Assembly: GCA_964496095.1 (NCBI GenBank)
Contig: CAZBWU010000002.1
Span: forward strand, 15,595 to 79,594
Length of the DNA: 64,000 bases
Direction: 5' to 3'
Origin: an uncultured Gammaproteobacteria bacterium
GTDB taxonomy: Bacteria; Patescibacteriota; Patescibacteriia; Magasanikbacterales; GWA2-37-8
Shown here: positions 1-64,000 of the stretch, in pieces
Layout: each line of letters starts with the position of its first letter
Position numbering within the stretch: position 1 is the stretch's first letter
Translations under genes and position numbers: made by a program
The notes under the pieces: model-generated
The model's database searches: none
The model's input: only the letters and a program-made list of their open reading frames with translations
What the model was told of the DNA's origin: nothing

Positions 1-977
1 CAAGCAAACGGTAACAGCCCGAGCCAAGCTAAAAATAACGATCGTCTATTATCGCAACCAAAGGCGCAACCAATTTCAAATAATAATAGTGGAAATACCA
101 GGGACCACAAAATCGGTAAAAACCATTTGGTAATAGTTAATAAATCTGTCTTAAAAACTTTTGCCAAAATAACATTACTTGACCAAAAATTACCATACGA
201 CAATTGACCAACTACAGATTTTAAATTTAATATTTCAGAATTAGGATTATCATAAATAATTGGTCCTACGATCTTAGCTTCCAAAAATTGTTTGCCATCT
301 AACAGTCTTTGTTCATTCGCAATATGTCGCCAACCATCTGCTCCATAAATTAAATCATGCGTAAGCGGTAAATAACTATGTAATAAAAAAGTTTGCAAAA
401 TCAAAAAGAGAATAATAATTGGGGTTTTTAATTTTGACCAAATTAACACTCCTAGTGTAAGCGTAGATAAAAAGAAAATAAAAATGTATTGTGGATTGAT
501 AACTTGCCATGGAGTTAAAATTGCATTTCCTGTACGCGAACTATAAAGCAAATAAAATCCATAACAAACTAAAATTAAAAAGGCTACGGATGCAAACCTG
601 ACTTTTAGTTTATCATTCTGAATGAAATGAAGAATCTTTCTGTCTTCAAGCTCTGTATCGGAAAGATCCCTCGTCCCCCGCTCTTCGCGAAGGGCGGGGT
701 CGCTCGGGATGACAGTTGACGCTATAATTCTTTTTGCCCACCTGGACAATAAGAAAAAAATCAATGCATTCAAAACAAAAATCCCAGCTAAAACCCAAAA
801 AGTTAAAGGCAAAAATAAAATAGCTACTCCAGCTACCCATCCCAAACTAAGAAAACTCGCAAATACTCCCAATATTCTACCATTAAAATTATTATCCAAA
901 CCAAACACTCTGACCAAGACGGCAGATACCCAATTTCCAACAATCAACAAGTAAACTGCAAAGAAAATAAACAACAT
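1..977 (-). CDS. Polytopic integral membrane protein, 3' end truncated by the window edge (possible GT-C-like glycosyltransferase; family not established); ATG at 975-977
   Basis: Manual translation of the minus strand gives an uninterrupted frame from ATG (975-977, preceded in frame by a TAG stop) to position 1. The product is strongly hydrophobic with many predicted TM segments (MLFIFFAVYLLIVGNW...). The frame runs straight through the palindromic repeat at 611-714. Not listed in the ORF track, presumably because it is partial. Confidence 0.5.
   Translation of the reverse strand, partial: MLFIFFAVYLLIVGNWVSAVLVRVFGLDNNFNGRILGVFASFLSLGWVAGVAILFLPLTFWVLAGIFVLNALIFFLLSRWAKRIIASTVIPSDPALREERGTRDLSDTELEDRKILHFIQNDKLKVRFASVAFLILVCYGFYLLYSSRTGNAILTPWQVINPQYIFIFFLSTLTLGVLIWSKLKTPIIILFLILQTFLLHSYLPLTHDLIYGADGWRHIANEQRLLDGKQFLEAKIVGPIIYDNPNSEILNLKSVVGQLSYGNFWSSNVILAKVFKTDLLTITKWFLPILWSLVFPLLLFEIGCAFGCDNRRSLFLAWLGLLPFA
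611..714. repeat. Nested-palindromic MITE/REP-like element copy E1, located inside the membrane-protein CDS and in-frame
   Basis: Termini tcattctgaatg ... cgctcgggatgaca. Internal palindromes gaaagatccctcgtc / gcgaagggcggggtcgc. Same family as the copies at 2590, 13644, 15154, 19461, 31986, 40575, 54453, 56500 and 58396. Confidence 0.7.
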
Positions 978-1121
978 AATTAAGTAAAGTATATAAAATT
1001 CAAAGGAAACAAACAAGCCCTAACCACTAGCAACAATTTATCCCCCTTCTACCAACAGGAATGCCACATTTTTTCTTGCCAAAAAAAACTGATTAGATTA
1101 AGATATACAAACACAAAAAAT

Positions 1122-2582
1122 ATGCCTCCTGACATTACTCAAATAGAAAAAGTTCAGCCTCAAAGCCTAGAAGCCGAAATGTCTCTTCTTGGCTCTGTTT
1201 TGCTTGATAAAGATGCGATGATTAAAATTGCGGACATTGTGCAGGCTGAAGATTTTTACAAAAATGCTAACGCTCAAATTTACGAAGCTATCGTTGAACT
1301 TTACCAAAAAAATGAACCGATTGACTTGCTTACTCTTAGTAATCGCCTTAATGAAAAAGGTCAATTAGAAAAAGCAGGCGGTCACAGCTATCTAGTATCG
1401 CTAACAAATACCGTACCAACCGCATCGCACGTTGTAAACTACGCCCACATTGTCCATAAAAAAGCGACTCGCCGAAGACTCTTAGGCGCCGCTCATGAAA
1501 TTTCCAAATTAGGCTACGACGAAAACGAAGAACTTGATACTCTGCTCGATCAAGCACAAAGAGAACTTTTTGGAGTTTCTCAAAACTACATGAAGCAGAC
1601 TTTTACTCCGATTCGTAGCGTACTTAATGAAGCGTTTGATAGAATTGACGAATTACACAAAAACAAAGGCCAAATGCGAGGCACACCAACTGGCTATCCT
1701 GACCTTGATAATCTTTTGGCCGGTTTGCAAAAATCAGATTTAATTATTCTAGCTGCTCGTCCGAGTGTGGGTAAAACTTCTTTTGCTCTAGATATTGTCC
1801 GCCACGTAGGAGTAAAAAATAAAACACCTGTAGGGCTCTTTTCTTTGGAAATGAGTAAAGAACAGCTAGTAGACCGCCTCCTCTGTTCTGAAGCCAACGT
1901 AGACCTCTGGAAGATGCGTACTGGACGATTGAGCGACAGACCTGAAGATGATGATTTCCCTCGTATTGGTCATGCGATGGGTGTACTTTCTGAAGCGCCA
2001 ATTTTTATTGATGATGCGCCAAACAACAATATCATGCAGATCCGTACCAAGGCTCGCCGTCTACAGATGGAACATGGCTTAGGGCTGATAGTTATCGACT
2101 ACTTGCAGCTCATGGAATCACGTGGAAGTTTGGAAAATCGTGTGCAAGAAGTTGCGGAAATCACTCGTGGTCTCAAAGGTATTGCACGTGAACTTAATAT
2201 TCCAGTAATGGCTCTATCACAGTTGTCTCGTACGGTAGAACAAAGCAAACCGGCTGTGCCAAAACTTTCTCACTTGCGTGAATCAGGGTCTATTGAACAG
2301 GACGCGGATGTGGTATTATTTATCTATCGTAAATCCGCCGACCGTAACTATCGCCCCGAAGATATTCCGCCTGATGAAAAAAATATTGCCGAAATCCATA
2401 TTGCCAAACACCGTAACGGTCCAACCGGCATGGTCCGAATGATCTTTGATGAACAGCGCGCTTCCTTCCGCAACATGACTACCCAATATACAGATCGTAT
2501 GGCTCCAGCTACCGCAGCACCTACTCTCAAACCAAAATCAGCGTTTAGTAACAACAGTGCCTTATCTGAACCACCAATGTAG
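1122..2582 (+). CDS. dnaB: Replicative DNA helicase DnaB
   Basis: DnaB N-terminal domain (LEAEMSLLGSVLLD), Walker A GARPSVGKTSFALD, the IDYLQLM motif and a typical 486-aa length. Confidence 0.9.
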   Translation: MPPDITQIEKVQPQSLEAEMSLLGSVLLDKDAMIKIADIVQAEDFYKNANAQIYEAIVELYQKNEPIDLLTLSNRLNEKGQLEKAGGHSYLVSLTNTVPTASHVVNYAHIVHKKATRRRLLGAAHEISKLGYDENEELDTLLDQAQRELFGVSQNYMKQTFTPIRSVLNEAFDRIDELHKNKGQMRGTPTGYPDLDNLLAGLQKSDLIILAARPSVGKTSFALDIVRHVGVKNKTPVGLFSLEMSKEQLVDRLLCSEANVDLWKMRTGRLSDRPEDDDFPRIGHAMGVLSEAPIFIDDAPNNNIMQIRTKARRLQMEHGLGLIVIDYLQLMESRGSLENRVQEVAEITRGLKGIARELNIPVMALSQLSRTVEQSKPAVPKLSHLRESGSIEQDADVVLFIYRKSADRNYRPEDIPPDEKNIAEIHIAKHRNGPTGMVRMIFDEQRASFRNMTTQYTDRMAPATAAPTLKPKSAFSNNSALSEPPM

Positions 2583-2589
2583 CGGCCAA

Positions 2590-2684
2590 TGTCATTCTGA
2601 GCAAAGCGAAGAATCTTTCCGTTAGCAAAACTTTTTCTCGGAAAGATCCCTCGTCGACCTAAAAAGGCCTCGCTCGGGATGACA
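2590..2684. repeat. MITE/REP-like palindromic element copy E2, starting 8 nt after the dnaB stop
   Basis: tgtcattctgagcaaagcgaagaatc ... ggaaagatccctcgtcgacc ... cgctcgggatgaca; the termini are inverted repeats. Confidence 0.75.
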
Positions 2685-2728
2685 ACGTTTTCTAAATTCA
2701 TAATTCATTATTTTTAATTCAAAAAAAT

Positions 2729-3031
2729 ATGTCCGTATTTTCAAAACTCAAACAGTTCAAAGATTTACGCGAACAAGGTAAAAAACTCCAGGGCGCTTTG
2801 GCTGGAGAATCAGCCACTGTAAATAATGGCGGTGTAGCTATAACTATGGATGGTAATTTTCAATTGACCGGAGTGGCAATTGACGAAGAACTACTAAACC
2901 CAAACAAAAAAGCAAAACTAGAAAATGCAATTAAAGACGCCCATGCCGACGCCCTCAAAAAAATGCAACGCATTATGGCTAGCAAGATGCAAGAAATGGG
3001 TGGCATGGAAAATTTATTTCCTAAAAATTAA
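2729..3031 (+). CDS. ybaB: Nucleoid-associated protein YbaB/EbfC family
   Basis: 100-aa protein with the YbaB signature (GGVAITMDGNFQLTGVAIDEELL...KKMQ), positioned immediately upstream of recR as in the conserved ybaB-recR pair. Confidence 0.85.
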   Translation: MSVFSKLKQFKDLREQGKKLQGALAGESATVNNGGVAITMDGNFQLTGVAIDEELLNPNKKAKLENAIKDAHADALKKMQRIMASKMQEMGGMENLFPKN

Positions 3032-3633
3032 TGTCTTACTCCCCCTCCATCCAAAATTTAATTAAGGCGTTTCGAAAACTTCCAACGGTCGGCCAAAGAA
3101 CGGCCGAACGTTTTGTTTTTTATCTTCTCAAATCTGGCAAAAAAGAAGTTGCGGAAATCACTCTGGCTCTCAAAGAACTGATAGACAACGTGAAGAGCTG
3201 TGAAATCTGCTGGGATTTTGCCGATCAAAGCCCTTGCGCTATTTGCAACAATAAAACTAGAGATCAAAATACAATTTGTATTATTAGCGAACCGCAAGAT
3301 ATCCAAGTCATCGAAGGCACTGGCGCTTATACCGGGTTGTACCATGTCTTACGCGGAGTACTAGAAGCTGGCGAAGAAGATTTGGGCAGGCTCAAAATAA
3401 AAGAGCTTTTTGAAAAATTAAAAAATAATACAAATATTACTGAACTTATCCTGGCGCTCAATCCTGATTTGTCAGGCGAAACCACCATGTTATTTTTGGA
3501 AAAAAATATAAAAATCAAATTTCCCAATCTCAAAGTGACACGACTCGCCCGAGGACTACCGATGGGAAGTGACTTGCAATATGCAGATGAGATTACTTTG
3601 GGTAGTGCGATAAAAAATAGGACTATTAAATAA
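3031..3633 (+). CDS. recR: Recombination protein RecR
   Basis: HhH motif (LPTVGQRTAERFVFYLL), a C4 zinc finger (CEICWDFADQSPCAIC), a Toprim region and a 200-aa length. Confidence 0.9.
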   Translation: MSYSPSIQNLIKAFRKLPTVGQRTAERFVFYLLKSGKKEVAEITLALKELIDNVKSCEICWDFADQSPCAICNNKTRDQNTICIISEPQDIQVIEGTGAYTGLYHVLRGVLEAGEEDLGRLKIKELFEKLKNNTNITELILALNPDLSGETTMLFLEKNIKIKFPNLKVTRLARGLPMGSDLQYADEITLGSAIKNRTIK

Positions 3634-3653
3634 TCATTCATTAAAATATAAAT

Positions 3654-4040
3654 ATGAGTGCAGAAGGAAGACCAGCTAGAGAAACCAGAACTTTAAACTC
3701 AAGAAAAAGCCGGGAAATAAAGAGGGAGCTTGGAGCAAGGTTTGTAACAGATCTCGCTATTGCCTTAAGTAGTGTAATTTACAAAGACAAAAAACTTCCT
3801 TCTGATACTTCCTGCACATCTTGTGCCTTTATTTCTGAAGCACTCACAAAATTAGCATACGATCTCAATGATCTCTCTGAACAAGAAAAACAAGAAATTA
3901 AAACAAGTCCCGGTGCAATACAAAGCTGGTTAGAAGGTAGAACTAATCCAACACCTGAAAAGTTTACAGCTATCAGGCAACTACTTATAAAAATTAAAGC
4001 CCCAGAAGAATTAATTCCTAAAGAAAATCTCTTTCAATAA
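3654..4040 (+). CDS. Hypothetical protein with a C-terminal XRE-like helix-turn-helix
   Basis: 128-aa ORF whose C-terminus (SPGAIQSWLEGRTNPTPEKFTAIRQLL) resembles the XRE-family HTH pattern. Followed by a terminator. Confidence 0.4.
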   Translation: MSAEGRPARETRTLNSRKSREIKRELGARFVTDLAIALSSVIYKDKKLPSDTSCTSCAFISEALTKLAYDLNDLSEQEKQEIKTSPGAIQSWLEGRTNPTPEKFTAIRQLLIKIKAPEELIPKENLFQ

Positions 4041-4059
4041 AAAATAAAGGGAAAGAACC

Positions 4060-4092
4060 AAAAAACCCGCCTTTACAGCGGGTTTTTTGTTT
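4060..4092. terminator. Bidirectional rho-independent terminator between the convergent XRE-like gene and rplU
   Basis: aaaaaacccgcctttacagcgggttttttgtttt: a GC stem flanked by an A-run and a T-run. Confidence 0.6.
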
Positions 4093-4107
4093 TAAATTTT
4101 GAAAATA

Positions 4108-4413
4108 TTACGCAATCTTTACCAAGCTGAATCTTTGTCTTTGACCTCTTACTTTGTGGTAACGAACTTTGCGTTTAAATTTCTCTACGCGCAAGGTGCG
4201 TTCTTTGCCTTGTTTTTCTAAAGTGGCGGAGATAGTCACACCCTCAAGAAAAGGTTGACCGATTTTAACATCACTACCGTCATCTTTGGCAGTTAATAAA
4301 ACTTGATCAAAAACAACTTTCTCACCTTCAACAACAGGTAATTTTTCTATTTTTAGAGTTTCTCCGGTCTTAACCAGATATTGTTTTCCGCCGGTGGCAA
4401 TTACTGCGAGCAT
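4108..4413 (-). CDS. rplU: 50S ribosomal protein L21
   Basis: 101 aa (MLAVIATGGKQYLVKTGETLKIEKL...) with the typical L21 sequence. Confidence 0.9.
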   Translation of the reverse strand: MLAVIATGGKQYLVKTGETLKIEKLPVVEGEKVVFDQVLLTAKDDGSDVKIGQPFLEGVTISATLEKQGKERTLRVEKFKRKVRYHKVRGQRQRFSLVKIA

Positions 4414-4488
4414 ATAATGAATTATGAAGACGAATTAAGAATAATGATAATAGTGTGCGTAGTATATGCTAAAGATTAATTTTTGTCA

Positions 4489-4544
4489 ACCCTGTTAAAT
4501 GCCCCTTTGGGGCAAACCCGATATATTCGGGTTATTTAACAGGG
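4489..4544. promoter_or_regulatory. Perfect 12-bp inverted repeat enclosing two hairpins, in the rplU 5' region (candidate r-protein leader structure or solitary MITE)
   Basis: ACCCTGTTAAAT-[GCCCCTTTGGGGC]-[AAACCCGATATATTCGGGTT]-ATTTAACAGGGT, flanked by the direct repeat GTCAACCC. Lies between the DUF192 gene stop and the rplU start on the transcribed (minus) strand. Confidence 0.4.
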
Positions 4545-4581
4545 TCAACCCAAAGATACTCCCAAAACCAGCTTAAAATAC

Positions 4582-5052
4582 TTAATCCGTGATTACTTGT
4601 AGCTCATCCCCTATTTTAACACCTGTCCGCTCCATAAACCCAGCTGGAACCTCCAAAACAAGAGTAGCTTCGGCACGTGGCTTGTATACCACCAGCTTTT
4701 CCTCTGGCACATGCATTTCTGGCGGTAAATTAGGGGCAATATCTACAATTGTATTATTATATAACCAAATTATATCAAGCGGAAAGTGCATGTCTCGCAT
4801 AACCATAGCATACCTATCACTAGTCGGAAAGACAAACAGCATGCCACCATACTTGCCCATATCTTTTCTATCGCTCCAGCCTTTGAATCTATGATTGGGA
4901 GTGTCGGCCACCAGAACATACAATTTCTGGTTGCCGATTTTTATAGTGGCCTTTGTCCAAATGGCACCATAGATTCTATAGCCAATAGAAATAACTACAA
5001 GAATTGCGATTAGTACCAGATGCCAAGTTTTAAATGTTTTTTTTTCTTGCAT
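4582..5052 (-). CDS. DUF192 (COG1430) family protein, membrane anchored
   Basis: N-terminal TM helix followed by a DUF192-like core (GMLFVF...MRDMHFPLDIIWL). Confidence 0.65.
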   Translation of the reverse strand: MQEKKTFKTWHLVLIAILVVISIGYRIYGAIWTKATIKIGNQKLYVLVADTPNHRFKGWSDRKDMGKYGGMLFVFPTSDRYAMVMRDMHFPLDIIWLYNNTIVDIAPNLPPEMHVPEEKLVVYKPRAEATLVLEVPAGFMERTGVKIGDELQVITD

Positions 5053-5061
5053 ATAAATAAA

Positions 5062-6069
5062 CTAAACTTTCTTTCGTCCAATCAAATGACTAACTATTGC
5101 CATTAAAATTACTAAAAACAATAAAGCGTAAAATTTTTGTAAACTTTGTAAAAACAAGGTGCTCAGACCAAATAAAATTGCCATAAAATATAAAAGACCA
5201 ACTGCTTGCCTCTGACTAAATCCGCCGTCCACCAAACGAAAATGAAGGTGTTCACGGTCGCCAGTAAAAATAGGCTGCCCTCGACGGACTCTTATATATA
5301 TTACACGAATTAGGTCAAAAACGGGAATAGCCATCACTAGTAGCGCAGTCGCAAGTTTTCCACCACCGACAATCGCCAATACCCCAATCATAAACCCGAG
5401 CAACATACTACCACTCTCTCCTAAAAATATTTTGGCTGGATAGAAATTAAAAACCAAAAATCCTAAACATACTCCCAAAAAAATAAGCGCAACCAAACTA
5501 ACATTGGGTTGATAAAATTTGGTAATGGAAGTGAGTAGATATATAACAAACGCGCCAATAGCTACCACTCCTGTCGCTAGACCGTCCAGGCCATCTAAAA
5601 TTTTTACCGTATAAGTCGTGCCCATCAACCAAAAAAATACCAAAATACCCCCAAGCATATTTCCAAACTCAATATAACCGCCAAAAGGGTTTGTAATTTT
5701 ACTAATCCACGGAACAAAAAGAGCTGAGATCATAATAGCAATTACTACAAATAACAAACGCACTTTGGCTGACATAGGCCTAATATCATCCGCTATGCCA
5801 ACAAGCAACATAATAACGGAAGAAATCAGCGCCACCATTAAAAAATCTTGAATTCGCTCTATTCCTCTAATAGGATGAAAAATAAGCAAAAATAAAATTA
5901 CTGCCCAAAAGGATAAAAAAATTGACACCCCGCCAAGCAGGGCCACAGGCTTGTCGTGTAAATGCCTACCGCCATCTGGCCGATCGACAATACTTAACTT
6001 CAAAGCCACCTTTCTAACTAGAAAAGTTGATATGAGTGATAATAAAAAAGCGATTAGAAAATAAAACAT
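5062..6069 (-). CDS. Glycosyltransferase family 4 polyprenyl-phosphate sugar-1-phosphate transferase (MraY/WecA-like)
   Basis: 335 aa, polytopic, with the DD motif (IADDIRP) and ILDGLDGLATG characteristic of the MraY/WecA family. The length favours WecA/TagO-like over MraY. Confidence 0.7.
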   Translation of the reverse strand: MFYFLIAFLLSLISTFLVRKVALKLSIVDRPDGGRHLHDKPVALLGGVSIFLSFWAVILFLLIFHPIRGIERIQDFLMVALISSVIMLLVGIADDIRPMSAKVRLLFVVIAIMISALFVPWISKITNPFGGYIEFGNMLGGILVFFWLMGTTYTVKILDGLDGLATGVVAIGAFVIYLLTSITKFYQPNVSLVALIFLGVCLGFLVFNFYPAKIFLGESGSMLLGFMIGVLAIVGGGKLATALLVMAIPVFDLIRVIYIRVRRGQPIFTGDREHLHFRLVDGGFSQRQAVGLLYFMAILFGLSTLFLQSLQKFYALLFLVILMAIVSHLIGRKKV

Positions 6070-6072
6070 AAA

Positions 6073-8868
6073 CTATTCTACCGACATCATCCCTCCAGCT
6101 CCAACCGTCACCGTACTACCCCTTCTCAGTTTACCTTGCAATAACAATTCTGCCAATTTGTTTTCTACTTTCTCCTGTAAAGCCCTACGCATAGGTCTGG
6201 CACCAAACTCGGCATCAAAACCAACATCAACCAAAAATTCTAAGGCTTCATCGGTCGCTACCAAAGTCACGCCTTTTTCTTCAATATTTTTGGCAAGCTT
6301 CAAAAACATTTGGTTGGCGATTTTTTTGATACCATCTCTGTCCAAATCATTAAATAAAACAATACCATCAAACCGGTTCAAAAATTCCGGACGATAATAT
6401 TGTTTGAGTTCACCGTGAAGAAGTTGATTGAGAACTTTTTCATGCGGAACGCCATTTCGGTTTTGCTCTTGCACAAAGGCTGTGCCGGCATTGGAAGTAG
6501 CAATGATAATGACATTGGTGAAATCATAGACATGACCCGTACTGTCGCTCAACCGGCCATCATCCATAACTTGCAAAAATAAATTCAAAATATCAGGATC
6601 AGCTTTTTCCATTTCATCCAAGAGTACGAGTGAAAATGGATTCTGACGTATAGCTTCGGTCAGCACCCCGCTCGCCTTTTCTCCTGGCATACCAATAAGC
6701 CGATAAATACTAGACTTGTCTTGGTATTCACTCATATCTAGGCGAATCATACGATCTTCTCCGCCAAAATAAATATCAGCGATAGTTTTGGCAAGTTCGG
6801 TTTTACCTACACCAGTTGGACCCAAAAATAAAAAGCTAGCAATTGGCCGTTTGCCCGAACGAATCTCGGCTCTCGCTCTACGCAAGGCATTGGCTACGGC
6901 ACTCACGCCTTCTTCTTGACCAATCACGCGCTTGCGCATTTCTTCTTCTAGGTGCATTAATTTTTCTGATTCATTACTAGATATTGCCGACAAAGGAATC
7001 TTTGTTTTTTCGGTAATAACAGTGGCCACTTCTTCTTTAGTCACTAGAGAATTAGCGCCTTTGGTATTATGAGTAAGGCTCGCAGCTTCGGTAATAATCT
7101 CCAGCGCATTGCCAGGCAAAACTGTTTCATGCAAAAATTTCATGGAAAATTCTACCGCTTTTTCTATAGCCGAGTAAGAGAAAAAAACATTTTGTTTATA
7201 CTCCAAAGAACCAACTCTTGATTCCAAAACTTGAATAGCCTGATCTTCGTTCATCTCGGCAATATTTACTTTGGTAAAGACATCTTTGAGCGAAGAATTT
7301 GAAAAACGTCCGGCATAATCTTCGGTAGTAGTGGTAGCAATAGTAAGCACCTTATCACTACGCAAAAATTCAGCGATAGTATCGGCCATATCAAGACTAC
7401 CACTCTCACCGACCGACACACCCACAAGCTCATGCAAATTATTGATAAATAAAATCACATTTCGCGCTCGAGAAATCTCTTGCATGATAGATTGCAATCT
7501 CTCCACCGCTCCCTCGGGGCTTGTGCCGGCGAGCAAAGCCGAACTGCTAAGCCTAATCAATCTTTTATCTTTAAGTTTACTTGGCACATCTCCAGAGATC
7601 ATACTTTGAGCAATTCCCTCTACAATCGTTTTTTTACCCACCCCATGCTCGCCTACCAAAATCACATTATTTTGGCCACCATCAATTACTTGGAAAATCT
7701 GATCTATCTCAGCGGTACGAGCCACACATTCTTCTAGTTGGCCAAAATGAGCCATCATCGTAATATCAGAACTAAAACTATTTAAGTACGGTGTCGCTAG
7801 AGCAGTCATCGCTTTATCCATGCCATACTTGGAATGATGACTGATAGCCTTTTGCATTTTGAGGTACTCATGATGAAAACGTTCACGCATTCTCGCCCAC
7901 TCAATCACATTAGTCAGCTGTCTTTCGGAAATATCAAAATCAAACAACATGTCTTGCAAAGCAGGAGTTTCTCGCAATACTACAATCAATAACTCAGTCA
8001 CACTCACATAATCCTGCCGAGCCAAACAGGCTTCTTCGTAGGCTTGGAAAATTATTTGGTGAATATCTTTAGATACTATTGGCGACACACCATCATAAGC
8101 TTTTTGCTTATCAACCATTGGGAAAATATGCTCTAATTCTTTTTGCAAAGAACTAGCCGGAATTCCAAGTCTAATAAAAATATTGGAAATTCTATTAAAT
8201 GACAATAGTGTATAAAATATATGTTCAGGTTTTAATTCTTTGACTCTCATTTTATCAGCCAAACCATAGCTCTTAGCTAGAGCTGTCAAAGCTTCTTCAG
8301 TAAAAGCATTGGCAATATTAAATTTTTTTCTGCCAGAAAATTTTTTCGCTTGTGCCCAAGAATCTACAACCGCATCTGCCTTTTTCTCTTTATGTTGATA
8401 ATCATGTTTGAATGTTTCCATTTTACCCACAGATTCTTTCTTACGGATAATTTGATACCAAAGATATAGGATTGATAAGACACCTAACCAAAATAAAAAT
8501 TCTGCCCAATTATTTATTCCCTTAAAAAACAAAGACCATTGTTTCGGATCTGCTAATAAAGCAAACTTATCTTGCTTGAAAATAATAAACCCAGCCCAAA
8601 TCCAAGCGTTGAGCCAAAAGACAAAAGTTGTCACCATTCTTACGCGTTTCAAAATTCTACGCGCTTTTTGCAAAGCCAGATTATATTTGGTGAGCGAAAA
8701 ATCCCAATACAACCATAACCCACGCCTAGACATACCAAAAGCCATACTTTGACACTCTTTACATTTTCGGAGTTTGACAAAGCCTGTGCCTTGGCAGGTT
8801 TCACAAAAAAGTAATTTTAATGATTCTGATTTTTTAAATTGCTGCATATATAAGTCCGTAAAAAACAA
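6073..8868 (-). CDS. ClpC/ClpB-family double-AAA+ unfoldase with an N-terminal zinc ribbon and two TM helices
   Basis: Two AAA modules (Walker A GEHGVGKKT and GPTGVGKT; D2 Walker B LLDEME; sensor SRLIGMPGE), Clp_N-like repeats and a short middle region. The N-terminus carries CETCQ...CKECQ followed by two hydrophobic helices. The D1 Walker B reads FINNLH rather than FIDE(I/L)H. Confidence 0.85.
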   Translation of the reverse strand: MFFTDLYMQQFKKSESLKLLFCETCQGTGFVKLRKCKECQSMAFGMSRRGLWLYWDFSLTKYNLALQKARRILKRVRMVTTFVFWLNAWIWAGFIIFKQDKFALLADPKQWSLFFKGINNWAEFLFWLGVLSILYLWYQIIRKKESVGKMETFKHDYQHKEKKADAVVDSWAQAKKFSGRKKFNIANAFTEEALTALAKSYGLADKMRVKELKPEHIFYTLLSFNRISNIFIRLGIPASSLQKELEHIFPMVDKQKAYDGVSPIVSKDIHQIIFQAYEEACLARQDYVSVTELLIVVLRETPALQDMLFDFDISERQLTNVIEWARMRERFHHEYLKMQKAISHHSKYGMDKAMTALATPYLNSFSSDITMMAHFGQLEECVARTAEIDQIFQVIDGGQNNVILVGEHGVGKKTIVEGIAQSMISGDVPSKLKDKRLIRLSSSALLAGTSPEGAVERLQSIMQEISRARNVILFINNLHELVGVSVGESGSLDMADTIAEFLRSDKVLTIATTTTEDYAGRFSNSSLKDVFTKVNIAEMNEDQAIQVLESRVGSLEYKQNVFFSYSAIEKAVEFSMKFLHETVLPGNALEIITEAASLTHNTKGANSLVTKEEVATVITEKTKIPLSAISSNESEKLMHLEEEMRKRVIGQEEGVSAVANALRRARAEIRSGKRPIASFLFLGPTGVGKTELAKTIADIYFGGEDRMIRLDMSEYQDKSSIYRLIGMPGEKASGVLTEAIRQNPFSLVLLDEMEKADPDILNLFLQVMDDGRLSDSTGHVYDFTNVIIIATSNAGTAFVQEQNRNGVPHEKVLNQLLHGELKQYYRPEFLNRFDGIVLFNDLDRDGIKKIANQMFLKLAKNIEEKGVTLVATDEALEFLVDVGFDAEFGARPMRRALQEKVENKLAELLLQGKLRRGSTVTVGAGGMMSVE

Positions 8869-9187
8869 CTATCGGCAGAACTAACCAGATTAAAAATAAA
8901 ATTGAACAAAAAATTAACCAAAGAAAAAGTCCGAAAATACGAACTATAATTTGCACTAATCTGACAAAAAAACTGATAACTCGTCCTTGAAAATCAAACT
9001 GGCCATACATTGGCACAAACAGATTGGCCAACCACAAACCCGGAGCCAGGCTTTCATTACCCGTTTTGAGCAGACTAAAACATTGGCGCAAAGCATAGAG
9101 AATGCCCTTGCTATACCACCAAAGAGGAAAATAAAAAATATCAATAACAGATTCCAAAAGTAAATGCTGGAAAATAAGAATACCCAT
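8834..9187 (-). CDS. Hypothetical small membrane protein
   Basis: 117 aa, hydrophobic, overlapping the start of the ClpC-like gene. No recognisable domain. Confidence 0.35.
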   Translation of the reverse strand: MGILIFQHLLLESVIDIFYFPLWWYSKGILYALRQCFSLLKTGNESLAPGLWLANLFVPMYGQFDFQGRVISFFVRLVQIIVRIFGLFLWLIFCSILFLIWLVLPIVVFYGLIYAAI

Positions 9188-9302
9188 AATAGTTTTTATT
9201 ATACCATAAAAATGAAATTGTGCCGACTTTATTTATCCAAAGCTTGACGCAGTAATCCATCTATGTTAAATAAACTTCCAGGCCTAAAGGAGGGCCACTA
9301 CT

Positions 9303-9722
9303 ATGACGACTCATGACTGGAGAAAGCGCACGTCGGAGGGCGAGAAGCAACGACTGATCGGCAGGGCGTGGGGGTCGGTGGTGGGCACCTACCTCTGGTA
9401 CGAGATCGGGGAACGCGATCAGATCGTTCGCGAGCGGCCGAACATCATCGCCAACTGCTTCACCGATCACGTGGTGGTGCCCGGTGACATCGAGTGTCAC
9501 CGCAGCAAGTACCTCGCGGGCAACCCATGGCTCCTGCGACTGCGCGGCGGCAATCTCATCTTGCACCCCTCGCTGATCTGGGGGGGAGCAAGGCGCTACT
9601 GCCCGCTCTACCAGATCGGGCACGTGGTCGAGAGCAAGTGCGTGGACGACTGCCTCAACTTCTGGCAACGGATGGACGTCAACGCTCGCGCCGGCGGGCA
9701 CAGCCACAGCGACGACATCTGA
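9303..9722 (+). CDS. Hypothetical protein encoded in a GC-rich island (foreign-looking cassette)
   Basis: 139-aa ORF preceded by a strong SD (aaaggaggg, 7 nt from the ATG). The local GC content is far above the flanking DNA, the amino-acid composition is protein-like (W, Y, C, H rich), and a terminator follows. No recognised domain. Confidence 0.45.
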   Translation: MTTHDWRKRTSEGEKQRLIGRAWGSVVGTYLWYEIGERDQIVRERPNIIANCFTDHVVVPGDIECHRSKYLAGNPWLLRLRGGNLILHPSLIWGGARRYCPLYQIGHVVESKCVDDCLNFWQRMDVNARAGGHSHSDDI

Positions 9723-9866
9723 TCATGCCCTTCGGGGCCAGATCCGCGAGCGGCTCGGGCGCACCATACGACCCGACCACCGCTCAGATCCCAGACCCGA
9801 GCCGTTCACGCAATCTAATAATTAATTTGTTAAATTGCGCGAGCTCGGATCTGTATATAATTTAAA

Positions 9867-9897
9867 AACCCCGCCTTTCACGAAAGGCGGGGTTTTT
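9867..9897. terminator. Bidirectional rho-independent terminator between the GC island and ftsL
   Basis: aaaaaccccgcctttcacgaaaggcggggttttt: a perfect GC stem with A/T runs on both sides. Confidence 0.65.
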
Positions 9898-9918
9898 AGT
9901 ATATTTTTTTATTCAAAC

Positions 9919-10281
9919 TTACCTCTTCGCAACCTCATTATTATTAAAGCTCAATTGCTTGGCAACTCCAACTGATTCAACCATGTTTAATTTTTCAACT
10001 CTAGTCGCAATACTATTTATAGAACTATTATCTGCGATTTGTACTTCTAATTTTTGAATTTCATCTTGAAGACTATCTGTTTTTTGTTCTAACACTTTTA
10101 TTTGATAACCACTGGTCGCAGAAGCGGAAATATTAAAAATATAAGCCGCACCAAAAATAAATATAATTGAAAATAAACCAACACGAACCGCACGAGAATT
10201 CAGCCATCCAGGCAAACTAATAGTCTGTAAAGAAAATTTGAAATTCTGATATTTATTTTTGATTTGGCGTTTGATGGACAT
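9919..10281 (-). CDS. ftsL: Cell division protein FtsL-like (septum formation initiator family)
   Basis: 120 aa with a single TM helix followed by a coiled coil, located immediately downstream of rsmH in the conserved dcw order mraZ-rsmH-ftsL. Confidence 0.5.
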   Translation of the reverse strand: MSIKRQIKNKYQNFKFSLQTISLPGWLNSRAVRVGLFSIIFIFGAAYIFNISASATSGYQIKVLEQKTDSLQDEIQKLEVQIADNSSINSIATRVEKLNMVESVGVAKQLSFNNNEVAKR

Positions 10282-10286
10282 ACGAA

Positions 10287-11210
10287 TTAAATTTTTTCCA
10301 TAACCCTTAGTTTAGCGCTTCTGGCTCGTGGATTTGTCTCCAGCTCAGCTTCTGAGGCGATAATGGGTTTTTTATTAATTAATTTTATAGTTCTATTTTC
10401 GATTGATTTGAAATATTGTTTAACTATCCTATCTTCCAGCGAATGAAAGGTAATAACCGCTAATCTACCACCGCTTACGAGCACTTCTACGGCTTGCGGT
10501 AAGGCTTTTTTAAGATTTTCTAATTCGTGATTAACTTCTATTCGCAGTGCTTGGAATACTTTTGTGGCCGGATGTAAACCGCCAATCCAAGGAACTTCTT
10601 TTTGCGAATTTAATTTTTCTCTATACGCTTGTAAAATTATTTCTGTTAACTCTCCTGTCTTTTCTATTTTTTTATTTTTTCTATAAACTGTTATTGCTTT
10701 GGCAATCTCTCGGCTCAGTTGTTCTTCGCCTAAATTTTTAAAAATCACAGCCAACTCATTTTCACTATAACTATTTACCACCTCAGCAGCCGTCCAACTT
10801 TCGCCTTCAGATTTGAGCATCTCACCAGAGTCATACCGCATATCTAGGACCTCGTCTGTCAAAAAGCTAAATCCTCTCCCCCGCTCTTCAAATTGCGGTG
10901 TGGACCAACCCAAGTCCATCAAAATTGCATTTACTGTTTTAAAATCGTTTTTTTCAACAATATTTTTTAAATTGGCAAAATTGTCTCTTACTAGTACGGC
11001 TTTATCCTCAAATCGATACAGAAATCTTTTAGCTCGCAAAATCGCTTCTAGATCCAAATCTATGCCAAGCAATTTGCCAGTCGGCGCAATCTTCTCCAGC
11101 ATGGCTTCGCTATGCCCTGCATCACCGAGTGTACAATCAATGACATTGCTTCCTGCTTTTAGTTGTAAAGAGTCAATCGTTTCAGTTGGTAATACCGGTA
11201 CATGTTTCAT
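10287..11210 (-). CDS. rsmH: 16S rRNA (cytosine1402-N4)-methyltransferase RsmH (MraW)
   Basis: N-terminal VPVL motif, SAM-binding region (DCTLGDAGHSEAMLEK) and a 307-aa length. Adjacent to mraZ. Confidence 0.9.
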   Translation of the reverse strand: MKHVPVLPTETIDSLQLKAGSNVIDCTLGDAGHSEAMLEKIAPTGKLLGIDLDLEAILRAKRFLYRFEDKAVLVRDNFANLKNIVEKNDFKTVNAILMDLGWSTPQFEERGRGFSFLTDEVLDMRYDSGEMLKSEGESWTAAEVVNSYSENELAVIFKNLGEEQLSREIAKAITVYRKNKKIEKTGELTEIILQAYREKLNSQKEVPWIGGLHPATKVFQALRIEVNHELENLKKALPQAVEVLVSGGRLAVITFHSLEDRIVKQYFKSIENRTIKLINKKPIIASEAELETNPRARSAKLRVMEKI

Positions 11211-11220
11211 ATTGTTTTTA

Positions 11221-11652
11221 TTACACTCCTAGCTCCCCCATCTTCTCAGCAATCGCTCCACTTTCGGCTTCAGTTTGATTCTTGTATTTATTCCATAATT
11301 CATCATCCCAGATTTCCAAGCGATTATAGAGACCGGCAACAACCAAAGTTTTTTTGATACTAGCAAACTTACGTAAGTACTCTGGCAAAATCACTCGGCC
11401 TTGTTTATCAAGTTCTACATCCATCGCACCAGCAAGCATGAGTCTAGAAAAAGCACGACTGTTGGATTGACTAATTGGCAGAGCGGCTAATTTCTCAGCG
11501 AGTTTTTCCCATTCAGTTTTGGTATAAAGAAAAAGACAATTATCCAAACCTCTAGTAACGACTGCGCCTTTGCTAAGTTCACGACGAAATTTAGCTGGAA
11601 TAGCCATTCTGCCTTTATCATCTAGATTGTGGCTATATTCACCAATGAACAT
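11221..11652 (-). CDS. mraZ: Transcriptional regulator MraZ
   Basis: 143 aa with the duplicated MraZ fold signature (KGRMAIPAKFRREL ... KQGRVILPEYLRKF). Confidence 0.9.
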   Translation of the reverse strand: MFIGEYSHNLDDKGRMAIPAKFRRELSKGAVVTRGLDNCLFLYTKTEWEKLAEKLAALPISQSNSRAFSRLMLAGAMDVELDKQGRVILPEYLRKFASIKKTLVVAGLYNRLEIWDDELWNKYKNQTEAESGAIAEKMGELGV

Positions 11653-11717
11653 ATGATTGTGAAATTTTATTTAAGCAGGAAGACAAGCATTTTCCCCACT
11701 TCATACCACTACAACCC

Positions 11718-11746
11718 ATTTTACACCACTTCTAAACACAAGTCAA
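11718..11746 (-). promoter_or_regulatory. Candidate sigma70 promoter for the mraZ operon (TTGACT-17-TAAAAT)
   Basis: On the minus strand, TTGACT (plus-strand 11741-11746), a 17-nt spacer and TAAAAT (plus-strand 11718-11723), roughly 65 nt upstream of the mraZ ATG. Confidence 0.35.
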
Positions 11747-11787
11747 CATTTTATGCCATTTTAAACACGTATTTTTTTGGCTAATAT

Positions 11788-11817
11788 AAAACAAAAACAG
11801 CCCCCTTGTGGGAGCTG
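11788..11817 (-). terminator. Rho-independent terminator of the coiled-coil protein gene
   Basis: Minus-strand hairpin CAGCTCCCACAAGGGGGCTG followed by TTTTTGTTTT. Confidence 0.55.
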
Positions 11818-11847
11818 TGGATAAGATTTATTAAATTATTATAAATT

Positions 11848-12237
11848 CTATGCCAAACCCAAAGCCGGCTTAACATGTCTCATATCTTTTTCCAAAACTT
11901 CAACTCTGTCTGTCAGATTTTTTTGATCATGGGCTAACAGGGTTTGCTCTTCGTCTTTTTTGGTATATAAACCAACAATTTTATCTAAGGTGTTCATTAT
12001 TTTTGACATATCTTCTTTTGTAGCCATGTTATCCAAAACATAATCAAGCTTCTCGCTATGTTCCGCGACTGTGCGAGCCAAAAAATCAAGCTTCTGATCA
12101 TGATCTTCAAGCTTGTCATCTATTTTATCAAACTTTTTATCTATGTTATCAAACTTAAAAACAAACTCTTCAAGTTTGTTATCTATTTTATCAAATCTTT
12201 TTTCTTGTTCCATAAAATTTGTCCCAATTTTTAACAC
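11848..12237 (-). CDS. Hypothetical coiled-coil protein with FDKIDxKLE-type repeats
   Basis: 129 aa with repeated FDKIDNKLEEF / FDNIDKKFDKIDDKLEDH units. No recognisable domain. Confidence 0.4.
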   Translation of the reverse strand: MLKIGTNFMEQEKRFDKIDNKLEEFVFKFDNIDKKFDKIDDKLEDHDQKLDFLARTVAEHSEKLDYVLDNMATKEDMSKIMNTLDKIVGLYTKKDEEQTLLAHDQKNLTDRVEVLEKDMRHVKPALGLA

Positions 12238-12273
12238 TTGTTATTATACTATTTCAACAAATTAACTGTCAAA

Positions 12274-13629
12274 CTATACCTCAACCTCCAACCCAAAGAT
12301 CACCGGCATTGCCTGTATCCCCAAATCTTCTGTCACTTTTTTTGCCAGAATTGCTGACACCCCCGGTTCGCCATGATTGAACAAAACTTTTTTCGGCTTG
12401 CTTTTATTACTATCTATCCATTTCATTAGTTTGGCTTGATCGCCGTGGGCTGATAAGGCGCCAATGGCTTTGATTTGGCAATGCACCGGAATATGTTCTC
12501 CCATAATTTCTACAGGTGACTGACCGTCCAGAATTCTTCTACCCAATGTATTTTCTGATTGATAACCAATAATAAGCAACGTATTTCTGGCATCCGACAA
12601 ATAACGCATCGCATGATGCATAATACGCCCCCCATTCATCATCCCCGAACCGGCAATAACTATTTTTGGTCCCGGTACATTATTTATTTTTTTTGATTCT
12701 TCTTTGGTTTCCGTCATCACCAGTCCTGGGAAATCAAACAATTCATCGCCATTTTTATATAACTTCGCTGCTTCCACATCGTAATACTTAGGATATTTAA
12801 GATACGTTCTGATAGCTTTGATAGCCAAGGGACTATCCAAAAAAATCGGCACTTTTGGCAAGATATGCTGACGATCAATGAGATTATTTAATTCATAAAT
12901 TAATTCTTGCGTTCGCTCTAGAGAAAAAGATGGGATCATTAGCGTGCCTCCGCGAGCAATCGCTTCGCGAATAAGAGTTGCCAAAATTTCTTGACGTCTA
13001 GTAATAGTTTCATGCAAACGATTACCATAAGTAGATTCACAAACAAGCACATCTATACCGGCTGGGAGGTTTTCGGTTTCTTTTAAGATCGGCACATTGA
13101 CATTGCCAACATCGCCTGAGAACACAACACGCTTTCCTTCGGCTTCAACTTCTACAAACGCAGAACCAAAAATATGACCTGCATCGTGCAGTGTAAAAGA
13201 TACTTCCGGAGTGAGAGTAAATTTTTCATTATATTCAACCGGCTTAAATCTTTCCATTACTTTTGTAATATCACCTTCGTCATACAAAGCTGGAATATTG
13301 TAATGAGTCTGGTTATATAACATGATATGCAAAGCATCTTCCATAATCAGTTCGGCCAGTTCTATCGTCGGAGGGGTGGCATAAAAACGACCTTCATAAC
13401 CGTCTTTGACTAGTAGTGGCAATCGACCCACGTGGTCAAGATGAGCGTGAGTGATAATTACCCCAGATAATTCTGACGGTTTAAAAGAAAGTTGATCTTT
13501 ATTTTTGGCTTCACTAAATTGATTGCCTTGAAACATTCCGCAGTCAACCAAAAAATGCTTAGCACCAACCGTAAACATACTGCAAGAACCTGTGACTTCG
13601 CCTGCCGCGCCGAAGAAAGACAACTTCAT
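12274..13629 (-). CDS. MBL-fold beta-CASP ribonuclease (RNase J-like)
   Basis: HAHLDHVG motif, beta-CASP and MBL motifs, and a conserved N-terminus MKLSFFGAAGEVTGSC. The track ORF extends a further 49 aa upstream through the repeat E3; ATG 13627-13629 is taken as the likely true start. Confidence 0.8.
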   Translation of the reverse strand: MKLSFFGAAGEVTGSCSMFTVGAKHFLVDCGMFQGNQFSEAKNKDQLSFKPSELSGVIITHAHLDHVGRLPLLVKDGYEGRFYATPPTIELAELIMEDALHIMLYNQTHYNIPALYDEGDITKVMERFKPVEYNEKFTLTPEVSFTLHDAGHIFGSAFVEVEAEGKRVVFSGDVGNVNVPILKETENLPAGIDVLVCESTYGNRLHETITRRQEILATLIREAIARGGTLMIPSFSLERTQELIYELNNLIDRQHILPKVPIFLDSPLAIKAIRTYLKYPKYYDVEAAKLYKNGDELFDFPGLVMTETKEESKKINNVPGPKIVIAGSGMMNGGRIMHHAMRYLSDARNTLLIIGYQSENTLGRRILDGQSPVEIMGEHIPVHCQIKAIGALSAHGDQAKLMKWIDSNKSKPKKVLFNHGEPGVSAILAKKVTEDLGIQAMPVIFGLEVEV

Positions 13630-13643
13630 ATAAATAAGGTATC

Positions 13644-13719
13644 TGTCATCCTGAATGAAATGAAGGATCTCTGTCTCAATCACCGCCGGACAGAGATTCT
13701 TCGCAAGCTCAGAATGACA
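13644..13719. repeat. MITE/REP-like palindromic element copy E3, 15 nt upstream of the RNase J-like start
   Basis: tgtcatcctgaatgaaatgaaggatctctgtc ... ccggacagagattcttcgcaagctcagaatgaca. An open reading frame is retained through it. Confidence 0.75.
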
Positions 13720-13821
13720 ATTAAAAAATGCTTTATTGACTGGATAAAGTATACCAAAGAAAATAATATAAAACAAAAAAGCACGCGGGTGCGAGCAATA
13801 ATTTAAAACTTTATTTATGAG

Positions 13822-13850
13822 GGCTGGGTCGAGGAACGGTCGACCCAGCC
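13822..13850 (-). terminator. Hairpin (11-bp perfect stem) downstream of the Cys-rich island gene
   Basis: GGCTGGGTCGA-ggaacgg-TCGACCCAGCC. The downstream tract is only weakly T-rich. Confidence 0.3.
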
Positions 13851-13946
13851 ACGTGGCATGATGGTCTACCGTTCCTAGGTGGTCAGGCTAATAGCCCGAC
13901 CGTTGTTGGCGGTGGCTCAGCCACCCGTCGGCACGCCCCTTGCGGG

Positions 13947-14309
13947 CTAGCCGTGCTTGCAGGCGCAGCCGTTGCCCTTGTCGTCGCAGCCCGTCCAGTG
14001 CAGGCAGAAGGGCACGCAGGTGAAGCCCTGAGCCTCGACCTGCGCACAGCAGTCCGTGTCACCCCCGACACCGCACTCCATGCAGATCGCCGCCCAGAGG
14101 TTGTCACCGCAGTCGATGACGTACACTCCGCGAGCCGCGGCTTCCGGGGTGGAGTTGTCCTCCTCCGTGCAGGCCGCGCCGGTGCAGGACGAGTCGTTGT
14201 CGTTGATGCGGGTGACGAGGGTCACACCGTCATCGGTGGGGACGTCCTCCGTACAACCACCGACGGTGAGGGTGGCGAGGACCGCGAGCAAAGTGGTGAA
14301 GGTACGCAT
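13947..14309 (-). CDS. Secreted (probable lipo)protein, cysteine-rich, encoded in a GC-rich island
   Basis: 120 aa with signal peptide MRTFTTLLAVLATLTVGGC and about 18 Cys in the mature part (CxxC, CC and CxC motifs). SD aggag about 10 nt upstream. The local GC is far above the genome background. Confidence 0.5.
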   Translation of the reverse strand: MRTFTTLLAVLATLTVGGCTEDVPTDDGVTLVTRINDNDSSCTGAACTEEDNSTPEAAARGVYVIDCGDNLWAAICMECGVGGDTDCCAQVEAQGFTCVPFCLHWTGCDDKGNGCACKHG

Positions 14310-14473
14310 TTTTGAAACTGACTCCTGTCAAGAAAACGCCTTCGAGGAAACCTTTCCTCGGTTAGACCCCAACACCTTGCCCTATTTTCCCCTTTTTGTC
14401 AAGGGTTTTATCCCCATTTTTATATGTTTTTTGAGATGTTCAAAAACAAATTTTTCTGCTACAATAATGCAAT

Positions 14474-15145
14474 ATGCGAAGAAACATAAACAATGTTGAA
14501 ATAGTTGAACCACCAATTGGCGAACTGACCAAAAAATACTCCGCTTTCTCGGCTATAAAACGCGCCTGCCTGACTGGTTGCGGTTGTTTGGTTTTTGTGA
14601 TTATTGCTGTTATCATTATTATTCGCCTGGTGATGGGAAGCGGCCCCACCACTCTCAAATCTGTACCAGAAAACTTCCCGTCCGATATACCAGTTTATGA
14701 CCCAGACAGAATCGAACAAATCACTTTTATTTCCGGCAAATACAAAAATCGAGGCATAGAGATTGCGGCCTTATTCCCCAAAATCATCCTCTCTCCCCTG
14801 CTCGTCACTTTAGATAAGGGTTCTCAAAATAACATTACCGCTGATAAAAATACTTCCATCAAAAATTTATGGAACACAATTAGCGCGCCTGTGAGCGACC
14901 ATCGCGACACAGTGCAAATTGAATGGCGCAAGCTGGATGCTGAACCACCGTATGTCATCACCTATTACAAAACCGAATTACAAAAAGAATCATACAAAAT
15001 AGATGTGGAAAGCGAAGGTGATAATGTCCAACAATTTTCTTTTAGTAAGGGCGAAGTAAGCGGATCAATGTATGTGCAGGGCCCGCCTGGGCAAGGATCG
15101 GATTATGCGGTGCTGACTGTCAACTTAATCAATAAACCAGAATAA
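14474..15145 (+). CDS. Hypothetical membrane-anchored protein
   Basis: 223 aa with one N-terminal TM helix (CLVFVIIAVIIIIRLV). No recognisable domain. Confidence 0.4.
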   Translation: MRRNINNVEIVEPPIGELTKKYSAFSAIKRACLTGCGCLVFVIIAVIIIIRLVMGSGPTTLKSVPENFPSDIPVYDPDRIEQITFISGKYKNRGIEIAALFPKIILSPLLVTLDKGSQNNITADKNTSIKNLWNTISAPVSDHRDTVQIEWRKLDAEPPYVITYYKTELQKESYKIDVESEGDNVQQFSFSKGEVSGSMYVQGPPGQGSDYAVLTVNLINKPE

Positions 15146-15153
15146 ATTTCAAC

Positions 15154-15299
15154 TGTCATCCCGAGCGAAGCCGCTCCTGCGGCTGACGAGGGATCTAAAC
15201 ATTAATTTTAATTTAATGAATAGATTCCTCACACCTAAAGGGGGTTCGGAATGACAACGACCAACCGGACAGAGATTCTTCACTCCGTTCAGAATGACA
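15154..15299. repeat. Composite MITE/REP-like elements E4 (full unit plus half unit) between the stop of the previous gene and murJ
   Basis: tgtcatcccgagcgaagccgctcctgcggctgacgagggatct ... ggttcggaatgaca, followed by accaaccggacagagattcttcactccgttcagaatgaca. Confidence 0.75.
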
Positions 15300-15333
15300 A
15301 GGAACAAACCAGATAGATACAAAAAATAAAAAT

Positions 15334-16950
15334 ATGCTCAAAATTCTCAACAGCCAATTAAAATCAATCACCAGCGCCGCCATTATTATTTCTGGCGCGA
15401 CCTTGGTTAGTCGCGTTGTTGGATTAGCTCGGGATAGAATCTTTGCGCACTACTTCGGCGTGGGACCAGTGATGGATTCATATTACGCTGCTTTTAGAAT
15501 TCCGGATTTGATTTATAATCTGCTTATTGTCGGCGCGCTCAGCGCCGGTTTTATCCCTACTTTTACCAAACTATTTAATCAAAGCGAAGACAAAACTCCG
15601 GCCTGGAAATTGGCAAATAATATTTTAAATATCACCGCCATATCTCTGGCTATACTTAGTTTTTTTGGCATGTTATTTACTCCAGCTCTGACAAACCTTA
15701 TTGCTCCCGGATTTGATAACGCCTCCAAAGAACTAGTGACGAGTTTTACTAGAATCATGTTTGGCTCAACTGTTATGCTCGGACTATCTATGGTTATCGG
15801 TGGAGTCCTGCAATCTCTACGTGCTTTTTTCTTATATTCTCTAGCGCCAATTTTTTATAATCTTGGCATTATTGTCGGAGCCGTGGTACTGGTGCCACTG
15901 ATGGGCATAAGAGGCTTGGCTTGGGGTGTGGTCCTCGGTGCTTTTATGCACCTATCACTCCAAATATATAGCGCCTATGCCAATGGTTATAAATGGAAAT
16001 GGTACTTTAATCTCAAAGATCAAAACGCCAAAATAATCGGCAAGCTCATGGTACCACGCACTTTGGGACTAGCTATTAACCAACTCAATCTAGTTATCAT
16101 CACTATCCTTGCTTCTTGGCTTCCGACAGGCAGTGTAACAATTTTTAATTTTGCCAATAACTTGCAAGCTGTGCCTATCGGCATTATCGGCATACCATTT
16201 GCGATCGCAGTATTCCCCGTACTCTCGGCGGCCGCTGCCAAAAACGATATAGATGAATTTATCAAAAATCTATCATCAACAATCAGACAGATTTTATTTT
16301 TAATAATCCCCTGCGCTATTATTTTTCTACTTCTGCGAGCCCAAATCGTACGCGTGATATTAGGCACAGGCAAATTCAATTGGGATGCAACCATAAGCAC
16401 TGGCAACACTTTGGCTTTTTTTGCGCTGAGTATGTTTGCCCAGGCTCTTATCCCGCTAGTGGCTCGCGCTTTCTATGCGCTTGCCAATACCAAAACTCCT
16501 TTTATCATCGGCATCATCTCGGAGCTAACTAGTATTATTGCGGCTCTCTTGCTGATGAAACCGTTTGGCGTCGCTGGCTTGGCTTTGGCATTTTCTATTG
16601 GCTCTATTTTAAATTTAATTATTTTAAGTATATATCTAAGAAATACTCTCACAAAAATTAATGGCGACAAAATCTTTTCTTCTTTTTATAGAATAATTAT
16701 AGCAGCCATCCCAATGGCTCTACTAATACAATATATCAAAGATCCGCTAGCTAAAATTTTTAATCAAGACTATTTTTGGGGTATCCTAGGCCAAGGATTG
16801 GTAGCGGGGCTGGCTGGTCTAGCAATCTATCTTATACTGTGTTATCTTTTGAGGGTGCCAGAGCTACTTCAGATCAAAGAAAGCCTTACGAACCGGTTCC
16901 TACGACCAAAACAAGTCCAAACTCAAGAATCTATTGAAACAAACGCTTAA
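15334..16950 (+). CDS. murJ: Lipid II flippase MurJ (MviN)
   Basis: 538 aa, polytopic, with the conserved MurJ N-terminus (SRVVGLARDRIFAHYFGVGPVMDSYYAAFRIPD). Confidence 0.85.
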   Translation: MLKILNSQLKSITSAAIIISGATLVSRVVGLARDRIFAHYFGVGPVMDSYYAAFRIPDLIYNLLIVGALSAGFIPTFTKLFNQSEDKTPAWKLANNILNITAISLAILSFFGMLFTPALTNLIAPGFDNASKELVTSFTRIMFGSTVMLGLSMVIGGVLQSLRAFFLYSLAPIFYNLGIIVGAVVLVPLMGIRGLAWGVVLGAFMHLSLQIYSAYANGYKWKWYFNLKDQNAKIIGKLMVPRTLGLAINQLNLVIITILASWLPTGSVTIFNFANNLQAVPIGIIGIPFAIAVFPVLSAAAAKNDIDEFIKNLSSTIRQILFLIIPCAIIFLLLRAQIVRVILGTGKFNWDATISTGNTLAFFALSMFAQALIPLVARAFYALANTKTPFIIGIISELTSIIAALLLMKPFGVAGLALAFSIGSILNLIILSIYLRNTLTKINGDKIFSSFYRIIIAAIPMALLIQYIKDPLAKIFNQDYFWGILGQGLVAGLAGLAIYLILCYLLRVPELLQIKESLTNRFLRPKQVQTQESIETNA

Positions 16951-17024
16951 GACTATATGACTGAAAACATTCGCAACTTTTGTATCCCTGTAGTAGAAAC
17001 TAAAGTTTCACTACAGGGCAAGTA

Positions 17025-18845
17025 TTGCCCATTATGAATAATATAAGAAACTTCTGTATCATCGCTCATATAGATCATGGGAAGAGCACAATGGCTGACC
17101 GTCTTTTAGAATTTACCGGCACTGTGGAAAAACGAAACATGCAAGACCAGCTTTTGGATTCTATGGATTTGGAAAGAGAGAGAGGTATCACAATCAAACT
17201 AACACCGGTCCGGATGAACTACACTCTCAACTCAACACCGTATATTCTCAATTTAATTGATACTCCTGGCCATGTTGATTTTAATTACGAAGTTTCCCGT
17301 TCTCTAGCTGCGGTGGAAGGCGCCATCCTACTGGTTGATGCCAGCCAAGGAGTGCAAGCGCAGACTATCGGTAATTTGTATTTGGCGATTGAACAGAATT
17401 TAAAAATTATACCGGTAATCAACAAAATAGACATGCCAGCAGCCAATGTCGAAAAAACTAAAGCTGAAATCTTGCACTTAATAGGTTGCAATCCAGATGA
17501 AATAATTTTGGCATCAGGCAAAACGGGTCAAGGCGTCGAAGAAATTTTAAAAGCCGTTATTGAACGTCTTCCTCCCCCACCAGACACCAGCTCCCAAGCC
17601 ACTCGCGCTTTGATTTTTGATTCTATGTATAATGACTACAAAGGTGTCATCGCCTCTGTAAAAGTAGTCGACGGCGAATTAAAAAAAGGAGACAAAATAT
17701 TTTTAATTGGTACCAGAACTCCGGCAGAAATTTTGGAAGTCGGATACTACAAACCAAAATTCCAATCCACTCCCAAATTATTTAATGGTGAGATTGGCTA
17801 TGTAGTGACGGGTTTAAAAGATCTCAAAGATTGTCGTGTGGGTGATACCATTACCACTTTTACCAAAGATCAAGAAGAAAAAGATATTCATACTTTGGCT
17901 TTGCCTGGTTATAAGGAAGTTAAGCCGATGGTTTATGCGGGTATTTTTCCAAAAGAAGGCGACAACTACCAAATGCTTCGTGATGCCATTGATAAATTAA
18001 AACTAAACGACGCGTCGCTGTTTTATGAGCCTGAACATTCACTCGCTTTAGGTTTTGGTTTCCGCTGTGGCTTCTTAGGGCTATTACATTTGGATATTTT
18101 TCAGGAAAGATTACAGCGCGAATACGATTTAGAAATTATTATTACCGTACCGAGCGTGGCTTACCGAGTAATAGATACAAACCATAAAGAAAAAACCATT
18201 CACAGCCCCCAAGGCATGCCCGACCCAAATCATCTGGAGCAAGTTTTGGAACCTTGGATGAAATTAGACATCATCACCCCTAAGGCGTATGTGGGAAATG
18301 CGATGGGATTGGTCTCCGAACGCAAAGGAAAATATATAAATACAGAATATCTCAGTACCGACACAGACCAGCGTGCTATGTTGCATTATGAGATTCCTCT
18401 TGCCTCGCTTGTTACTGATTTTTATGATAAACTAAAAACCGTTACTTCGGGTTATGGCTCTATGAATTACGAATTTATGGAATACCAACCAACCCACGTA
18501 GTCAGACTAGATATTATGGTAGCCGAGGAACAAGTAGAAGCCTTATCAACTCTTGTTTGGGAAGACTATGCCTACAAAACAGGCAAAAAAATAGTTGAAT
18601 CTCTCAAAGATTCATTACCGAGACAGCAATTTGTCCTAAAAATCCAAGCTACTATTGGCGGAAAAGTTATCGCCTCCGACCGCTTGTCAGCGCTACGCAA
18701 AGACGTGATTGAAACCATGAGTGGTGGTGATTATACCCGTAAACAAAAACTATTACAGAAACAGAAAAAAGGTAAAAAACGAATGTTGGAACATGGAAAA
18801 ATAGATATCCCGCCGGAGACTTATTTGGCGGTTTTAAAGCGTTAA
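17025..18845 (+). CDS. lepA: Translation elongation factor 4 (LepA)
   Basis: G domain (AHIDHGKST, DTPGH, NKID), the LepA-specific C-terminal domain and a 606-aa length. Confidence 0.95.
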   Translation: MPIMNNIRNFCIIAHIDHGKSTMADRLLEFTGTVEKRNMQDQLLDSMDLERERGITIKLTPVRMNYTLNSTPYILNLIDTPGHVDFNYEVSRSLAAVEGAILLVDASQGVQAQTIGNLYLAIEQNLKIIPVINKIDMPAANVEKTKAEILHLIGCNPDEIILASGKTGQGVEEILKAVIERLPPPPDTSSQATRALIFDSMYNDYKGVIASVKVVDGELKKGDKIFLIGTRTPAEILEVGYYKPKFQSTPKLFNGEIGYVVTGLKDLKDCRVGDTITTFTKDQEEKDIHTLALPGYKEVKPMVYAGIFPKEGDNYQMLRDAIDKLKLNDASLFYEPEHSLALGFGFRCGFLGLLHLDIFQERLQREYDLEIIITVPSVAYRVIDTNHKEKTIHSPQGMPDPNHLEQVLEPWMKLDIITPKAYVGNAMGLVSERKGKYINTEYLSTDTDQRAMLHYEIPLASLVTDFYDKLKTVTSGYGSMNYEFMEYQPTHVVRLDIMVAEEQVEALSTLVWEDYAYKTGKKIVESLKDSLPRQQFVLKIQATIGGKVIASDRLSALRKDVIETMSGGDYTRKQKLLQKQKKGKKRMLEHGKIDIPPETYLAVLKR

Positions 18846-18871
18846 CGCAGATTTAAATAGACTACTTAGAT

Positions 18872-19303
18872 GTGTTCAAAAAAATAATATCACCCATAAT
18901 ATACACAGCTTTTATACCCGTAACATTTGTTGGTGTTGTAGGAATTATTAATGTCATCGCGCCAATTTTTGTATCATCTCTTAAAAGTACTTTTATTTTT
19001 GTAATGCCCCCCGTTATTATTATATTTGGAACATTCTTATACTGGACTGCTAATAAGTTAATTGCCAAACTAGAAAAACCATACACGCCAAAAATTGCCG
19101 ATCATTTTCGACAATCAGGACTACCCTATTTGATATTTTTCAGTATTCTTTCTGGAACGTTGCAAGCTTGGTATGGTGGATTTCACCATCCTCGTTTCAT
19201 ATATTTTACAGCTATAGCATTATTAATTTCTATTTTGGCAATTTTTATTAATGCAATTTTCCTATATAAACACAGGCAAGCTAACCCACCCACTAACATC
19301 TAA
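18872..19303 (+). CDS. Hypothetical polytopic membrane protein
   Basis: 143 aa with four hydrophobic segments. No recognisable domain. Confidence 0.35.
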   Translation: MFKKIISPIIYTAFIPVTFVGVVGIINVIAPIFVSSLKSTFIFVMPPVIIIFGTFLYWTANKLIAKLEKPYTPKIADHFRQSGLPYLIFFSILSGTLQAWYGGFHHPRFIYFTAIALLISILAIFINAIFLYKHRQANPPTNI

Positions 19304-19460
19304 CGTGCCTGCCAAAGCTAACTATTACTAACCTTGTTAAAATCTGTACTATGAAACATAAAACCATAAAAAGAATCTGGATTGTAATTTCTTTCATTGC
19401 TATTCTGGCGATGCTAGTTTTTTCTTTCCTACCCGCACTACAATACTAATTTTTAACAAA

Positions 19461-19538
19461 TGTCATTCTGAGCAAAGCGAATAATCCCTGTCCAACGAAA
19501 CAACCGGACAGAGATCCTTCACTGCGTTCAGGATGACA
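19461..19538. repeat. MITE/REP-like palindromic element copy E5, ending 5 nt before an ATG
   Basis: tgtcattctgagcaaagcgaataatccctgtcc ... ggacagagatccttcactgcgttcaggatgaca. The terminal AGGA may serve as an SD surrogate. Confidence 0.75.
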
Positions 19539-19543
19539 AATAT

Positions 19544-19945
19544 ATGTTAATTCTTCGTAAATACCAGCTAGATATCGTTTTTCTTTTTTTTGCCCTGCTT
19601 CTATTTATCGGCTTAGTTTTTTATTATCTAGGGCAAATGGGTGTAGACCCACACCAGTTTGAATGGTATGTGGCTGGGCCGCTAATTGTTTTATACTTTG
19701 CCTATATTTGGGAAATAAGAAATAAAATTAGCCTTGCCGACAGGAGGAGCCTGACAAGCAAAACTCTAGTCTATTGGATCATCTTTGGTATAATTCTTTT
19801 CATAAACTTTCAAACACCTCTAGCAGGCAAAGAATACCTAAGTATGTATGTGCTATTTATCATTTTTTCAATACTGCTGGCTGATTCATATTGGGATTTC
19901 AAAAAAATTAATTTAAAAAGTTTTTGGGATAAAAAAGAAAGATAA
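19544..19945 (+). CDS. Hypothetical polytopic membrane protein
   Basis: 133 aa with several TM helices. No recognisable domain. Confidence 0.4.
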   Translation: MLILRKYQLDIVFLFFALLLFIGLVFYYLGQMGVDPHQFEWYVAGPLIVLYFAYIWEIRNKISLADRRSLTSKTLVYWIIFGIILFINFQTPLAGKEYLSMYVLFIIFSILLADSYWDFKKINLKSFWDKKER

Positions 19946-19955
19946 ACTATAATCT

Positions 19956-21734
19956 ATGTTAAAAAGATGGAACATCCTCCCGCCACCTCCGGAAGAATTT
20001 ATAAACTCTCGCCCAGAACTACCAAGTATCATCACTCGCCTACTCTGGAACCGCAACCTACGCGATCAACAAAAAATAGACGAATTTCTCAACCCTGATT
20101 ATTCTCAAGATATTCATGATCCTTTTATATTTCAGGACATGGAAAAAGCGACTGATATTATTTTTGCGGCTATTGCTGAACAAAAAAATATTGTCGTCCA
20201 TGGCGACTATGATGCCGATGGTGTTTGCGCCTCAGCTATAATTATCGGCTGTTTAAAAAAATTGGGAGCCGAACATGTATCTGTCTTTATCCCTCATCGT
20301 GAAATAGATGGCTATGGATTAAACTTAAAAACAGTAGAGCTACTTCATAGCCAAGGAACAAACCTGATTATTACTTGTGATTGCGGTATTAGCAATTATA
20401 ACGAAGTCGTCTTAGCCAAAGAAAAGGGCATGCAAGTAATTATTACCGACCACCATGTGGTGCCAAGTCAAAAACCACCGGCCGACGCTATCATTCACCC
20501 CCTTGTACCTGGCGAACCTTACCCTGACAAAGGACTCTGTGGCGCAGCTGTCGGATTTAAACTAGTCCAGGCTTTGATCAAAAAATACGCCCGCACCAAC
20601 GCTGTACTGCCAGACGGACAGACCTTTGAAGGTTTTGAAAAATGGATGCTTGATCTAGTAGCAATTGCGTCTATTGGTGATATGGTGCCTCTCCTTGGAG
20701 AATCCCGCACTCTGACCAGATACGGACTAACAGTAATCAATAAAACAAAAAATATTGGCTTAAAAAAATTGTTAATAATGTCTGGCGTTGCTGATGAAAA
20801 TGGCAATCCAAAACGTGGAGCTTACGATGCCTACACAATGAGTTTCCAGGTCATCCCTCGTATCAATGCTGCGGGGCGCATGGATCACGCCAACTTCGCT
20901 TTTGCCTTACTTATGGCAACCGATGAGACTGAGGCCGAAAACTTAGCCTTACAACTCAACAAAAATAATTCTGATAGACAAAAACTGACCGAACAATATG
21001 TCAGCGAAGCTAGAAAACAAATCAAAGAAACCAAGCAAACAGAAAATCCCGTCTTGTTTGTGGTTGGCAAAGGTTGGCCAACTGGTATCCTCGGACTTAT
21101 CTCTGGAAAAATCAAAGATGATTATTACCGACCTTCGATTGTAATGGGTGAAGGTGAAGAAATTACCGGCTCTGGCCGTAGTATTAAAGAGTTTAACCTC
21201 ATCAGAGCGCTTCAAGAAATGCCTGAAGTATTTACAAAATTTGGCGGTCATCCCCAAGCTTGTGGCTTTACTTTAAGAAACAAAGAAACTCTAGAAGAGT
21301 TTAAAACTAAACTAACTGAAAAAGCGAGAGCTCAAACCACGAACGTAGACATGACACCACAAATAAATATTGATGCCGAGATTGATCTTGATGAAGTAAA
21401 CTGGAAACTATACGACTTGTTAGAAAAATTTGAGCCATTTGGCCAATGCAACGAAGAACCAAAATATGTGGCGCGAGGCGTCACAATGATAAATATAGAC
21501 CCAGTAGGACAGGACGGCAAACATTTACGCATCACTGTCAAACACAATTCTCATCTCGTGAAAAAAACTATCGGCTTTGGCCTTGGCGATAAAAAACGTT
21601 TTTCAGAAGACTGGAAGGAAAACTTAAAACCAGGAGACAAAATTGATATGGTATTTTCTATCAGCGTCAACCAGTGGAATGGGAATCGGGAATTACAACT
21701 GACTATTGAGGATATACAAAAATCCCCCGTGTAA
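19956..21734 (+). CDS. recJ: Single-stranded-DNA-specific exonuclease RecJ
   Basis: DHH motifs (VHGDYDADGVCASAII, ITDHH), a DHHA1 domain and a C-terminal OB-fold-like region; 592 aa. Confidence 0.85.
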   Translation: MLKRWNILPPPPEEFINSRPELPSIITRLLWNRNLRDQQKIDEFLNPDYSQDIHDPFIFQDMEKATDIIFAAIAEQKNIVVHGDYDADGVCASAIIIGCLKKLGAEHVSVFIPHREIDGYGLNLKTVELLHSQGTNLIITCDCGISNYNEVVLAKEKGMQVIITDHHVVPSQKPPADAIIHPLVPGEPYPDKGLCGAAVGFKLVQALIKKYARTNAVLPDGQTFEGFEKWMLDLVAIASIGDMVPLLGESRTLTRYGLTVINKTKNIGLKKLLIMSGVADENGNPKRGAYDAYTMSFQVIPRINAAGRMDHANFAFALLMATDETEAENLALQLNKNNSDRQKLTEQYVSEARKQIKETKQTENPVLFVVGKGWPTGILGLISGKIKDDYYRPSIVMGEGEEITGSGRSIKEFNLIRALQEMPEVFTKFGGHPQACGFTLRNKETLEEFKTKLTEKARAQTTNVDMTPQINIDAEIDLDEVNWKLYDLLEKFEPFGQCNEEPKYVARGVTMINIDPVGQDGKHLRITVKHNSHLVKKTIGFGLGDKKRFSEDWKENLKPGDKIDMVFSISVNQWNGNRELQLTIEDIQKSPV

Positions 21735-21762
21735 GCGGAGGATTTTTTAGTTTGAATTTGAA

Positions 21763-22071
21763 TTACTTCTTAATCTCTTTTTCCAACTCCTTCCATCTCT
21801 TCTTCAACTCTCTCACCAGCTGATTTTTCATCTCTACTGCCATATCTTTTTTGGCAGCATATTCTTCTACCGCTCTCTCAACTAGCGCGTCATACATTTC
21901 TTTTGTCGGACCATCCAATTTTTTTAGACTTTCTTTTAGTTGCGCAAAAAGGTCGTTAGCTTGCCCCATCATTTTTTCTCTCATTTCTTTACCTTTAGGG
22001 GTAGCGTTGAGCCACATAAGCGCCGCACCGACTAACCCTCCTAAAAAAAGTCCTTTATTAAAACGTCCCAT
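21763..22071 (-). CDS. YtxH-like small membrane-anchored protein
   Basis: 102 aa with an N-terminal glycine-zipper TM (GLFLGGLVGAALMWL) followed by a charged coiled coil, as in the YtxH family. Confidence 0.45.
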   Translation of the reverse strand: MGRFNKGLFLGGLVGAALMWLNATPKGKEMREKMMGQANDLFAQLKESLKKLDGPTKEMYDALVERAVEEYAAKKDMAVEMKNQLVRELKKRWKELEKEIKK

Positions 22072-22090
22072 ACAAATATAAGTTAATAAC

Positions 22091-22699
22091 TTAACTGACT
22101 AGAGTATTATATACCAAAGCGGTCTTAGCCGCAACCACTTCCAAATCATTCCACTCAGAATCCACCCAGTCGCCTTCCAGTTTTATTTCATCAATAACAG
22201 CCAGCTCCTTATCTTTGCCAATGTATCTTGAACCTCTAAAACTCGCAATCTCCTCCAAATTTTGACAAACCACAATATCGGCCACCTTAAATAATTTTGG
22301 GAGATAATAATGATTGTATAGTTTTATAAAAAGACTAAAAGAGTCTGTCCAAACCACATCTCGATGATAAGTAATGACAAGCGGAGTTTTTGGAGTAGAT
22401 TTTTTCCAATTTAAAATCTGACGAGAGGCTCCCAACAACGGACAATGCAGATGCACAATATCAAAGTCAGCCAGGCTATCCACCAAACCATTGGCGCCAG
22501 TGCTACTTATATAATTATGAACCGAAGGCGAATCTGATTTGATTTGATCTTTGATGGTTTTTGTTGGCCCGCCATATTGCAGAGTGAAAGCTTCGGTTTC
22601 TATTCCCATTTTATAAAGACCTTCAATCAATTTAAAAACTTCTGATCTAATATCATCAAAATACTCAAAAGCCGATGGGATAATATGTATGACACGCAT
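22091..22699 (-). CDS. Stand-alone GT4 glycosyltransferase N-terminal domain (truncated; possible pseudogene or split GT)
   Basis: 202 aa resembling only the Glyco_trans_4 N-terminal Rossmann half (MRVIHIIPSA...HLHCPLLGA). The C-terminal catalytic half is absent. Confidence 0.45.
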   Translation of the reverse strand: MRVIHIIPSAFEYFDDIRSEVFKLIEGLYKMGIETEAFTLQYGGPTKTIKDQIKSDSPSVHNYISSTGANGLVDSLADFDIVHLHCPLLGASRQILNWKKSTPKTPLVITYHRDVVWTDSFSLFIKLYNHYYLPKLFKVADIVVCQNLEEIASFRGSRYIGKDKELAVIDEIKLEGDWVDSEWNDLEVVAAKTALVYNTLVS

Positions 22700-22821
22700 A
22701 ACTAACTTGAAATAAATTTATAATGATTTTTGCAGCGGCAATCACCAACCCCTTCAGGGGTGGTCGTCCGCCTAAGCGAACGACCACTTTGCCACAAGAA
22801 AATTATTATAAATTTATAATT

Positions 22822-23643
22822 TTACTTTTTAACAACCACCAAATGCACATTTGGCGAAGGAATTATAGAAAAAACAATAGACTCTGTCGCTACCAAACTA
22901 TTAACTACATCCTTAAGCAACTTGAAAGCTCCCCCACCCTTCTTATCCAAATCATAAAAAAACTGCTCGTTGTTTACTTGTTCCAAATTGTTTTTCTTCG
23001 CGAATTTACTCATAGAAAAAAACGAGGCAATGCCTAATAACTGCCCCAAAACATGCTCACTATATCTAATTCTATCTTTGGTAAAACCAAAAGATTCAAC
23101 TAATTTTAATAATTCTTTCCGGCTAAATCGATTGATATGTCCGGCATATTTTTTGGTCAGATCCGTACCGATATCAAACTTTCGCAAAAAATTCCAAAAA
23201 GATAAAGAGTCGCCTTCACAAGGTACAAAAGAATAGAACCGACCACCAACTTTCAAAATTCTTTGCACTTCAGATATAATCGACCCCGGGTCTGTCACAT
23301 GCTCCAAAACATCATAGATTAACACCGCATCAAAAGCATTGTCTTCATAAGGAGCCATCTTCTCTTCACTCAAACCATAAATCACACCGTCGTTGCTTTT
23401 TTTGGCAAAATTTATAGCGTGCTGGCTAATATCACAGCCATAACAATTTAAGTCCGGTCTGATTCTTTTTATCTCTCTAATAAATTGTCCGGCACCACTA
23501 CCAAGCTCCAAAACCTTGGCTCCGGCTGGCAACCCAGATAAAGCTTGCAAACTTTGACGTAGCCGAAAACTAGTCGGCGAACTCAATCTCAAACTAGCGT
23601 CACCATAACCCCAGATGGACTTCTCGTAATCAAATTCGCTCAT
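22822..23643 (-). CDS. Class I SAM-dependent methyltransferase
   Basis: SAM-binding motif VLELGSGAGQF, acidic loop D/E and a 273-aa length. Confidence 0.75.
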   Translation of the reverse strand: MSEFDYEKSIWGYGDASLRLSSPTSFRLRQSLQALSGLPAGAKVLELGSGAGQFIREIKRIRPDLNCYGCDISQHAINFAKKSNDGVIYGLSEEKMAPYEDNAFDAVLIYDVLEHVTDPGSIISEVQRILKVGGRFYSFVPCEGDSLSFWNFLRKFDIGTDLTKKYAGHINRFSRKELLKLVESFGFTKDRIRYSEHVLGQLLGIASFFSMSKFAKKNNLEQVNNEQFFYDLDKKGGGAFKLLKDVVNSLVATESIVFSIIPSPNVHLVVVKK

Positions 23644-23672
23644 ATAATAAACTAATAATTAGCAATAAACAA

Positions 23673-24791
23673 CTAACAATCGACGATTTTTTTATAAACA
23701 TTTTCAAGCTTATCAATATGACCCTGCCAAGAAAATTCTTTTTTGACTTTTTCAATTTGCAAATCCCCAATTATTTTTTTCTCAGCAACTGAAAGTGATA
23801 AAACTTTTTTCAAAGCCTCGGCCGAGCTTTCTACAGACCCTCTCTCAAAAAAAACTACCCCTTCTACTTTATTTTTAAATACTGCTAAATTGCTTACAAC
23901 TATTGGTTTACCACAAGCCATAGCTTCTACCGCCACCAGTGAAAAAGATTCATAATCAGAAGGCACAGCCACACAACTAGCAACATTATAATACTGAGCC
24001 AATTTTAGCTTATCCTGACAAGAGCCCACAAAAATTACTTGCTTATCAACACCCAAATCTTTTGCAAGCTTCTGACAATTTTGGCTGTCATATCCCCCAC
24101 CGACAACTAGTAAAACCAAGTCTTTGTCATCTAGTAATTTCAGAGACCTGATAAGCAAATCCAGTCTTTTGAGTGGTAAAATATTACCAACAAATAAAAT
24201 TATTTTTTTATCTTGTAAACCCACCAAATCCAACTTTACTAGATCTACCAATTGTGGTTTAAAAATATCCAGATCAACACCATTATTTATTTCCACAATT
24301 TTATCCTTTGTAATATTTTGCAAAAGTTTGGAACCACGAAATGACGGGTCGACCAAAACAATCTTTCTGGCTTTGGTAAAAATTAATTTTGGCCAAATTA
24401 AATCATAAACTTTTTGAAACACCAATTTTAAACCTCTGGACTGCGCATCCATATGATAAGTTACAACCATTGGAATCTCTAAAAAAACTAACCATTCGGC
24501 CCCACCATAAAAGGGATAATGTAAATGAACTAAGTCAAAATTATTTTTTAACTTGCCCAAAATTTGTGGCACTAGACCCGCGTCCCCCATTTTTACCAAT
24601 GCTTTCAACCTAACTACCTTAAACGGGAACTGTGCGTCGTGTTCTTTATAATCACCTACATCGGGATAAGCTAAAGTAAAAACCGTAACTTCGTGTCCAC
24701 GTTTAGCAAGAGACATTGCTTCGTCGGCGCATACCGAGCCCATACCGCCAATCTGCGGAGCAAAAGTGGAAACTATATGGGCAACACGCAT
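23673..24791 (-). CDS. Glycosyltransferase family 4
   Basis: 372 aa with the GT4 N-domain (MRVAHIVSTFAPQIGGMGSV) and a C-terminal GT-B domain carrying an EX7E-like region. Confidence 0.8.
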   Translation of the reverse strand: MRVAHIVSTFAPQIGGMGSVCADEAMSLAKRGHEVTVFTLAYPDVGDYKEHDAQFPFKVVRLKALVKMGDAGLVPQILGKLKNNFDLVHLHYPFYGGAEWLVFLEIPMVVTYHMDAQSRGLKLVFQKVYDLIWPKLIFTKARKIVLVDPSFRGSKLLQNITKDKIVEINNGVDLDIFKPQLVDLVKLDLVGLQDKKIILFVGNILPLKRLDLLIRSLKLLDDKDLVLLVVGGGYDSQNCQKLAKDLGVDKQVIFVGSCQDKLKLAQYYNVASCVAVPSDYESFSLVAVEAMACGKPIVVSNLAVFKNKVEGVVFFERGSVESSAEALKKVLSLSVAEKKIIGDLQIEKVKKEFSWQGHIDKLENVYKKIVDC

Positions 24792-24792
24792 A

Positions 24793-25134
24793 CTATTTTA
24801 TTAAAGGCTTATCTTTTTCGTCCAAAGAAATTTTTCTAGTCAACTTGGTAATATCTCTATTCAACGTTTCAATTCTTACCATTAACTTAAAAATTATAAA
24901 AAATATAACTGCCAAAGCCACATAAACTACCAAATCAGCGCCACGAGTAATACCAACCATTTTTGCTAGAATAGATGTAGAATCCGGCAAAAGCACAACC
25001 AATATCGCTAACACCCAAAAAATAACCCAGCCTGCCATTCCCGCAGAACTCAAATCACCAGCCTGGAATCGACTAGCTACTTTAAACAAAGCAAATAAGA
25101 AAAAGATGACTAGCAATATTTGAATAAGAAACAT
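24793..25134 (-). CDS. DUF2304-like small membrane protein (GT2-associated)
   Basis: 113 aa with 3-4 TM helices (ILAKMVGITRGADLVVYVAL) and a charged tail. Sits immediately downstream of a GT2 gene, which is the usual context for DUF2304. Confidence 0.5.
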   Translation of the reverse strand: MFLIQILLVIFFLFALFKVASRFQAGDLSSAGMAGWVIFWVLAILVVLLPDSTSILAKMVGITRGADLVVYVALAVIFFIIFKLMVRIETLNRDITKLTRKISLDEKDKPLIK

Positions 25135-25140
25135 AAAATT

Positions 25141-25827
25141 CTATCTAAAAAATTTAGCTATAAAAATATCTTGTAAAACTTTTATTCCCCCGCTAACATT
25201 TTGTCCATACTCAAAATACTTTACTTCCACGGGATGCTCTACAAAAACTAAATTGTTTTCTTTTACTTGCCTAACAATTTCCGAATTGTGCGCCATGCGA
25301 TCTTGGGTAATATTTATTTTTTCCAAAGCTCGTCTGGATAAAATCCTAAAACCATTGTGCGCGTCGGTCAACTTAAGGCCGGTTAAAATCCTATTAATAA
25401 ACCGACTGATGGGCAAAAGAATATATCTTTTTGTCCAAGGAAGTTTTGATCTATTATCCAAAAACCTGGAACCAAAAACCACGTCAGCATTGTTTTTTTG
25501 CATCACCTCAATAGCCTCGGCAATATCACCAGGATTAAACTGCCCGTCAGCATCAAAATGGACAACCAAACTAGTATTTTTTAGCAAAGCGTACTCATTG
25601 CCAGTTTGTAGAGACGCGCCCTGGCCTCTATTTATCTCGTGACGTAAAACCACCGCGCCTGCCTCTTCAGCAATTTGCGCTGTACGATCTGTTGAACCAT
25701 CATCTACAACGACAATATTTTTATATCCTTTTTCAAAAAGGTCGCTTATGACGCGACCAATTTTTTTTTCTTCATTGTACGCTGGCACAATCACAAAAAT
25801 CATATTCCTTCTAGAAACCCCTACCAA
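25141..25827 (-). CDS. GT2 family polyprenyl-phosphate glycosyltransferase (DPM1/ArnC-like)
   Basis: IVPAYNEE...VVVDDGSTDRT and a DxD region; the 228-aa soluble GT-A fold is typical of polyprenyl-P sugar synthases. Confidence 0.8.
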   Translation of the reverse strand: MVGVSRRNMIFVIVPAYNEEKKIGRVISDLFEKGYKNIVVVDDGSTDRTAQIAEEAGAVVLRHEINRGQGASLQTGNEYALLKNTSLVVHFDADGQFNPGDIAEAIEVMQKNNADVVFGSRFLDNRSKLPWTKRYILLPISRFINRILTGLKLTDAHNGFRILSRRALEKINITQDRMAHNSEIVRQVKENNLVFVEHPVEVKYFEYGQNVSGGIKVLQDIFIAKFFR

Positions 25828-26833
25828 ACATCAAAGCCTCCTTGTTGGCAATAGTATAATCAATCGTTTTTTCCAAACCGTCTTGCAGACGCACTAACGG
25901 CATCCAACCCAACACATCCTTGGCATAAGCCAGGTCTGGGGCGCCTTTTCTAGTGAGAAACAACAGTGGTTTCTCAAACACAATTTTTGAAGAAGAATTA
26001 GTAGCGGCAATAATAGTATTAGCCACATCAACAATTTTTATTACTTTATCATCACCCAAATTTACAATCTGCACATCAGGAGTGCTGGCCATTAGTCGGA
26101 CCATACCATCAACTAGATCTGTAATATAGCAAAGAGATGTAGAAGAAGATTCATCTCCATTTATTACCAAATCTTTACCCATAAGCGAGTTTACAATAAA
26201 ATCAGGAATCATCTGACCTTCAAATAATTTCATGTGCGGACCGTAAGTAGTGAACACTCTCGCAATTTTGGCATCAATACCATAGACCTGACGATAAGTA
26301 GCCACACAAGTCTCGGCAAAACGTTTGCCCTCATCATAACAAGCGCGTGGTGACAAATGATCAACCAGACCCTGGTCACTTTCTTTAAAAACATATTTTT
26401 GATCTGTAGCATTACCATAGACTACCGAGCTTGATGTAAAAACATACTTAGCGTGATACTTAACTGCCAAATCCAAAGTGCTAATCATTGAAGAAGAATT
26501 CGCCCATAAAGATTTCATTTTTAATTTTTCAAAATCATTTGGGCTAGTCGGACAAGCCAAATGATAGATCTCTTGAATACCTTGAAATTTAACTTTAAAC
26601 TTATCTAATTCTTCAAATTTATCCAAATCAATCATTTGATTACTATCGCATTTGATAAACTCAAAATCAGGATATTGCAATAAGTGATTTATATTAGACG
26701 GCGAAGAATTGGAAAAGTCATCAAGACATATTACTTTAGCTTCTTTGAGTAATCGCTCACAAAGATGAGAGCCAATAAACCCAGCGCCACCGGTAACAAG
26801 GACGTTCTTTTTCTCAAAAATTAGAGTATCCAT
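25811..26833 (-). CDS. NAD-dependent epimerase/dehydratase (UDP-glucuronate decarboxylase / UXS-like SDR)
   Basis: VLVTGGAGFIGSHL Rossmann motif, a YxxxK catalytic region and a 340-aa length. Confidence 0.8.
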   Translation of the reverse strand: MDTLIFEKKNVLVTGGAGFIGSHLCERLLKEAKVICLDDFSNSSPSNINHLLQYPDFEFIKCDSNQMIDLDKFEELDKFKVKFQGIQEIYHLACPTSPNDFEKLKMKSLWANSSSMISTLDLAVKYHAKYVFTSSSVVYGNATDQKYVFKESDQGLVDHLSPRACYDEGKRFAETCVATYRQVYGIDAKIARVFTTYGPHMKLFEGQMIPDFIVNSLMGKDLVINGDESSSTSLCYITDLVDGMVRLMASTPDVQIVNLGDDKVIKIVDVANTIIAATNSSSKIVFEKPLLFLTRKGAPDLAYAKDVLGWMPLVRLQDGLEKTIDYTIANKEALMFGRGF

Positions 26834-26955
26834 ATGACGTAAATCCTAATTTCTAAAACCTTAAATACTAAAATTAAACACTAAAATTACAGTTGTAATT
26901 ATAGCATTTGCTATACTAATTGACAACATGATGCCTTCTCTAATATGCTAAACTT

Positions 26956-27125
26956 GGTGGCGTGCATCCCCGAAGAGACTTGGAAGCAAGCCTGGAGATT
27001 GGATAGTCCAATCTCTGTGGTACAGAAAACCCATTCTCAATGGACTCAAATGCATCAGATCCCAAAGGGAGAAATGCCGAGAGTTCGAGAGTGAGCACGC
27101 TGTACCCTTTAGGGCACTCGCCACC
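26956..27125. ncRNA. Candidate structured small RNA (about 170 nt with an end-closing helix); identity and strand unknown
   Basis: The GGTGGCG ... CGCCACC termini pair, and the interior has several hairpins (GGAGATTGG-atagt-CCAATCTC; CCC-aaa-GGG; CCC-tta-GGG). It is GC-richer than its surroundings, in the 300-nt gap between the S8 peptidase stop and the glycosylation-operon start. Confidence 0.2.
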
Positions 27126-27130
27126 ACTTA

Positions 27131-28654
27131 CTATTCAACCTTCCAACTTCCGCTAGAGATATCAATAATAACTTTTTGAGAAGTCTTACCTTTTTTACCG
27201 ATTATTATCGGGTTTGCTCCTTGACCCCAGAGATATTCAATTTTTACACTCGCTATTCCACTAAACCCAGGCAAAACTAAATTTGATAATTTTTTCACTC
27301 CCGACAAATCCCAAGCATCGACAATTATTCTATTTTTACCAATACGAGCATGAACAAATAATCCGTCCTTAAAAAACCATTTTGAGGACTTAGGGAAATA
27401 ATCAACTAGATTTATACTTCGTGCTACTTGCCCATCTGCCAAAATCTGCGCTACATAATTTTTGGGATTCTTGATAATTTTGACTGTATAAACTACTGCA
27501 GGAGGCGGAGGGGTATTTTTTACTTCCAGCGCTCTAAGCACCGCTTTGCCAATATTTAAACGTCCATACCCCATCTGTCCGGCAAAACCAGGATTGAGCG
27601 AATCTACATCATCTGCTGTTTTGAGCAAAACATCAGTTATTTCTTTAGGACCCCAATTTGGTTGAATAGATTTTATTAAGGCTGCAGATCCAGCCACCAT
27701 TGGCGCCGAAAAAGAGGTCCCGTACCAAGCTCCCCCAAAATCTTTGCCATAACCATCTGATGGAGAATATTTTTGCGTACTGAAGAAAGCTTCTCCAGGA
27801 GCGGAAATATCCACACAACTGCCATAATCGGCAAAATCACTTAAGTGATCATCCTTATCAACTGAAGCTACTCCCAAAACCCAATTATCAGAAGAGTCTG
27901 AATCAAGACAAATTGGATATTGTTTTATTTTTGTTAAATTTTCATTACCTGTTGTGTCGTTACGACTATTGCCAGCAGCTACTACTACCAGCACACCCTT
28001 TTTATAAGCATTATAGAGCGCGTCAGTCAAATCGATATCTTTGTTCTGACCAACAAAACTAAGACTAATAATATTAGCTCCATTATTTACTGCATAATTT
28101 ACCGCTTTGGCTACATTACCCAGCGAACCTGCACCATCACTACTAAGCGCACGCAAAGGCATAATTTTGACATGCCAGTTGAGCCCCGTGCCATTCAAAC
28201 CGTTGTTCCCTTCTTCACCAATAACACCGGCCAAGACAGTACCATGGTTAACTGCCCCCGAATCGTCAGATTGCAAAATTGCAGGAATATTTACCGAGTT
28301 ATTATTTTCCACAAAATTCCAACCACGAGTATCATCTATAAAACCATTGTTATCATCATCAATATTATTTCCTCCTATTTCTCTTGGATTTTGCCAAATA
28401 TTATTTGTTAAATCATTATTGAAAATATCTACACCAGTATCAATAACCGCCACCACCACATTACTACTGCCAGTGGTATGTTCCCAAGCTAAAGGCGCTC
28501 CAATTTGGGTATAATAGGGCTCTTGAAAACTAAATTTTGGGTCATTTGGTATCTTGGCACTAGTAGAATTAGCCAAAAAAACTGAACAAAAAAATAAAAC
28601 GGCCAAAGGCTTAACTATTGATTTTTTTCCTAATTTAAAGTAATATCTAAACAT
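27131..28654 (-). CDS. Secreted S8 family subtilisin-like serine peptidase
   Basis: Signal peptide plus catalytic triad motifs VAVIDTGVD, HGTVLAGVIG and GTSFSAPMVAGSAALI; 507 aa. Confidence 0.85.
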   Translation of the reverse strand: MFRYYFKLGKKSIVKPLAVLFFCSVFLANSTSAKIPNDPKFSFQEPYYTQIGAPLAWEHTTGSSNVVVAVIDTGVDIFNNDLTNNIWQNPREIGGNNIDDDNNGFIDDTRGWNFVENNNSVNIPAILQSDDSGAVNHGTVLAGVIGEEGNNGLNGTGLNWHVKIMPLRALSSDGAGSLGNVAKAVNYAVNNGANIISLSFVGQNKDIDLTDALYNAYKKGVLVVVAAGNSRNDTTGNENLTKIKQYPICLDSDSSDNWVLGVASVDKDDHLSDFADYGSCVDISAPGEAFFSTQKYSPSDGYGKDFGGAWYGTSFSAPMVAGSAALIKSIQPNWGPKEITDVLLKTADDVDSLNPGFAGQMGYGRLNIGKAVLRALEVKNTPPPPAVVYTVKIIKNPKNYVAQILADGQVARSINLVDYFPKSSKWFFKDGLFVHARIGKNRIIVDAWDLSGVKKLSNLVLPGFSGIASVKIEYLWGQGANPIIIGKKGKTSQKVIIDISSGSWKVE

Positions 28655-28679
28655 AATACCGTTTATTATATCATACTTT

Positions 28680-30059
28680 ATGTATCGGTTGAAACAGATT
28701 ACCCTTCTGACAGGCGACCTTATCGGACTATACGTCGGCCTATATACGGCTTTGTTTTTGAGATATCTTACCGCCCCTGGGCAAAACTTTTTAGAATTAT
28801 TAACTCCCCTAACTTTACTATTTTTTGTAGCAGTGATAATACTTTTTATCGCCGGTCTTTATGATGCTACCAAAGCCAAAAACTCTTGGCCATACTTTCA
28901 AAAAATAATTATCAGCGCTTTGGTTTGGATAATTTTGGGCATCGTCTATTTCTATATCGCTCCAAAAAAAGATGTCTCACCAAAAACAATTTTGCTTCTC
29001 ACAGCTCTAGTCGGATTTGGCTTAATTTCACTTTGGAGATTTTGTTATAACAAATTTATTTCCACCACTCTCAAATACAATGTAATTTTTGCAGGCATTA
29101 CTAGCGAAGTAAAAGAACTAATTGAAACTATCCAAAAAGAACCTCAGAGAGGTTATTTTGTAAATGGTGTTATCTACGAAAATGAGTCCGATAAAAATAT
29201 CTTATCTTCCCAAGCTAATCTAATTTTTGGCAGAAATATTTCTGAATTAAACTCACAAAGCGCCGAAAAAGCCAACATTATCGTCCTCTCCCCTGGCATG
29301 AGCGCCAATCAAGAACTTCTCAAAGATCTATATAACAGTTTGTTCCAGCAAGTAAGCATTGTAAGTCTCTCAGATTTTTACGAACTCATCATGGCTAGAA
29401 TTCCACCTTTTACTTTTTCCGAGGGTTGGTTTGTCGCCAACTTGCACGAACAACAGAAAAAAATTTATGATCGCTTCCGCATCCTGACTGATTATTTTTT
29501 TGCCATTATTATCGGTGTATTTTTTATCATTCTTTTTCCTTTTGTCTTTGTAGCCATAAAACTTAACTCCAAGGGCTCAATATTCTTTCCACATGACAGA
29601 GTTGGCAGACAAGGAAAAATTTTTAAACTATACAAATTTCGTAGCATGAAATCTTTATCAACAGATGGTAGCGCAGAAACTAACGGCCCGCAATTTGCAT
29701 CTACTAATGACAGTCGCATAACCTTAGTAGGTAAATTTTTACGCCTTACTCATATCGATGAAACTCCTCAATTTATAAACATTCTCAAAGGCGAAATGTC
29801 ATTCATTGGCCCTCGCCCTGAGCGTCCAGAGTTTGTCTCCCAACTAACAGAAAAAATGCCTTATTACGCTTTAAGACACCTGATAAAACCCGGTCTCACT
29901 GGCTGGGCGCAAGTAAATAACTCCTATTATGGAACCATCGAAGAAAACCTCCAAAAACTTGAATATGATTTATTTTATATAAAAAATCGCAACCTCACTC
30001 TCGATATTTCTATAATACTTCGGACTATTAATACTATCTTGAGATTGGGAGGAAGATAA
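28680..30059 (+). CDS. Polyprenyl glycosylphosphotransferase (bacterial sugar transferase / WbaP-like initiating PGT)
   Basis: Four N-terminal TM helices and a C-terminal Bac_transf domain (KGSIFFPHDRVGRQGKIFKLYKFRSM ... SFIGPRPERPEF). Confidence 0.85.
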   Translation: MYRLKQITLLTGDLIGLYVGLYTALFLRYLTAPGQNFLELLTPLTLLFFVAVIILFIAGLYDATKAKNSWPYFQKIIISALVWIILGIVYFYIAPKKDVSPKTILLLTALVGFGLISLWRFCYNKFISTTLKYNVIFAGITSEVKELIETIQKEPQRGYFVNGVIYENESDKNILSSQANLIFGRNISELNSQSAEKANIIVLSPGMSANQELLKDLYNSLFQQVSIVSLSDFYELIMARIPPFTFSEGWFVANLHEQQKKIYDRFRILTDYFFAIIIGVFFIILFPFVFVAIKLNSKGSIFFPHDRVGRQGKIFKLYKFRSMKSLSTDGSAETNGPQFASTNDSRITLVGKFLRLTHIDETPQFINILKGEMSFIGPRPERPEFVSQLTEKMPYYALRHLIKPGLTGWAQVNNSYYGTIEENLQKLEYDLFYIKNRNLTLDISIILRTINTILRLGGR

Positions 30060-30082
30060 GAAATAAAAAATTGCTTAAAAAG

Positions 30083-30322
30083 CTAAAATAAGATTGGCAG
30101 TTTTGGAACGCAAGACCACTCACCCATTCCCACTGCCTTACAACCTGACTTAACACAGCTTGTTTCACCTCCGGAGTATGGATATGATGGGCCAAATTCT
30201 TTGCAACGCAACTCTTCCGATCTTTGTATTTGAACATAAAAAGTACCTGCCCAAAAACTTAACCCGAGCATTATAATAACAAAACTAATCACAAAGAAAT
30301 TTTTCATAACCGAATACAACAA
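30083..30322 (-). CDS. Small membrane-anchored cysteine-containing hypothetical protein
   Basis: 79 aa with an N-terminal TM helix and six Cys in the C-terminal half. Low confidence. Confidence 0.3.
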   Translation of the reverse strand: MLYSVMKNFFVISFVIIMLGLSFWAGTFYVQIQRSEELRCKEFGPSYPYSGGETSCVKSGCKAVGMGEWSCVPKLPILF

Positions 30323-30333
30323 AAAATTATTAT

Positions 30334-31974
30334 TTAATCAATTTTTTTCCCTTTTAATCCCGCCTTCACAAGCCCCACGAACAAAGGATGTGGAAAAAGG
30401 AAACGAGATTTGAACTCTGGATGAAATTGCACCCCGACAAAATATGGGTGCTTTTTTAATTCTATAATTTCTACAAGATTTGATTGCGGATTAACACCTG
30501 TGACTACCATACCCTTCTTTTCCATTTCTTCTCTATACTTGTTATCAAACTCGTAGCGGTGACGATGGCGTTCACTAATTTTTTCTGACTTATACAAATC
30601 GCGAGAGATACTTCCTGGCGTCAAAACACAATCATAAGCTCCCAGACGCATAGTACCACCATAACGAGCTTTTTTGATATTCTCCGCTTGCGTTTGATTG
30701 ACATTGATAATCAAATTTTTACTCTTTGGATTACACTCTACCGTATGAGCATCTTTGTAGCCCAAGACATTGCGAGCAAATTCGATAGTCGCTAATTGCA
30801 TACCATAACAAAGGCCCAAGTACGGCAAATTATTTTCCCGGGCAAACTGAATAGCGTTGAGAATCCCATCAATGCCTCTCGTACCAAATCCACCTGGGAC
30901 AATCAAAGCATCAAAATTACCAAGCTCTTTGACTTTAGCTGGGTCTTTTTCATAGTCCTCAGCATCTACCCAAGTCATGTCTGGGTGCACACCACTATGC
31001 CAAGCTGCATGCTTCACAGCGTTAATTACAGAAGTATAAGAATCTGCCAAGGTGTAATCACCGGTGGCAAAATATTTTCCAACCACGGCAATTTTTATTT
31101 TTTTATCTAATTTATTTATCTTACCCACAAAATTATCCCAGCTCTTATCTGGCGATGTTCTTGCTTTCATTCTCAATCTTTTCATAACCAATTCTGCAAA
31201 TTTTTGTTTTTCTAATACCAAAGGAATTTCATAAATACTATTTACATCGGGAGCATTTATCACATCCTCTTCGTTACGCAAACCGCACAAAACCGAAAGT
31301 TTCTCACGTCTTGGCTTGTCTAACTCAGAAGGACCGCGTGCCACGATAAAATCAGCTTGAATACCGCTAGCATTGAGCGTACGAGAAGCATATTGTGTTG
31401 GTTTAGTCTTCATCTCACCCAAATGTCCTGGGACTGGCAAATAACTAACCAAGACAATAGCCACATCATCTGGCGTCTTTAGCTTCATCATGCGGGCTGC
31501 TTCCAAGAACAAAATATTTTGATATTCTCCGGCTGTACCACCAACTTCAATTACCATTACCTCGGCTTTAGTTTTAGTAGCGGCGTTTTTAATCCGATCA
31601 ATCACTTCCATCGGAATATGAGGCACCACTTCTACACATTTGCCTTTATAGTACATGCTTCTTTCTTTTTCTATGACGCTTTGATATACCCTGCCAGTAG
31701 TCATGTAATTGTATGAGAAAATATCTTTCTCCAAAAATCTTTCATAATTTCCCAAATCTTGGTCAGTCTCATCACCATCTTCGGTCACAAAAACTTCGCC
31801 GTGTTCGGTTGGGTTCATCGTACCTGCATCAATATTAATATATGGATCAATTTTAATGGCCGAAACATTAAATCCTCGGTTTTTAAAAATACGGCCAATA
31901 GATGCCGTAGTTACGCCCTTACCTACTCCGCTTAGCACTCCCCCAATCACGAAAATGTATTTTGTCTTTTGCAT
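30334..31974 (-). CDS. pyrG: CTP synthase
   Basis: N-terminal synthetase domain (KYIFVIGGVLSGVGKGVTTASIG), a C-terminal glutamine amidotransferase domain (GLCYGMQ) and a 546-aa length. Confidence 0.95.
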   Translation of the reverse strand: MQKTKYIFVIGGVLSGVGKGVTTASIGRIFKNRGFNVSAIKIDPYINIDAGTMNPTEHGEVFVTEDGDETDQDLGNYERFLEKDIFSYNYMTTGRVYQSVIEKERSMYYKGKCVEVVPHIPMEVIDRIKNAATKTKAEVMVIEVGGTAGEYQNILFLEAARMMKLKTPDDVAIVLVSYLPVPGHLGEMKTKPTQYASRTLNASGIQADFIVARGPSELDKPRREKLSVLCGLRNEEDVINAPDVNSIYEIPLVLEKQKFAELVMKRLRMKARTSPDKSWDNFVGKINKLDKKIKIAVVGKYFATGDYTLADSYTSVINAVKHAAWHSGVHPDMTWVDAEDYEKDPAKVKELGNFDALIVPGGFGTRGIDGILNAIQFARENNLPYLGLCYGMQLATIEFARNVLGYKDAHTVECNPKSKNLIINVNQTQAENIKKARYGGTMRLGAYDCVLTPGSISRDLYKSEKISERHRHRYEFDNKYREEMEKKGMVVTGVNPQSNLVEIIELKKHPYFVGVQFHPEFKSRFLFPHPLFVGLVKAGLKGKKID

Positions 31975-31985
31975 ATGTTTTTTAT

Positions 31986-32071
31986 TGTCATCCCGAGCGA
32001 AGCCGCTTTTGCGGCTGACGAGGGATCTATACTTTAATGAATAGATTCCTCACACAAGGTTCGGAATGACA
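31986..32071. repeat. MITE/REP-like palindromic element copy E6, between the rplI stop and the pyrG start
   Basis: tgtcatcccgagcgaagccgcttttgcggctgacgagggatct ... ggttcggaatgaca. Confidence 0.75.
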
Positions 32072-32077
32072 GTTAAT

Positions 32078-32518
32078 TTAAATTTTAGATACAACTATAT
32101 GAATTTCCGATTCCAAGCCATAGGAAAATTTCACCTTGGCGCTAAATTGTCCAACATCTTTAATCGGTTTCATCACTATCTGATTCTTATCTACATTAAA
32201 ACCGGTTTTTTTCAAAACTTCAGATATTTTTTGAGGACCTACTGATGCATACAACGCTCCGACCGCACTAGTTTTTTCTTTTATCACCACTTCATGCCCA
32301 TCCAATTTCTCAGCCAACTCTTGTTGGTGTCGCAATTCTTCTTCTACATTTTTTACTTGTTTTGTCTTACGAGCTTTGATTTCAGCTAACATTTTGGGTG
32401 TGGCCGGCACAGCCAAATTCTTGGCAAACAAAAAATTACGGGCATAGCCTTCGGAGACTTCCTTAATATCATCAATTTTGCCTATCTTAGGGACATTTTG
32501 AATAAAAACGACTTTCAT
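32078..32518 (-). CDS. rplI: 50S ribosomal protein L9
   Basis: 146 aa (MKVVFIQNVPKIGKIDDIKEVSEGYARNFL) with the L9 N- and C-domains. Confidence 0.9.
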   Translation of the reverse strand: MKVVFIQNVPKIGKIDDIKEVSEGYARNFLFAKNLAVPATPKMLAEIKARKTKQVKNVEEELRHQQELAEKLDGHEVVIKEKTSAVGALYASVGPQKISEVLKKTGFNVDKNQIVMKPIKDVGQFSAKVKFSYGLESEIHIVVSKI

Positions 32519-32586
32519 ACTTGTAGCCTTGATTTAACTAGATTATTCGTGTAGTATTATACTATTATAGAATTTTATAGGCAAAT

Positions 32587-33438
32587 ATGTTCAAATCAGG
32601 CTTTATTACTCTAGTCGGGCGTTCCAATGTGGGCAAATCTGCGCTTATCAATACTTTGATCGGCACCAAGATTGCCGCTGTCACCGATAAACCCCAGACT
32701 ACCAGAGACATTATACACGGCGTCCTAAACACTCCGCAAGGGCAGGCTGTGTTTGTTGATACCCCTGGAATTTTCAAAGACAAGGGCAATGCCCTCTCTG
32801 GCAAACTGACTGAGAGAGCTAAAGAATCTTTGCATGGCGTAGAAATTATAATGTATGTCGTTGACCCTTGCAAATCTATTGGTGAAGAAGAACGCGCAAC
32901 GCTAGCCATGATTCGCAATATCAATATTCCAAAACTACTTATCATCAACAAGTCTGATTTGCCTACTTACGAAAAAAAATTCCTTGATGATTACCTAGCG
33001 CTCAAAGATCAATTCACTGAAATTTTTGAAGTTTCCGCTGAAGCCAATCGCCATATCCAACCGCTCAAAGACAAAGTATTTGAATTACTCCCAGAAGGCG
33101 AACCGATTTATCCAATAGATCAATTAACCAATATTGATAAAAAAACTTGGGTAGCAGAAATTATCAGAGAAAAAATCTTCCGCGCGCTACGCCAAGAAGT
33201 GCCGTATACCACTCATGTAGAAGTGACTGACATTGAGGAAAGACCAGACATGTTTATCGTCAAATCACTTGTTTATACTTTTGATAGTCGCTATAAGAAA
33301 ATGATTATCGGCGCTGGTGGCAGATCAATCAAAGAAATTGGCATTGCTGCTCGCAAAGAATTAGAAGCCGCACTCAATAAAAAAGTCTTCTTGGAACTTG
33401 AAGTTGAAACTGACAGACGGTGGGAAGAAAAAATTTAA
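32587..33438 (+). CDS. era: GTPase Era
   Basis: G motifs (GRSNVGKSALIN, DTPG, NKSD), a C-terminal KH domain and a 283-aa length. Confidence 0.9.
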   Translation: MFKSGFITLVGRSNVGKSALINTLIGTKIAAVTDKPQTTRDIIHGVLNTPQGQAVFVDTPGIFKDKGNALSGKLTERAKESLHGVEIIMYVVDPCKSIGEEERATLAMIRNINIPKLLIINKSDLPTYEKKFLDDYLALKDQFTEIFEVSAEANRHIQPLKDKVFELLPEGEPIYPIDQLTNIDKKTWVAEIIREKIFRALRQEVPYTTHVEVTDIEERPDMFIVKSLVYTFDSRYKKMIIGAGGRSIKEIGIAARKELEAALNKKVFLELEVETDRRWEEKI

Positions 33439-33439
33439 A

Positions 33440-33475
33440 AACAAAAAAGCCGTCTGTATAGACGGCTTTTTTGTT
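33440..33475. terminator. Bidirectional rho-independent terminator between the convergent era and ctpA genes
   Basis: aaaaaagccgtctgtatagacggcttttttgttt. Confidence 0.65.
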
Positions 33476-33506
33476 TCATTAATAGCGTAGGAGAAAATTT
33501 ATTTCA

Positions 33507-34769
33507 TTACCACTTAAAAGTAGTTGAAGCTAAAATATCCAAAGCGGCATTAAGAACCAAATCCTCCCCCACCTTTTCTTTCTCCCAATCTTCTTTCATT
33601 TCAATATTTGGTTTGATGCCTTCTTTGTTTATATTTTTTCCATTTGGAGTGTACCATTCGGCAATTGTGAGTTTCAAAGCTGATCCATCTGGAAATTGTT
33701 CCAAATCCTGAACTGATCCCTTACCATAGGTCTGTTCTCCCAAAAGAATTCCTTTTTTTGTATCCTGCAACGCGCCAGCCACAATCTCTGAAGCTGAAGC
33801 TGAACCTTTATTAACAAGTACTACTGTTTTTATTCTTGAAAATGGATGCGAGCCGTAGGTCTTGTGTTCATTATTAATGCCATTTCTCCCTTTCTCACTT
33901 ACCACCGAGCCTTCAGTCACCCAATAGCCGGCCATATCAATAGCAGTATCAAGATAACCTCCTGGATTATTTCTAAGATCTAGAACAATCCCACTTGCTT
34001 TTTTATTTGTTATTTCTTTGGCATATTTTGCCAATTTCTTTTTGGTATCTTCATTAAATTGCATCACGCGCAAATAGGCCACGTTATTTTCTTTGAAAGA
34101 GAATAAAATGGAAGGAATAATAATTTTTGCTCTGGTAACAATTACATCCTGAGATTTGGTTTGACCGTCGCGAAGAATTGTTAGTGTCACTTTGGTATTT
34201 GCCTTACCCCTAATCTTACTCACCGCTGTATTTACATCCATTCCGGCTGTACTAGTTGTATCAATAGCCAAAATCTTATCCCCCGGTCGAAGGCCTGACT
34301 TTTCGGCTGGAGAGTCCGGCAGTGGCGAAACTACCATCAATTGAGCCTCTTTGATACCAATCTCCGCGCCAATACCCTCCAGCTCACCAGATAAGTCTTT
34401 GGCAAATTCATCGGCTTCCTTTGGCGGGAAGTAGAGAGAGTATGGGTCACCCAATGAGCCTACAAGGCCCTGGATGGCGCCATAGAGCATCGTAGTTTCA
34501 TCAGAGGACTGTTTGACATACTTATTCTTGATTTTGTCCCATACCTCCCAGAACTGATCAAATTCTACACCTGACTTATTAACCGAACGATCCGGGTTCA
34601 AAATATTGGCCACGTCTGTAGAACTACTCGAAGCTGTGATTTGATTTTTTGCATTCCAAGTACGACCAACAGATACACCTATCCCAAAAGAAATAATAAA
34701 AAATATTACTATCAAATAGGTGCCGAAATATTTTTGAGCTCTACTTTTTACTGGTGAAGTGTCAGACAT
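33507..34769 (-). CDS. ctpA: S41 family C-terminal processing peptidase with a PDZ domain
   Basis: N-terminal TM helix, a PDZ domain, the S41 catalytic region (GSASASEIVAGALQD ... K) and a 420-aa length. Confidence 0.85.
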   Translation of the reverse strand: MSDTSPVKSRAQKYFGTYLIVIFFIISFGIGVSVGRTWNAKNQITASSSSTDVANILNPDRSVNKSGVEFDQFWEVWDKIKNKYVKQSSDETTMLYGAIQGLVGSLGDPYSLYFPPKEADEFAKDLSGELEGIGAEIGIKEAQLMVVSPLPDSPAEKSGLRPGDKILAIDTTSTAGMDVNTAVSKIRGKANTKVTLTILRDGQTKSQDVIVTRAKIIIPSILFSFKENNVAYLRVMQFNEDTKKKLAKYAKEITNKKASGIVLDLRNNPGGYLDTAIDMAGYWVTEGSVVSEKGRNGINNEHKTYGSHPFSRIKTVVLVNKGSASASEIVAGALQDTKKGILLGEQTYGKGSVQDLEQFPDGSALKLTIAEWYTPNGKNINKEGIKPNIEMKEDWEKEKVGEDLVLNAALDILASTTFKW

Positions 34770-34774
34770 AAATT

Positions 34775-36070
34775 TTATTCTTTAACTACTTTAATATCCG
34801 CTCCGGCTTTATTTAAAACTTCATATAAATTTTCATAGCCTCTATCTATTGTATATGTATTTCGTAAAATAGATTTACCTTTGGCGGCGAGCATACCAAT
34901 AAGAATATTTACCCCGGGTCGCAAAGCTGGTGGACATACAACTTCATTGGCTTTGAATTTGGTTGGACCTTCTACCCACGCGCGATGCAGATCGAGCAGA
35001 TTGACAGTGACACCGAGTTTTTGCATTTCCATATAGTAGACTGATCTGTTTTCGTATGCCCAGTCATGCACCAAGGTTCGGCCTGTAGCCTTAGCTAGAA
35101 TCGGCACAAACAAAGGCAAGTTATCAATATTAAGTCCCGGAAATGGTCGGCCATAAATTTTGTCTGGCAAAGCTTTTAACTTTGATGGCCAAACCTCAAT
35201 ACTTGCCATGCGAAACCGGTCGTGTTTTTCGTACTTTACTGCAAACTTCTGACCCATCTTGGCTAATTTTAATAATTCCAAATCAAGAAAATCCATCGGA
35301 CAATGCTTCACAACCAAATGCGAATCAGTGGTGATAGCCACAGATAAAAACGTCATGGCTGCGATTGGATCTGGCATTATAGAATAGCTAACTTCGGTTT
35401 TTAATTTCTTAACACCTTCAATCACTAGCGTGGTCGTGCCAATACCCTCTATCTTAGCTCCTGCTTCACGCAAGAAAAAACAAAGGTCTTGCACCATATA
35501 ATTGGCTGAGGCCATACGAATCGTAGTTTTACCTGGAGCCAAAACAGATGCCATAATCGCATTTTCAGTTGGCGTATCTCCTGATTCATACATTACAATT
35601 TCAGAAGCTTTTAAAGGACTGTTTTTTACTTCATAAAATCCTAATTTGGAAACAACACTCACACCAAAACTTTCCAAAGCATAAAGATGCGGACGGACAG
35701 TACGCTCACCCAAACGACAACCTCCTGATTTATATAGTTTATAATTAATATTATGAGATGCCAAAGCTCCTAATAACAAAAGAGATGATCTGGTCACTTC
35801 AGAAGCATGTCGATCTATTTTATCTAGTTCAAGTTTTCCACTTGCATCCAGAGTCATTTTACCTGGACCGGTTTTTTCAATCTTTACCCCAATACTTCCT
35901 AGCAACTCTAAAATACGATTAACTTCTTCTATTTGAGGCACATCTGACAAAACTGTTTTACCTCGCACCAAAAGAGAGGCGCATAAAATAGCCACCGCTG
36001 AGTTTTTGGATGGCTGGTTTATAATTTCTCCGTGTAATTTCTTACCGCCATTTATAACTAAATATGACAT
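34775..36070 (-). CDS. murA: UDP-N-acetylglucosamine 1-carboxyvinyltransferase MurA
   Basis: 431 aa with an EPSP-synthase fold, the active-site Cys region (KLYKSGGCRLGERTVRPH) and the MurA N-terminus. Confidence 0.9.
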   Translation of the reverse strand: MSYLVINGGKKLHGEIINQPSKNSAVAILCASLLVRGKTVLSDVPQIEEVNRILELLGSIGVKIEKTGPGKMTLDASGKLELDKIDRHASEVTRSSLLLLGALASHNINYKLYKSGGCRLGERTVRPHLYALESFGVSVVSKLGFYEVKNSPLKASEIVMYESGDTPTENAIMASVLAPGKTTIRMASANYMVQDLCFFLREAGAKIEGIGTTTLVIEGVKKLKTEVSYSIMPDPIAAMTFLSVAITTDSHLVVKHCPMDFLDLELLKLAKMGQKFAVKYEKHDRFRMASIEVWPSKLKALPDKIYGRPFPGLNIDNLPLFVPILAKATGRTLVHDWAYENRSVYYMEMQKLGVTVNLLDLHRAWVEGPTKFKANEVVCPPALRPGVNILIGMLAAKGKSILRNTYTIDRGYENLYEVLNKAGADIKVVKE

Positions 36071-36229
36071 ATTATCTTGTTGGCTATTGGCTAAAAAGCT
36101 ATTTTAAGTTAGTATATTAAGATATAATCACCATTCACTCAAAAAAGCCTGTAAACATTCTTTTTATTCGCTTCATGATGATTATAAGTATATTATAAAA
36201 GTCCGGCTAAGTCAAAGCAAAAAAACTCA

Positions 36230-36315
36230 CCTATTTCGTTATATGGGCTAAAAGCCCATATATTCTCATTCGCTCAAAAATTTGTAGCGAGCTACATATT
36301 TTTTCACTCATTTCG
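36230..36315 (+). promoter_or_regulatory. Conserved ~85-nt leader/upstream element, copy 1 (ATATGGGCT-AAA-AGCCCATAT ... CTCATTCGCTC ... hairpin ... CACTCATTTCG-N3-ATG)
   Basis: Nearly identical elements occupy the same position relative to the start codon at 48939-49027 (hrcA) and 39051-39130. It contains a perfect 9-bp palindrome and a small hairpin with compensatory changes between copies. Confidence 0.5.
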
Positions 36316-36318
36316 ATT

Positions 36319-37704
36319 ATGGAATACCCTGGAACCAAATTTACCCGCCCCATTCGCGTTGCCTTACTTCTTAGCTTAATTGCTCTATTTTTGATTATAT
36401 CCCCCCTTCTAATTATGTATACGGCTGGCTACCGCTATGACTGGAAAAATGGCCTGCTCAAAGAAACTGGCGCCATCAACATTGACCTGGAACCAAAAAC
36501 AGCAATGGTCTACCTCAATAATGTCAAACTACAAGATAAAATTCCGGTTCGCTTAAACAATATTATCCCTGCCAAATATAATGTCCGTGTCACAAGTCAA
36601 GGCTATTTTGATTGGAACAAAGAAATAGAAGTCAAAAATAAACAAACAAACTACATCAAAGAAATCAGCTTACTCAAAAAAAATAAACCTGAAATTTTAA
36701 TTACCGGAGAAATAAATAATTTTGCAGTTTCTTACGATGGCCAATTTATCATTTATACCACCATAGAAAATGGTGACAATGAAATTTGGCTCTGGGATAA
36801 TAATACCAAACAAACCAATAGTTTATTTCGCCTTCCAGGCAATACAAAAATAAACATAGCTTGGGCGGAAAAAAATAATTACGTTTTAATTACAGACTCT
36901 GCCACCCCTTATTATCAAATAAGAATTATAAACGCGCTAGACTCGCTCAAACAAATAGACTTAACCAAAGAAAGTTTATTTATAAATAAAATCCAATGGG
37001 CAAACACATCTGACCCTCAATTGTATTACAGCACTAAAGAAAAAATTCTTTCCTACTCCCCTATTACCCAAACAAGTCAAACTATTAGCGCCAATAATTA
37101 CGCCGACTGGTACATGGAAAATGCCCAATTATGGACAATGCAGACAGATTCATCTACCAAGGACTACATAATCACCAAAGACACTTTGGGCTTTAGTAAA
37201 ATCTTAAAACAAATTAAAGATAGTGAGATAAAACTAACTACTGATATAGATCCTAAAGAAAAAGAAGTTAAAATCGGTTTTGCAGTTGCCAGACAAAACA
37301 GCGCCCTAATCAAAACAAACACAAATGGAAAAATGCTTTTGGTAAACAATAACGTAGTCCTACCAATGCAAGTAAGTAAATTTTTAATTTCAAAATATAA
37401 TAACTGGTGGCTTATGTGGTCTGACTGGGAATTGTGGAGCTATAATGACAATGAGAATCCATACTTACTCAATAGGTCTGGCGAACACCTGACTGACACT
37501 TTGCCTTTGGATCAATATAATACTTTGGCACTCGTCTGGGCAGACAAAGTCACCGCCCTCTTCCCTTACTACTCTGTGAGTCATGATTTAATAAGTGAAA
37601 AAATATCAAATCCCATTGCTGATACAGACAATAAAATTTTGTATTTTATAGAGAGCAATAGCCAGACAAAAAATAATAATGGAATTTGGAAATTAAACTA
37701 TTAA
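36319..37704 (+). CDS. Membrane-anchored PEGA-domain / beta-propeller (TolB-like) hypothetical protein
   Basis: N-terminal TM helix, a PEGA-like segment (PKTAMVYLNNVKLQDKIPVRLNNIIPAKYNVRVTSQGY) and W/Y-rich repeats (DGQFIIYTT...NEIWLWD). Confidence 0.5.
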   Translation: MEYPGTKFTRPIRVALLLSLIALFLIISPLLIMYTAGYRYDWKNGLLKETGAINIDLEPKTAMVYLNNVKLQDKIPVRLNNIIPAKYNVRVTSQGYFDWNKEIEVKNKQTNYIKEISLLKKNKPEILITGEINNFAVSYDGQFIIYTTIENGDNEIWLWDNNTKQTNSLFRLPGNTKINIAWAEKNNYVLITDSATPYYQIRIINALDSLKQIDLTKESLFINKIQWANTSDPQLYYSTKEKILSYSPITQTSQTISANNYADWYMENAQLWTMQTDSSTKDYIITKDTLGFSKILKQIKDSEIKLTTDIDPKEKEVKIGFAVARQNSALIKTNTNGKMLLVNNNVVLPMQVSKFLISKYNNWWLMWSDWELWSYNDNENPYLLNRSGEHLTDTLPLDQYNTLALVWADKVTALFPYYSVSHDLISEKISNPIADTDNKILYFIESNSQTKNNNGIWKLNY

Positions 37705-37766
37705 CACAGTTCTCAGTTCGCGGTTCACAGTTCACAATAAATAAAAGCTGTTTATTCTTTAACTAT

Positions 37767-38168
37767 ATGAGGCTAACAACATATACAGACGGGGGTGCAA
37801 GAGGCAATCCTGGTCCGGCAGCTCTTGGTGTGGTGGTCAAAGACCAGGCAGGCAAAACTATCGCCGGATATGGGCAGTATTTGGGCAACCAGACCAATAA
37901 CTACGCCGAATACTCAGCCCTCATCTCGGCCCTACAAAAAGCCAAGGAGCTAGGCGCAACTGAAGTAGATTGTGTATTAGATAGCGAGCTTGTTTGCAAA
38001 CAAATGAAACGTGAATATAAAGTCAAAGAGCCGACCTTGCAAAAATTATATATTCAAGCCTATAACCTCACGACTCAATTTAAACAGGTGACATTTCGCC
38101 ACACGCTTCGAGCTAATAATAAAGAAGCAGACAGTTGGGTGAATAAAGCTTTGGATGAAAGGCGATAA
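37767..38168 (+). CDS. rnhA: Ribonuclease HI
   Basis: Start MRLTTYTDGGARGNPGPAA, the RNase H DEDD residues (DGG...EYSAL...D) and about 133 aa. The track ORF begins upstream at a TTG overlapping the previous gene; ATG 37767 is more likely. Confidence 0.8.
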   Translation: MRLTTYTDGGARGNPGPAALGVVVKDQAGKTIAGYGQYLGNQTNNYAEYSALISALQKAKELGATEVDCVLDSELVCKQMKREYKVKEPTLQKLYIQAYNLTTQFKQVTFRHTLRANNKEADSWVNKALDERR

Positions 38169-38181
38169 AAATAATAACTAA

Positions 38182-38215
38182 AAAACACCCTCAGATAAAT
38201 GAAGGTGTTTTTTTA
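38182..38215. terminator. Bidirectional terminator between rnhA and the convergent secreted-protein gene
   Basis: aaaaaacaccctcagataaatgaaggtgttttttt. Confidence 0.55.
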
Positions 38216-38231
38216 TAGACTTATTTATGTC

Positions 38232-39047
38232 TTAGATTGATGGGGTAGTAGCTGGTGCTGGAGCCTTAACAGTTACTAATTTTGTTTTGATAACTGTATT
38301 AAGATTTGTATTAACAATACCGTCTACTCTTACTGTACTACCAACTTTTAAGTCGGCAAAAGCAATTGCAGTGTTGGCATTGTTAATTCTGGAAACAAAT
38401 TTTGTATCAGCGTCTGTTTTTACAGTCAAAGTTTTGTCGCCTTGTTTGAAGACAAAAGTCTTATTAACTGCATCTAGACTTACTACTTCGCCTTTCTTAC
38501 TAGAAATCATGTGGATAGAATTGTCTTTAACAGCGGTCACAGACAAAGATCCATCCTTGTTGAATTTAGCTACGATTCTTAATTCGTCACCAACACTCAT
38601 ATCAGACAATTTCATTTTTCCAAAGAATTCTCTGACAAATGTGGTTTTCTTGGTAAGGGTTAAAACAAGGTTGTTGCCTACCACTGGATAAACTACTGCT
38701 GGATCAACTATTTTAGAAGATTTTTTTGGTAACACACTTGTCACATTTACTGTAACTGTGGTGGAAGTTGTAGTAGAAGTGAATTCAGATACTGCGCTGG
38801 CTGTAACTAATTTTCCAACAAAAGTGAGGGTGCGAGGAGTAAATCTTAATGATTTTTCTAAGTCTTTTCTCTTTTGATCATCATTTCTGCGATCTTCCTG
38901 TCTATCCTCACGTCTATCTTCTTGTTTTTTTAACTCTGAAATTTCACGACCACGATTTTCTTGTTCACTATTTTGTGAAGCCAAGGCCGGAGCCACCGAC
39001 ATTAAAGCCATCACTGCGACTAAAGATCCTATTATATATTTTTTCAT
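38232..39047 (-). CDS. Secreted hypothetical protein with a charged RED-rich linker and a T/V-rich beta C-terminal domain
   Basis: Signal peptide (MKKYIIGSLVAVMALMSVAPALA), a QEDRREDRQEDRR linker and repeated T/V-rich strands. Sits downstream of the ECF sigma and anti-sigma-like pair. Confidence 0.5.
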   Translation of the reverse strand: MKKYIIGSLVAVMALMSVAPALASQNSEQENRGREISELKKQEDRREDRQEDRRNDDQKRKDLEKSLRFTPRTLTFVGKLVTASAVSEFTSTTTSTTVTVNVTSVLPKKSSKIVDPAVVYPVVGNNLVLTLTKKTTFVREFFGKMKLSDMSVGDELRIVAKFNKDGSLSVTAVKDNSIHMISSKKGEVVSLDAVNKTFVFKQGDKTLTVKTDADTKFVSRINNANTAIAFADLKVGSTVRVDGIVNTNLNTVIKTKLVTVKAPAPATTPSI

Positions 39048-39050
39048 ATA

Positions 39051-39130
39051 CGAAATGAGTGAGGAAATAAATTAAATGTTGTTAATTTATTCCGAGCGAA
39101 TGAGTATATATGGTTTACCTATATACAGAT
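39051..39130 (-). promoter_or_regulatory. Conserved leader/upstream element, copy 3 (more diverged)
   Basis: On the minus strand it reads ...ATATAGGTAAACCATATATACTCATTCGCTC ... hairpin ATTAA-caacat-TTAAT ... CACTCATTTCG-TAT-ATG. Confidence 0.45.
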
Positions 39131-39235
39131 TATAATTAAATTTAATTAAATACTTTTACTCAGACTGTTTATCGACCTCTCCTCCTCCATCCCGACTCAG
39201 TCGGAACCAGAGAGTTAAACAGTTAAAACTTATTT

Positions 39236-40015
39236 TTAATCCCCATCATGTCCGTCTCCTTTTTCCAGACGAGAATCGTTTCGCAAACCAGATCTATCCC
39301 CTCTTTTTTCAATCTTTTTATCTTCTAACTCTTGCAATTTTTCAGCTCTATTTTTTATAATCTCAGAGGCTTTATCTAATCTTTCTCTTCTTTTTTCTAA
39401 TCTTTGTTCGATTTTAGCCTTAACTTCTTCTTGAAATTTATTATCTTTTATTTCCACTTGATCTAGATTTTCCTTAAATTTTTCTAATCTATCTTCGGCT
39501 TCTTGGATTGATTTGTCTATGTTTTCTATTCTGGCATCAATTTTTCTATCCTTTTTAATAAACGCTTTTTTGGATTCTAAATTTGTTGCTTCTGTCGAGG
39601 TGGCGTCCTCTTGTTCTGACTCAACGCTTTGATCTTCAACTTCATTTTTCTTTATAATTGCCCTTTCAGCTTCTCGACGCTCAATTTTCTTTAGGAGAAA
39701 CTTTGCTTTCGCTTCAGGAGTTATCTTGGTAATTTCTTCTACATTCTCTATCACTTTTTTTACTGGATATAGGATATTACCTTCGGTTACATCTGGACTG
39801 TTGTAGGCATAGGCACCGCCACTTCCTACCAGAACTAGAACTACTACTGCCATCGCTCCGGCTCTGTACATAATACTAGAATGAATCCAGCTTACTTTTC
39901 CATATTTTGCATCCCAAGCTTTATTCAAATCTTTTTGTAAGCTAGCTTTAAAAACAGTACTTGGAGATAAACTTCTTTTTATTTTAAATAAATTGTACCT
40001 TGTTTTTAATGACAT
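39236..40015 (-). CDS. Membrane-anchored coiled-coil protein, putative anti-sigma factor (DUF5667-like context)
   Basis: 259 aa with a single TM helix (AMAVVVLVLVGSGG), a charged coiled-coil ectodomain, and a start 5 nt after the ECF sigma stop. Confidence 0.4.
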   Translation of the reverse strand: MSLKTRYNLFKIKRSLSPSTVFKASLQKDLNKAWDAKYGKVSWIHSSIMYRAGAMAVVVLVLVGSGGAYAYNSPDVTEGNILYPVKKVIENVEEITKITPEAKAKFLLKKIERREAERAIIKKNEVEDQSVESEQEDATSTEATNLESKKAFIKKDRKIDARIENIDKSIQEAEDRLEKFKENLDQVEIKDNKFQEEVKAKIEQRLEKRRERLDKASEIIKNRAEKLQELEDKKIEKRGDRSGLRNDSRLEKGDGHDGD

Positions 40016-40019
40016 ATGA

Positions 40020-40544
40020 TTATGATTTGGTAGATAGCTTCTTAATAGCTCTGTGAGCTGCGACCTTAACGGCCGTCTCTGTCGTTTGCTTCATCTCTGC
40101 TATCTCTGCATAACTATACCCGAGCAGGTAGTGAAAGGTTACAATTTCCCGATCATCATCGGCTAAACCGGCCAACAAATCCTCTAATTCTCGCTTTTTT
40201 TCTTCATTTTTAAACGATTTAATGGCTGATTTTAGCCAAAAACTATCATCAGACTCTTCCTCGTCCTCAGGCAAATGGTTGGTCGGCTTTTGATCCCGCC
40301 AATGGTTAGCTAGGTGATTTTTGGTAATAGTCATTATCCAGGCAGATTTGCTTAATTCTTCGTTATAACTGCCAAAATGCTCCAGGGCTTTCATAAATAC
40401 CTCTGAAACTAGGTCCTGAGCCAGGTCTTTATTTGCACCAACACGAAAAAAGACAAAGCGATACACTTTGTCTATGTGAGTATTATAAAACTTCTCAAAT
40501 TCTTTTTTTGTATTCTGGCTTTTCATGGTAAAAGTATACACCAA
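40020..40544 (-). CDS. RNA polymerase sigma-70 factor, ECF subfamily
   Basis: Region 2 (YRFVFFRVGANKDLAQDLVSEVFMKALEH) and region 4 HTH (REIVTFHYLLGYSYAEIAEMKQTTETAVKVAAHRAIKKL); 174 aa. Confidence 0.8.
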   Translation of the reverse strand: MVYTFTMKSQNTKKEFEKFYNTHIDKVYRFVFFRVGANKDLAQDLVSEVFMKALEHFGSYNEELSKSAWIMTITKNHLANHWRDQKPTNHLPEDEEESDDSFWLKSAIKSFKNEEKKRELEDLLAGLADDDREIVTFHYLLGYSYAEIAEMKQTTETAVKVAAHRAIKKLSTKS

Positions 40545-40574
40545 TAATAAGCCTTAAGGGAAGTCTGGCGGTCT

Positions 40575-40750
40575 TGTCATTCTGAATCCCCTCAAGGGGA
40601 TAAACCCCATAAAGAATCCCTGTCTAAACAATGTCATTCCCGCAAAAAGCGGGAATCCAGACAATTCAATTGAACGCTGGATCCCCGATCAAGTCGGGGA
40701 TGACAACGAACAAACCGGACAGAGATCCTTCGCTGTCACTCAGGATGACA
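40575..40750. repeat. Tandem cluster of three or more MITE/REP-like palindromic units (E7) between the dnaJ stop and the ECF sigma start
   Basis: tgtcattctgaatcccctcaaggggataaacccc..., then tgtcattcccgcaaaaagcgggaatccagacaa, then ...gatccccgatcaagtcggggatgacaacgaacaaaccggacagagatccttcgctgtcactcaggatgaca. Confidence 0.7.
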
Positions 40751-40772
40751 GTTGCGCAACAATTAAAACAAA

Positions 40773-41873
40773 TTAAAGCTCGCTCTTCAAATCTTCTAAC
40801 TTCTTTCGGACATCTCTGCTAATTTTTTTCGGCACTTTGATTTTTATCTTTACATAATGATCACCACGAACATTTCTATCCAAGTGCTGAATACCTTTAC
40901 CTCTCAGTCTAATCAATTGGCCTGACTCCACCCCTTCCGGTACCAATAATTTTTCTACACCATCCAAAGTTTCAACCTCAACTTTATCTCCCAAAACTGC
41001 CTGAGGAAAACTAACTTCTTTTTCAGTATAAACGTCATAACCCTCACGACCAAAATCTTTGTATGATTTTACGCGCACGCGCACATAGAGACTACCATTA
41101 CCACCACCGTGCGGAGCGGCTTCACCATGACCATCAAGTCGGATAGATTGGCCATTATCAATTCCAGCTGGAATTTTGACTTTAATGGTTGAATTGCTTT
41201 GCACCACGCCTGAGCCACCACAATGTTTACATTTCTTAGAAGGTTTTTTGCCCGTGCCATGACAATCACTACAAACAACCGCAGTTTGCATATTACCCAA
41301 GAAAGTTCGTTGCATCTGTGTCACCTGGCCTTGGCCATGACAAGTACCGCAAGTTTCCATTTTACTGTCCGGTTCTCCCCCACTACCTTTACAAATATCA
41401 CATTTATTTTGCTTGCGTAAAGAAATTTCTTTTTCCACACCAAAAGCAGCTTCCTTAAAATCTATCTCCACATCTACCTGAATATCTTGGCCTCTAGCCT
41501 GGCCTCGGCCACGACTGCGTCCTCCGCCAAAAAAGTCTCCAAAAATATCTCCGAGGTCGCCAAAATCACCGCCAGAAAAACCGCCCTGAGTGCCACCTTG
41601 CCCTCGGAAAGAATTCATCACATCTTCCCAGTTCATACCACCGCTAAATCCACCTTGTTGCTCAAAATCAGAACCAAACTGATCATAGCGTTGGCGCTTT
41701 TCTTTATCACTCAACACTTGATAAGCTTCGTTTATCTCTTTGAACTTTGCTTCATTGCCACCCGGTCTATCGGGATGGTGTTGCATGGCAGCTTTTTTAA
41801 AAGCCTTTTTTATATCGTCAGTGGAAGCGTTTTTTTCCACGCCAAGAATTTTGTAATAATCTTTTTGGGACAT
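40773..41873 (-). CDS. dnaJ: Molecular chaperone DnaJ
   Basis: J domain with HPD (YYKILGV...HHPDR), a G/F-rich region, four CxxCxGxG zinc-finger repeats and a 366-aa length. Confidence 0.9.
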   Translation of the reverse strand: MSQKDYYKILGVEKNASTDDIKKAFKKAAMQHHPDRPGGNEAKFKEINEAYQVLSDKEKRQRYDQFGSDFEQQGGFSGGMNWEDVMNSFRGQGGTQGGFSGGDFGDLGDIFGDFFGGGRSRGRGQARGQDIQVDVEIDFKEAAFGVEKEISLRKQNKCDICKGSGGEPDSKMETCGTCHGQGQVTQMQRTFLGNMQTAVVCSDCHGTGKKPSKKCKHCGGSGVVQSNSTIKVKIPAGIDNGQSIRLDGHGEAAPHGGGNGSLYVRVRVKSYKDFGREGYDVYTEKEVSFPQAVLGDKVEVETLDGVEKLLVPEGVESGQLIRLRGKGIQHLDRNVRGDHYVKIKIKVPKKISRDVRKKLEDLKSEL

Positions 41874-41880
41874 AAATTAA

Positions 41881-42360
41881 TTAAACAAAAAGTACTTTTT
41901 TTGCTCGTATTATAAATTCTTTAATTGATCTTAAGTCATCTTCACTGGGGCCATCGTCACCAGAACCTTCATGGGCGTCTTCATCAAGAAAAAGAAAGGA
42001 TAAATTACTTGATAAAACAAGACGATTTTTCAGCCAAGCTAAAAATTCTTTCCTATTTCCATTATCCAACACATCCTTTTTTAAAAGATTTGACTCAATT
42101 TCTTTTTTTAGTAATGATAATTGCTTTAAGTTATCTTTTAAAGATTCTGAGACTTGAACATCCTTAACCGTTTTTAGGTCTTTTAACACCGAATCTACTT
42201 TTATAAATATTTGTTTAAAAACAACCCAAACTACCATCTCGCCTACTCTTAGATCTTCTACATTTTGTACGCCAAGCCTAAGCGACTCATTTATTTCTGC
42301 CAATTTTTTTATTTCATCTCGAAAAGCCTCTAGCTCTCCTGGTTCTTCTACGTCTAACAT
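41881..42360 (-). CDS. Hypothetical protein with an acidic C-terminus, between dnaK and dnaJ
   Basis: 159-aa ORF with no recognisable domain. Tightly packed (7-nt gap to dnaJ). Confidence 0.4.
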   Translation of the reverse strand: MLDVEEPGELEAFRDEIKKLAEINESLRLGVQNVEDLRVGEMVVWVVFKQIFIKVDSVLKDLKTVKDVQVSESLKDNLKQLSLLKKEIESNLLKKDVLDNGNRKEFLAWLKNRLVLSSNLSFLFLDEDAHEGSGDDGPSEDDLRSIKEFIIRAKKVLFV

Positions 42361-42398
42361 AAATAATTATTGATATTTTTGTATACTAATCTAGAAAT

Positions 42399-43127
42399 TT
42401 ATATTTTGTCACGATTATCAACAACAAGAAAATCACTAAATTTATTAAATCTATTACCTTGATTTCGATTGACGTCAAAATTATAAATTGCATTAACCCC
42501 AGATTCTAATAACTTCTCTGAAGACAGCATGGATAAATCAACTTCTTCAGCTGCACCTAAATGCACTTGGATATCACTCAAACGTGCCATAGATTTAATT
42601 AAATTAATTGAGTACATTGGGTCACGAACAACCTTTGACTGCCAATCAGGCCCACCTAGGAATTGGGAACTGACTACTACGTCAAATTTCTTAGATGGAG
42701 TGGGAATTGCTTGTATTTCAGAAGGTAAAATATCCATATTATCAAACTCTTCATAGTTTGTTGACAAAGCAATAGGGTCGACTAAAACAACCTTTTCAGC
42801 TCCTAGCCCAGCGATAATTCTAGATTGTGTAGCTGTAAAAGTTCTATACCTATCAGGTGTAATGTCCCCATCTGCAACAACTATAATCCGCTTACCTTTA
42901 AAACCTTCTACGCCACCAAACATCTCTACTAGATAACCTAAAGTAAAGGCTTCGTTGCCAACAAGCCAATTATTTCTCTGTTGATCAGAAAAATTTTTCT
43001 TAATATACCTGGCGATTCTCAAACCTTTATAAGACAAATCTTTCAAATCGCTTTCGGTTAGTATGTTTGGGAAATGAAAATCAGGCAAATTTTCAACATC
43101 TGGCCGTGGAGTATGCACCTCACGCAT
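42399..43127 (-). CDS. Hypothetical protein with a Rossmann-like core, between dnaK and dnaJ
   Basis: 242 aa containing GKRIIVVADGDITPDRY...AGLGAEKVVLVDP (alternating beta-alpha pattern). Family not identified. Confidence 0.4.
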   Translation of the reverse strand: MREVHTPRPDVENLPDFHFPNILTESDLKDLSYKGLRIARYIKKNFSDQQRNNWLVGNEAFTLGYLVEMFGGVEGFKGKRIIVVADGDITPDRYRTFTATQSRIIAGLGAEKVVLVDPIALSTNYEEFDNMDILPSEIQAIPTPSKKFDVVVSSQFLGGPDWQSKVVRDPMYSINLIKSMARLSDIQVHLGAAEEVDLSMLSSEKLLESGVNAIYNFDVNRNQGNRFNKFSDFLVVDNRDKI

Positions 43128-43187
43128 AAGATTAACTAAATAAATTTATTCCAAAATTTGGAACTAATTTCTTATTATTAGAAAAGT

Positions 43188-45137
<1,950 letters not shown>

Positions 45138-45177
45138 TTATTAATTATTAAATTTTAACAAAGTTAATAGATATTTA

Positions 45178-46047
45178 TTATTCCGGTTTAAATAAATATT
45201 CACTAATTAGCTTATCATAATTATTCGGATCAGGACGCCATCCTTTATAATACTCAACGTGCAATGGATAGAGGAGCGATTCTTTAATAAAATTTCCTCT
45301 AACTAAATCTTCTAAAAATTTACCCTGAGAAAGAAATTCTTCTATTGTTTTAAATTCTTGATCCTGCCCTTTCTTTAGCTCGTCATACACACGCTTATGC
45401 TCTTGCCTAAATTGCCACGCACTATCAATAGCAGAGATAATATCTTTTTCTTGATCTGGTCCTAGGTCTATCACAGGATCCTTCATCTCATCTTCAATCT
45501 CAATATAATCGCCAAACTCTGGGTCATTCTTAATATAAGGCCTTCCAGAAACAGTTCCCATTATTTTACAATTATCTGATAAATCAAAGCTATACCCGAA
45601 TATAGGCAGAATTTGCTTATCTCTATCAGGTGCATCATTTTTAACCGATAAAGTACAAAATCCGCCAGAACACTGAACATCGATAGTTGGATATTTAGCT
45701 TTAATCAAATCGGCTATACGACCAGCGCTTTCGTAGGCTTCAAAAGGATCTATTTCATCTTCCATGCCAACTTCTATATCATCATGTTCTATAACATCCC
45801 TTTGGGGCGGCATACTGTCAGTTATAAACCTATCTTTGGCAGTCTTAATTTTTTCTGCCGAAACTGACGTTGGTTCTGCTGGTCCTTTTTTTAATTCATA
45901 CATAATTGCCCCGCCTTCCCCCAACACCCCCGCAATTCCGGCTGCTAATAACCATTTTTTAAATCTTTGTGATCTGCCTAAACTGAGCTTTTGCATTGCT
46001 CCGTTTTCGGCTCCTTTCAAGGATTGACTATAAACAGGTTCACGCAT
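45178..46047 (-). CDS. Hypothetical membrane-anchored protein, between grpE and dnaK
   Basis: ORF in the track runs 45178..46122. The likely start MREPVYSQ is at 46047, abutting the upstream gene's stop. One TM helix (WLLAAGIAGVLGEGGAIM). No known domain. Confidence 0.4.
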   Translation of the reverse strand: MREPVYSQSLKGAENGAMQKLSLGRSQRFKKWLLAAGIAGVLGEGGAIMYELKKGPAEPTSVSAEKIKTAKDRFITDSMPPQRDVIEHDDIEVGMEDEIDPFEAYESAGRIADLIKAKYPTIDVQCSGGFCTLSVKNDAPDRDKQILPIFGYSFDLSDNCKIMGTVSGRPYIKNDPEFGDYIEIEDEMKDPVIDLGPDQEKDIISAIDSAWQFRQEHKRVYDELKKGQDQEFKTIEEFLSQGKFLEDLVRGNFIKESLLYPLHVEYYKGWRPDPNNYDKLISEYLFKPE

Positions 46048-46051
46048 ATAT

Positions 46052-46609
46052 TTAAAAAGTCTTAGCATGCTTTTTACTATAAAGATAAGAATAAATCTTT
46101 TCTTGATTATTATGCGGATCATCTAATATGCCGCTTTTATATAATTCTCTTAAGGAATCTAGGGCAACATCATCAGCTATTTCTTCATTTACTACATCTG
46201 CAAGATTTTCATGTTTTTCTAAGCATCTCTCAATCTTAATAATCTGTTCTAAAACACTAACGATCGTTTTATAATTATCTTCTGCAGATTGCAAATTACT
46301 TTTACATATACCTAATTTATTAATCAGCTCTTGGTCTTCAGCAGACATGCTTCCTTTAAAAAAAGGCCCTTCATTGTTATCTAAAAATTCATAGATCCTT
46401 CTTGATAAGAATCTCAAAATATTTCTAACCTTACTAACCTTGTCACTAAAATTAGCATCCTTTTCTAAATCATTAAATGATTTCACTCCATTTTCACCAA
46501 CTTGACCCAACTGATCTGCAACTGCTAATTTAAAATCTATAATTTCAAAACTAATAGGTTTATGATTAACTTTTATTTCTGGGAAAATACCACCTTCTTC
46601 TCTTCTCAT
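46052..46609 (-). CDS. Hypothetical protein, between grpE and dnaK
   Basis: 185-aa ORF, predicted helical. No known domain. Confidence 0.4.
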   Translation of the reverse strand: MRREEGGIFPEIKVNHKPISFEIIDFKLAVADQLGQVGENGVKSFNDLEKDANFSDKVSKVRNILRFLSRRIYEFLDNNEGPFFKGSMSAEDQELINKLGICKSNLQSAEDNYKTIVSVLEQIIKIERCLEKHENLADVVNEEIADDVALDSLRELYKSGILDDPHNNQEKIYSYLYSKKHAKTF

Positions 46610-46652
46610 AAAATTTATTTACAAATAATAACTCGCGCTGGTTTAATAATTT

Positions 46653-47645
46653 TCAAGCAAAATTCAAAGCACTTTGAATTTTTTCTTTACAGCCATAAGG
46701 GTCTTTTCTTCCTTCATTATATAAATTAAGTAGCGAATGAAGAGTGTCCTTATCTAACGAAAGGTCCTTAGTCACAACACTCCAATCACTATCTCTTCCT
46801 AGACTAATCAACTTATCTTCTAGTTCAAAAAGTGGCTCAAAAAAGTCCGCTTCAAATGATGCCTTTTCTAGCTTAACTACAAAATCCCTTTCTACATCGA
46901 CATCTTTACACATTTCAATTATCTTATTTATCGTCTTTTTTATCTTGTCAAACCTGATTTCTCCTTTCTTTACCAGATCGGTCACTTGCTGAATGCTAAC
47001 ATCTTGAAAAATAAATCTGATTTTTTCTATAATATAATGAAATAAAGGAGAGTCCTGATTTGCTGGCAAATCGATATATAAAGAAAACTCAGATTTTCGA
47101 AGTTGATTTAACTCAATCAAAGCATCAGCAACTTTAATAAATACCACGTCATTAAACTTTCTGTCTCTAACATATCCCTCAAATAACCTTAGAAGGTTAT
47201 TTGGATGAATCTTTGGATCACCCTGAACTATGGTGCAGGCACCCACTAAATCATCTACAGTTATTCTACTGTTGCGTGCATATTCATCTATCATATGCAT
47301 CACCCTTTGGTAATCAGGATGATTGGTATTAAAACTCCATATTGGTTTTCGAATGTTAAATTCTTGTTCTACAACTGCTTCTCCTTTACTACTTTCTATC
47401 CCTGCGGTATCATCCGAAATATTCAAGCCTTCATCTTCATCAGTCGATCTTCTACTACTATAATCTCCTTCTATAACTAATTCTTCTGCGCCTGCATCTT
47501 TTCCACCACTATTACCTAACCATTCGTCTTCCTTAGGTGTTTCCTTTCTTGGAGGGGTGTTATGCAAAACAACCACATCATCATCTGCGTCAATAACTTC
47601 TGTATTAAAAACTTCAGTTCCTGTTGTTACCCTTTCTGTAATCAT
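46653..47645 (-). CDS. Hypothetical protein with an acidic disordered N-terminus, between grpE and dnaK
   Basis: 330-aa ORF with no known domain. Confidence 0.4.
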   Translation of the reverse strand: MITERVTTGTEVFNTEVIDADDDVVVLHNTPPRKETPKEDEWLGNSGGKDAGAEELVIEGDYSSRRSTDEDEGLNISDDTAGIESSKGEAVVEQEFNIRKPIWSFNTNHPDYQRVMHMIDEYARNSRITVDDLVGACTIVQGDPKIHPNNLLRLFEGYVRDRKFNDVVFIKVADALIELNQLRKSEFSLYIDLPANQDSPLFHYIIEKIRFIFQDVSIQQVTDLVKKGEIRFDKIKKTINKIIEMCKDVDVERDFVVKLEKASFEADFFEPLFELEDKLISLGRDSDWSVVTKDLSLDKDTLHSLLNLYNEGRKDPYGCKEKIQSALNFA

Positions 47646-47720
47646 AGATAAATTACTTACTTATAATAAGAAAAGCTTGAAATTTTGTCGGGCTTCCAAA
47701 TAAGAAAAATATTTTCTTAT

Positions 47721-48248
47721 TTACTCACCCCTAGAAATTATAACCCGTGCTGGTCTAATAACCTTGTCTCCACGTTTATACCCACCTTCTATTTCTTTCA
47801 AAATCAATCCTGACTCTCCTTCGGCGGATTCTTCCTCGCCTACCGCTTCATGCCAGCGTGGATCAAACTTTTCTCCGACTGTTTTTATTTCTTCTACTTG
47901 ATAGGTTTTTAAAATATCGCCAAATTGTTTTTTGATATGGCCGATACCTTCGGCCCATTGTTTCCAACCATTTTCTTCATTTAGATTTTCTCTGTGACTA
48001 AAGGCTTTTTTGAAATTCTCATAGACTGGCACAAATTCTTCCAAAATATATTGCTCGCTGGCTTTGGCCCACACACTACGCATATCAGCTGATTCTTTTT
48101 GCAAATTTTTATAATCAGCCAAAGCTCTCTGCCAACCCGATTTATATTCTTCGGCTTCAGCTTTGCACTTATCACAATTCTCACAAGTTTGCGTTTTTGC
48201 AACTTCTTGCTCTTGAACTTCGTCTTGTATGTTTTGTTCGTCTAACAT
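47721..48248 (-). CDS. grpE: Nucleotide exchange factor GrpE
   Basis: 175 aa with a coiled-coil N-terminus and the GrpE C-terminal beta domain (GYKRGDKVIRPARV). Confidence 0.85.
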   Translation of the reverse strand: MLDEQNIQDEVQEQEVAKTQTCENCDKCKAEAEEYKSGWQRALADYKNLQKESADMRSVWAKASEQYILEEFVPVYENFKKAFSHRENLNEENGWKQWAEGIGHIKKQFGDILKTYQVEEIKTVGEKFDPRWHEAVGEEESAEGESGLILKEIEGGYKRGDKVIRPARVIISRGE

Positions 48249-48257
48249 AATAATATC

Positions 48258-48938
48258 TTAAATAATTTCAAGTAACTTTTTAATCAAACCAAAATTATAT
48301 TTATAATCCATTCTCTTTGGACCCAAAAGAGTAATCATGCCTTCTTTGCCAAACCGAGCCGAGACCACACTTAGCATCTCATCAAACGGATTTTCGCTAC
48401 CGATAAAATATCTTGGCGAATCTTCTACTTTATCAAAAAAATCTTCCAGATAATCCTCGCAATGGTCAAACATTTGCGAAATAGCAGAGACTGTTTTTAA
48501 ATTTTCAAACTCTGTTTTATTAAATAAATTGGATAAGCCAGTATAATAAACTCTCTCCGGAGAAAAAGCAATAATTACAGTTTCGTTAGAAAGTTCGGTA
48601 GCGGCCTTGGCAATATTCTTGCGTGAAAGTTCGTAATCCTGGTCTTCCTCAAAAGAATCGAGCAAAATCTTAGAATCATTTTTTGAAATATGACTTTTTT
48701 CCAAATTAATACGGCTCACGTAATGACGATAACCTTGCTCAGTTGGAATTCTACCAGCGGAAGTGTGGGGATGAGTGAGATACCCACCTTCTTCTAGAGC
48801 ACGCAACTCATTGCGTACTGTAGCCTCACTAAAATCTAAATCACCAAAAGAAACCAAAAATTTTGAACCGATTGGTTCGGCATTTTTGATATAACTTTCA
48901 ATGACTAAGGTTAGTAATTCTTCTTGGCGAGGATCCAT
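48258..48938 (-). CDS. hrcA: Heat-inducible transcription repressor HrcA
   Basis: Winged-helix N-terminus (MDPRQEELLTLVIESYIKNAEPIGSKFL) and an HrcA C-domain. The track ORF extends to a GTG at 49049, but that stretch overlaps the promoter, CIRCE and the conserved leader, so an ATG near 48938 is preferred. Exact base coordinates here are uncertain by about 1 nt. Confidence 0.8.
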   Translation of the reverse strand: MDPRQEELLTLVIESYIKNAEPIGSKFLVSFGDLDFSEATVRNELRALEEGGYLTHPHTSAGRIPTEQGYRHYVSRINLEKSHISKNDSKILLDSFEEDQDYELSRKNIAKAATELSNETVIIAFSPERVYYTGLSNLFNKTEFENLKTVSAISQMFDHCEDYLEDFFDKVEDSPRYFIGSENPFDEMLSVVSARFGKEGMITLLGPKRMDYKYNFGLIKKLLEII

Positions 48939-49027
48939 ATTCGAAATGAGTGAAAAAATATTGAGCTTGCTCAAATATTTTTGAACGAATGAGAATATAT
49001 GGGCTTTAGCCCATATAACGAAATGGG
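48939..49027 (-). promoter_or_regulatory. Conserved leader/upstream element, copy 2, in the hrcA 5' UTR
   Basis: On the minus strand it reads ...TTATATGGGCT-AA-AGCCCATATATTCTCATTCGTTC ... TTGAGC-aa-GCTCAA ... CACTCATTTCG-AAT-ATG. Confidence 0.5.
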
Positions 49028-49042
49028 GTGAATAATAACAAA

Positions 49043-49069
49043 TTATCACTCAACGCTTGTGAGTGATAA
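49043..49069. promoter_or_regulatory. CIRCE operator (HrcA binding site) TTATCACTC-N9-GAGTGATAA
   Basis: Matches the CIRCE consensus TTAGCACTC-N9-GAGTGCTAA at 8/9 positions in each half, symmetrically. Overlaps the -10/TSS of the promoter upstream of hrcA. Confidence 0.7.
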
Positions 49070-49096
49070 TATAACACCGGTTTAAAGAAGTGTCAA
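49068..49096 (-). promoter_or_regulatory. Sigma70-type promoter TTGACA-17-TATATT driving the hrcA operon
   Basis: On the minus strand, TTGACA (plus-strand 49091-49096), a 17-nt spacer and TATATT (plus-strand 49068-49073). Confidence 0.55.
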
Positions 49097-49112
49097 GAGC
49101 TATTTTTAGCTA

Positions 49113-49700
49113 TTAAATCTTAGCTATTTCACTCAGGAGTACGTTTTCTACATAGATACCTCGAGCGTAGAAAATTCGTTCTAATTCATTTTTTAATTCC
49201 ATCTCAACCGCATCTCTTTTCATACCCACCGCTTCCGCATAATCAAACTTACTAAAAACCATACGCATACGACTGCGGATAGTCGGTCGCACAATCTTTG
49301 CCACAAAATCTTCACCGATTGTTTGCCAAATAGATGGTACTTGATGCACATCGAGACGCAACAAAATAGTACCCTCTACACCCACACGCTGACCGTCTTT
49401 GGTACCAGCAGCCACCGGAATATCGCCAAGAGCTTTTTCGTGTTCAGGGTTGAACTGTCTGGAAATACTATATTCAAGAGTTTGAGTATTAAATAATTTG
49501 GCTTTCTGCCAAAAAGGAATTTTGAGATGCAAACCCGGAGTCAAAACTTTCTTGAGCACACCACGGCCTAAATCATAGACACAAGCCACATAGCCCGGTG
49601 GAACGCTAATAAAAAGTCCTTTGAGGACATCGTCCATGACAAACGAATACATTAATTTATCCATTGAATCTCCGGACATATTTAAATATTTAGATGCCAT
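49113..49700 (-). CDS. SPFH/Band 7 domain protein
   Basis: 195 aa containing PGYVACVYDLGRGVLKKVLTPGLHLKIPFWQKAKLFNTQTLEY, typical of the stomatin/HflC-like SPFH core. Confidence 0.6.
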   Translation of the reverse strand: MASKYLNMSGDSMDKLMYSFVMDDVLKGLFISVPPGYVACVYDLGRGVLKKVLTPGLHLKIPFWQKAKLFNTQTLEYSISRQFNPEHEKALGDIPVAAGTKDGQRVGVEGTILLRLDVHQVPSIWQTIGEDFVAKIVRPTIRSRMRMVFSKFDYAEAVGMKRDAVEMELKNELERIFYARGIYVENVLLSEIAKI

Positions 49701-49740
49701 CCTAAATTTGTTTTAGAATGACGATAGTTTTGTTATTAAA

Positions 49741-50460
49741 TTAGTGATGCGAAGCGACTTTTGCGTCTGCTTTTTTCGCAGGAAAAATAACTTTTCTGAT
49801 AACATTAATTGTATCAGAAAATACCATGGTTGTCAAAATAAAAAGTGATTTTACCATTGGTAAATACCAGAGAATAATGAAAGTAAATAGGGGGAAAAAA
49901 ACTAAATAGGTTAATTTTGACGAGTCTCTTTTCTTTTCAGATCCTTCACCTAAATAAATGGAGACAAACAAATAAATCGCAACTATTCCTGCCCAAAAAA
50001 TATCATGACTCAAACCAATATTAAATCCATAAAAATCTGTATTTATCTTGCCTGGGAAATCTATAAAATAATAAAGAGTCTTAATAATTTTATCACCGCT
50101 AATACCATGGATAAAAACCTGATATAAAAGCAAGAAAACCAAGACCTGAAATCCTAACAAGAACACCTTTGCCCAAGGAGACACATGGTTTTTTTTCATT
50201 ACCCTGCGAATTGCCTCCTTTTGAGCCACCTGATCATTTTTGAAGGCCTTGGCAGCCAAAATAGCCTGGGCTTCAACCTCCTGCTCTTTGGCGCTATTTC
50301 TTTGAGAGATAATGGTAAGTGGTAAAAGTAAAATGCGTAAAAAAACAGTGAGCCAAATCACAGCCCAACCCATATTTTTTTCAGCGATATTTACATATAT
50401 CCAAAGAAGAGCGTTGAATAACGGTTGATATAAATATACTGTCCAAATCGTACTAAACAT
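49741..50460 (-). CDS. yidC: Membrane protein insertase YidC (short form)
   Basis: 239 aa, polytopic, with the conserved first TM region (GWAVIWLTVFLRILLLPL). Confidence 0.75.
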   Translation of the reverse strand: MFSTIWTVYLYQPLFNALLWIYVNIAEKNMGWAVIWLTVFLRILLLPLTIISQRNSAKEQEVEAQAILAAKAFKNDQVAQKEAIRRVMKKNHVSPWAKVFLLGFQVLVFLLLYQVFIHGISGDKIIKTLYYFIDFPGKINTDFYGFNIGLSHDIFWAGIVAIYLFVSIYLGEGSEKKRDSSKLTYLVFFPLFTFIILWYLPMVKSLFILTTMVFSDTINVIRKVIFPAKKADAKVASHH

Positions 50461-50537
50461 ATATAGTAGATATTACCACAAAAACAAACTCAAAACAATA
50501 ATTATTTGGTACTTAGAATTTGGCGCCAAGAATTTAT

Positions 50538-51773
50538 CTATGCCATTCCCCTATCTCTCATCGCCTGCGCAATTCTCTCTACTGCGAGCGCGTAGGCGCC
50601 AGTACGCATATCACTACTATACTTTTCTTTTCTTGACCAAACTTCACCGAACGATTCAACCATAATTTTTTCCAATTTTTCCAAAATATCTTTTTCTTCC
50701 CAATAATAACCGTAGGCATTTTGCACTTGTTCAAAATAACTAACTGCTACTCCACCAGCATTGGCCAAAATATCAGGCACAACGATAGCGCCAATACGTG
50801 ACAAAATCTCATCCCCTTCGGCGGTAATAGGACCATTGGCAAGTTCAATAACTAATTGCGCTTTTATTTTATCCGCGTTTTCCAGGGTGACACTATTTTC
50901 CAGAGCAGCTAAAATCAAAATATCAACTTCTTGCGATAAGATATCGTCTTCAATATTTTTCGCTTCTGCAAAATTTACAACTGACCCAGTTTTTTCTTTA
51001 TGTTGAAATAATTTTTCTATATCAAGCCCATCGGCATTATAAATTCCACCATGAGAATCACTGACTGCCACCACATTATAACCATTTTCAGCTACAATTT
51101 TGGCCATCGTGGCGCCGGCATTGCCAAAACCTTGTACGGCCACACGTAAATCTTTTAATTTTATTTTTTTAACTGCTTGTTGTAAAACATAAAAACCACC
51201 TTGAGCCGTAGAGTATCCTCGCGCTTTGGAACCACCAATACTAAGAGGTTTACCAGTTATAACTCCTGGCGCGCCACCACCAGTTAATTTTTCATATTCA
51301 TCCAGCATCCAACCCATAATTTTTGGATCAGTATATACATCTGGCGCTGGCACATCCACTGTCGGCCCAATTAACTTATAGATGCCTTGAATATAACCAC
51401 GAGATAATTTTTCTAATTCATGAGCAGATAATTCTTTTGGATTAACAATAACACCACCCTTACCACCACCTAACGGAATACCGACTACGGCAGTTTTGAG
51501 CGCCATCCACATACTCAGCGCTTTTACTTCTGACTCATTTACCTGGGGATGAAAGCGAATACCGCCCTTGTACGGACCACGAGAATTATTAAACTGAGAA
51601 CGAAAACCTTTAAAAACTTTGAGTGAACCATTGTCCATTTTTACAGGAATAGAAACTTCCAAAAACTTTTGCGGAGATTTTAGCTGTTCAAAAATATTAT
51701 CCTCCAAATTAATTAACTTTTTGACTTTTTCTAACTGTTTTTGAGCGCCGATAAAGGGGTCATTGTTTTGCAT
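50538..51773 (-). CDS. gdhA: Glu/Leu/Phe/Val dehydrogenase (glutamate dehydrogenase)
   Basis: Catalytic Lys motif (GPYKGGIRFHP), NAD(P)-binding GFGNAG and a 411-aa length. Confidence 0.9.
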   Translation of the reverse strand: MQNNDPFIGAQKQLEKVKKLINLEDNIFEQLKSPQKFLEVSIPVKMDNGSLKVFKGFRSQFNNSRGPYKGGIRFHPQVNESEVKALSMWMALKTAVVGIPLGGGKGGVIVNPKELSAHELEKLSRGYIQGIYKLIGPTVDVPAPDVYTDPKIMGWMLDEYEKLTGGGAPGVITGKPLSIGGSKARGYSTAQGGFYVLQQAVKKIKLKDLRVAVQGFGNAGATMAKIVAENGYNVVAVSDSHGGIYNADGLDIEKLFQHKEKTGSVVNFAEAKNIEDDILSQEVDILILAALENSVTLENADKIKAQLVIELANGPITAEGDEILSRIGAIVVPDILANAGGVAVSYFEQVQNAYGYYWEEKDILEKLEKIMVESFGEVWSRKEKYSSDMRTGAYALAVERIAQAMRDRGMA

Positions 51774-51857
51774 AATAGTAATACTATTTACTTAATTTAT
51801 TTATTATAAAAAACACTTATTTAATACTACCACCAATTCCAAAATTGTCCACCTTAC

Positions 51858-53105
51858 TTACTTTTTCCCCAAATACTTCCTATCTTTTAATTGTGGCGGG
51901 AGATATTCTTGTTCTTCTTTATAATCAAATTCCGGTGAATATTTATAATCTTTGCCATAACCAATTTCCTTCATAAACTTGGTCGGGGCATTACGCAAAT
52001 GCAAAGGTACACCCAAATGAGAGGTAGCTTTGGCATCTCGAGCGGCTTCATTATAGGCCCTATAGAGCAAATTAGACTTAGTTGACTTGGCGCAATAAAC
52101 CACCGCTTGCGCCAAATGCACCGAGCATTCCGGCATACCTATATTATGACAGGCGTTAAAAGCGGCGCTAGCCTGTATCAAAGCTTCGCTATTGGCCATA
52201 CCAATATCTTCACTAGCAAATCGCAACACTCGACGAGCAACATAAAGAGGATCAGCGCCACCCTCAAGCATTCGTGCCAACCAATACAAAGATGCGTCCG
52301 CGTCCGATCCGCGCATAGATTTATGCAAAGCGGAAATTAAGTTATAAAATTCTTCGCCGTTTTTATCAAACACCAAATGTGTGCGCTGGAGGGCTTCTTT
52401 AATATCATCTGACGAAATAATTATTTCTTTACTGCTACCTGATTTTGATTTAAAAGCCAACTCCAAACCATTGAGTGCGGTTCTCGCATCTCCCCCGGCC
52501 AACTCTGCGAGTAGTTCAATTGCTTTTTTATCTATTTTAATATTAAATTTTCCCAATCCCTTGTTTTTGTCTTTGAGAGCATTTTTTATAATTGTCGCAA
52601 TATCGCTTGACTCTAAATACTTGAGAATAAAAACGCGCGACCGAGAAAGCAAGGCGCCAATTACTTCAAACGAAGGATTTTCAGTGGTAGCGCCAATAAG
52701 CACCACTGCGCCTTTTTCTACTACCGGCAACAAGGCATCCTGCTGGACTTTGCTCCAACGGTGGATTTCATCTATAAATAAAATTGTGCGTTGCTGTTTG
52801 CTTTCCAAAATTTCTTTTGCTTCTTTTATTATTCGCATCAATTCTTCTTTACCGCTAGAGACAGCTGACAGTAAAACAAAGTTTGATTTTGTTTGCGTAG
52901 CGACAATCTGAGCAAGGGTTGTTTTGCCCACTCCAGGCGGACCCCAAAAAATCAGCGAAGTAAGCTGATCATTTTCTATTAACTTACGAAGTAGTTTCCC
53001 CTGCCCAACAATTTCTACCTGACCGACAAATTCATCAAAGATTTGTGGTCGCATTCTTTCAGCTAAGGGCGCCACCGACTTGTCTATTTCTTTAAACATA
53101 ATCAC
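51858..53105 (-). CDS. rarA: Replication-associated recombination protein A (RarA/MgsA AAA+ ATPase)
   Basis: Walker A GPPGVGKTT, Walker B FIDEIHR, the MgsA C-terminal helical domain and a 415-aa length. Confidence 0.9.
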   Translation of the reverse strand: MIMFKEIDKSVAPLAERMRPQIFDEFVGQVEIVGQGKLLRKLIENDQLTSLIFWGPPGVGKTTLAQIVATQTKSNFVLLSAVSSGKEELMRIIKEAKEILESKQQRTILFIDEIHRWSKVQQDALLPVVEKGAVVLIGATTENPSFEVIGALLSRSRVFILKYLESSDIATIIKNALKDKNKGLGKFNIKIDKKAIELLAELAGGDARTALNGLELAFKSKSGSSKEIIISSDDIKEALQRTHLVFDKNGEEFYNLISALHKSMRGSDADASLYWLARMLEGGADPLYVARRVLRFASEDIGMANSEALIQASAAFNACHNIGMPECSVHLAQAVVYCAKSTKSNLLYRAYNEAARDAKATSHLGVPLHLRNAPTKFMKEIGYGKDYKYSPEFDYKEEQEYLPPQLKDRKYLGKK

Positions 53106-54231
53106 GTATTTTATTCACTAACCAGTCTTTCAATCGACGATGCCAGCCAATTTTATTATTTAGACCCAACTCTGACAGAGGCACTGCTTCTTTTTTTAAT
53201 TCATCAAAAATTTTATTAAGGTCTTCTACCATTTTTTTATCTGAAAAAACTACGCCCGCTTCATGATTAATATAAAAACTACGCGGAGTGAGATTGGCGC
53301 TACCAACCATACCAAGCTTGCCATCCACTGTCACCGCCTTACCATGATTCATTTTTCTCAAAAAATAAAAAACCGCTCCCGCTTTAGCGGAAATACTAAA
53401 AAACATAGAAGCCATATAACGCATCAGGCGCTCATCTGTTCGCCATGGCGTGATAATATTTATTTTTACTCCTCGGGCATGTGCCTTGGCTATCAAATCC
53501 AAAAAACTCTTATCAGGCACATAGTAGGGTGTCAATAAATTAAAGCTTTCTTTAGCAGTACTAAGCGCATCTTTATAAAATTTCTTAAATGGCGACTTGC
53601 GAGTTGACCCTAAAGGTGAATGCAAAATTAGTTTTATTTTCTCCTTAAAGCTACTAATTTTAGCAACCAACTTTGGCCTTAGTAAATCTTGCACATCTCT
53701 TTTATCGCCTCCAGCTCGCACATAAGCTCTGCCAAAGGCAAACAAAATAGGCACCACTGTTTTGCCAGTCAAACGTAAATGTAAATCATGCCAACTGGCT
53801 GAGTCTTGGGCCACATTGACACCACCGATAAACAGTATATCTTTATCAATAATTAAAACTTTGCGATGAGTACGATGCCAAACTCGACGCCACCAACCAT
53901 ATATAGAAAAACCCGGACGAAGATGATTAAAAATCAAAAGCTTAATTCCCGCATTTCGCATTTGAGCAATAGCTTCTTTGGATAAATCATAACTACCAAA
54001 GCCATCCACAATAATTTTAACATCTAATCCTGTCTGCGCTTTGGCGCACAACAAATCTATAAAAGGCTTACCGGCCTCGTCATCTACAAACATAAAAATC
54101 TCCCAATAGATTGAGCTTTTGGCCTCCAAAATAGCCTGTCGCATTCCTGCCCAAGCCAAAACAGTGCTATTGTAAAATTTATAGCTAAAAGACATATACT
54201 TAAATATACTCTGCCCAAGAAGAAATATCAA
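53092..54231 (-). CDS. Phospholipase D family protein (cardiolipin synthase-like, two HKD motifs)
   Basis: HRKVLIIDKDILFIGGVN and HGKAVTVDGKLGMVGSANLTPRS; 379 aa. Confidence 0.75.
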   Translation of the reverse strand: MIFLLGQSIFKYMSFSYKFYNSTVLAWAGMRQAILEAKSSIYWEIFMFVDDEAGKPFIDLLCAKAQTGLDVKIIVDGFGSYDLSKEAIAQMRNAGIKLLIFNHLRPGFSIYGWWRRVWHRTHRKVLIIDKDILFIGGVNVAQDSASWHDLHLRLTGKTVVPILFAFGRAYVRAGGDKRDVQDLLRPKLVAKISSFKEKIKLILHSPLGSTRKSPFKKFYKDALSTAKESFNLLTPYYVPDKSFLDLIAKAHARGVKINIITPWRTDERLMRYMASMFFSISAKAGAVFYFLRKMNHGKAVTVDGKLGMVGSANLTPRSFYINHEAGVVFSDKKMVEDLNKIFDELKKEAVPLSELGLNNKIGWHRRLKDWLVNKIRDYV

Positions 54232-55271
54232 CCCAAATTATGCAGAAAATCCATCACTATTTTTTCCACATCATCGGCGGTTTTTGCGCCTTCCATCAGC
54301 CTAACCCGAAGTTCTTTAGCTCCGTCAAATCCATTGACATAAGCCTTATAATGTTTTTTCATGATATCAAAATTTTTATAGTCTCCCAGGACTTTTTCAA
54401 ACAAATGTGTATGCTCTACCATCACCATAAGTTTCTCCTCAACACTCGGCGTTGTCATCCTGAACGGAGTGAAGGATCCCTTAAACTCAGACGATAGGGA
54501 TTCTTCATTTCTCTCAGAATGACAACCGGAAAAAAGCCAGGGATTACCGAAAATCCCTCGACCAATCATCACGCCGTCTGCGCCGGTTTGTTTTACTCTT
54601 TCTTCAGCCTCGGATAAATTTTTGACATCACCATTCCCTAAAATCAAAGTCCTACTTTCTGAACTATCATATTTATTTCTAATCTCAACAGCATCTTTGA
54701 CAGTTTCCCAATTGGCAGGAACTTTGGACATCTCTTTGCGCGTACGAGCGTGCACAGTAATTGCAGCTGGTTCAGTTTCCAACAAGTACGGCAACCACTC
54801 AGACAAAGTATTTTTGTTATAACCGATTCTAGTTTTGACTGACACTGGCAAATTACCCGCTCCACGTTTAGTTTCTTTGATAATCTCTTGAGCTAACAAT
54901 GGGTGCTTTATCAGGCACGCTCCCCCGCCCTGTTTTTCTACATTTCTGTCAGGACAGCCCATATTAATATCAATTCCATCAAAACCAAGTTCTTGAATGA
55001 GCAATGCTGTTTTATAAAAATTCTCAGGATTGGAACCAAAAATCTGCGCCACAATTGGACGCTCTGCTTCGCTATACATAAAATCTATCAGAAGTTTGTC
55101 TCGGCCAGCTGAGACCAACCCATCACAAGCTACAAATTCGGTCCACATGACGTCTGGTTTACCGTATTTGGCAATTACACGTCGAAAAGCAGCGTCCGTG
55201 ACATTAGCCATCGGCGCCAAAACAAAAATTGGCTTTTTTAGTTTTTGCCAAAAGCCTGTGTGCATATGCAT
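54228..55271 (-). CDS. dus: tRNA-dihydrouridine synthase (Dus family) carrying an in-frame 24-aa insertion derived from a palindromic repeat
   Basis: TIM-barrel Dus motifs (LAPMANVTD, catalytic Cys region NMGCP, GADGVMIGRGIFGNPWLF). The segment SGCHSERNEESLSSEFKGSFTPFRMTTP is encoded by repeat E8 (54453-54524). Confidence 0.85.
   Translation of the reverse strand: MHMHTGFWQKLKKPIFVLAPMANVTDAAFRRVIAKYGKPDVMWTEFVACDGLVSAGRDKLLIDFMYSEAERPIVAQIFGSNPENFYKTALLIQELGFDGIDINMGCPDRNVEKQGGGACLIKHPLLAQEIIKETKRGAGNLPVSVKTRIGYNKNTLSEWLPYLLETEPAAITVHARTRKEMSKVPANWETVKDAVEIRNKYDSSESRTLILGNGDVKNLSEAEERVKQTGADGVMIGRGIFGNPWLFSGCHSERNEESLSSEFKGSFTPFRMTTPSVEEKLMVMVEHTHLFEKVLGDYKNFDIMKKHYKAYVNGFDGAKELRVRLMEGAKTADDVEKIVMDFLHNLG
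54453..54524. repeat. MITE/REP-like palindromic element copy E8, lying within the dus coding sequence (72 bp, in-frame)
   Basis: tgtcatcctgaacggagtgaaggatccc ... gggattcttcatttctctcagaatgaca. Confidence 0.8.
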
Positions 55272-55273
55272 AA

Positions 55274-56293
55274 TTAACCCCCAGCTAAATCCTGGATTTC
55301 CTTCATCATTATATTAAAATAAAAATCAGTTGGGTCGATCTTGAGTGCTGTTTCACATGCACTAATAGCCTCTGTATAACGTCCTAAATTTTTGTATGCT
55401 TTTGCAAGACCATCATGAATTGCAGTGTTTCTTGGAGCTTTTTCTAGTGCTATTTGAAGAATCTCTATAGCTTCTTTATATTTACCTCTATTAACAAGGC
55501 CGCATCCAGTACTAATCATAGTCTCTAGCTCTAATTCAAACTCAGGAGGAAATACAGTCATTGTCGAATCCTGCCAATACTCTTTATTAATAAAAAAAGT
55601 CATGCCTTCATTGTTGGGATTGCTTGCAAAAGCAACTATATCTGCGGGGGTAATATCTTCACCATTTTCTTTTTTTCCACTAATCTTTTCTGCATCTAAC
55701 TCCTCATTTTCTAAATGGTCTCTTTCTTTTCCATCTTGCATGTCTTGCCATAACACCCTGCCATCACTGGTGATAACGATTAAAAGAAGGTGATGCCCAA
55801 TGGCACCAGCTAAGTACTGTACACCTACTTCATGAAGCAACTTGCCACCAAGAACCGAAGCACCGACGCAATTCATTTCTTTCTTATCTAAGATGTTGGC
55901 CACATGACAGGTGCTGCTTTCGTAATCATAATCACTTATCCTTTGTTGAAAAAGATGCGCAATCTCTTCTTCTTTTTTACCTAAAGCAACCAAATCGCCT
56001 GCTTCTCTTAACGATTCGAGTTTTGATTTTAATTCCGACAGATTTAACGTATCAATTAGTTTCATTTTACTGTCTCTATGATCTGACAGTTGATCAAGAA
56101 GATTATTTACACCTGCACAAAATACAGTGTTATAAATAACCAACTTTTCTCTAGGCGAAGAATTTGGATCAATATGTTGATCTTGACTTGCGCAACCATT
56201 TATCCTGCACCAATCAAGCAAGCTAGAATTTACTATCGATTCATGAGATTCACCTCGTCCATAATCCAATATTCCGTTAGAGCCAGATTCCAT
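55274..56293 (-). CDS. Hypothetical protein with C-terminal TPR repeats
   Basis: 339 aa. The C-terminal third carries TPR-like repeats (AIEILQIALEKAPRNTAIHDGLAKAYKNLGRYTEAISACETALKIDPTDFYF). Confidence 0.5.
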   Translation of the reverse strand: MESGSNGILDYGRGESHESIVNSSLLDWCRINGCASQDQHIDPNSSPREKLVIYNTVFCAGVNNLLDQLSDHRDSKMKLIDTLNLSELKSKLESLREAGDLVALGKKEEEIAHLFQQRISDYDYESSTCHVANILDKKEMNCVGASVLGGKLLHEVGVQYLAGAIGHHLLLIVITSDGRVLWQDMQDGKERDHLENEELDAEKISGKKENGEDITPADIVAFASNPNNEGMTFFINKEYWQDSTMTVFPPEFELELETMISTGCGLVNRGKYKEAIEILQIALEKAPRNTAIHDGLAKAYKNLGRYTEAISACETALKIDPTDFYFNIMMKEIQDLAGG

Positions 56294-56351
56294 AATTTAT
56301 GGATCAAAATTATAAAATATATAAACTTATAATTCCTTGCGAAATTATTAG

Positions 56352-56423
56352 TAGCCCCAACGGGAATCGCACCCGTCTTTCGACCTTGAGAAGGTCACGT
56401 CCTAACTGATAGACGATGGGGCC
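56352..56423 (-). tRNA. tRNA-Glu (anticodon CUC)
   Basis: Manual cloverleaf: acceptor GGCCCCA/TGGGGCT (G1-U71 wobble), U8, D-stem GTCT/GGAC, anticodon stem TGACC/GGTCG, loop TTCTCAA (anticodon CTC, A37), T-stem ACGGG/CCCGT, discriminator A. The 5' sequence GGCCCCATCGTCTA is typical of tRNA-Glu. Confidence 0.75.
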
Positions 56424-56499
56424 GTATTTAATAACAATAAAATATCAAATTTTAAATCAAAAATCAAATCTTAAAAAAATAATTGCAATACAAATTCAC

Positions 56500-56553
56500 A
56501 GTGTAAGGGATTCCTCCACTCAGTCGCAAAAGCTCCTTCGGTCGGAATGACAA
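56500..56553. repeat. Partial (right-half) MITE/REP-like element E9, between the typA stop and tRNA-Glu
   Basis: ggattcctccactcagtcgcaaaagctccttcggtcggaatgaca. Confidence 0.5.
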
Positions 56554-56570
56554 CCCCTACTTTCTACTCC

Positions 56571-58376
56571 TTACATCCCTCTCGCTTTTTTCTTTGCTTC
56601 ATTCACATCCAAAACCATTTTTCTAATACGGATATTTTTTGGAGTAATTTCTACGAGTTCATCATCACTAATATATTCCAAAGCATCTTCTAGACCCATA
56701 GCTTTTGGCGCTTTAAAATACTCACTCACACCATCGCCTTTAGAACGCATGTTAGAAAGTGCTTTTTCTTTACAGACATTAACACTAATATCTTCACTAC
56801 GTGCATTTTGTCCAACCACCTGGCCTTTATAAACGCTAACAGCCGGGCCAATAAACAAAACACCGCGGTCTTGGATATTAAGAAGACCATAAAGATTACT
56901 AACGCCTGTTTCGTGTGCCACCAACGACCCCTGCTCGCGTTCGCGCCAGTTGGCTGGGTCTGGCATATAATCATGGAAGATTGTATTGATAATACCCAGA
57001 CCTCTAGTGTCAGTCAAAAACTCAGTGCGATAACCAAACAAACCACGAGTTGGGATAATAAATTCCAAGAACACAATACCATTTTCGGTACGCATTTCTC
57101 GCAGTTCACCATGACGACTACCGAGCTTTTGGATAACTACTCCGGAATGAGCTTCTGGAACTTCGATAAACACCTGTTCATAAGGAGTCATTTTTTTACC
57201 ATCGACTTCTTTGATAATTACTTGCGGACGAGAAACTTGGAACTCATATCCTTCGCGACGCAAGCGTTCAATCAAAATTGCTAAGTGCAATTCACCGCGA
57301 CCGGAAATAATCCAATTACCATCAGTGCTGTCTGCGACTTTGAGCGCCATATCTGTCTCAAGCTCCTTGAACAAGCGGTCACGAATCTGCCGAGAAGTTG
57401 TATAATCCCCTTCTTTACCGGCAAATGGAGAATTATTAACACTAAAAGTCATTTTCACTGTTGGCTCTTCGATATGCAGGAGAGGTAAGGCCACCGGGCT
57501 CATCACATCAGCCACAGTCTCACCAATATTCATTTCTGAAATACCAGCAATGGCTACCACATCTCCAGCAAAAGCTTCTTGAACTTCGATTCTTTCCAAA
57601 CCAAAGAATGTCATCAACGCCATCACACGACATTTTTTCATCTGACCTTCACGGTTAATATGCATCACATCTTGTCCAGTCTTAATAGTACCATTGTAAA
57701 TTCTACCAGTAGCAATTCTGCCTTTGAAACTATCTGCATTAATTGTTGTAATCAAAATTTGTAATGGCGCAGTTGGATCTACTTTTGGTTCAGGAATAAA
57801 TTTCAAAATTGTTTCAAAAATAGGAGTGATGCTATCCATTTTTTCTAGGTCTGGTTGCAAGTCAGCTTTGCCTTGTTTGGCAGAAGCATAAATAACTGGA
57901 AATTCCGCCGTCTCGTCACTAGCACCAAGTTCTACAAACAAATCAAAGGTTTTGTCGAGCACCCAGTTTGGTCTAGCCCCTGGTTTATCAATTTTATTGA
58001 TAACCACAATAATCTTATGACCCATCTGTAAAGCTTTTTTAAGTACAAATCTGGTTTGAGGCATTGGCCCTTCTTTGGCGTCAACAAGCAACAAGCAACC
58101 GTCAGCAAGTTTTAAAACACGTTCTACTTCCCCGCCAAAATCAGCATGACCTGGAGTATCAATAATGTTAATCTTTGTGTCTTCCCATTGCACCGAAGCA
58201 TTCTTAGAAAAAATTGTAATTCCGCGTTCACGTTCCAAATCATTACTATCCATAATTGCCTCTTGACTTACCATTTCTTTGGAAAGTTTGGTCTTAGATT
58301 GACGAAGCAAAGCATCCACTAAAGTGGTTTTTCCATGGTCAACGTGGGCGATAATGGCGACATTGCGGATATTCAT
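56571..58376 (-). CDS. typA: Translational GTPase TypA/BipA
   Basis: G domain (AHVDHGKTTL, DTPGH, NKID), an EF-G-like domain arrangement and a 601-aa length. Confidence 0.9.
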   Translation of the reverse strand: MNIRNVAIIAHVDHGKTTLVDALLRQSKTKLSKEMVSQEAIMDSNDLERERGITIFSKNASVQWEDTKINIIDTPGHADFGGEVERVLKLADGCLLLVDAKEGPMPQTRFVLKKALQMGHKIIVVINKIDKPGARPNWVLDKTFDLFVELGASDETAEFPVIYASAKQGKADLQPDLEKMDSITPIFETILKFIPEPKVDPTAPLQILITTINADSFKGRIATGRIYNGTIKTGQDVMHINREGQMKKCRVMALMTFFGLERIEVQEAFAGDVVAIAGISEMNIGETVADVMSPVALPLLHIEEPTVKMTFSVNNSPFAGKEGDYTTSRQIRDRLFKELETDMALKVADSTDGNWIISGRGELHLAILIERLRREGYEFQVSRPQVIIKEVDGKKMTPYEQVFIEVPEAHSGVVIQKLGSRHGELREMRTENGIVFLEFIIPTRGLFGYRTEFLTDTRGLGIINTIFHDYMPDPANWREREQGSLVAHETGVSNLYGLLNIQDRGVLFIGPAVSVYKGQVVGQNARSEDISVNVCKEKALSNMRSKGDGVSEYFKAPKAMGLEDALEYISDDELVEITPKNIRIRKMVLDVNEAKKKARGM

Positions 58377-58395
58377 ACTTAATTGTTATTTTTGT

Positions 58396-58495
58396 TGTCA
58401 TCTTGAGCGAAGTCGAAAGATCCCTTATACTAAGCTATTTAAAATTCTTGGTTTAAGGGATTCCTACACTACGGTCGGAATGACAAGTACATTGC
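58396..58495. repeat. MITE/REP-like palindromic element copy E10, 20 nt upstream of the typA start
   Basis: tgtcatcttgagcgaagtcgaaagatccc ... gggattcctacactacggtcggaatgaca. Confidence 0.75.
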
Positions 58496-58613
58496 CATCC
58501 TTTGACAAAAGTTATAATTTAAAAATCTGCCGAGCCGTGGCAGAAAGCACTGAAACTATACTACAAAAAAATCTATCTGTCAATGGAAAGGCTCTTATTT
58601 TAAGCCAAAAACC

Positions 58614-58645
58614 AAAACCCGCCTCTTCGGCGGGTTTTGTAACTA
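58614..58645 (-). terminator. Rho-independent terminator of the giant surface-protein gene
   Basis: On the minus strand: acaaaacccgccgaagaggcgggttttggtttttgg. Confidence 0.6.
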
Positions 58646-58675
58646 TAGGATAAATTCTTTAGAGCATCAAATCAA

Positions 58676-61600
58676 TTAAGATTTAGATACGGTCTTTGAA
58701 TTTGCATCCCAGTTTTGTAGCAAGAAACTGTTCATCCACTCAACTGAAGTGAAGGCGTCAGTATCTGCACCATTATCAGACCAAACAAATGCATTTATCG
58801 TATCTACAACAGTTGCATTGTTACCTGATCTTACAACACCACCAGACAATGCTGAGGCATCTTGAACAAACTTAACACTTACACTATCACTGGTTTCAAC
58901 ACCGGTGAAATCAGCACGAACTTCGAAGATCTTAGTTGTGCCTTTAGCGATAGTTGGTAAAGTTGAACTGGTCAAATTAATTGGATATGCAGCAGTAGTT
59001 GAAACTGTGAGAACACCTGAAGTGCCGATCACAGTAGATGGCGCTGTCATATCATACAATTTTACAGTTCCAGCAGTGATCCTCAACTCATTACCACCAT
59101 CAGAATCACCGAAAGTGATATATGGAGTAATGCGAGCCAGAGTCACATCTTCATTAGCATCGGCAGTCACCGAGAATTTGAAGATAGTCACAGTATCAGA
59201 TGCCAAAACAGTACTTGGCAAAGCTAACACACTGACAGTAGGAGCTGATTTTACAACTTGATAAGAGTTGCTAACAGCAGCATCTGCAACAATGTCTACA
59301 TAACCTGACCCACCTTGAGCGTTAAAGTCTCCACTAACAGCGGACAAAGCAAAGGTCAAGGTATCTCCAGTATCAGAACCAATACCGGCAGTAGCGTCAG
59401 TAGCTGTAGAACGCTCACCGATGGCGTTCAACATAGCTTTTACGATCACCGTAGTACCGGAAATAGGAACTTGAATACTCAAGCCACTAAATGTAGTTGT
59501 GCCATTGGCATCAAGACTAGCAGGCTCAGACAAAGCAGTAACTCCGTCTGCGGCGTACAATCTCAAATATTGAACATTGTCGTACGTAGTATTAGCGCTA
59601 CTAACACCTACAGCCAATTTATCAACTGTAAATGCTTCTTTAGTAGCAGTTAATTTAATACGATGCACTTCTTGCTCAGTAGCCAAACCAGCAATCAACA
59701 CTTTTGCTAATGGTTTACCAGTATCAGCGGCAGTAGTAATTGTACCCTGACCTGTAATGGTAATAGCTACAGATGGAGCAGTTGTTCCATTGAGATTATT
59801 GCCAGTGACGGTTGGAACAAAAGTTGCTCCTGTTCCGTCTTCAGCAGTCACATCAGCAGCAGCAAAGGTGAAAGCAAAACGATCATCGTCCCCACCGTAA
59901 GGTGCATTACCAGACACGGTTGCACGAGCGATTACAGTTTTACTGGTCCCGGCTGGAACATTGTAATAACCTCCAACAAATTTGCTGGAATTAAATACCA
60001 CATTACCAGAAGTATCCACTGAAGCTGGTCCAGCAATCTTGGTGTTGCCAACATACAAATTCACTTCAGTAACTAATTCGTTGGCGTCCACTGTACCTTC
60101 TGTTGTGTCTACATAAGTACCATCAGTAGTACCTACATTATCAACATAGACGTTCAATGTTAAAGCAGTTAATTTAACATCGTTGCCTGTACCAGAACCA
60201 GCGGCAAAAATCATTCCTAAAGCATCTACTGTAGAACCCTTCACAACTGTGCGGGATTCAGGAGTAGTAGCCCGAGAAACAGTCAAAGCACTGGAACGAG
60301 TGGTAATAGGATTACTGGCGATAGTGCTCCTTGGCACAATGTCAGTAACGGCCACATCCTTTGAATCTTTAATGACAAATTTAGTTGCGTCAGTAAAATC
60401 AAAGGTTGCGGTGTAAACTACACCGGAAATTTGAGCGGAATTTATATCGGCTACTAAGGCGATATTTCTGGTTGCGCCTTTAGCAATAGTGAAGTATTCG
60501 GTATAGACAAAGGTCAAAGTATCCTCTTCGGATTCAGTGCCAGCCCAACCATCGGCATCAGTGACAGCTTTAGCAGAACCAACAGTTCTACCAGTATCTA
60601 AATCTTTCAACTTCAAATTGCGAAGTAAAAGTGTAGAAGTGCCAGTGTAGTTCTGACCAACACCGGTCTTGAACATACCCCAATCATAGCCACCAGAAGC
60701 AGCTACTTCGTCTGGGTTAACTGTCACAGTCATCTTCTGAATTTCCACAGTGTCGGATTTGGCAGTAATTGCTACTTTGCCTAATTCAACTTCAGTACTA
60801 TCAGTTTTTACATCATGAGCAGCTAAACTCTTGTTGGCAATAGTTACACCACCACCAAGTAAAGTATAATCTTGCTCTAATGAAGCATAGTTGTTAGTAA
60901 CACTAACGCCATAACCATATGATACACCAACAGCTTTAACATCGTTGGTTGAGTCCATATAGAAATCAACTGTATCTCCAGAATCGGCTAAGGCTGAAAC
61001 ATCAGCTTTAACAGTGAAGATTTTGTTGGCGCCATTTAAAATTCTCAAAGGAGAATTTAAAGTAAATGCTACCAAACGACCACTAACTGTTGCGACAGCA
61101 GGAACTGAATTAGTGCCTTGAGTCACAACAAAATTAGACAAGTGACTGGTATCAATGGTACCACCTTGTTTTAAGGTGAAACTATAAACATCGATGTCTT
61201 CTGAGCCAGCAGTTAATTTAAACTGGGCAACAGAAGCGCCAGAATCGCCAACAACCGCAGCACTCAAAGTGCCATTGTCGTCAACAGTAACTGAACCAGC
61301 AGTCTGTGAACCAATAGTAAATGTATTACCAACCAATGGCATAGAACCACCAGCGTTACCAGAAGCCAATTTGGCAGAGATAACGGAGAAAGCACTATCA
61401 CCAACGGAACCGGCAGTTGTCGCCAAGCGCAAAGATAACGCTTTGGTTGTACCAGCTTTAACAGTCAAATTTAATGCACTAAACACCGCTTCGTTAGTAT
61501 CAGAGGCAAAAGTCTTGCCAGTGCCAACGCGATTGGCGCCATCATACAAAGTGACGGTCAAACCAGTCACTGCACCAACGCCAACTCTCTTGATGACAAG

Positions 61601-62497
61601 TTCGTCCAAGATAGAATCATTGGCAGATGGGTTAACAGCGTTGAATTTTAATACATCAATATTTGTAGCGCCCTTTGGCACAGTTTTGCTAGCTGGATTT
61701 TCAGCAGCCAAGGAAACATTTAAAGTTCCACCTGTTTGAGCCACAATAGCTCCGTCTTGAGTTCTATTAGCTAGAACAGATTCCAAAGCGGTAATTTGTG
61801 TACCAACAGTTGTACCAATTAAGTAAGAAGCAGGAACAGCATGTACCCAGCCAGATTTGAATCTGTTTGCAGTCATACCGGTTTCTGTTACTTCACGCAA
61901 CACTTTGTTGGCAGCAACATACCAAGTTTTACCATCTTTACTAACAAGCATACCTTCATGAACTGTACCCATAACATCGGCTCCTCTATTTACATAGTGA
62001 GGCCAGAAAGCATCGGCAACAGTCATTACTTTGTAGTTAGATCCATACAAAGCAGCGGCATCAGCAGAACTGATTTTTGCTAATGAATTTCCTGGTAAAA
62101 CAGCGTACAATTGATCTGAAGAAGTTCTCTTCAAAATGTATGAACCAGGCTGAAAGTTTACAGCACCTGGGTATGCACTAGGAACTGGCAATGAATCAAA
62201 ACATGCTTGAGTTATAGTTGTATAACCTGCATATTGATTAGCAGCAGTGGCTGAAAGACCATTCCAACTCTTAAACTCATCCCCTGAAGGGAAGTAAAGA
62301 ATTTGGTTCATTTTGTTGACAGAGTAAATAGCTGCCTTTCCAGACACTTTTACCATATCACCAGCGGACAAGGTTGGACAAACTGCTGCGTTTGCAGTGT
62401 TTACCAACAAAGGTGCAGCGCCTACGGACCACAACATGGTGGCTCCGACAACGCTAACTGTAAAGATTTTTTTTACAGATTTTAATACAATATTCAT
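58676..62497 (-). CDS. Giant secreted cell-surface protein (1273 aa; T/V/A/G-rich Ig-like beta repeats; S-layer/adhesin-like)
   Basis: Signal peptide (MNIVLKSVKKIFTVSVVGATMLWSVGAAPLLVNTANA). Low-complexity T/V/S/G-rich repeated segments throughout, and no TM beyond the signal. Confidence 0.7.
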   Translation of the reverse strand: MNIVLKSVKKIFTVSVVGATMLWSVGAAPLLVNTANAAVCPTLSAGDMVKVSGKAAIYSVNKMNQILYFPSGDEFKSWNGLSATAANQYAGYTTITQACFDSLPVPSAYPGAVNFQPGSYILKRTSSDQLYAVLPGNSLAKISSADAAALYGSNYKVMTVADAFWPHYVNRGADVMGTVHEGMLVSKDGKTWYVAANKVLREVTETGMTANRFKSGWVHAVPASYLIGTTVGTQITALESVLANRTQDGAIVAQTGGTLNVSLAAENPASKTVPKGATNIDVLKFNAVNPSANDSILDELVIKRVGVGAVTGLTVTLYDGANRVGTGKTFASDTNEAVFSALNLTVKAGTTKALSLRLATTAGSVGDSAFSVISAKLASGNAGGSMPLVGNTFTIGSQTAGSVTVDDNGTLSAAVVGDSGASVAQFKLTAGSEDIDVYSFTLKQGGTIDTSHLSNFVVTQGTNSVPAVATVSGRLVAFTLNSPLRILNGANKIFTVKADVSALADSGDTVDFYMDSTNDVKAVGVSYGYGVSVTNNYASLEQDYTLLGGGVTIANKSLAAHDVKTDSTEVELGKVAITAKSDTVEIQKMTVTVNPDEVAASGGYDWGMFKTGVGQNYTGTSTLLLRNLKLKDLDTGRTVGSAKAVTDADGWAGTESEEDTLTFVYTEYFTIAKGATRNIALVADINSAQISGVVYTATFDFTDATKFVIKDSKDVAVTDIVPRSTIASNPITTRSSALTVSRATTPESRTVVKGSTVDALGMIFAAGSGTGNDVKLTALTLNVYVDNVGTTDGTYVDTTEGTVDANELVTEVNLYVGNTKIAGPASVDTSGNVVFNSSKFVGGYYNVPAGTSKTVIARATVSGNAPYGGDDDRFAFTFAAADVTAEDGTGATFVPTVTGNNLNGTTAPSVAITITGQGTITTAADTGKPLAKVLIAGLATEQEVHRIKLTATKEAFTVDKLAVGVSSANTTYDNVQYLRLYAADGVTALSEPASLDANGTTTFSGLSIQVPISGTTVIVKAMLNAIGERSTATDATAGIGSDTGDTLTFALSAVSGDFNAQGGSGYVDIVADAAVSNSYQVVKSAPTVSVLALPSTVLASDTVTIFKFSVTADANEDVTLARITPYITFGDSDGGNELRITAGTVKLYDMTAPSTVIGTSGVLTVSTTAAYPINLTSSTLPTIAKGTTKIFEVRADFTGVETSDSVSVKFVQDASALSGGVVRSGNNATVVDTINAFVWSDNGADTDAFTSVEWMNSFLLQNWDANSKTVSKS

Positions 62498-62700
62498 AAT
62501 GAATTTAATATTCTTTAACCTAGGGCGCCACTCGTAATCGAGCGGTCGGTAAGTTAAAGGTTTCTCTAGCTTGCGCCAGAGTACAATGGCCTTTGCGAGC
62601 CTTTATCGGCTCTCGACCTGATGCAAAGTACCGCGGATTTTTACTATTTTCCCTCTCTTGCTTAATAAGAAATAATTCTTACCAAACAGGAAAGAAAAAA

Positions 62701-63987
62701 TTATTTATTTGTGGTTGAGACTGGTGTGGTAGTTGGTTTGATAATTATTACTGGAGTTGTACTAATAAATTTGACTGTGCCAGTTGTAGTAGTTACTGGA
62801 ACTACAGGAATAGTTGAACTGGTGCTGGTAGAAAGAACAGTGGTGCTAACCGCTGGATCAACAGCCACAACTACTACCGGCAAGATTGTTTGTACAGCTT
62901 TGATAGCATTATCAGAAATTTTTTCAATTTGAACATTGGTAGCATTAGCCTCTCCTATTTTCTTAACAGCTTCTACTAGATTATCTTGAGATAATAATGT
63001 TTGACCTTCACTAGCTGTTTTTCCAGTTTCAGTACTAAGTACTTGAGCGCTACTAACTGCGGCTTGAGTTTGTTTTGAAGTCACTTCTATCTTATCTGTA
63101 ATAACTTTATTATCCTTTATAGAACCCTCAGAAGCCTTTCCAACCACACTATTCGCAACGACTTTAGCTTCAATTTTTACCACATCCACAGCATTATTGA
63201 CTTCAACAATACTTTGTTTTGAGGCGGTGGCATCTTTCACGGCAGAATTTAACTGGTCGCTTATAGCTTGTTTTACTTCATCCTTAGAAACACCCCGATC
63301 ACCTTGCTGATGTTTTACTACAAGTATTTCTAGTGTTTGTACTGCTATATCTTTTGCTAAACCTTTGACTTCTGAAACTTCATTAGATAAATCACTGGTA
63401 GTGGAAGCATCATTAACAACCAATAAATTGTCTTTGACATCTTCCAAAACACCTTTAATTTCTTTGGCGCTTTGATTTATATTTTTAACGGCTTCTGAAC
63501 CAGTATCAGATATAGTTTTAATTTCTTCTAATTTAACACTCACGATTTTCATTTCATCTTTGAGATCCTTAACTGTTTGGGAAGCTTGAGCTATATTATC
63601 TGACTTACCCTGAGAAACAATTTTACTAATTTCTACCGCTCGTTTTTTGGCGAGCTCTCCGTGCAATTTTACCACCTCACTCTTATTGCCAACTGCATCA
63701 GTTATTACTACTTGAGTTTTTTCAGTTGCTCGTTTAGCAGAGTAAAGCCACTCACCTGGTAGAGATTCGTATGAAGCACTAACTGTGGCAACCCAACTAC
63801 CAACACCCATCATCGCAATAAGAACTAAAGCTGTAGCTGGTCGCAGCACTTTGTAGACAACTGATTGAGGTAAAAATATAGATAAACCTTGCCAGACATT
63901 TTCAGAATTAAATTTATGAGTCCTTGTTTTAGAAACAGTATTATTAATTTGAGACAACAAAAGTTCGCGGTTTCTTTTCAACCACAA
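62701..63987 (-). CDS. Membrane-anchored coiled-coil hypothetical protein with a C-terminal T/V/P-rich tail
   Basis: 428 aa with an N-terminal TM helix (LVLIAMMGVGSWVATV), a long helical K/E/V-rich region and a C-terminus TTTGTVKFISTTPVIIIKPTTTPVSTTNK. Confidence 0.4.
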   Translation of the reverse strand: MWLKRNRELLLSQINNTVSKTRTHKFNSENVWQGLSIFLPQSVVYKVLRPATALVLIAMMGVGSWVATVSASYESLPGEWLYSAKRATEKTQVVITDAVGNKSEVVKLHGELAKKRAVEISKIVSQGKSDNIAQASQTVKDLKDEMKIVSVKLEEIKTISDTGSEAVKNINQSAKEIKGVLEDVKDNLLVVNDASTTSDLSNEVSEVKGLAKDIAVQTLEILVVKHQQGDRGVSKDEVKQAISDQLNSAVKDATASKQSIVEVNNAVDVVKIEAKVVANSVVGKASEGSIKDNKVITDKIEVTSKQTQAAVSSAQVLSTETGKTASEGQTLLSQDNLVEAVKKIGEANATNVQIEKISDNAIKAVQTILPVVVVAVDPAVSTTVLSTSTSSTIPVVPVTTTTGTVKFISTTPVIIIKPTTTPVSTTNK

Positions 63988-64000
63988 TTCATCCGGTTTA

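Follow-up and report, generated by a model that had tools for sequence, protein, structure and literature searches.

An SRM-like mosaic hairpin repeat, probably carried in frame as a passenger loop, in a membrane protein of a Magasanikbacteria-like genome

Introduction

Chenal et al. 2025 (PMC11893778) describe the Ssn proteins, small GIY-YIG proteins of a single domain (cd10448), as nucleases that cut ssDNA at specific sites. These enzymes act on hairpin repeats whose 5' tag is oriented, in Neisseria the NTS (CGTCATTCCCGCGMAVGCGGGAATCYRG, core dRS3) and more generally the SRMs, which often flank the ssn gene much as IS ends lie around a transposase gene (PMC11893778). SRMs are plentiful in Rickettsia and Wolbachia, and Rickettsia is among the genomes with more than 300 SRMs (PMC11893778). 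In Neisseria, NTS repeats cluster near membrane-protein genes, are seldom intragenic (2% in N. meningitidis), and limit recombination in their role as the Ssn cleavage site (PMC11893778).

A second group of repeats, the Rickettsia palindromic elements (RPE), consists of palindromic repeats that lie in frame in unrelated housekeeping genes (Ogata et al. 2000, 2002, as cited in the review PMC10969869). That review describes elements of ~100–150 bp in defined families with conserved peptides, and for some families nearly half of the copies are located in ORFs (PMC10969869).

Here we analyse a hairpin repeat, E1, that interrupts the coding sequence of a membrane protein at the edge of a 64-kb stretch of DNA (hereafter the window, meaning the whole stretch) from a Magasanikbacteria-like (CPR) genome. 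The in-frame insertion of a hairpin repeat is a phenomenon already known from Rickettsia and not a new kind of system. What is new is the host lineage, together with a GA-bulged hairpin variant of RPE-like insertions and SRM/NTS repeats, and the novelty is modest. The analysis links in-frame hairpin-repeat insertions to the Ssn/SRM hairpins, a system characterised only recently.

The host gene and the element within it

The features at the left end of the window are as follows.

1..977, minus strand: polytopic membrane-protein gene, 5' portion covering codons 1-325 of 712, from translation, with the full ORF obtained via contig L083
611..714, unstranded: E1, two-module mosaic hairpin repeat of 104 nt, in frame, encoding residues 89-122 (VIPSDPALREERGTRDLSDTELEDRKILHFIQND) and absent from ~45 aligned orthologues
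611..636, plus strand: Module B, hairpin of the short 'TCT' type, template strand, TATCATTCTGAATGAAATGAAGAATC, family D6
637..664, unstranded: inter-module spacer of E1, with mutually pairable ends TTTCYG...CGGAAA that are common to the element at 2590-2684
665..714, minus strand: Module A, hairpin of the long 'CCC' type, gene-sense strand, TGTCATCCCGAGCG-[ACCCCGC..GCGGGGGA]-CGAGGGATC

An earlier note on this DNA had described an uninterrupted minus-strand frame from an ATG at 975-977 to position 1, and translation confirmed it: the frame is free of stops over 325 codons, and the hydrophilic stretch quoted in the note (...IIASTVIPSDPALREERGTRDLSDTELEDRKILHFIQND...) is found in the product. The note had also proposed to extend the contig leftwards, and this was achieved with L083, a Logan contig (SRR10036081) retrieved via an exact-sequence look-up of the window's DnaB, which is 100% identical to the window over 1-2645 and continues further to the left. 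On L083 the complete gene was recovered as a single 712-aa ORF that reads across E1 with its frame intact and retains all conserved motifs downstream of E1; the conserved motifs of the host family include PWQ and HSYLPLTHxLIYGADGWRH. The identity of this independent assembly argues against a local frame error. Misassembly was ruled out, since the flanks are collinear with orthologues on both sides and the independent assembly has the same sequence.

Pfam assigned the window fragment and three full-length orthologues to no family, and a Foldseek comparison of an AlphaFold2 model of the host protein with the PDB returned no match at E <= 0.001. The reading of the product as a multi-TM protein with hydrophobic segments around the E1 residues is supported by hydropathy scanning as well as by the AlphaFold2 model, each of which places hydrophobic helices on either flank of the insert (60-88, 108-146). 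The model of the N-terminal fragment has a mean pLDDT of 68.7, and residues 89-118, the sole long stretch below 50 in that region, coincide with the insert. RWAKR and KLKVR border the insert loop, and KLK makes up the short loop between TM5 and TM6; under the positive-inside rule, these sequences indicate that the insert probably lies on the cytoplasmic side, with the conserved YGADGWRH loop facing outward.

E1 extends from position 3 of codon 88 to position 1 of codon 123. In Module A the 5' TGTCAT tag is oriented and the stem is ATCCC/GGGAT, with the tandem GA/GA and a variable hairpin inside; the module has the tag orientation of an SRM (5' HGTCWY, 3' RNCYNB), reading TGTCAT...GGGATCTTT; modules of this type recur at 2646-2681, 15157-15194 and 31989-32026. 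The tag of Module B is TATCAT, one base off TGTCAT. When E1 is folded alone, its advantage over shuffles is only modest (z = -1.7 to -1.9). At the gathering score, only a tRNA in the whole window was reached by Rfam 15, and an E-value search of 550-2750 had no match with E up to 5 across either E1 or the copy at 2590-2684. A hammerhead-like ribozyme was rejected, as its core did not fit by eye and Rfam gave nothing over either element; an intein or intron was also rejected, E1 being too small and devoid of the catalytic features.

Comparison with orthologues and selection on the insert

A protein search found eight relatives of the host protein, and a one-genome-per-species scan gave 80 orthologous loci, for which the informative names were Ca. 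Magasanikbacteria or other Patescibacteria, many labels being generic. Full-length orthologues are about 690-740 aa long. In an N-terminal alignment, the TM3-TM4 loop is 42 aa in the window gene vs. 19-28 aa in ~45 aligned orthologues, and the extra residues, 89-122 of the host protein, are exactly E1. The loop is short and module-free in L004, L005, L007 and L009, which at just 53-58% protein identity are the nearest empty orthologues to the window gene. E1 is also homologous at the nucleotide level to intergenic copies elsewhere in the window, e.g., 2590-2684. The comparison with orthologues lacking the segment, which the earlier note had called for, therefore largely refutes an ancestral origin, and the note's interpretation of the hydrophilic segment as an in-frame insertion in an inter-TM loop, here specific to the lineage, is borne out by the ~45 orthologues without it and by purifying selection on both flanks.

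Two further orthologues carry module sequence at this site. In the sister genome L003 (72% identity), a different, shorter element is present, a single decayed module with the inner hairpin CCTGCCTGCCGGACAGGCAGG, whose right boundary (..TCAGAATGAYAAAC; QNDK) is common with the window; the peptide is therefore not conserved. In L006 (57% identity), a decayed module begins at the same codon offset after RWAK (RWAK + 5 residues). A rough NJ tree puts the window gene and L003 beside the empty L004, and groups L006 with the empty L007 and L009. This distribution, read from the sequences and the tree, might reflect either one old insertion followed by losses or repeated targeting of the same spot.

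Between the window gene and L003, dN/dS is 0.23 on the N side and 0.06 on the C side, compared with about 0.9 across the insert. This pattern indicates that both halves are kept as coding sequence in the same frame, while the insert evolves freely.

The module family in the window

Besides E1, the window holds the following copies.

2590..2684, unstranded: intergenic two-module copy between dnaB and ybaB, the closest E1 paralogue, with the same spacer ends
13644..13719, unstranded: E3, two-module copy upstream of a beta-CASP/RNase J-like gene, 15 nt before its real start (13629) and not intragenic
15154..15299, unstranded: intergenic three-module copy upstream of murJ
19493..19538, minus strand: intergenic single-module copy
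31986..32071, unstranded: intergenic two-module copy between the genes for CTP synthase and ribosomal protein L9
40575..40752, unstranded: intergenic four-module mosaic of two SRM-pattern modules and two GA-type modules
54453..54524, unstranded: two-module copy inside the tRNA-dihydrouridine synthase gene (dus; 54228..55271, minus strand), the second in-frame copy, encoding CHSERNEESLSSEFKGSFTPFRMT
56507..56552, minus strand: intergenic single-module copy between a tRNA gene (56352-56423) and typA/bipA

In total, nine element loci were found, comprising singles, inverted pairs, and three- and four-module mosaics. Sixteen modules of the form CATYCYGA-N(3-45)-GARGRAT are present in the 64 kb, mostly with TG before and C after, and this number of correctly paired stems is far above chance; most copies carry the TGTCAT tag. 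The two variable stem positions are Watson-Crick paired in 68 of 69 modules from the window and the related MAG loci, with four stem variants used about equally. For a stem of just 5 bp, which tandem GA/GA follows, such covariation is strong. A generic scan for GTCAT plus a 6-bp perfect stem gave no improvement over shuffles because GA-type stems are just 5 bp long. The module interior is often GCGAAGC, an unusually stable DNA mini-hairpin.

These modules resemble SRM/NTS/dRS3 repeats in several respects. They share the 20-50 nt hairpin, in which the 5' tag (T/C)GTCAT is oriented and the 3' side carries ATC, their stem core ATTCC/GGAAT resembles dRS3 (ATTCCC-N8-GGGAAT), and they are multi-copy, mainly intergenic, and arranged in inverted pairs or mosaics (NIME). 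On some other contigs they also lie beside or around a small GIY-YIG gene of the single-domain kind. Sequences that are nearly canonical NTS (TGTCATTCCCGC-AAAAA-GCGGGAATCCAG) occur within the same window mosaics as GA-type modules. The published SRM search sequence, HGTCWYN(0-2)YYVSBRHN(0-5)WNVSBRGN(0-2)RNCYNB, has two matches in the window vs. 0.07 expected by chance, namely the modules at 40632-40660 (plus strand, TGTCATTCCCGCAAAAAGCGGGAATCCAG) and 40677-40705 (minus strand) of the four-module mosaic, and both are near the Neisseria NTS consensus. On its sequence, this mosaic ties the GA-type family to the SRM/NTS repeats, and GA-type modules co-occur with canonical SRMs in the Magasanikbacteria MAG loci L051 and L052 as well.

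By contrast, the E1 modules, and GA-type modules generally, do not match the published degenerate pattern, because the GA/GA internal loop breaks it; since two other modules of the mosaic family in the window do match, we file E1 as an SRM-like variant rather than a canonical SRM. The conserved tandem GA/GA internal loop, often around GCGAAGC, is what sets the E1 modules apart from SRM/NTS repeats. Further differences are the intragenic share, two of nine loci here compared with 2% for the N. meningitidis NTS, and the host, a CPR bacterium, a group absent from the main text of the Ssn study (PMC11893778).

Other classes of small repeats agree in part. Like MITEs, the elements are small, non-autonomous and bounded by inverted modules, with the inverted repeats TGTCATYCYGA and TCRGRATGACA at their ends, but unlike in MITEs a target-site duplication is not visible: no direct repeat flanks the six two- or three-module copies inspected. 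Inverted doublets of hairpin units with a spacer recall REPINs, and mosaic clusters recall BIMEs, whereas the tag is TGTCAT rather than the GTAG or CGTC of REP/REPIN. The family also differs from RAYT or IS200/IS605 systems, as no transposase or RAYT was found nearby and the associated gene encodes a GIY-YIG nuclease, not an HUH/Y1 or DDE enzyme.

Likeness to the RPE lies in the in-frame insertion into functional ORFs, the absence from orthologues, the position in fold-compatible loops or linkers, and the reduced host genome with little intergenic space (PMC10969869). The surface or loop position typical of RPE is seen in both in-frame copies of the window, one in the disordered inter-helix loop of the membrane protein and the other at the interdomain junction of Dus, where the TIM barrel meets the helical domain. 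Compared with the RPE, the E1 family is modular, variable in length and frame, without a conserved peptide, and mostly outside genes. The encoded peptides differ between module copies and frames.

Wider distribution and association with GIY-YIG genes

The 26-nt module core TGTCATYCYGAGCGAAGCGARGRATC was found in more than 120 metagenome stretches among the matches listed and in 66 viral contigs with a GC content of 31-71%, and both variable stem positions are Watson-Crick paired in 207 of 213 core copies. The module is thus spread over a wide range of environments and organisms.

A 114-aa ORF that lies between modules of one viral contig encodes a GIY-YIG domain protein. In ~2.1 Mb of fetched loci, all five GIY-YIG ORFs (PF01541, ~100 aa) lie within 26-190 nt of a GA-type module; one of these five genes belongs to a Patescibacteria MAG. 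In L131, direct copies of TGTCATTCTGAGCG[A/C]AGCGAAGAATCCACTTGG lie on both sides of the GIY-YIG gene. The arrangement agrees with that described for ssn genes and their repeats (PMC11893778). When the GIY-YIG neighbours were searched by sequence against NCBIfam and the PDB, nothing informative was returned, and within the 64-kb window there is no GIY-YIG/ssn gene.

Is insertion biased toward preserving the frame?

The earlier note had proposed that the element family is biased toward frame-preserving insertions, citing E1, the dus copy and an open frame retained through E3, and had suggested surveying the intragenic fraction and the element length modulo 3. This survey, run on the window loci and on 24 multi-module elements, gave no sign of a bias. 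Two of the nine element loci are intragenic in a window that is ~91% coding, which is a depletion (binomial P = 1.5e-6); the length is 0 mod 3 in 10 of the 24 multi-module elements; and 17 of the 54 frames read through elements stay open (31%), compared with 31.5% in random windows of equal lengths. Roughly one in ten random insertions would stay open by chance. The claim for E3 fails, since that element lies upstream of the true gene start: the open frame through it is a TTG-started 5' extension, and the real ATG of the beta-CASP nuclease gene (MKLSFFGAAGE...) is downstream. The dus copy stands as an in-frame insertion at an interdomain junction, but not as evidence for a bias of the family.

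In the related MAGs, in-frame modules occur in two other loops of the host membrane family (L041/L024 and L021), in a PPDK_N domain protein (L046), and in the tails of T4SS coupling proteins (L052, L033). Overall, about 8 of 42 element loci are within verified genes, a pattern expected of purifying selection on random insertions in a gene-dense genome. In both the membrane gene and dus, the frame in use is the most hydrophilic one available (GRAVY -0.96 and -1.02, respectively), and across E1 it is also free of stops. The most plausible view of the in-frame copies is that they outlasted selection by lying in tolerant loops, and not that a frame-aware mechanism produced them; in this respect they mirror the Rickettsia palindromic elements (review PMC10969869).

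Origin and fate of the insert

Taken together, we propose, with a probability of roughly 80%, that an SRM-like mosaic repeat inserted in frame in the TM3-TM4 linker and has been kept as a disordered passenger loop. E1 is a non-autonomous mosaic repeat of two inverted hairpin modules. The plan of a module combines a 5' TGTCAT tag with a covarying stem of 5 bp (ATYCY/RGRAT), together with tandem GA/GA and an interior that varies. Such modules represent a 'GA-type' variant of the SRM/NTS/dRS3 hairpins, the ssDNA targets of Ssn, accumulating as NIME/BIME-like mosaics, and one copy entered the variable hydrophilic TM3-TM4 linker of the 712-aa protein. A GIY-YIG nuclease of the Ssn type, cutting ssDNA, most likely mobilised E1. 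The copy probably survived through a net insertion that was frame-neutral, a frame that was stop-free and the most hydrophilic, and a loop tolerant of length. The gene remains a single ORF, and the insert would be translated as a ~35-aa disordered loop without a function of its own; we infer that this peptide is most likely neutral, a disordered passenger on the cytoplasmic side.

It is very improbable that the segment is instead ancestral, either a conserved cytoplasmic loop with no more than a likeness to the repeat, or the sequence that gave rise to the repeat copies. Module-like sequence at the site in three lineages (window, L003 and L006) and the shared left boundary in L006 would suit such an origin, but the loops of ~45 aligned orthologues, including L004, L005, L007 and L009, are short and module-free, the segment is homologous in nucleotide sequence to intergenic copies, and the insert evolves at a dN/dS of ~0.9 vs. 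0.06-0.23 for the flanks. Alternatively, the insertion might have split or inactivated the gene, leaving either two products (an N-terminal 3-TM peptide and the core) or a young pseudogene in which the open frame is incidental. The protein core can indeed occur without any of the three N-terminal helices, as in the orthologues L041, L047, L063, L066 and L074, and about one in ten random insertions would keep an open frame by chance. We nonetheless regard this explanation as improbable, given the full 712-aa ORF with every downstream conserved motif, the identical independent assembly, and the purifying selection in the same frame on both sides of the insert in the comparison with L003, where the site is also occupied.

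A third reading, which we consider unlikely, is that the element has been co-opted, as an mRNA hairpin affecting translation or stability, as an Ssn site limiting recombination, or as a functional linker, the site being targeted repeatedly. The same codon position is occupied in window/L003 and in L006, which are not sisters in the rough NJ tree, and module-derived inserts occur in at least three different loops of the host membrane family across lineages; the clustering of NTS around Neisseria membrane-protein genes (PMC11893778) and the strong stem covariation across the module family point the same way. However, the NJ tree is weak, and a single old insertion with losses is a possible alternative; the covariation is family-wide and not special to E1, the tag of Module B is mutated, the element is remodelled and shortened in the sister genome, and the folding z-score of E1 is unremarkable. 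The passenger-loop reading therefore remains the one we prefer. As a broader and rather speculative extension of it, the GA-type hairpins might be an undescribed Ssn-associated subclass that acts as a systematic source of loops and linkers in ~91%-coding CPR genomes, especially in membrane and T4SS proteins, perhaps with preferred insertion sites.

Implications for annotation

The peptides VIPSE..., CHSERSEES... and ...FAQNDK in CPR proteins should be treated as passenger loops and not as conserved motifs, and ORFs that run across intergenic copies, such as 2348..2701 in the window, as spurious. The published SRM pattern misses a large GA-bulged subclass, which is relevant to surveys of Ssn specificities. 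Full-text literature searches gave nothing relevant on repeat-derived peptides (FAQNDK, HSERSEES and others) or on MITE/REP in Patescibacteria, and BLASTN of E1 against phages gave no match. A general BLASTN search with E1 returned a single 28-nt match, near-identical to Module B, in a Phocaeicola plasmid.

Module-derived inserts in membrane-protein and T4SS genes

In orthologues of the membrane protein that carries E1, the two-module hairpin repeat of the window, in-frame inserts derived from the modules were found in other loops as well (L041, 6362-6447; L024, 4881-4907; L021, 7152-7200), for example LSSRPQEGSLAHGTTDRDSSSARASLGMT, located C-terminal to the YGADGWRH loop. The orthologues in L041 and L024 have additional repeat-like inserts close to their C-terminal helices. 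Genes encoding TrwB/TraG-like T4SS coupling proteins are located near the membrane-protein gene in L083 (558-2654), the contig that extends the window leftwards, and also in L033, L041, and L052, and several of them contain modules that are in frame within the N- or C-terminal tail.

Variation around dnaB

The dnaB and recR genes, 1 kb apart, have a 33-nt stretch in common (window 2146-2178 and 3143-3175; 30/33 identity), which is read in the same codon phase in both genes (EVAEIT..LK). By our own estimate, the chance expectation of such a shared stretch is about 1e-5 for the window. This sequence is present only once in the sister genome L001, and it is possible that the shared stretch represents a short gene-conversion patch. 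The two genomes also differ between dnaB and the membrane-protein gene: in the window, these genes are separated by just a 144-nt spacer (978-1121), whereas L001 has an additional gene there (8699-9835) encoding 378 amino acids, for which no Pfam match was found.

Mosaics and associated GIY-YIG genes

The following loci contain modules outside these genes:
Window 40575-40752: four-module mosaic, intergenic
L131 170-560: GIY-YIG ORF, ~100 aa, GA-type modules on its flanks
L261 10730-11230: GIY-YIG ORF, ~100 aa, GA-type modules on its flanks
L075 10743-10937: GIY-YIG ORF, ~100 aa, GA-type modules on its flanks
Window 56507-56552: single long-interior module, between a tRNA gene (56352-56423, minus strand; 84 nt away) and typA/bipA

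Two hairpins in the mosaic (TGTCATTCCCGCAAAAAGCGGGAATCCAG and its inverted partner) are near-identical to the Neisseria NTS consensus, with GA-type modules on either side of the pair. This arrangement resembles the NIME mosaics of Neisseria, although the host here is a CPR genome. In L131, the GIY-YIG ORF lies between direct repeats of 33 nt. The three GIY-YIG loci, one of which comes from a Patescibacteria MAG, agree with an IS-like organization of the type "SRM-ssn-SRM". Further, 28 nt of a Phocaeicola massiliensis plasmid (OY725989.1, 70417-70444) match the short module of E1 at 96% identity, and therefore this hairpin occurs in Bacteroidota too.

Repeat-containing ORFs in the window

Two other features of the window concern its predicted ORFs:
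2348-2701, minus strand: 117-aa ORF crossing the intergenic element at 2590-2684
12043-12205: tandem array with a 21-nt period, within a 129-aa ORF (11848..12237, minus strand)

The former overlaps the 3' end of dnaB and is almost certainly spurious, being of the kind that repeat copies give rise to in annotations. The array in the latter results in a heptad-like repeat protein.

What the first reader, a model, noticed from the sequence alone, without database searches (positions are those of the whole stretch)
611..58495. Abundant family of nested-palindromic MITE/REP-like elements (at least 10 copies in 64 kb) abutting start and stop codons
Copies are at 611-714, 2590-2684, 13644-13719, 15154-15299, 19461-19538, 31986-32071, 40575-40750 (tandem), 54453-54524, 56500-56553 (half) and 58396-58495. 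They share termini TGTCATYCYGARC ... GYTCRGRATGACA, and modular internal palindromes such as GAAAGATCCCTCGTC/GACGAGGGATCT, CCGGACAGAGATYCTTC and GGTYCGGAATGACA. Each can fold into a long imperfect hairpin. They sit within 5-35 nt of start codons (pyrG, murJ, typA, ECF sigma, RNase J-like, the 19544 ORF) or immediately after stop codons (dnaB, rplI, dnaJ, typA). The right terminus carries RGGATGACA, which could supply an SD-like GGA and an ATG to the downstream gene. No transposase is present in the window, so these would be non-autonomous. At this density and with this consistent placement they probably shape transcription termination, mRNA stability or translation initiation genome-wide.
Basis: seen in the sequence. 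Interest (0 to 1): 0.65.

Follow-up and report, generated by a model that had tools for sequence, protein, structure and literature searches.

The report
TGTC-tagged palindromic repeats (REP/SRM class)
The window, probably from a Candidatus Magasanikbacteria (candidate phyla radiation) genome, carries ten copies of a real palindromic repeat that belongs to an already published, pan-bacterial class of "CGTC/TGTC-tagged" REP hairpins, which in other bacteria are recognition sites for small single-strand-DNA nucleases (Ssn), so it is a new instance of a known kind.

Summary
All ten loci exist, together they hold about 22 hairpin modules, and a covariance model finds none elsewhere in the window.

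The basic unit is a module: TGTC, then a hairpin that starts with AT, then C. Modules are usually paired head-to-head, which gives TGTCAT…ATGACA ends. The stem co-varies strongly, and there is no target-site duplication.

This matches the "CGTC/TGTC-tagged REP" superfamily (Di Nocera 2013), which includes Neisseria dRS3 and Rickettsia RPE-4/-6. It also matches the "Ssn-related motifs" (Chenal 2025) that flank and are bound as ssDNA by small GIY-YIG nucleases. I re-found that gene–repeat link independently in 7 of 8 Ssn-type genes.

The elements are not classical MITEs. Two copies (611-714 and 54453-54524) are in-frame insertions inside genes. 40575-40750 is nested, not tandem.
- **Additions.** The dominant "GA-type" module escapes the published SRM search string. 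A close relative lacks the elements at three orthologous sites. The Dus insertion site is occupied by different element types in related genomes.
- **Open question.** No Ssn gene or transposase lies in the window, and whether this genome has a cognate nuclease is untested.

The parts
611..714 (.). Head-to-head doublet. The left module is 611-636 (TATCAT variant). The right module is 665-714 and carries a GC-rich stem inserted in its loop. The doublet is an in-frame 35-codon insertion in a loop of a 712-aa multi-pass membrane protein encoded on the minus strand, which runs off the window start.
   Evidence: Sequence. Covariance model 32.6 bits. Gene call on Logan contig L213. The ORF is open through the element and Met1 is the only methionine (ATG) in the first 260 residues (GTG/TTG starts not checked). 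Homologues conserve the N-terminal 85 aa and the region after the insert.
2590..2684 (.). Head-to-head doublet with modules 2590-2615 (+) and 2645-2684 (-, with inserted stem). It lies between the dnaB stop (2582) and the ybaB-like start (2729).
   Evidence: 44.4 bits. Pfam: DnaB, YbaB. Short-read contig L213 ends inside it.
13644..13719 (.). Head-to-head doublet with modules 13644-13669 (+) and 13695-13719 (-). It lies just upstream of a beta-CASP / RNase J-like gene on the minus strand.
   Evidence: Pfam domains begin at residue 60 of the over-long ORF 12274-13776, so the element sits in the leader.
15154..15299 (.). Doublet 15154-15256 (modules 15154-15195 + and 15223-15256 -) followed by a solo right-hand module 15274-15299 (-). 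It lies between the stop of a 223-aa ORF (15145) and the murJ start (15334).
   Evidence: The same composite arrangement occurs in L066 at 4266-4396. Logan contigs L001 and L003 begin inside it. MurJ.
19461..19538 (.). Head-to-head doublet with modules 19461-19486 (+) and 19513-19538 (-). It ends 5 nt before the start of ORF 19544-19945.
   Evidence: DNA fold -13.4 kcal/mol, z = -3.5. Logan contig L001 ends inside it.
31986..32071 (.). Head-to-head doublet with modules 31986-32027 (+, with inserted CCGC…GCGG stem) and 32044-32071 (-). It lies between the rplI stop (32078) and the pyrG start (31974) on the minus strand.
   Evidence: Pfam: CTP synthase and ribosomal protein L9. Fold z = -4.4.
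40575..40750 (.). Nested pair of doublets. The outer GA-type doublet has modules 40575-40618 (+) and 40724-40750 (-). An inner dRS3/NTS-type doublet, modules 40632-40657 (+) and 40680-40705 (-), is inserted in its central loop. The whole lies between the dnaJ stop (40773) and the ECF sigma start (40544).
   Evidence: Only these two inner modules match the published SRM search string. Pfam: DnaJ and Sigma70.
54453..54524 (.). Head-to-head doublet of 72 nt, which is 24 codons, inserted in frame in the tRNA-dihydrouridine synthase gene (54228-55271, minus). It encodes CHSERNEESLSSEFKGSFTPFRMT.
   Evidence: The Pfam Dus match spans both sides, E = 3e-62. Translation. Orthologue alignment with filled and empty alleles. 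Empty site in the close relative L214.
56509..56552 (-). Solo module with a long inserted loop, followed by a CCTTAC linker. It lies between the typA stop (56571) and a tRNA gene (56352-56423).
   Evidence: tRNA. Absent from the orthologous spacer of L214.
58396..58485 (.). Head-to-head doublet with modules 58396-58422 (+) and 58459-58485 (-). It lies in the typA leader, downstream of a conserved promoter-like TTGACA…TATAGT and 20 nt from the start codon (58376).
   Evidence: The alignment with L214 shows a conserved leader with about 120 nt extra in the window only.

Best explanation
The ten loci are copies of a REP-type repeat of the published CGTC/TGTC-tagged superfamily.

**Anatomy (shown).** The unit is a module of 25-50 nt:
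- an unpaired 5' tag, TGTC;
- a stem whose first two pairs are A-T and T-A;
- three co-varying pairs (YCY/RGR);
- a tandem G·A/A·G mismatch;
- a co-varying 2-bp apical stem closed by a G-N-A triloop, or a larger inserted stem;
- an invariant C directly after the palindrome.

Two modules sit head-to-head, with their tags facing outward and their tails pairing. This gives TGTCAT…ATGACA elements of about 70-100 nt. Such elements can nest in one another.

**Mechanism (inferred from the characterised relatives).** The module is read as a single-stranded DNA hairpin, on one strand only, by a small stand-alone GIY-YIG nuclease of the Ssn family. In Neisseria this nuclease needs the C after the palindrome for binding and the three bases before it for cleavage. 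It cuts a few nucleotides upstream of the tag.

**Status in this window.** The copies are non-autonomous members of such a population. They are gained and lost between close relatives, tolerated in tight intergenic spacers, and tolerated in frame within protein loops.

**Not shown.** How the copies multiply is unknown: Ssn-dependent cut-and-copy, or spread of filled alleles by transformation and recombination. Whether this genome encodes a cognate nuclease is also unknown.
For: **Anatomy**
- Enrichment of 19 hits against 0.29 expected.
- 22 modules, all carrying GTCAT (once ATCAT) and a closing ATC.
- Census of 464 modules. The stem triplet is mostly YCY. GA follows the 5' stem in 373 of 464 modules and precedes the 3' stem in 350 of 464. 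The G-N-A loop occurs with all four N.
- Covariation on modules chosen without reference to pairing: 96.4% paired, 88 double-sided changes against 25±6, 0 of 500 shuffles as high.
- Orientation of adjacent modules: 111 head-to-head, against 8, 11 and 21 for the other arrangements. Flanks read Y|TGTCAT…ATGACA|R, with no target duplication.

**Match to the literature**
- PMC3733652 describes a CGTC tag often changed to TGTC, stems that start A,T, an unpaired tail, mostly head-to-head dimers, location next to ORF ends, and intragenic in-frame copies. It equates these repeats with dRS3 and RPE-4/-6.
- PMC11893778 describes Ssn/NTS biochemistry and the association of the gene with the repeat.

**Independent re-discovery of that association**
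- A small GIY-YIG is the most recurrent ORF family in 115 loci selected by the repeat alone.
- The two Ssn-type genes among the six in that cluster, in Verrucomicrobiota (L019, L110), abut GA-type modules.
- A Planktothrix plasmid Ssn gene is flanked on both sides by the modules.
- 4 of 5 Ssn homologues picked from plasmids by protein alone are flanked on both sides by GTCAT-hairpin-ATC modules. These are Rhizobium, Spirosoma, Azospirillum and Neisseria.

**Mobility**
- The close relative L214 (85-88% nt identity, syntenic) is empty at all three orthologous sites.
- L199 has elements where the window has none.
- Short-read contigs break inside the elements.

**Organism**
- The nearest named Dus homologues are Candidatus Magasanikbacteria / Patescibacteria.
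Against: - No Ssn-type gene, and no GIY-YIG of any kind, lies in the 64 kb or in 4.8 kb upstream.
- None was seen in the Patescibacteria-labelled loci in hand or in the many 'uncultured Gammaproteobacteria' MAG loci, whose taxonomic label I suspect but did not check.
- The small GIY-YIG common in these candidate-phyla genomes is of the UPF0213/YhbQ type (PDB 1ywl E = 1e-17). When 80 loci were chosen by that protein alone, 56 had no module at all and only about 5 had one within 200 nt.
- The published SRM search string matches only 2 of the 22 window modules. The dominant GA-type has never been tested biochemically with any Ssn.
- Nearest-neighbour DNA energies give a single module only -1.9 kcal/mol, z = 0.2. 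The extra stability of sheared G·A pairs and GNA triloops is from my own knowledge, not computed.
- Propagation by Ssn is only a hypothesis even in the source paper.
Confidence: 0.8

Rival explanations
1. They are REP/REPIN elements mobilised by a RAYT (a Y1 HUH tyrosine transposase of the IS200/IS605 type), as in Pseudomonas and E. coli.
For: - The architecture is the same: a tagged imperfect hairpin, inverted doublets, no target duplication, and an extragenic bias.
- The partner would be single-copy and could lie anywhere in the unseen remainder of the 457-kb contig.
Against: - The tag is TGTC, not GTAG.
- Di Nocera et al. found that RAYT genes are flanked by GTAG repeats and that CGTC repeats 'apparently lack a dedicated transposase'.
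- No recurrent transposase-like ORF family appeared among 2229 ORFs from 115 repeat-selected loci, whereas a GIY-YIG family did.
- No Y1 or other transposase domain is present in the window.
Confidence: 0.07
2. They are primarily cis-acting RNA structures, selected to act as terminators, mRNA stabilisers or translation-initiation modulators.
For: - Eight of the ten loci sit inside operon spacers or leaders and must be transcribed. One example is the typA leader downstream of a conserved promoter-like site.
- Doublets fold into long hairpins.
- Di Nocera et al. argue that many REPs function as RNA.
- The right end carries GGA/ATG.
Against: - No Rfam family matches them.
- The same doublet type occurs in both orientations relative to transcription (elements 4 and 6).
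- The elements are not followed by T-runs, and the genome uses a separate canonical terminator family.
- Two copies are translated in frame.
- The outer stem shows no G·U intermediates.
- A close relative does without them at three sites.
- Ssn does not bind RNA.
- RNA effects are likely side-effects rather than the reason the family exists.
Confidence: 0.08
3. They are classical MITEs, that is, deletion derivatives of an insertion sequence moved by a DDE transposase that recognises terminal inverted repeats.
For: - Small size, inverted termini, high copy number and presence/absence polymorphism.
Against: - There is no target-site duplication.
- The termini are the tags of autonomous hairpin units that also occur singly (56509-56552, 15274-15299).
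- The same unit occurs across many bacterial phyla, judged from assembly labels, with co-varying stems. That pattern fits hairpin recognition, not recognition of double-stranded terminal repeats.
- No transposase is present in the window.
Confidence: 0.03

Closest known systems
CGTC/TGTC-tagged REP superfamily (Di Nocera, De Gregorio & Rocco 2013, BMC Genomics 14:522; PMC3733652)
   Same: - Unpaired 5' tetranucleotide tag, with TGTC explicitly listed as a frequent variant.
- Stems that start with A then T.
- A short unpaired tail.
- Predominantly head-to-head dimers.
- Location next to ORF ends.
- In-frame intragenic copies encoding 20-30 aa.
   Different: [quoted passage not shown] Here the host is a candidate-phyla-radiation bacterium.
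- The dominant stem contains a conserved tandem G·A/A·G and a G-N-A triloop.
- I could not see the paper's Figure 2, so I cannot say which of its four families, if any, this type belongs to.
Ssn-related motifs (SRM) / Neisseria NTS with the SsnA GIY-YIG ssDNA nuclease (Chenal et al. 2025, Nat Commun 16:2388; PMC11893778)
   Same: - HGTC tag, then an A/T-initiated hairpin, then C.
- The bases conserved here (GTC before the palindrome, C after it) are the ones shown by mutagenesis to govern cleavage and binding.
- Repeats cluster around genes.
- In other phyla the same GA-type modules directly flank Ssn-type genes.
   Different: - Only 2 of 22 window modules fit the published degenerate SRM string.
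- No ssnA homologue was found in the window or the nearby sequence.
- The biological role shown in Neisseria, restriction of transforming ssDNA, is untested here.
Neisseria dRS3 / NIME repeats
   Same: Window module 40632-40657, TGTCATTCCCGCAAAAAGCGGGAATC, has the dRS3 form ATTCCC-N8-GGGAAT with the NTS flanks. Neisseria SsnA is flanked by CGTCATTCCCGCGCAGGCGGGAATC.
   Different: This type is a minority in the window (one inner doublet). There are no NIME-like mosaic arrays here.
REP/REPIN-RAYT systems (Nunvar 2010; Bertels & Rainey 2011)
   Same: - Tagged hairpin units and inverted doublets as the replicating unit.
- No target duplication.
- Long persistence, with gain and loss between relatives.
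   Different: - A different tag (GTAG).
- A different enzyme class (Y1 HUH transposase against GIY-YIG).
- No RAYT is seen here.
Rickettsia palindromic elements (RPE; Ogata et al. 2000)
   Same: Palindromic repeats inserted in frame into protein-coding genes. RPE-4 and RPE-6 are themselves CGTC-type according to PMC3733652.
   Different: - RPE-1 is longer (about 100-150 bp) and of a different sequence family.
- The host here is not an intracellular alphaproteobacterium.

Membership tests
CGTC/TGTC-tagged REP superfamily | Unpaired terminal tetranucleotide CGTC, or its TGTC/CCTC variants, at one end of the hairpin | tested here: met
   21 of 22 window modules start TGTC and one starts TATC. T precedes GTCAT in 409 of 464 modules overall.
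CGTC/TGTC-tagged REP superfamily | Stem of about 8-9 bp whose first and second pairs are A-T and T-A | tested here: met
   All modules begin AT and end AT. The stem is 9 positions including two G·A mismatches, and the pairs co-vary.
CGTC/TGTC-tagged REP superfamily | Short unpaired tail after the stem (consensus CCA in the paper) | tested here: inconclusive
   The first tail base, C, is invariant. The following bases here are YYTGTC, CCTTAWA or CAG rather than CA. In doublets the tail pairs with its partner.
CGTC/TGTC-tagged REP superfamily | Units predominantly arranged as head-to-head dimers | tested here: met
   111 head-to-head pairs against 8, 11 and 21 for the other arrangements. 9 of the 10 window loci contain such a dimer.
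CGTC/TGTC-tagged REP superfamily | Assignment to one of the four described families (stem 8-9 bp, loop 4-5 nt) | not testable with these tools
   The consensus sequences are in a figure that is not held. The GA-type has a 3-nt loop, or a 5-nt loop if the closing C-G is not counted.
Ssn / SRM system (GIY-YIG cd10448) | Motif fits the published SRM string HGTCWYN(0-2)YYVSBRHN(0-5)WNVSBRGN(0-2)RNCYNB | tested here: not met
   Only 2 of 22 modules match (40632-40660 and 40677-40705), against 0.08 expected. The GA-type fails at the VSB positions.
Ssn / SRM system (GIY-YIG cd10448) | Conserved bases at the positions that control SsnA cleavage (3 nt 5' of the palindrome) and binding (C 3' of the palindrome) | tested here: met
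   GTC before the palindrome and C after it are invariant in alignment A4 and in the window modules. The functional meaning is taken from PMC11893778.
Ssn / SRM system (GIY-YIG cd10448) | A cognate ssnA-type gene in the same genome, typically flanked by the motif | not testable with these tools
   None is in the window or in 4.8 kb upstream. The rest of the 457-kb contig could not be fetched. For the same GA-type module in other phyla this feature is met.
Ssn / SRM system (GIY-YIG cd10448) | Strand-specific binding and cleavage as ssDNA, not dsDNA or RNA | not testable with these tools
   This is a biochemical property. Only indirect hints are available: a GNA triloop, tandem G·A pairs, and no G·T wobble in the outer stem.
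REP/REPIN-RAYT | GTAG tag and a flanked Y1 (PF01797) transposase gene | tested here: not met
   The tag is TGTC. There is no Y1 domain in the window and no transposase cluster in the repeat-selected loci.
MITE (DDE-transposase derived) | Terminal inverted repeats flanked by a target-site duplication | tested here: not met
   Direct repeats of 2 nt or more at the flanks occur at chance level, and 1-nt identity is depleted.
Rfam structured RNA families | Covariance-model match at or near the gathering score | tested here: not met
   Only a tRNA passes the gathering score. The sole element-overlapping hit is mir-143 at 25.7 bits against a gathering score of 60.

The most novel reading that the evidence does not exclude
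GA-type TGTC-tagged doublets may form a self-propagating population in candidate-phyla-radiation genomes that lack a canonical Ssn (cd10448).

- **Who services them.** They could be serviced by the lineage's conserved UPF0213/YhbQ-type GIY-YIG. That protein is about 40% identical to a cyanobacterial Ssn, and in three module-rich genomes it directly abuts modules.
- **How they spread.** Filled alleles, including in-frame ones such as the Dus hot-spot, could spread between lineages by natural transformation and homologous recombination.
- **Why it would matter.** This would make UPF0213 proteins a second family of hairpin-specific ssDNA nucleases. It would also give the first evidence that a GIY-YIG and REP pair behaves like a REPIN-RAYT replicator.
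Probability: 0.15. Interest if true: 0.65.

Novelty: new member of a known kind. Interest (0 to 1): 0.35.

Why it matters
- **Host range.** It places a published repeat and nuclease class in a candidate-phyla-radiation genome of about 39% G+C, where such repeats had not been described in the papers I could read.
- **Survey bias.** The commonest module type here, which carries a tandem G·A mismatch and a GNA triloop, also occurs in assemblies labelled as many different phyla. It escapes the degenerate search string used for the 2025 genome survey, so that survey probably under-counts these motifs.
- **Practical consequences.**
  - The repeats break short-read assemblies.
  - They create spurious ORF extensions.
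  - They add 24-35 residues to real proteins (Dus and a membrane protein).
  - All three matter for annotating such genomes.
- **Enzyme specificity.** If Ssn enzymes flanked by GA-type modules cut that sequence, they would add a new specificity to a family proposed as ssDNA tools.

Tried and rejected
1. **Resemblance to a hammerhead core or a K-turn.** The CTGACGAG and GAAG motifs suggested a hammerhead, and the tandem G·A suggested a K-turn. The order of the motifs is wrong for a hammerhead and there is no 3-nt bulge for a K-turn. Rfam gives nothing.
2. **The CPR-type GIY-YIG (YILECADKTLYTG…) as the autonomous partner.**
   - It was the top recurrent ORF cluster.
   - However, 80 loci chosen by that protein alone were mostly module-free, and several of them share a similar upstream sequence, which suggests a fixed syntenic position.
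   - It is of the UPF0213 type rather than Ssn.
   - I rejected it as an obligate partner and kept it only as the speculative novel case.
3. **Target-site duplication or palindromic target.** None was found.
4. **Phage carriage.** There are no convincing hits in 50,697 phage records.
5. **Literature searches** by raw sequence, and by GIY-YIG together with REP or MITE terms, found nothing. The decisive papers surfaced only after the Neisseria dRS3 link was seen.
6. **Wobble asymmetry** of the long hairpin relative to the direction of transcription. By eye 6 of 8 elements fit, which is too weak to use.
7. **Fetching the rest of the source contig.**
   - One protein look-up returned a Logan contig reaching only 4.8 kb beyond the window start.
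   - One found no record.
   - The syntenic JGI contig had no DNA available.
8. **A first alignment of six GIY-YIG proteins** was too divergent for the locus search.

Full report

Yes. The terminus pattern TGTCATYCYGARC, allowing one mismatch, occurs 19 times in the window against 0.29 expected, and no shuffle reaches that number.

A scan that asks for GTCAT, then five bases and their reverse complement within 75 nt, followed by C, finds about 22 hairpin units inside those loci. It finds only two obvious chance hits elsewhere.

I built a covariance model from 75 distinct units and ran it with filters off. It scores 20 units, all within the ten loci, and only noise beyond them at E>1.5. The two units with long inserts (665-714, 56509-56552) came from the scan.

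The elements make up roughly 1.5% of the window.

**2. Anatomy**

The repeated thing is not the 70-170-nt element but a smaller module.

- It starts with TGTC.
- A hairpin follows, opening with A-T and T-A.
- Next come three variable pairs, mostly YCY/RGR.
- Then G-A lies opposite G-A as a tandem mismatch.
- Then comes a two-pair apical stem and a three-base loop. In some copies a longer GC-rich stem is inserted in place of the loop.
- An invariant C closes the module.

*Covariation.* I collected 26-mers using only the fixed tag, the two GA dinucleotides and the closing ATC. The five variable pairs are 76-99% Watson-Crick and switch between pair types. For example, position 7:23 is T-A 38, C-G 31 and G-C 5. 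Overall 96.4% of cells pair. There are 88 double-sided changes against 25±6 in shuffles, and 0 of 500 shuffles are as high.

*Loop and mismatches.* The loop is G-N-A with all four N. From my own knowledge, C-GNA-G triloops and Y-GA-R tandem sheared pairs are classic stabilisers of single-stranded DNA mini-hairpins. The folding tool's energy model does not include these bonuses and gives a lone module only -1.9 kcal/mol.

*Arrangement.*
- Adjacent modules are head-to-head, with tags outward, 111 times. The other three arrangements occur 8, 11 and 21 times. This is what produces the TGTCAT…ATGACA ends.
- The tails after the closing C (YYTGTC, CCTTAWA or TATTCAT types) pair with each other.
- Whole doublets therefore fold as long hairpins. 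Four of the five folded have z = -3.5 to -5.0, and the typA-leader doublet has z = -1.9.
- The flanks read Y|TGTCAT…ATGACA|R, and there is no target-site duplication.
- 40575-40750 is an inner doublet sitting in the central loop of an outer one.
- 15154-15299 is a doublet plus a solo half. The same composite occurs in another genome.

**3. Context**

Pfam annotation of 58 ORFs shows only housekeeping genes. They include dnaB, ybaB, recR, clpB, mraZ, mraW, a beta-CASP RNase, murJ, lepA, recJ, cell-envelope glycosyltransferases, pyrG, rplI, era, murA-like, dnaJ, dnaK, grpE, hrcA, yidC, gdh, a PLD-type synthase, dus and typA. There is no transposase and no GIY-YIG.

The exact Dus protein is on a 457,569-bp contig. 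Its nearest named homologues are Candidatus Magasanikbacteria / Patescibacteria.

Eight loci lie in very short spacers or leaders.

Two loci are inside genes, in frame.
- **54453-54524** adds 24 residues (CHSERNEESLSSEFKGSFTPFRMT) between the catalytic barrel and the helical domain of Dus.
- **611-714** adds 35 residues to a loop of a 712-aa membrane protein. Homologues conserve that protein's N-terminal three hydrophobic segments and its downstream part.

The genome's real intrinsic terminators are a separate motif, AAAACCCGCC…GGCGGGTTTT.

**4. Evidence of gain and loss**

*A close relative with empty sites.* A Logan contig from another sample (L214) is syntenic and 85-88% identical at the nucleotide level. 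It has none of the three elements that fall in the shared region.
- Its Dus site is empty.
- Its typA leader is otherwise conserved but lacks about 120 nt.
- Its typA-tRNA spacer lacks the solo module.

*A more distant relative with different sites filled.* A more distant Magasanikbacteria genome (L199) has elements between dus and the PLD gene and between yidC and the Band-7 gene. The window has none at either place.

*The Dus site.* In an alignment of 30 Dus orthologues, the same site after GNPWLFxx is empty in several close relatives. Elsewhere it is occupied by different inserts, most beginning CH (TGT CAT) and many ending G/R-M-T (…ATG ACA). Some are GA-type doublets and some are dRS3-like doublets. 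This needs either repeated use of one site or transfer of filled alleles. I did not resolve which.

*Assembly effects.* Short-read contigs of the same organism start and stop inside elements, as expected for multi-copy repeats.

**5. Distribution**

By assembly label these came from Verrucomicrobiota, Acidobacteriota, Chloroflexota, Patescibacteria, Bacteroidota, Clostridia, Alpha- and Gammaproteobacteria, Desulfobacterota, Planctomycetota and others. MAG mis-binning could inflate this list. However, an isolate genome (Pedobacter) and isolate plasmids of Planktothrix, Calothrix, Hymenobacter and Granulicella also carry it.

Phage records do not carry it.

**6. Which protein goes with it?**

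I clustered all ORFs from the 115 repeat-selected loci. The most recurrent family was a small GIY-YIG protein, confirmed by Pfam. It splits into two types.

*UPF0213/YhbQ-like type.*
- It matches PDB 1ywl at E = 1e-17 and is common in candidate-phyla genomes.
- When 80 metagenome loci were chosen by this protein alone, 56 had no module and only about 5 had one within 200 nt.
- It is therefore not an obligate partner.

*Ssn-like type (…LYxGVTxDLxRRxxEH…GFTxKY…LVxxE…).*
- It abuts GA-type modules in two Verrucomicrobiota loci. In both, the stop codon lies inside the module and the protein ends …DSSLRSE*.
- In a Planktothrix agardhii plasmid it sits, flanked on both sides by doublets, in a DISARM operon slot. 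Sister plasmids hold a toxin-antitoxin pair in that slot.
- I picked five further homologues from plasmids by protein alone. Four (Rhizobium, Spirosoma, Azospirillum between sufB and sufC, and Neisseria gonorrhoeae) have GTCAT-hairpin-ATC modules on both sides. The fifth (Novosphingobium) has a different hairpin on both sides.
- The Neisseria module is the classical dRS3 repeat.

**7. What is known**

The dRS3 lead turned up two papers.

*Di Nocera et al. 2013* defined a "CGTC-tagged" REP superfamily.
- The tag is often TGTC.
- Stems start A,T.
- There is a short unpaired tail.
- Units are mostly head-to-head dimers.
- They lie next to ORF ends, and some are intragenic in-frame copies.
- The paper equated the superfamily with Neisseria dRS3 and Rickettsia RPE-4/-6.
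- It noted that these repeats lack a dedicated transposase.

*Chenal et al. 2025* studied SsnA, a 94-aa single-domain GIY-YIG (cd10448).
- It binds the Neisseria motif only as ssDNA, on one strand, and not as RNA or dsDNA.
- It cuts a few bases upstream.
- The C after the palindrome is critical for binding, and the three bases before it are critical for cleavage.
- 71% of ssnA homologues have such motifs nearby.
- The system restricts transformation by motif-bearing DNA.
- The authors only hypothesise that motif-ssnA-motif is a domesticated mobile element.

My gene-repeat association is therefore a re-discovery, and the window's elements are members of this class.

**8. What differs**

- The published degenerate search string matches only the two inner modules at 40632-40705. 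The GA-type falls outside it, even though it directly flanks Ssn-type genes in two other phyla.
- The host phylum is not among those named in either paper.
- No Ssn-type gene was found in the window, in 4.8 kb upstream, or in the Patescibacteria-labelled loci in hand.
- A search seeded with a Magasanikbacteria UPF0213 protein returned nothing from the window's contig among the 120 best hits listed.
- Whether this genome has a cognate nuclease remains open.

**9. Verdict**

The finding is real and well described, but it is not a MITE and not new in kind. They are not supported as the reason for the family's existence.

The useful additions are these:
- the host, a candidate-phyla-radiation bacterium;
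- a module variant that the published search string misses;
- two in-frame insertions, one at a recurrently occupied site in Dus;
- clean filled and empty comparisons with a close relative.

Noticed in passing
window 54228-55271 (-); alignment A3 of Dus orthologues: The same site in Dus (after GNPWLFxx) is empty in several close relatives. In other Magasanikbacteria it is filled by different element types, most starting CH and many ending GMT or RMT. Next to the insert the window's flank (VEEKLMVMVEHT) resembles filled alleles, while the rest of the gene resembles empty ones. This suggests transfer of the filled allele by recombination.
   Followed up: partly
alignment A3 columns 87-109 (Dus orthologues P0023, P0051, P0055, P0056, P0097): Some orthologues have a second insertion, of about 23 aa (SKYGGxDIxxGxKxxLPxxSxxxGG), after AKY. 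The window protein does not have it. It may be another repeat-encoded peptide.
   Followed up: no
L201 18544-18614, 19164-19255 and 19317-19412 (Planktothrix agardhii plasmid NZ_LR882964.1): Beside the Ssn gene, the element terminus plus about 11-20 nt of flank is repeated in tandem three times on each side, for example TGTCATTCTGAG+11 nt. It looks like repeated cut-and-repair at the boundary where Ssn would cleave.
   Followed up: no
L201 15405-15575 and 17094-17273: Several doublets lie inside the annotated 1560-aa MmeI/PglX-like CDS of a DISARM operon. This is apparently another case of in-frame carriage.
   Followed up: no
L201 13020-13850; L206 574-1365: A 'four helix bundle protein' gene in the same operon is flanked on both sides by heptamer tandem arrays (CCCCAAT, CGTAAAT, GATTTAC). 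This is a different kind of repeat-flanked small gene.
   Followed up: no
L210 1363-1981 (Azospirillum lipoferum plasmid): An Ssn-type GIY-YIG gene with doublets on both sides sits between sufB and sufC. This looks like a selfish insertion into an essential operon.
   Followed up: no
window 36251-36323 and 48934-49007: A 73-nt inverted repeat, 97% complementary over 31 nt, lies 12.6 kb apart. One copy is just upstream of a PEGA-domain gene and the other is at the start of hrcA. It may be a shared regulatory region.
   Followed up: no
window 4059-4089, 9862-9899, 33445-33469, 58614-58638: A separate family of canonical terminator hairpins (AAAACCCGCC…GGCGGGTTTT) marks operon ends. It is distinct from the TGTC elements.
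   Followed up: partly
window 12043-12205: Five 21-nt-spaced direct repeats (ATCAAGCTT/ATCAAACTT…) lie inside ORF 11848-12237, which has no Pfam match. They probably reflect a repetitive coiled-coil-like protein.
   Followed up: no
window 33694-33828 (+): A sub-threshold Rfam match to Rickettsia sRNA47 (35.9 bits against a gathering score of 60, E = 1.3e-5) lies opposite the S41 peptidase gene. It is probably chance.
   Followed up: no
L001, L003, L213 against the window: Independent short-read contigs of the same organism start or stop at 15168 and 19531, and about 63 nt past the dnaB stop. All three positions are inside elements. The repeats therefore fragment assemblies of this lineage.
   Followed up: yes
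proteins P0145, P0225, P0006, P0011: Gene callers extend ORFs into modules. This gives tails such as …SLRMT… or …VIPSEASRRSRGI on UPF0213 proteins, and N-terminal extensions on Dus.
   Followed up: partly

Follow-up and report, generated by a model that had tools for sequence, protein, structure and literature searches.

Clp/Hsp100 proteins and their outlying relatives

Clp/Hsp100 machines are polypeptide-threading motors, and an M-domain couples two of them to their helpers, ClpB to DnaK and ClpC to MecA. In other two-ring AAA+ proteins, degenerate rings serve structural or assembly roles. FtsH is tethered to the membrane by two N-terminal TM helices, and holds its cytoplasmic AAA+ ring with the entry face towards the bilayer; it is tied to envelope homeostasis, and is named for a filamentation phenotype.

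The aromatic pore loops of Clp/Hsp100 proteins are conserved, and are critical for processive unfolding (PMC5425593). Torsin, a membrane-associated relative, is without them (PMC5425593). In plants, the SMXL/D53 proteins form a clade of type I HSP100/Clp-ATPases (10.1101/2023.04.11.536386). SMXL/D53 proteins are regulators of transcription and growth, not classical unfoldases, and so a precedent for re-purposing of the Hsp100 scaffold.

The protein described here has the domain order zinc finger, two-helix membrane hairpin, divergent Clp_N, D1 and D2. With ClpC, ClpA and ClpB it shares the order Clp_N–D1–D2–D2-small, and a D2 module that is 35–40% identical and has all of the ATPase motifs. 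To this plan it adds the zinc finger and the TM hairpin at the N-terminus. It also comes with a small membrane protein as obligate partner, in a fixed neighborhood of envelope and dcw genes.

The gene and its distribution

The gene lies at 6073..8847 on the minus strand of the window—the whole 64-kb stretch of DNA that was analyzed—as do all of the features described below. It runs from an ATG at 8847 to a stop codon at 6073-6075, and encodes a membrane-anchored Clp/Hsp100-like protein of 924 aa. We place its start at this ATG because that is where orthologues begin (MQQFKK…), including one, P0001, that is likewise 924 aa long, 93% identical and starts with the same residues. The frame is open as far as 8868, where the first possible start is a TTG; comparison of the sequences suggests that this TTG is probably not used.

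Orthologues are 900–930 aa in length and cover 100% of the query, and conservation over the full length extends across more than 120 clusters. All named sources are Patescibacteria or Magasanikbacteria. The gene is real and strongly conserved, and comes from the ultra-small bacteria of the candidate phyla radiation (CPR). Databases call its relatives ‘ClpC/ClpA’, ‘ATP-dependent Clp protease ATP-binding subunit ClpC/ClpA’, ‘chaperone ATPase’ or hypothetical, and nothing else. Full-text searches of the literature turned up no description of this combination of domains, in keeping with the suggestion of the first-pass annotation that it may be uncharacterized.

Zinc finger, membrane hairpin and N-domain

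The protein begins with a putative zinc finger, CETCQGTG-x6-CKECQSMAFG (8734..8805, aa 15–38), which resembles the cysteine-rich CxxCxGxG fingers of DnaJ and is predicted to be cytoplasmic and to hold a single zinc center. Its four cysteines, C15, C18, C29 and C32, are invariant among 65 aligned homologues and are kept in distant members, too, and AF2 places beta-strands at aa 13–47. When aligned by hhalign with the DnaJ CR domain encoded in the same window, the finger scores a Prob of 93% (E = 3e-7). Pfam model PF00684 matches 30 of 34 members, always below threshold (19.3 bits versus a gathering threshold of 32.7), and further sub-threshold matches are to Anti-TRAP (nine members) and BSD2_CRD (four members). 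The finger thus resembles those of DnaJ, Anti-TRAP and BSD2, but DnaJ has four repeats and two zinc centers, whereas the present protein has two CxxCxGxG repeats and one predicted center, lacks a J-domain, and joins its finger to a TM hairpin and the Clp part of the chain.

TM helix 1 (8578..8643, aa 69–90), seen in the hydropathy profile and within an AF2 helix at 54–91, has its positive flank on the N-terminal side. TM helix 2 (8437..8511, aa 113–137; AF2 helix 113–138) is rich in aromatic residues and is followed by RKK. Over a 19-residue window TM1 has a Kyte-Doolittle value of 1.7 here and of as much as 2.9 among relatives, in which TM2 is plainly hydrophobic. A neutral loop of ∼20 aa separates the two. 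Lysine and arginine are distributed 5.1 / 1.6 / 3.0, with means of 5.1 before TM1 and 1.6 in the loop, which follows the positive-inside rule and fits an N-in, C-in hairpin. Two predicted membrane-spanning helices with a positive-inside bias make up, in effect, a TM hairpin.

The first-pass annotation had noted a CxxC…CxxC zinc element followed by two hydrophobic helices, and had proposed a search for the same extension in relatives, with the proviso that the true start might lie downstream and the extension be untranslated. The invariant cysteines bear this description out, as does the agreement between hydropathy and AF2 helices. The proviso can be set aside: the extension recurs in relatives, whose starts correspond to 8847, and is conserved at the protein level down to ∼20–25% identity.

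Next comes a divergent Clp_N domain of eight predicted helices (7933..8322, aa ∼176–305; AF2 helices at 184–303). Pfam Clp_N falls below threshold in the query (E = 0.03), but reaches significance in relatives. The match to the ClpA model (TIGR02639) starts at model position 4, and Foldseek aligns the protein with full-length ClpC over more than 800 columns. The N-terminal double Clp_N repeat domain that defines ClpC is present, although divergent. Between the N-domain and D1 stands a near-invariant motif specific to the family, SKxGMDKAMTALATPYLN (7780..7842, aa 336–356). Residues S339, G342, M343, D344, A346, M347, T348, A349, T352 and L355 are invariant, and the motif persists in distant members; at aa 339–349 AF2 pLDDT is <50, indicating a low-confidence, flexible linker.

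No M-domain is present: the match to TIGR02639 is single and unbroken (aa 192–922 versus model 4–732), and the ClpB and ClpC matches are each split into two halves that overlap on the query. In this respect the protein is like ClpA and unlike ClpB and ClpC, and its layout, as judged from these alignments, is ClpA-like. Of the full Clp_N plus D1-linker-D2 architecture that had been claimed at first pass, then, the order stands, but the Clp_N domain is divergent and there is neither an M-domain nor a linker coiled coil.

The two AAA+ modules

D1 (6973..7779, aa 357–625) has kept its fold and become catalytically degenerate, to go by a gap-free alignment to Staphylococcus aureus ClpC and a census of 91 relatives. 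In ClpC, ClpA and ClpB this module has a Walker B DE, a Walker A Thr, a KYRG Tyr and RR fingers; the present D1 is without all of them. Walker A reads GEHGVGKKT (7627-7653; GEPGVGKTA in S. aureus ClpC), Walker B reads ILFINNLHEL (7426-7455; ILFIDELHTL), the pore loop at the KYRG site, AGTSPEGAVERL (7495-7530), has no Tyr, and the Arg-finger site SSLKDVFTKV (7267-7296) is missing the double arginine. The family consensus for Walker B is FIHNIH, with HN where the query has NN, and DE occurs neither among the variants listed for the 91 relatives nor in distant members read singly. In most relatives the Mg-coordinating Thr/Ser of Walker A has become K, R or M, and in all 91 the D1 pore loop is devoid of aromatic residues. 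All four features are lost and variable across these members; the module as a whole is still constrained (mean consensus fraction 0.64).

The first-pass annotation had read FINNLH at Walker B, and cautioned that NN might be a misreading of DE. It is not, since FINNLH aligns without gaps to the FIDELH of S. aureus ClpC. From this it had predicted a module that binds ATP and does not hydrolyze it. The second half of that prediction holds good, and the motifs support a catalytically dead D1, but the first half is uncertain, given the substitutions of Thr/Ser in Walker A. That D1 has also lost the Thr of Walker A, the Tyr of the pore loop and its Arg fingers had escaped that early reading.

D2 (6076..6972, aa 626–924) comprises an AAA+ domain and ClpB_D2-small, both recognized by Pfam (AAA_2, PF07724, 3.5e-51; PF10431, 4.2e-24). 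It keeps the full set of ATPase motifs: Walker A GPTGVGKTE (6796-6822), Walker B LVLLDEMEKA (6601-6630), sensor-1 ATSNAG, Arg finger RPEFLNRFD (6367-6393) and sensor-2 GARPMRR (6184-6204), each of them invariant or nearly so among the 65 aligned homologues and in the census (n = 91). The AAA_2 motifs, GAR sensor-2 and ClpB_D2-small that mark the broad Clp/Hsp100 superfamily are thus all present. Calling D2 canonical on the strength of LLDEME, as was done initially, was correct; this Walker B and the Walker A GPTGVGKT are almost invariant, and the motifs support an ATPase-competent D2.

What D2 has lost lies elsewhere, in features that the earlier reading had not taken in: the pore-loop Tyr and the ClpP loop. 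The GYVG Tyr of ClpC, ClpA and ClpB is missing because the loop is shortened, to GMPGEKASG (6652-6702), with a 4-residue gap versus ClpC. An aromatic residue is found here in two of the 91 relatives and is missing from the other 89. Within Magasanikbacteria the loop PGEKG(T/S)G is well conserved; between deeper clades its length and sequence differ. A second loop region, DGRLTDSxGxxVDFTN, is conserved. The IGF/LGF-type ClpP-binding loop, for which a search had been suggested, is deleted (site within 6394-6483): a 7-residue gap falls exactly on FAGFGGS of ClpC, and aa 789–818 contain no xGF or xGL motif. In this the protein is like ClpB, and unlike ClpA and ClpC.

The partner gene and the neighborhood

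A small gene (8834..9187) directly upstream encodes a membrane protein of 117 aa, predicted to form a helical hairpin (AF2 pLDDT 91.9), with a conserved loop, NLFVPM(Y/F)GQxDxQGR, and a hydrophobic C-terminus of 34 residues. It belongs to no Pfam or NCBIfam family and has no PDB fold match; its 203 homologues are all hypothetical proteins of Patescibacteria. The start of the Clp-like gene overlaps its stop (8834) by 14 nt, an overlap that had been noticed at the outset and that proves to be a conserved arrangement. In all 89 loci the partner immediately precedes the Clp-like gene. Its stop codon in most cases overlaps or adjoins the Clp-like start, and the median distance from that stop to the first Cys codon of the Clp-like gene is 42 nt. 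Translational coupling of the two is likely. The partner, encoded in at least 576 GTDB species, is an obligate companion of the Clp-like protein. A putative promoter, TCGGCA-17-TGgTATAAT (9198..9226), lies 10 nt upstream of the partner’s ATG; it matches the consensus, and four close relatives preserve its −10 block.

Upstream of the pair is the head of a dcw cluster (9919..11652), made up of mraZ (11221-11652), rsmH (10287-11210) and an ftsL/DivIC-like gene (9919-10281), with a hairpin terminator after the last (9862-9899). The position after ftsL is normally held by ftsI and mur genes. These three genes stand upstream of the pair in 71–73 of the 89 loci (∼80%). Directly downstream is a gene for a polyprenyl-phosphate sugar-phosphate transferase (Glycos_transf_4, or GT4; 5062..6069; PF00953, 1.4e-30). 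With NCBIfam scores of 109 bits for WecA and 63 bits for MraY, both below cut-off, it is WecA/TagO-like rather than MraY. The last gene of the apparent unit, a DUF192 (COG1430) gene (4582..5052), is syntenic in 55 of the 89 loci, and only weak terminator-like sites occur between 9187 and 4582. Downstream sequence exceeds 1 kb in 80 of the 89 loci: 61 of these have the WecA-like GT4 directly after the pair, 15 have a small TM protein and FtsW, and 4 have neither. This conserved setting suggests a part in the biology of the envelope or of division, and not in general quality control.

What the protein may do

The pair is a two-gene membrane module—a helical partner of 117 aa and an Hsp100-derived AAA+ protein of 924 aa—specific to Patescibacteria (Magasanikbacteria and relatives). 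The first-pass annotation’s picture of a membrane-tethered Clp derivative with an inactive D1 and an active D2 agrees with the domain layout and the motif census. Its proposal that the protein is an unfoldase or disaggregase for membrane-protein quality control finds no support, in view of pore aromatics in 0/91 (D1) and 2/91 (D2) relatives and the lack of a ClpP loop and an M-domain. Since the family as a whole lacks the aromatic pore loops of D1 and D2 as well as a ClpP loop and an M-domain, we think this is neither a ClpP-coupled unfoldase nor a DnaK-coupled disaggregase of the ClpB type.

The reading that we favor, with middling confidence, is a D2-powered and probably non-threading remodeler or switch that serves the envelope or division machinery. 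D1 would be an assembly and structural ring, and D2 alone would hydrolyze ATP. The ring would sit against the inner side of the membrane, its N-domain/D1 face turned to the bilayer, and polypeptides would probably not be threaded processively. Rather, ATP turnover by D2 would most likely drive a conformational switch in, or remodeling of, membrane-associated partners, to which the zinc finger, Clp_N and the small partner protein would bind. Among the products of neighboring envelope and division genes, the FtsL-like protein, the WecA-like GT4 and FtsW are candidate clients. A more pointed version is tentative: the pair could be a lineage-specific component of division or cell-wall-precursor synthesis in Magasanikbacteria-like CPR bacteria, a Torsin-like non-threading AAA+ switch at the post-ftsL position of the dcw cluster, in which D2 hydrolysis would assemble, activate or reset enzymes of undecaprenyl-linked precursors (the WecA-like GT4 or FtsW).

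Torsin, an AAA+ protein of the eukaryotic ER and nuclear envelope that is nearest to the D2 of Clp/Hsp100, offers a parallel. Both proteins associate with the membrane through an N-terminal hydrophobic segment, both lack aromatic pore loops, and both have a degenerate partner of AAA+ fold, LAP1/LULL1 in trans for Torsin and D1 in cis here (PMC5425593). There are differences, too. Torsin has a single AAA+ module, not two; it relies on its cofactor LAP1/LULL1 for an Arg finger, whereas D2 here has its own, RPEFLNRFD, along with a canonical GKT Walker A; and it works in the eukaryotic ER lumen, whereas the present protein is predicted to be in the bacterial cytoplasm. The two modules and the conserved D2 Arg finger rule out Torsin membership, and the resemblance is one of mechanism by analogy, with no sign of direct common descent. 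FtsH likewise has two N-terminal TM helices and a membrane-tethered cytoplasmic AAA+ ring, but its one AAA module is of the classical clade, has an aromatic pore loop and is fused to an M41 peptidase. Pfam and NCBIfam scans found no peptidase domain, M41 or other, in the Clp-like protein, which disposes of an FtsH identity. No FtsH-like match turned up, only weak generic AAA cross-matches. SMXL/D53 proteins are eukaryotic, soluble, nuclear and unrelated in function, and D2 here, in contrast, is a fully equipped ATPase.

Several points tell against the switch that we favor. Its mechanism is argued from parts that are absent. An entry face turned towards the membrane is the geometry expected of a membrane-protein extractor, and pore loops without aromatics could still grip a dedicated substrate, the conserved PGEKG(T/S)G of D2 for example. 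Nor is a neighborhood proof of function, and here the pair has its own promoter-like site, behind the terminator after ftsL.

The protein could, then, be a tethered unfoldase that extracts misfolded or mis-inserted membrane proteins and threads them by way of its non-aromatic pore loops, with D2 as sole motor. DnaJ-type zinc fingers and Clp_N domains are known to bind clients or adaptors, the TM anchor would bring the N-domain/D1 entry face to the membrane as in extractors of the FtsH type, the D2 ATPase is intact, and its pore loop is conserved in the close family. That loop varies between deeper clades, however; the aromatics all but vanished from both modules are critical for processive unfolding by Clp/Hsp100 proteins (PMC5425593); the ClpP loop and M-domain are gone; and a fixed association with dcw and envelope genes is unlike a general quality-control factor. 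On balance we find extraction unlikely, if well worth bearing in mind. A dedicated assembly factor or regulator of the WecA-like GT4 or of FtsW, controlling the flux of lipid-linked precursors through ATP-dependent activation, inhibition or turnover, strikes us as rather improbable as well; it is a narrower version of our preferred explanation. Where the GT4 gene is present (61 loci), it mostly follows within ∼50 nt, FtsW takes its place in 15 others, and the triad of partner, Clp-like protein and GT4 is kept even in loci without mraZ-rsmH-ftsL next to it (L005, L007 and L008). AAA+ proteins are known to control first committed steps in envelope synthesis: ClpCP acts on MurAA in Bacillus subtilis, and FtsH on LpxC in Escherichia coli. 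These precedents are proteolytic, though, and the present protein cannot dock ClpP. Moreover, the downstream gene comes in two variants, neither of which is found in four loci with room for them, and any physical interaction is conjectural.

That this is simply the organism’s ClpC/ClpA, an ATP-dependent protease with ClpP, is what source annotations say, and ClpC supplies the best sequence match (S. aureus, 1e-128) and best fold match (Foldseek, 1e-56) among PDB structures. We give the idea almost no credence. The NCBIfam scores fall far below the curated cut-offs (ClpB 543.8/1232, ClpA 515.2/993, TssH 445/885, ClpG 417/1900, ClpK 415/1900), D1 is dead, the pore tyrosines are gone, the ClpP loop is deleted, and there is no M-domain or UVR motif; a ClpC/ClpA identity is contradicted by these defining features. 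No clpP gene was found in the 64-kb window or the 89 loci, weak evidence because these cover only a small part of each genome. It is very unlikely, too, that the protein is a decaying paralogue, a pseudo-enzyme kept as a mere scaffold with no ATP-dependent role. Many catalytic and pore motifs have indeed been lost, but those of D2 are invariant or nearly so in relatives down to ∼25% N-terminal identity, the protein is conserved from end to end in more than 120 clusters, and its coupled partner is encoded in at least 576 species.

Implications

A widely distributed clade of bacteria has kept a complete set of D2 ATPase motifs and yet dropped the aromatic pore loops of both modules, together with the ClpP loop and the M-domain. 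Its protein has acquired a zinc finger and a membrane anchor, as well as an obligate small partner whose gene occurs in at least 576 species genomes. This makes it a bacterial test case for an Hsp100 scaffold that works without threading, and the same question stands for the eukaryotic Torsins. The labels under which these proteins are filed, ‘ClpC/ClpA’ and ‘Clp protease ATP-binding subunit’, give a false picture, and with them reconstructions of CPR genomes would overstate proteolytic capacity. Envelope construction and division are poorly understood in these uncultivated bacteria, and the position of the pair beside mraZ-rsmH-ftsL and the WecA-like or FtsW genes provides a handle on both. 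The Clp-like protein probably does a different job, at the cell envelope, from that of the ClpA, ClpB and ClpC unfolding machines.

Identity of the gene and extent of the family

The minus-strand ORF reported at 6073–8868 in the first-pass annotation does exist, and is 931 aa long when counted from its TTG codon. An in-frame ATG at 8847 is where orthologues begin (homologue P0001, for example, is 924 aa long, 93% identical, and starts MQQFKK), and the gene is therefore assigned to 6073–8847 (−); residues are numbered here according to this 924-aa form. More than 120 protein clusters, 53–93% identical and 900–930 aa in length, cover 100% of the query, and every informative source name among them is Patescibacteria, Parcubacteria or Candidatus Magasanikbacteria. 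Database labels for the family are ClpC, ClpA, ‘chaperone ATPase’ or hypothetical. Because an exhaustive phmmer search of 1.84 billion representatives with the first 189 residues returned only 67 matches, the full-length ones 888–963 aa long, we take the N-terminal extension to be both specific to this family and translated. A true start downstream of the membrane segments is ruled out by conservation of the extension at the protein level, and the zinc finger and membrane helices thus belong to the protein, as had been proposed.

The taxon labels of some records are odd. Many of the GTDB MAG records that carry this Patescibacteria-specific module (related loci L010–L089) bear the title ‘uncultured Gammaproteobacteria bacterium’, and a pair of homologous proteins (P0014/P0223) goes under ‘Candidatus Udaeobacter sp.’ Such names appear to be generic or wrong, or to stem from mis-binning.

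N-terminal region and linker

The putative zinc finger occupies aa 15–38 (CETCQGTG-x6-CKECQSMAFG), a double CxxCxGxG of the DnaJ cysteine-rich (CR) type whose four cysteines are invariant in close and distant members alike. When a profile built from 34 fingers of the family is compared with the CR domain of the window's own DnaJ (40773–41873), hhalign gives a probability of 93% (E = 3e-7); 30 of the 34 match PF00684 below threshold, and some also match Anti-TRAP and BSD2_CRD. DnaJ has two zinc centres, whereas this finger would make one. Two predicted membrane helices follow, TM1 at ~aa 69–90 and TM2 at ~aa 113–137, identified by hydropathy and by AF2 helices at 54–91 and 113–138, respectively. 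Among 91 relatives, the segment before TM1 averages 5.1 K+R against 0.8 D+E, and the inter-helix loop of ~20 residues is neutral (1.6 against 1.7), a pattern in keeping with finger and body in the cytoplasm and a short loop outside.

Overall, AF2 gives a good model (pLDDT 79.9, pTM 0.67). A divergent Clp_N domain of eight predicted helices lies at ~aa 176–305 (Pfam E = 0.03 here, significant in orthologues); the ClpA model TIGR02639 aligns from model position 4, and Foldseek aligns more than 800 columns with full-length ClpC. A long helix (aa 308–337) then leads into a flexible stretch, with pLDDT below 50 at aa 339–349. Here lies a near-invariant, family-specific motif, SKxGMDKAMTALATPYLN (aa 336–356; window 7780–7842, minus strand; pattern [RK]P[KR]GxM[DN][RK]AMTA[LIV]ATPxL[ND]), which ClpA, ClpB and ClpC lack upstream of the TPxL motif common to all. 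It may serve in docking or autoregulation.

Two unequal AAA+ modules

D1 (aa 357–625) aligns with that of Staphylococcus aureus ClpC without gaps (HMMER), and its motifs are altered throughout: Walker A is GEHGVGKKT where ClpC has GEPGVGKTA, the pore loop is AGTSPEGAVERL where ClpC has AGTKYRGEFEERL, Walker B is ILFINNLHEL rather than ILFIDELHTL, and SLKDVF occupies the Arg-finger site in place of ALERRF. The claim that Walker B of this module deviates from DE is borne out, since a gap-free alignment leaves no room for NN to be an artefact or misreading. These positions vary freely in the 91 relatives: Walker B reads HN, NN, DN, QN, KN, EN, PS or SG; Walker A is GK[KRM][ST], sometimes GR or GM, with canonical GKS/GKT rare; and the pore loop contains an aromatic residue in none of the 91. 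The D1 fold is still constrained: its consensus fraction averages 0.64.

D2 (aa 626–924) retains its ATPase elements. Its Walker A, GPTGVGKTE, is identical in 82 of 91 relatives, and Walker B (LLDE[IML]EKA), sensor-1 (ATSNAG), the Arg finger (RPEFLNRFD) and sensor-2 (GARP[ML]RR) are conserved too. What is missing are the parts that handle substrates. The pore loop of ClpC, GAPPGYVGHDDGG, is replaced by GMPGEKASG, with a four-residue deletion, and an aromatic residue is absent from it in 89 of 91 relatives; deeper clades differ in the length and sequence of this loop, which is kept within the Magasanikbacteria. The ClpP-docking loop is deleted, leaving a seven-residue gap opposite FAGFGGS of ClpC. 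An M-domain is absent: the ClpA model aligns as one stretch, and the ClpB and ClpC matches each break into parts that cover overlapping segments of the query. Loss of these motifs would appear to be ancient and family-wide, and D2 catalysis to be under strong purifying selection.

The D2 and D2-small domains place the protein within the Clp/Hsp100 superfamily. It reaches no NCBIfam cut-off, scoring far below each, and membership of ClpC, ClpA or ClpB is ruled out by failure of the defining features tested.

The partner protein

The 117-aa membrane protein encoded directly upstream (8834–9187, −) belongs to no Pfam or NCBIfam family and has no fold match in the PDB. Its 203 homologues are all small hypothetical proteins of Patescibacteria, and among GTDB species, each represented by one genome, at least 576 encode it. 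AF2 predicts a confident helical hairpin (pLDDT 91.9) with a conserved inter-helix loop, NLFVPM(Y/F)GQxDxQGR, and a C-terminus of 34 hydrophobic residues; P21, W23, W24, G28, W52, P59, M60, G68, S72, R76 and P105 are invariant. The Clp-like gene comes directly next in 89 of 89 loci, and in the window the Clp-like ATG stands 14 nt ahead of the partner stop (8834). Over the loci, the median distance from the partner stop to the first cysteine codon of the Clp-like gene is 42 nt, and ~12–14 codons precede this cysteine, so the start of the Clp-like gene usually overlaps or abuts the partner stop, which suggests that the two are translationally coupled.

Neighbourhood and transcription

Genes resembling mraZ, rsmH and ftsL lie upstream in 71–73 of the 89 loci. 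Downstream, 80 loci offer more than 1 kb of sequence: 61 of them carry a Glycos_transf_4 (GT4) gene, mostly within ~50 nt, 15 carry a small multi-TM protein and FtsW, and four carry neither. The GT4 of the window (5062–6069, −) appears to be WecA/TagO-like rather than MraY, an identity ruled out by scores of 109 bits for WecA against 63 for MraY, both below cut-off. In the FtsW variant (L002, L004, L027, L035, L036, L040, L042, L044, L046, L049, L053, L062 and L068), a multi-TM protein of 100–117 aa and no known family replaces the WecA-like enzyme, and FtsW follows ~360 nt past the Clp-like stop; in L002 and L004, FtsW is in turn followed by a series of GT2 glycosyltransferases and an epimerase. 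The triad of partner, Clp-like protein and GT4 is kept in loci that lack an adjacent mraZ block (L005, L007 and L008), and in members only ~25–30% identical in the N-terminal region.

A promoter-like site (9198–9226, −) has an extended −10, TTTTTATGGTATAAT (TGgTATAAT), that is invariant in four relatives; it stands only 10 nt before the partner ATG, and the mRNA would accordingly be almost leaderless. A terminator in the form of a strong bidirectional hairpin follows ftsL at 9862–9899, and from the promoter-like site no further strong terminator occurs in the window until after DUF192 (4582–5052, −) and L21. Partner, Clp-like gene, GT4 and DUF192 probably form one transcription unit. In the gap that separates ftsL from the partner gene, Rfam models gave sub-threshold noise only, and no known RNA.

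That gap contains a ~550-nt island (9290–9830) of 62–67% GC in a genome of ~38%. An ORF within it that runs antisense to the surrounding operon (9303–9722, +; 139 aa; ribosome-binding site AAAGGAGG) matches nothing in Pfam, NCBIfam or Rfam or among phages and plasmids, and the 89 loci contain no homologue. GC-rich DNA, mostly of different sequence, also occupies this site in the closest relatives (L010, L011 and L013), and L013 shares with the window a conserved flank, ATCCGAGCTC...ATTGCGTG..CGGCTCGGGT, at ~9790–9850. The island looks like an insertion hot spot for variable GC-rich cassettes, or is possibly an assembly chimera.

Envelope functions abound among the genes around the module (12274–16950 and 25811–36070): an RNase J-like beta-CASP protein (12274–13776), MurJ (15334–16950), a WbaP-like Bac_transf protein (28680–30059), a CtpB-like S41 protease (33507–34769), a MurA-like EPSP_synthase-family protein (34775–36070), an epimerase and a subtilase. 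An ORF of 1273 aa (58676–62497) and several of 220–330 aa have no Pfam family assigned.

Possible function

Canonical DnaK and DnaJ, the latter with J-domain, four-repeat CR domain and C-terminal domain, are encoded ~32 kb away (40773–45122, −), so the organism has an Hsp70 system, and the Clp-like protein has no M-domain with which to couple to it. Approximate tblastn queries found no ClpP, ClpX or FtsH in the 64-kb window and 89 loci, only weak generic AAA cross-matches, a search that says little about whole genomes.

We take the architecture, conservation, specific motif losses and synteny as established, and infer the functional chain from there. D1 would act as an assembly ring and D2 as the sole motor, the ring lying under the membrane with its N-domain/D1 face to the bilayer. 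Because aromatic pore loops, ClpP loop and M-domain are absent, the protein is presumably neither a ClpP partner nor a DnaK-dependent disaggregase, and processive threading seems unlikely. Of the original description, the membrane-tethered Clp with a dead D1 is supported, and the role of unfoldase or disaggregase, for want of these same parts, is not. ATP would still be used, for a purpose other than threading. The main rival is an extractor of unusual type, in which non-aromatic loops would do the threading; the geometry fits it, and conservation of the D2 loop within the Magasanikbacteria speaks for it, and given the lost threading devices we consider it rather improbable. The nearest conceptual precedent is Torsin, a membrane-associated Clp/Hsp100 relative without aromatic pore loops whose partner has a degenerate AAA+ fold (PMC5425593). 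The Clp-like protein is not a member of the Torsin family, because its D2 keeps an Arg finger and a canonical Walker A.

Our full-text literature search found no description of this architecture. The domain combination and motif losses define what we regard as a distinct, uncharacterized Hsp100 subfamily with a dedicated partner. Loss of the threading devices, retention of D2 catalysis and the Torsin precedent lead us to favour, at about even chances, an ATP-driven switch or remodeller of membrane partners, recruited via the DnaJ-type finger, Clp_N and the small partner, for which the neighbouring envelope and division proteins would be the likeliest clients.
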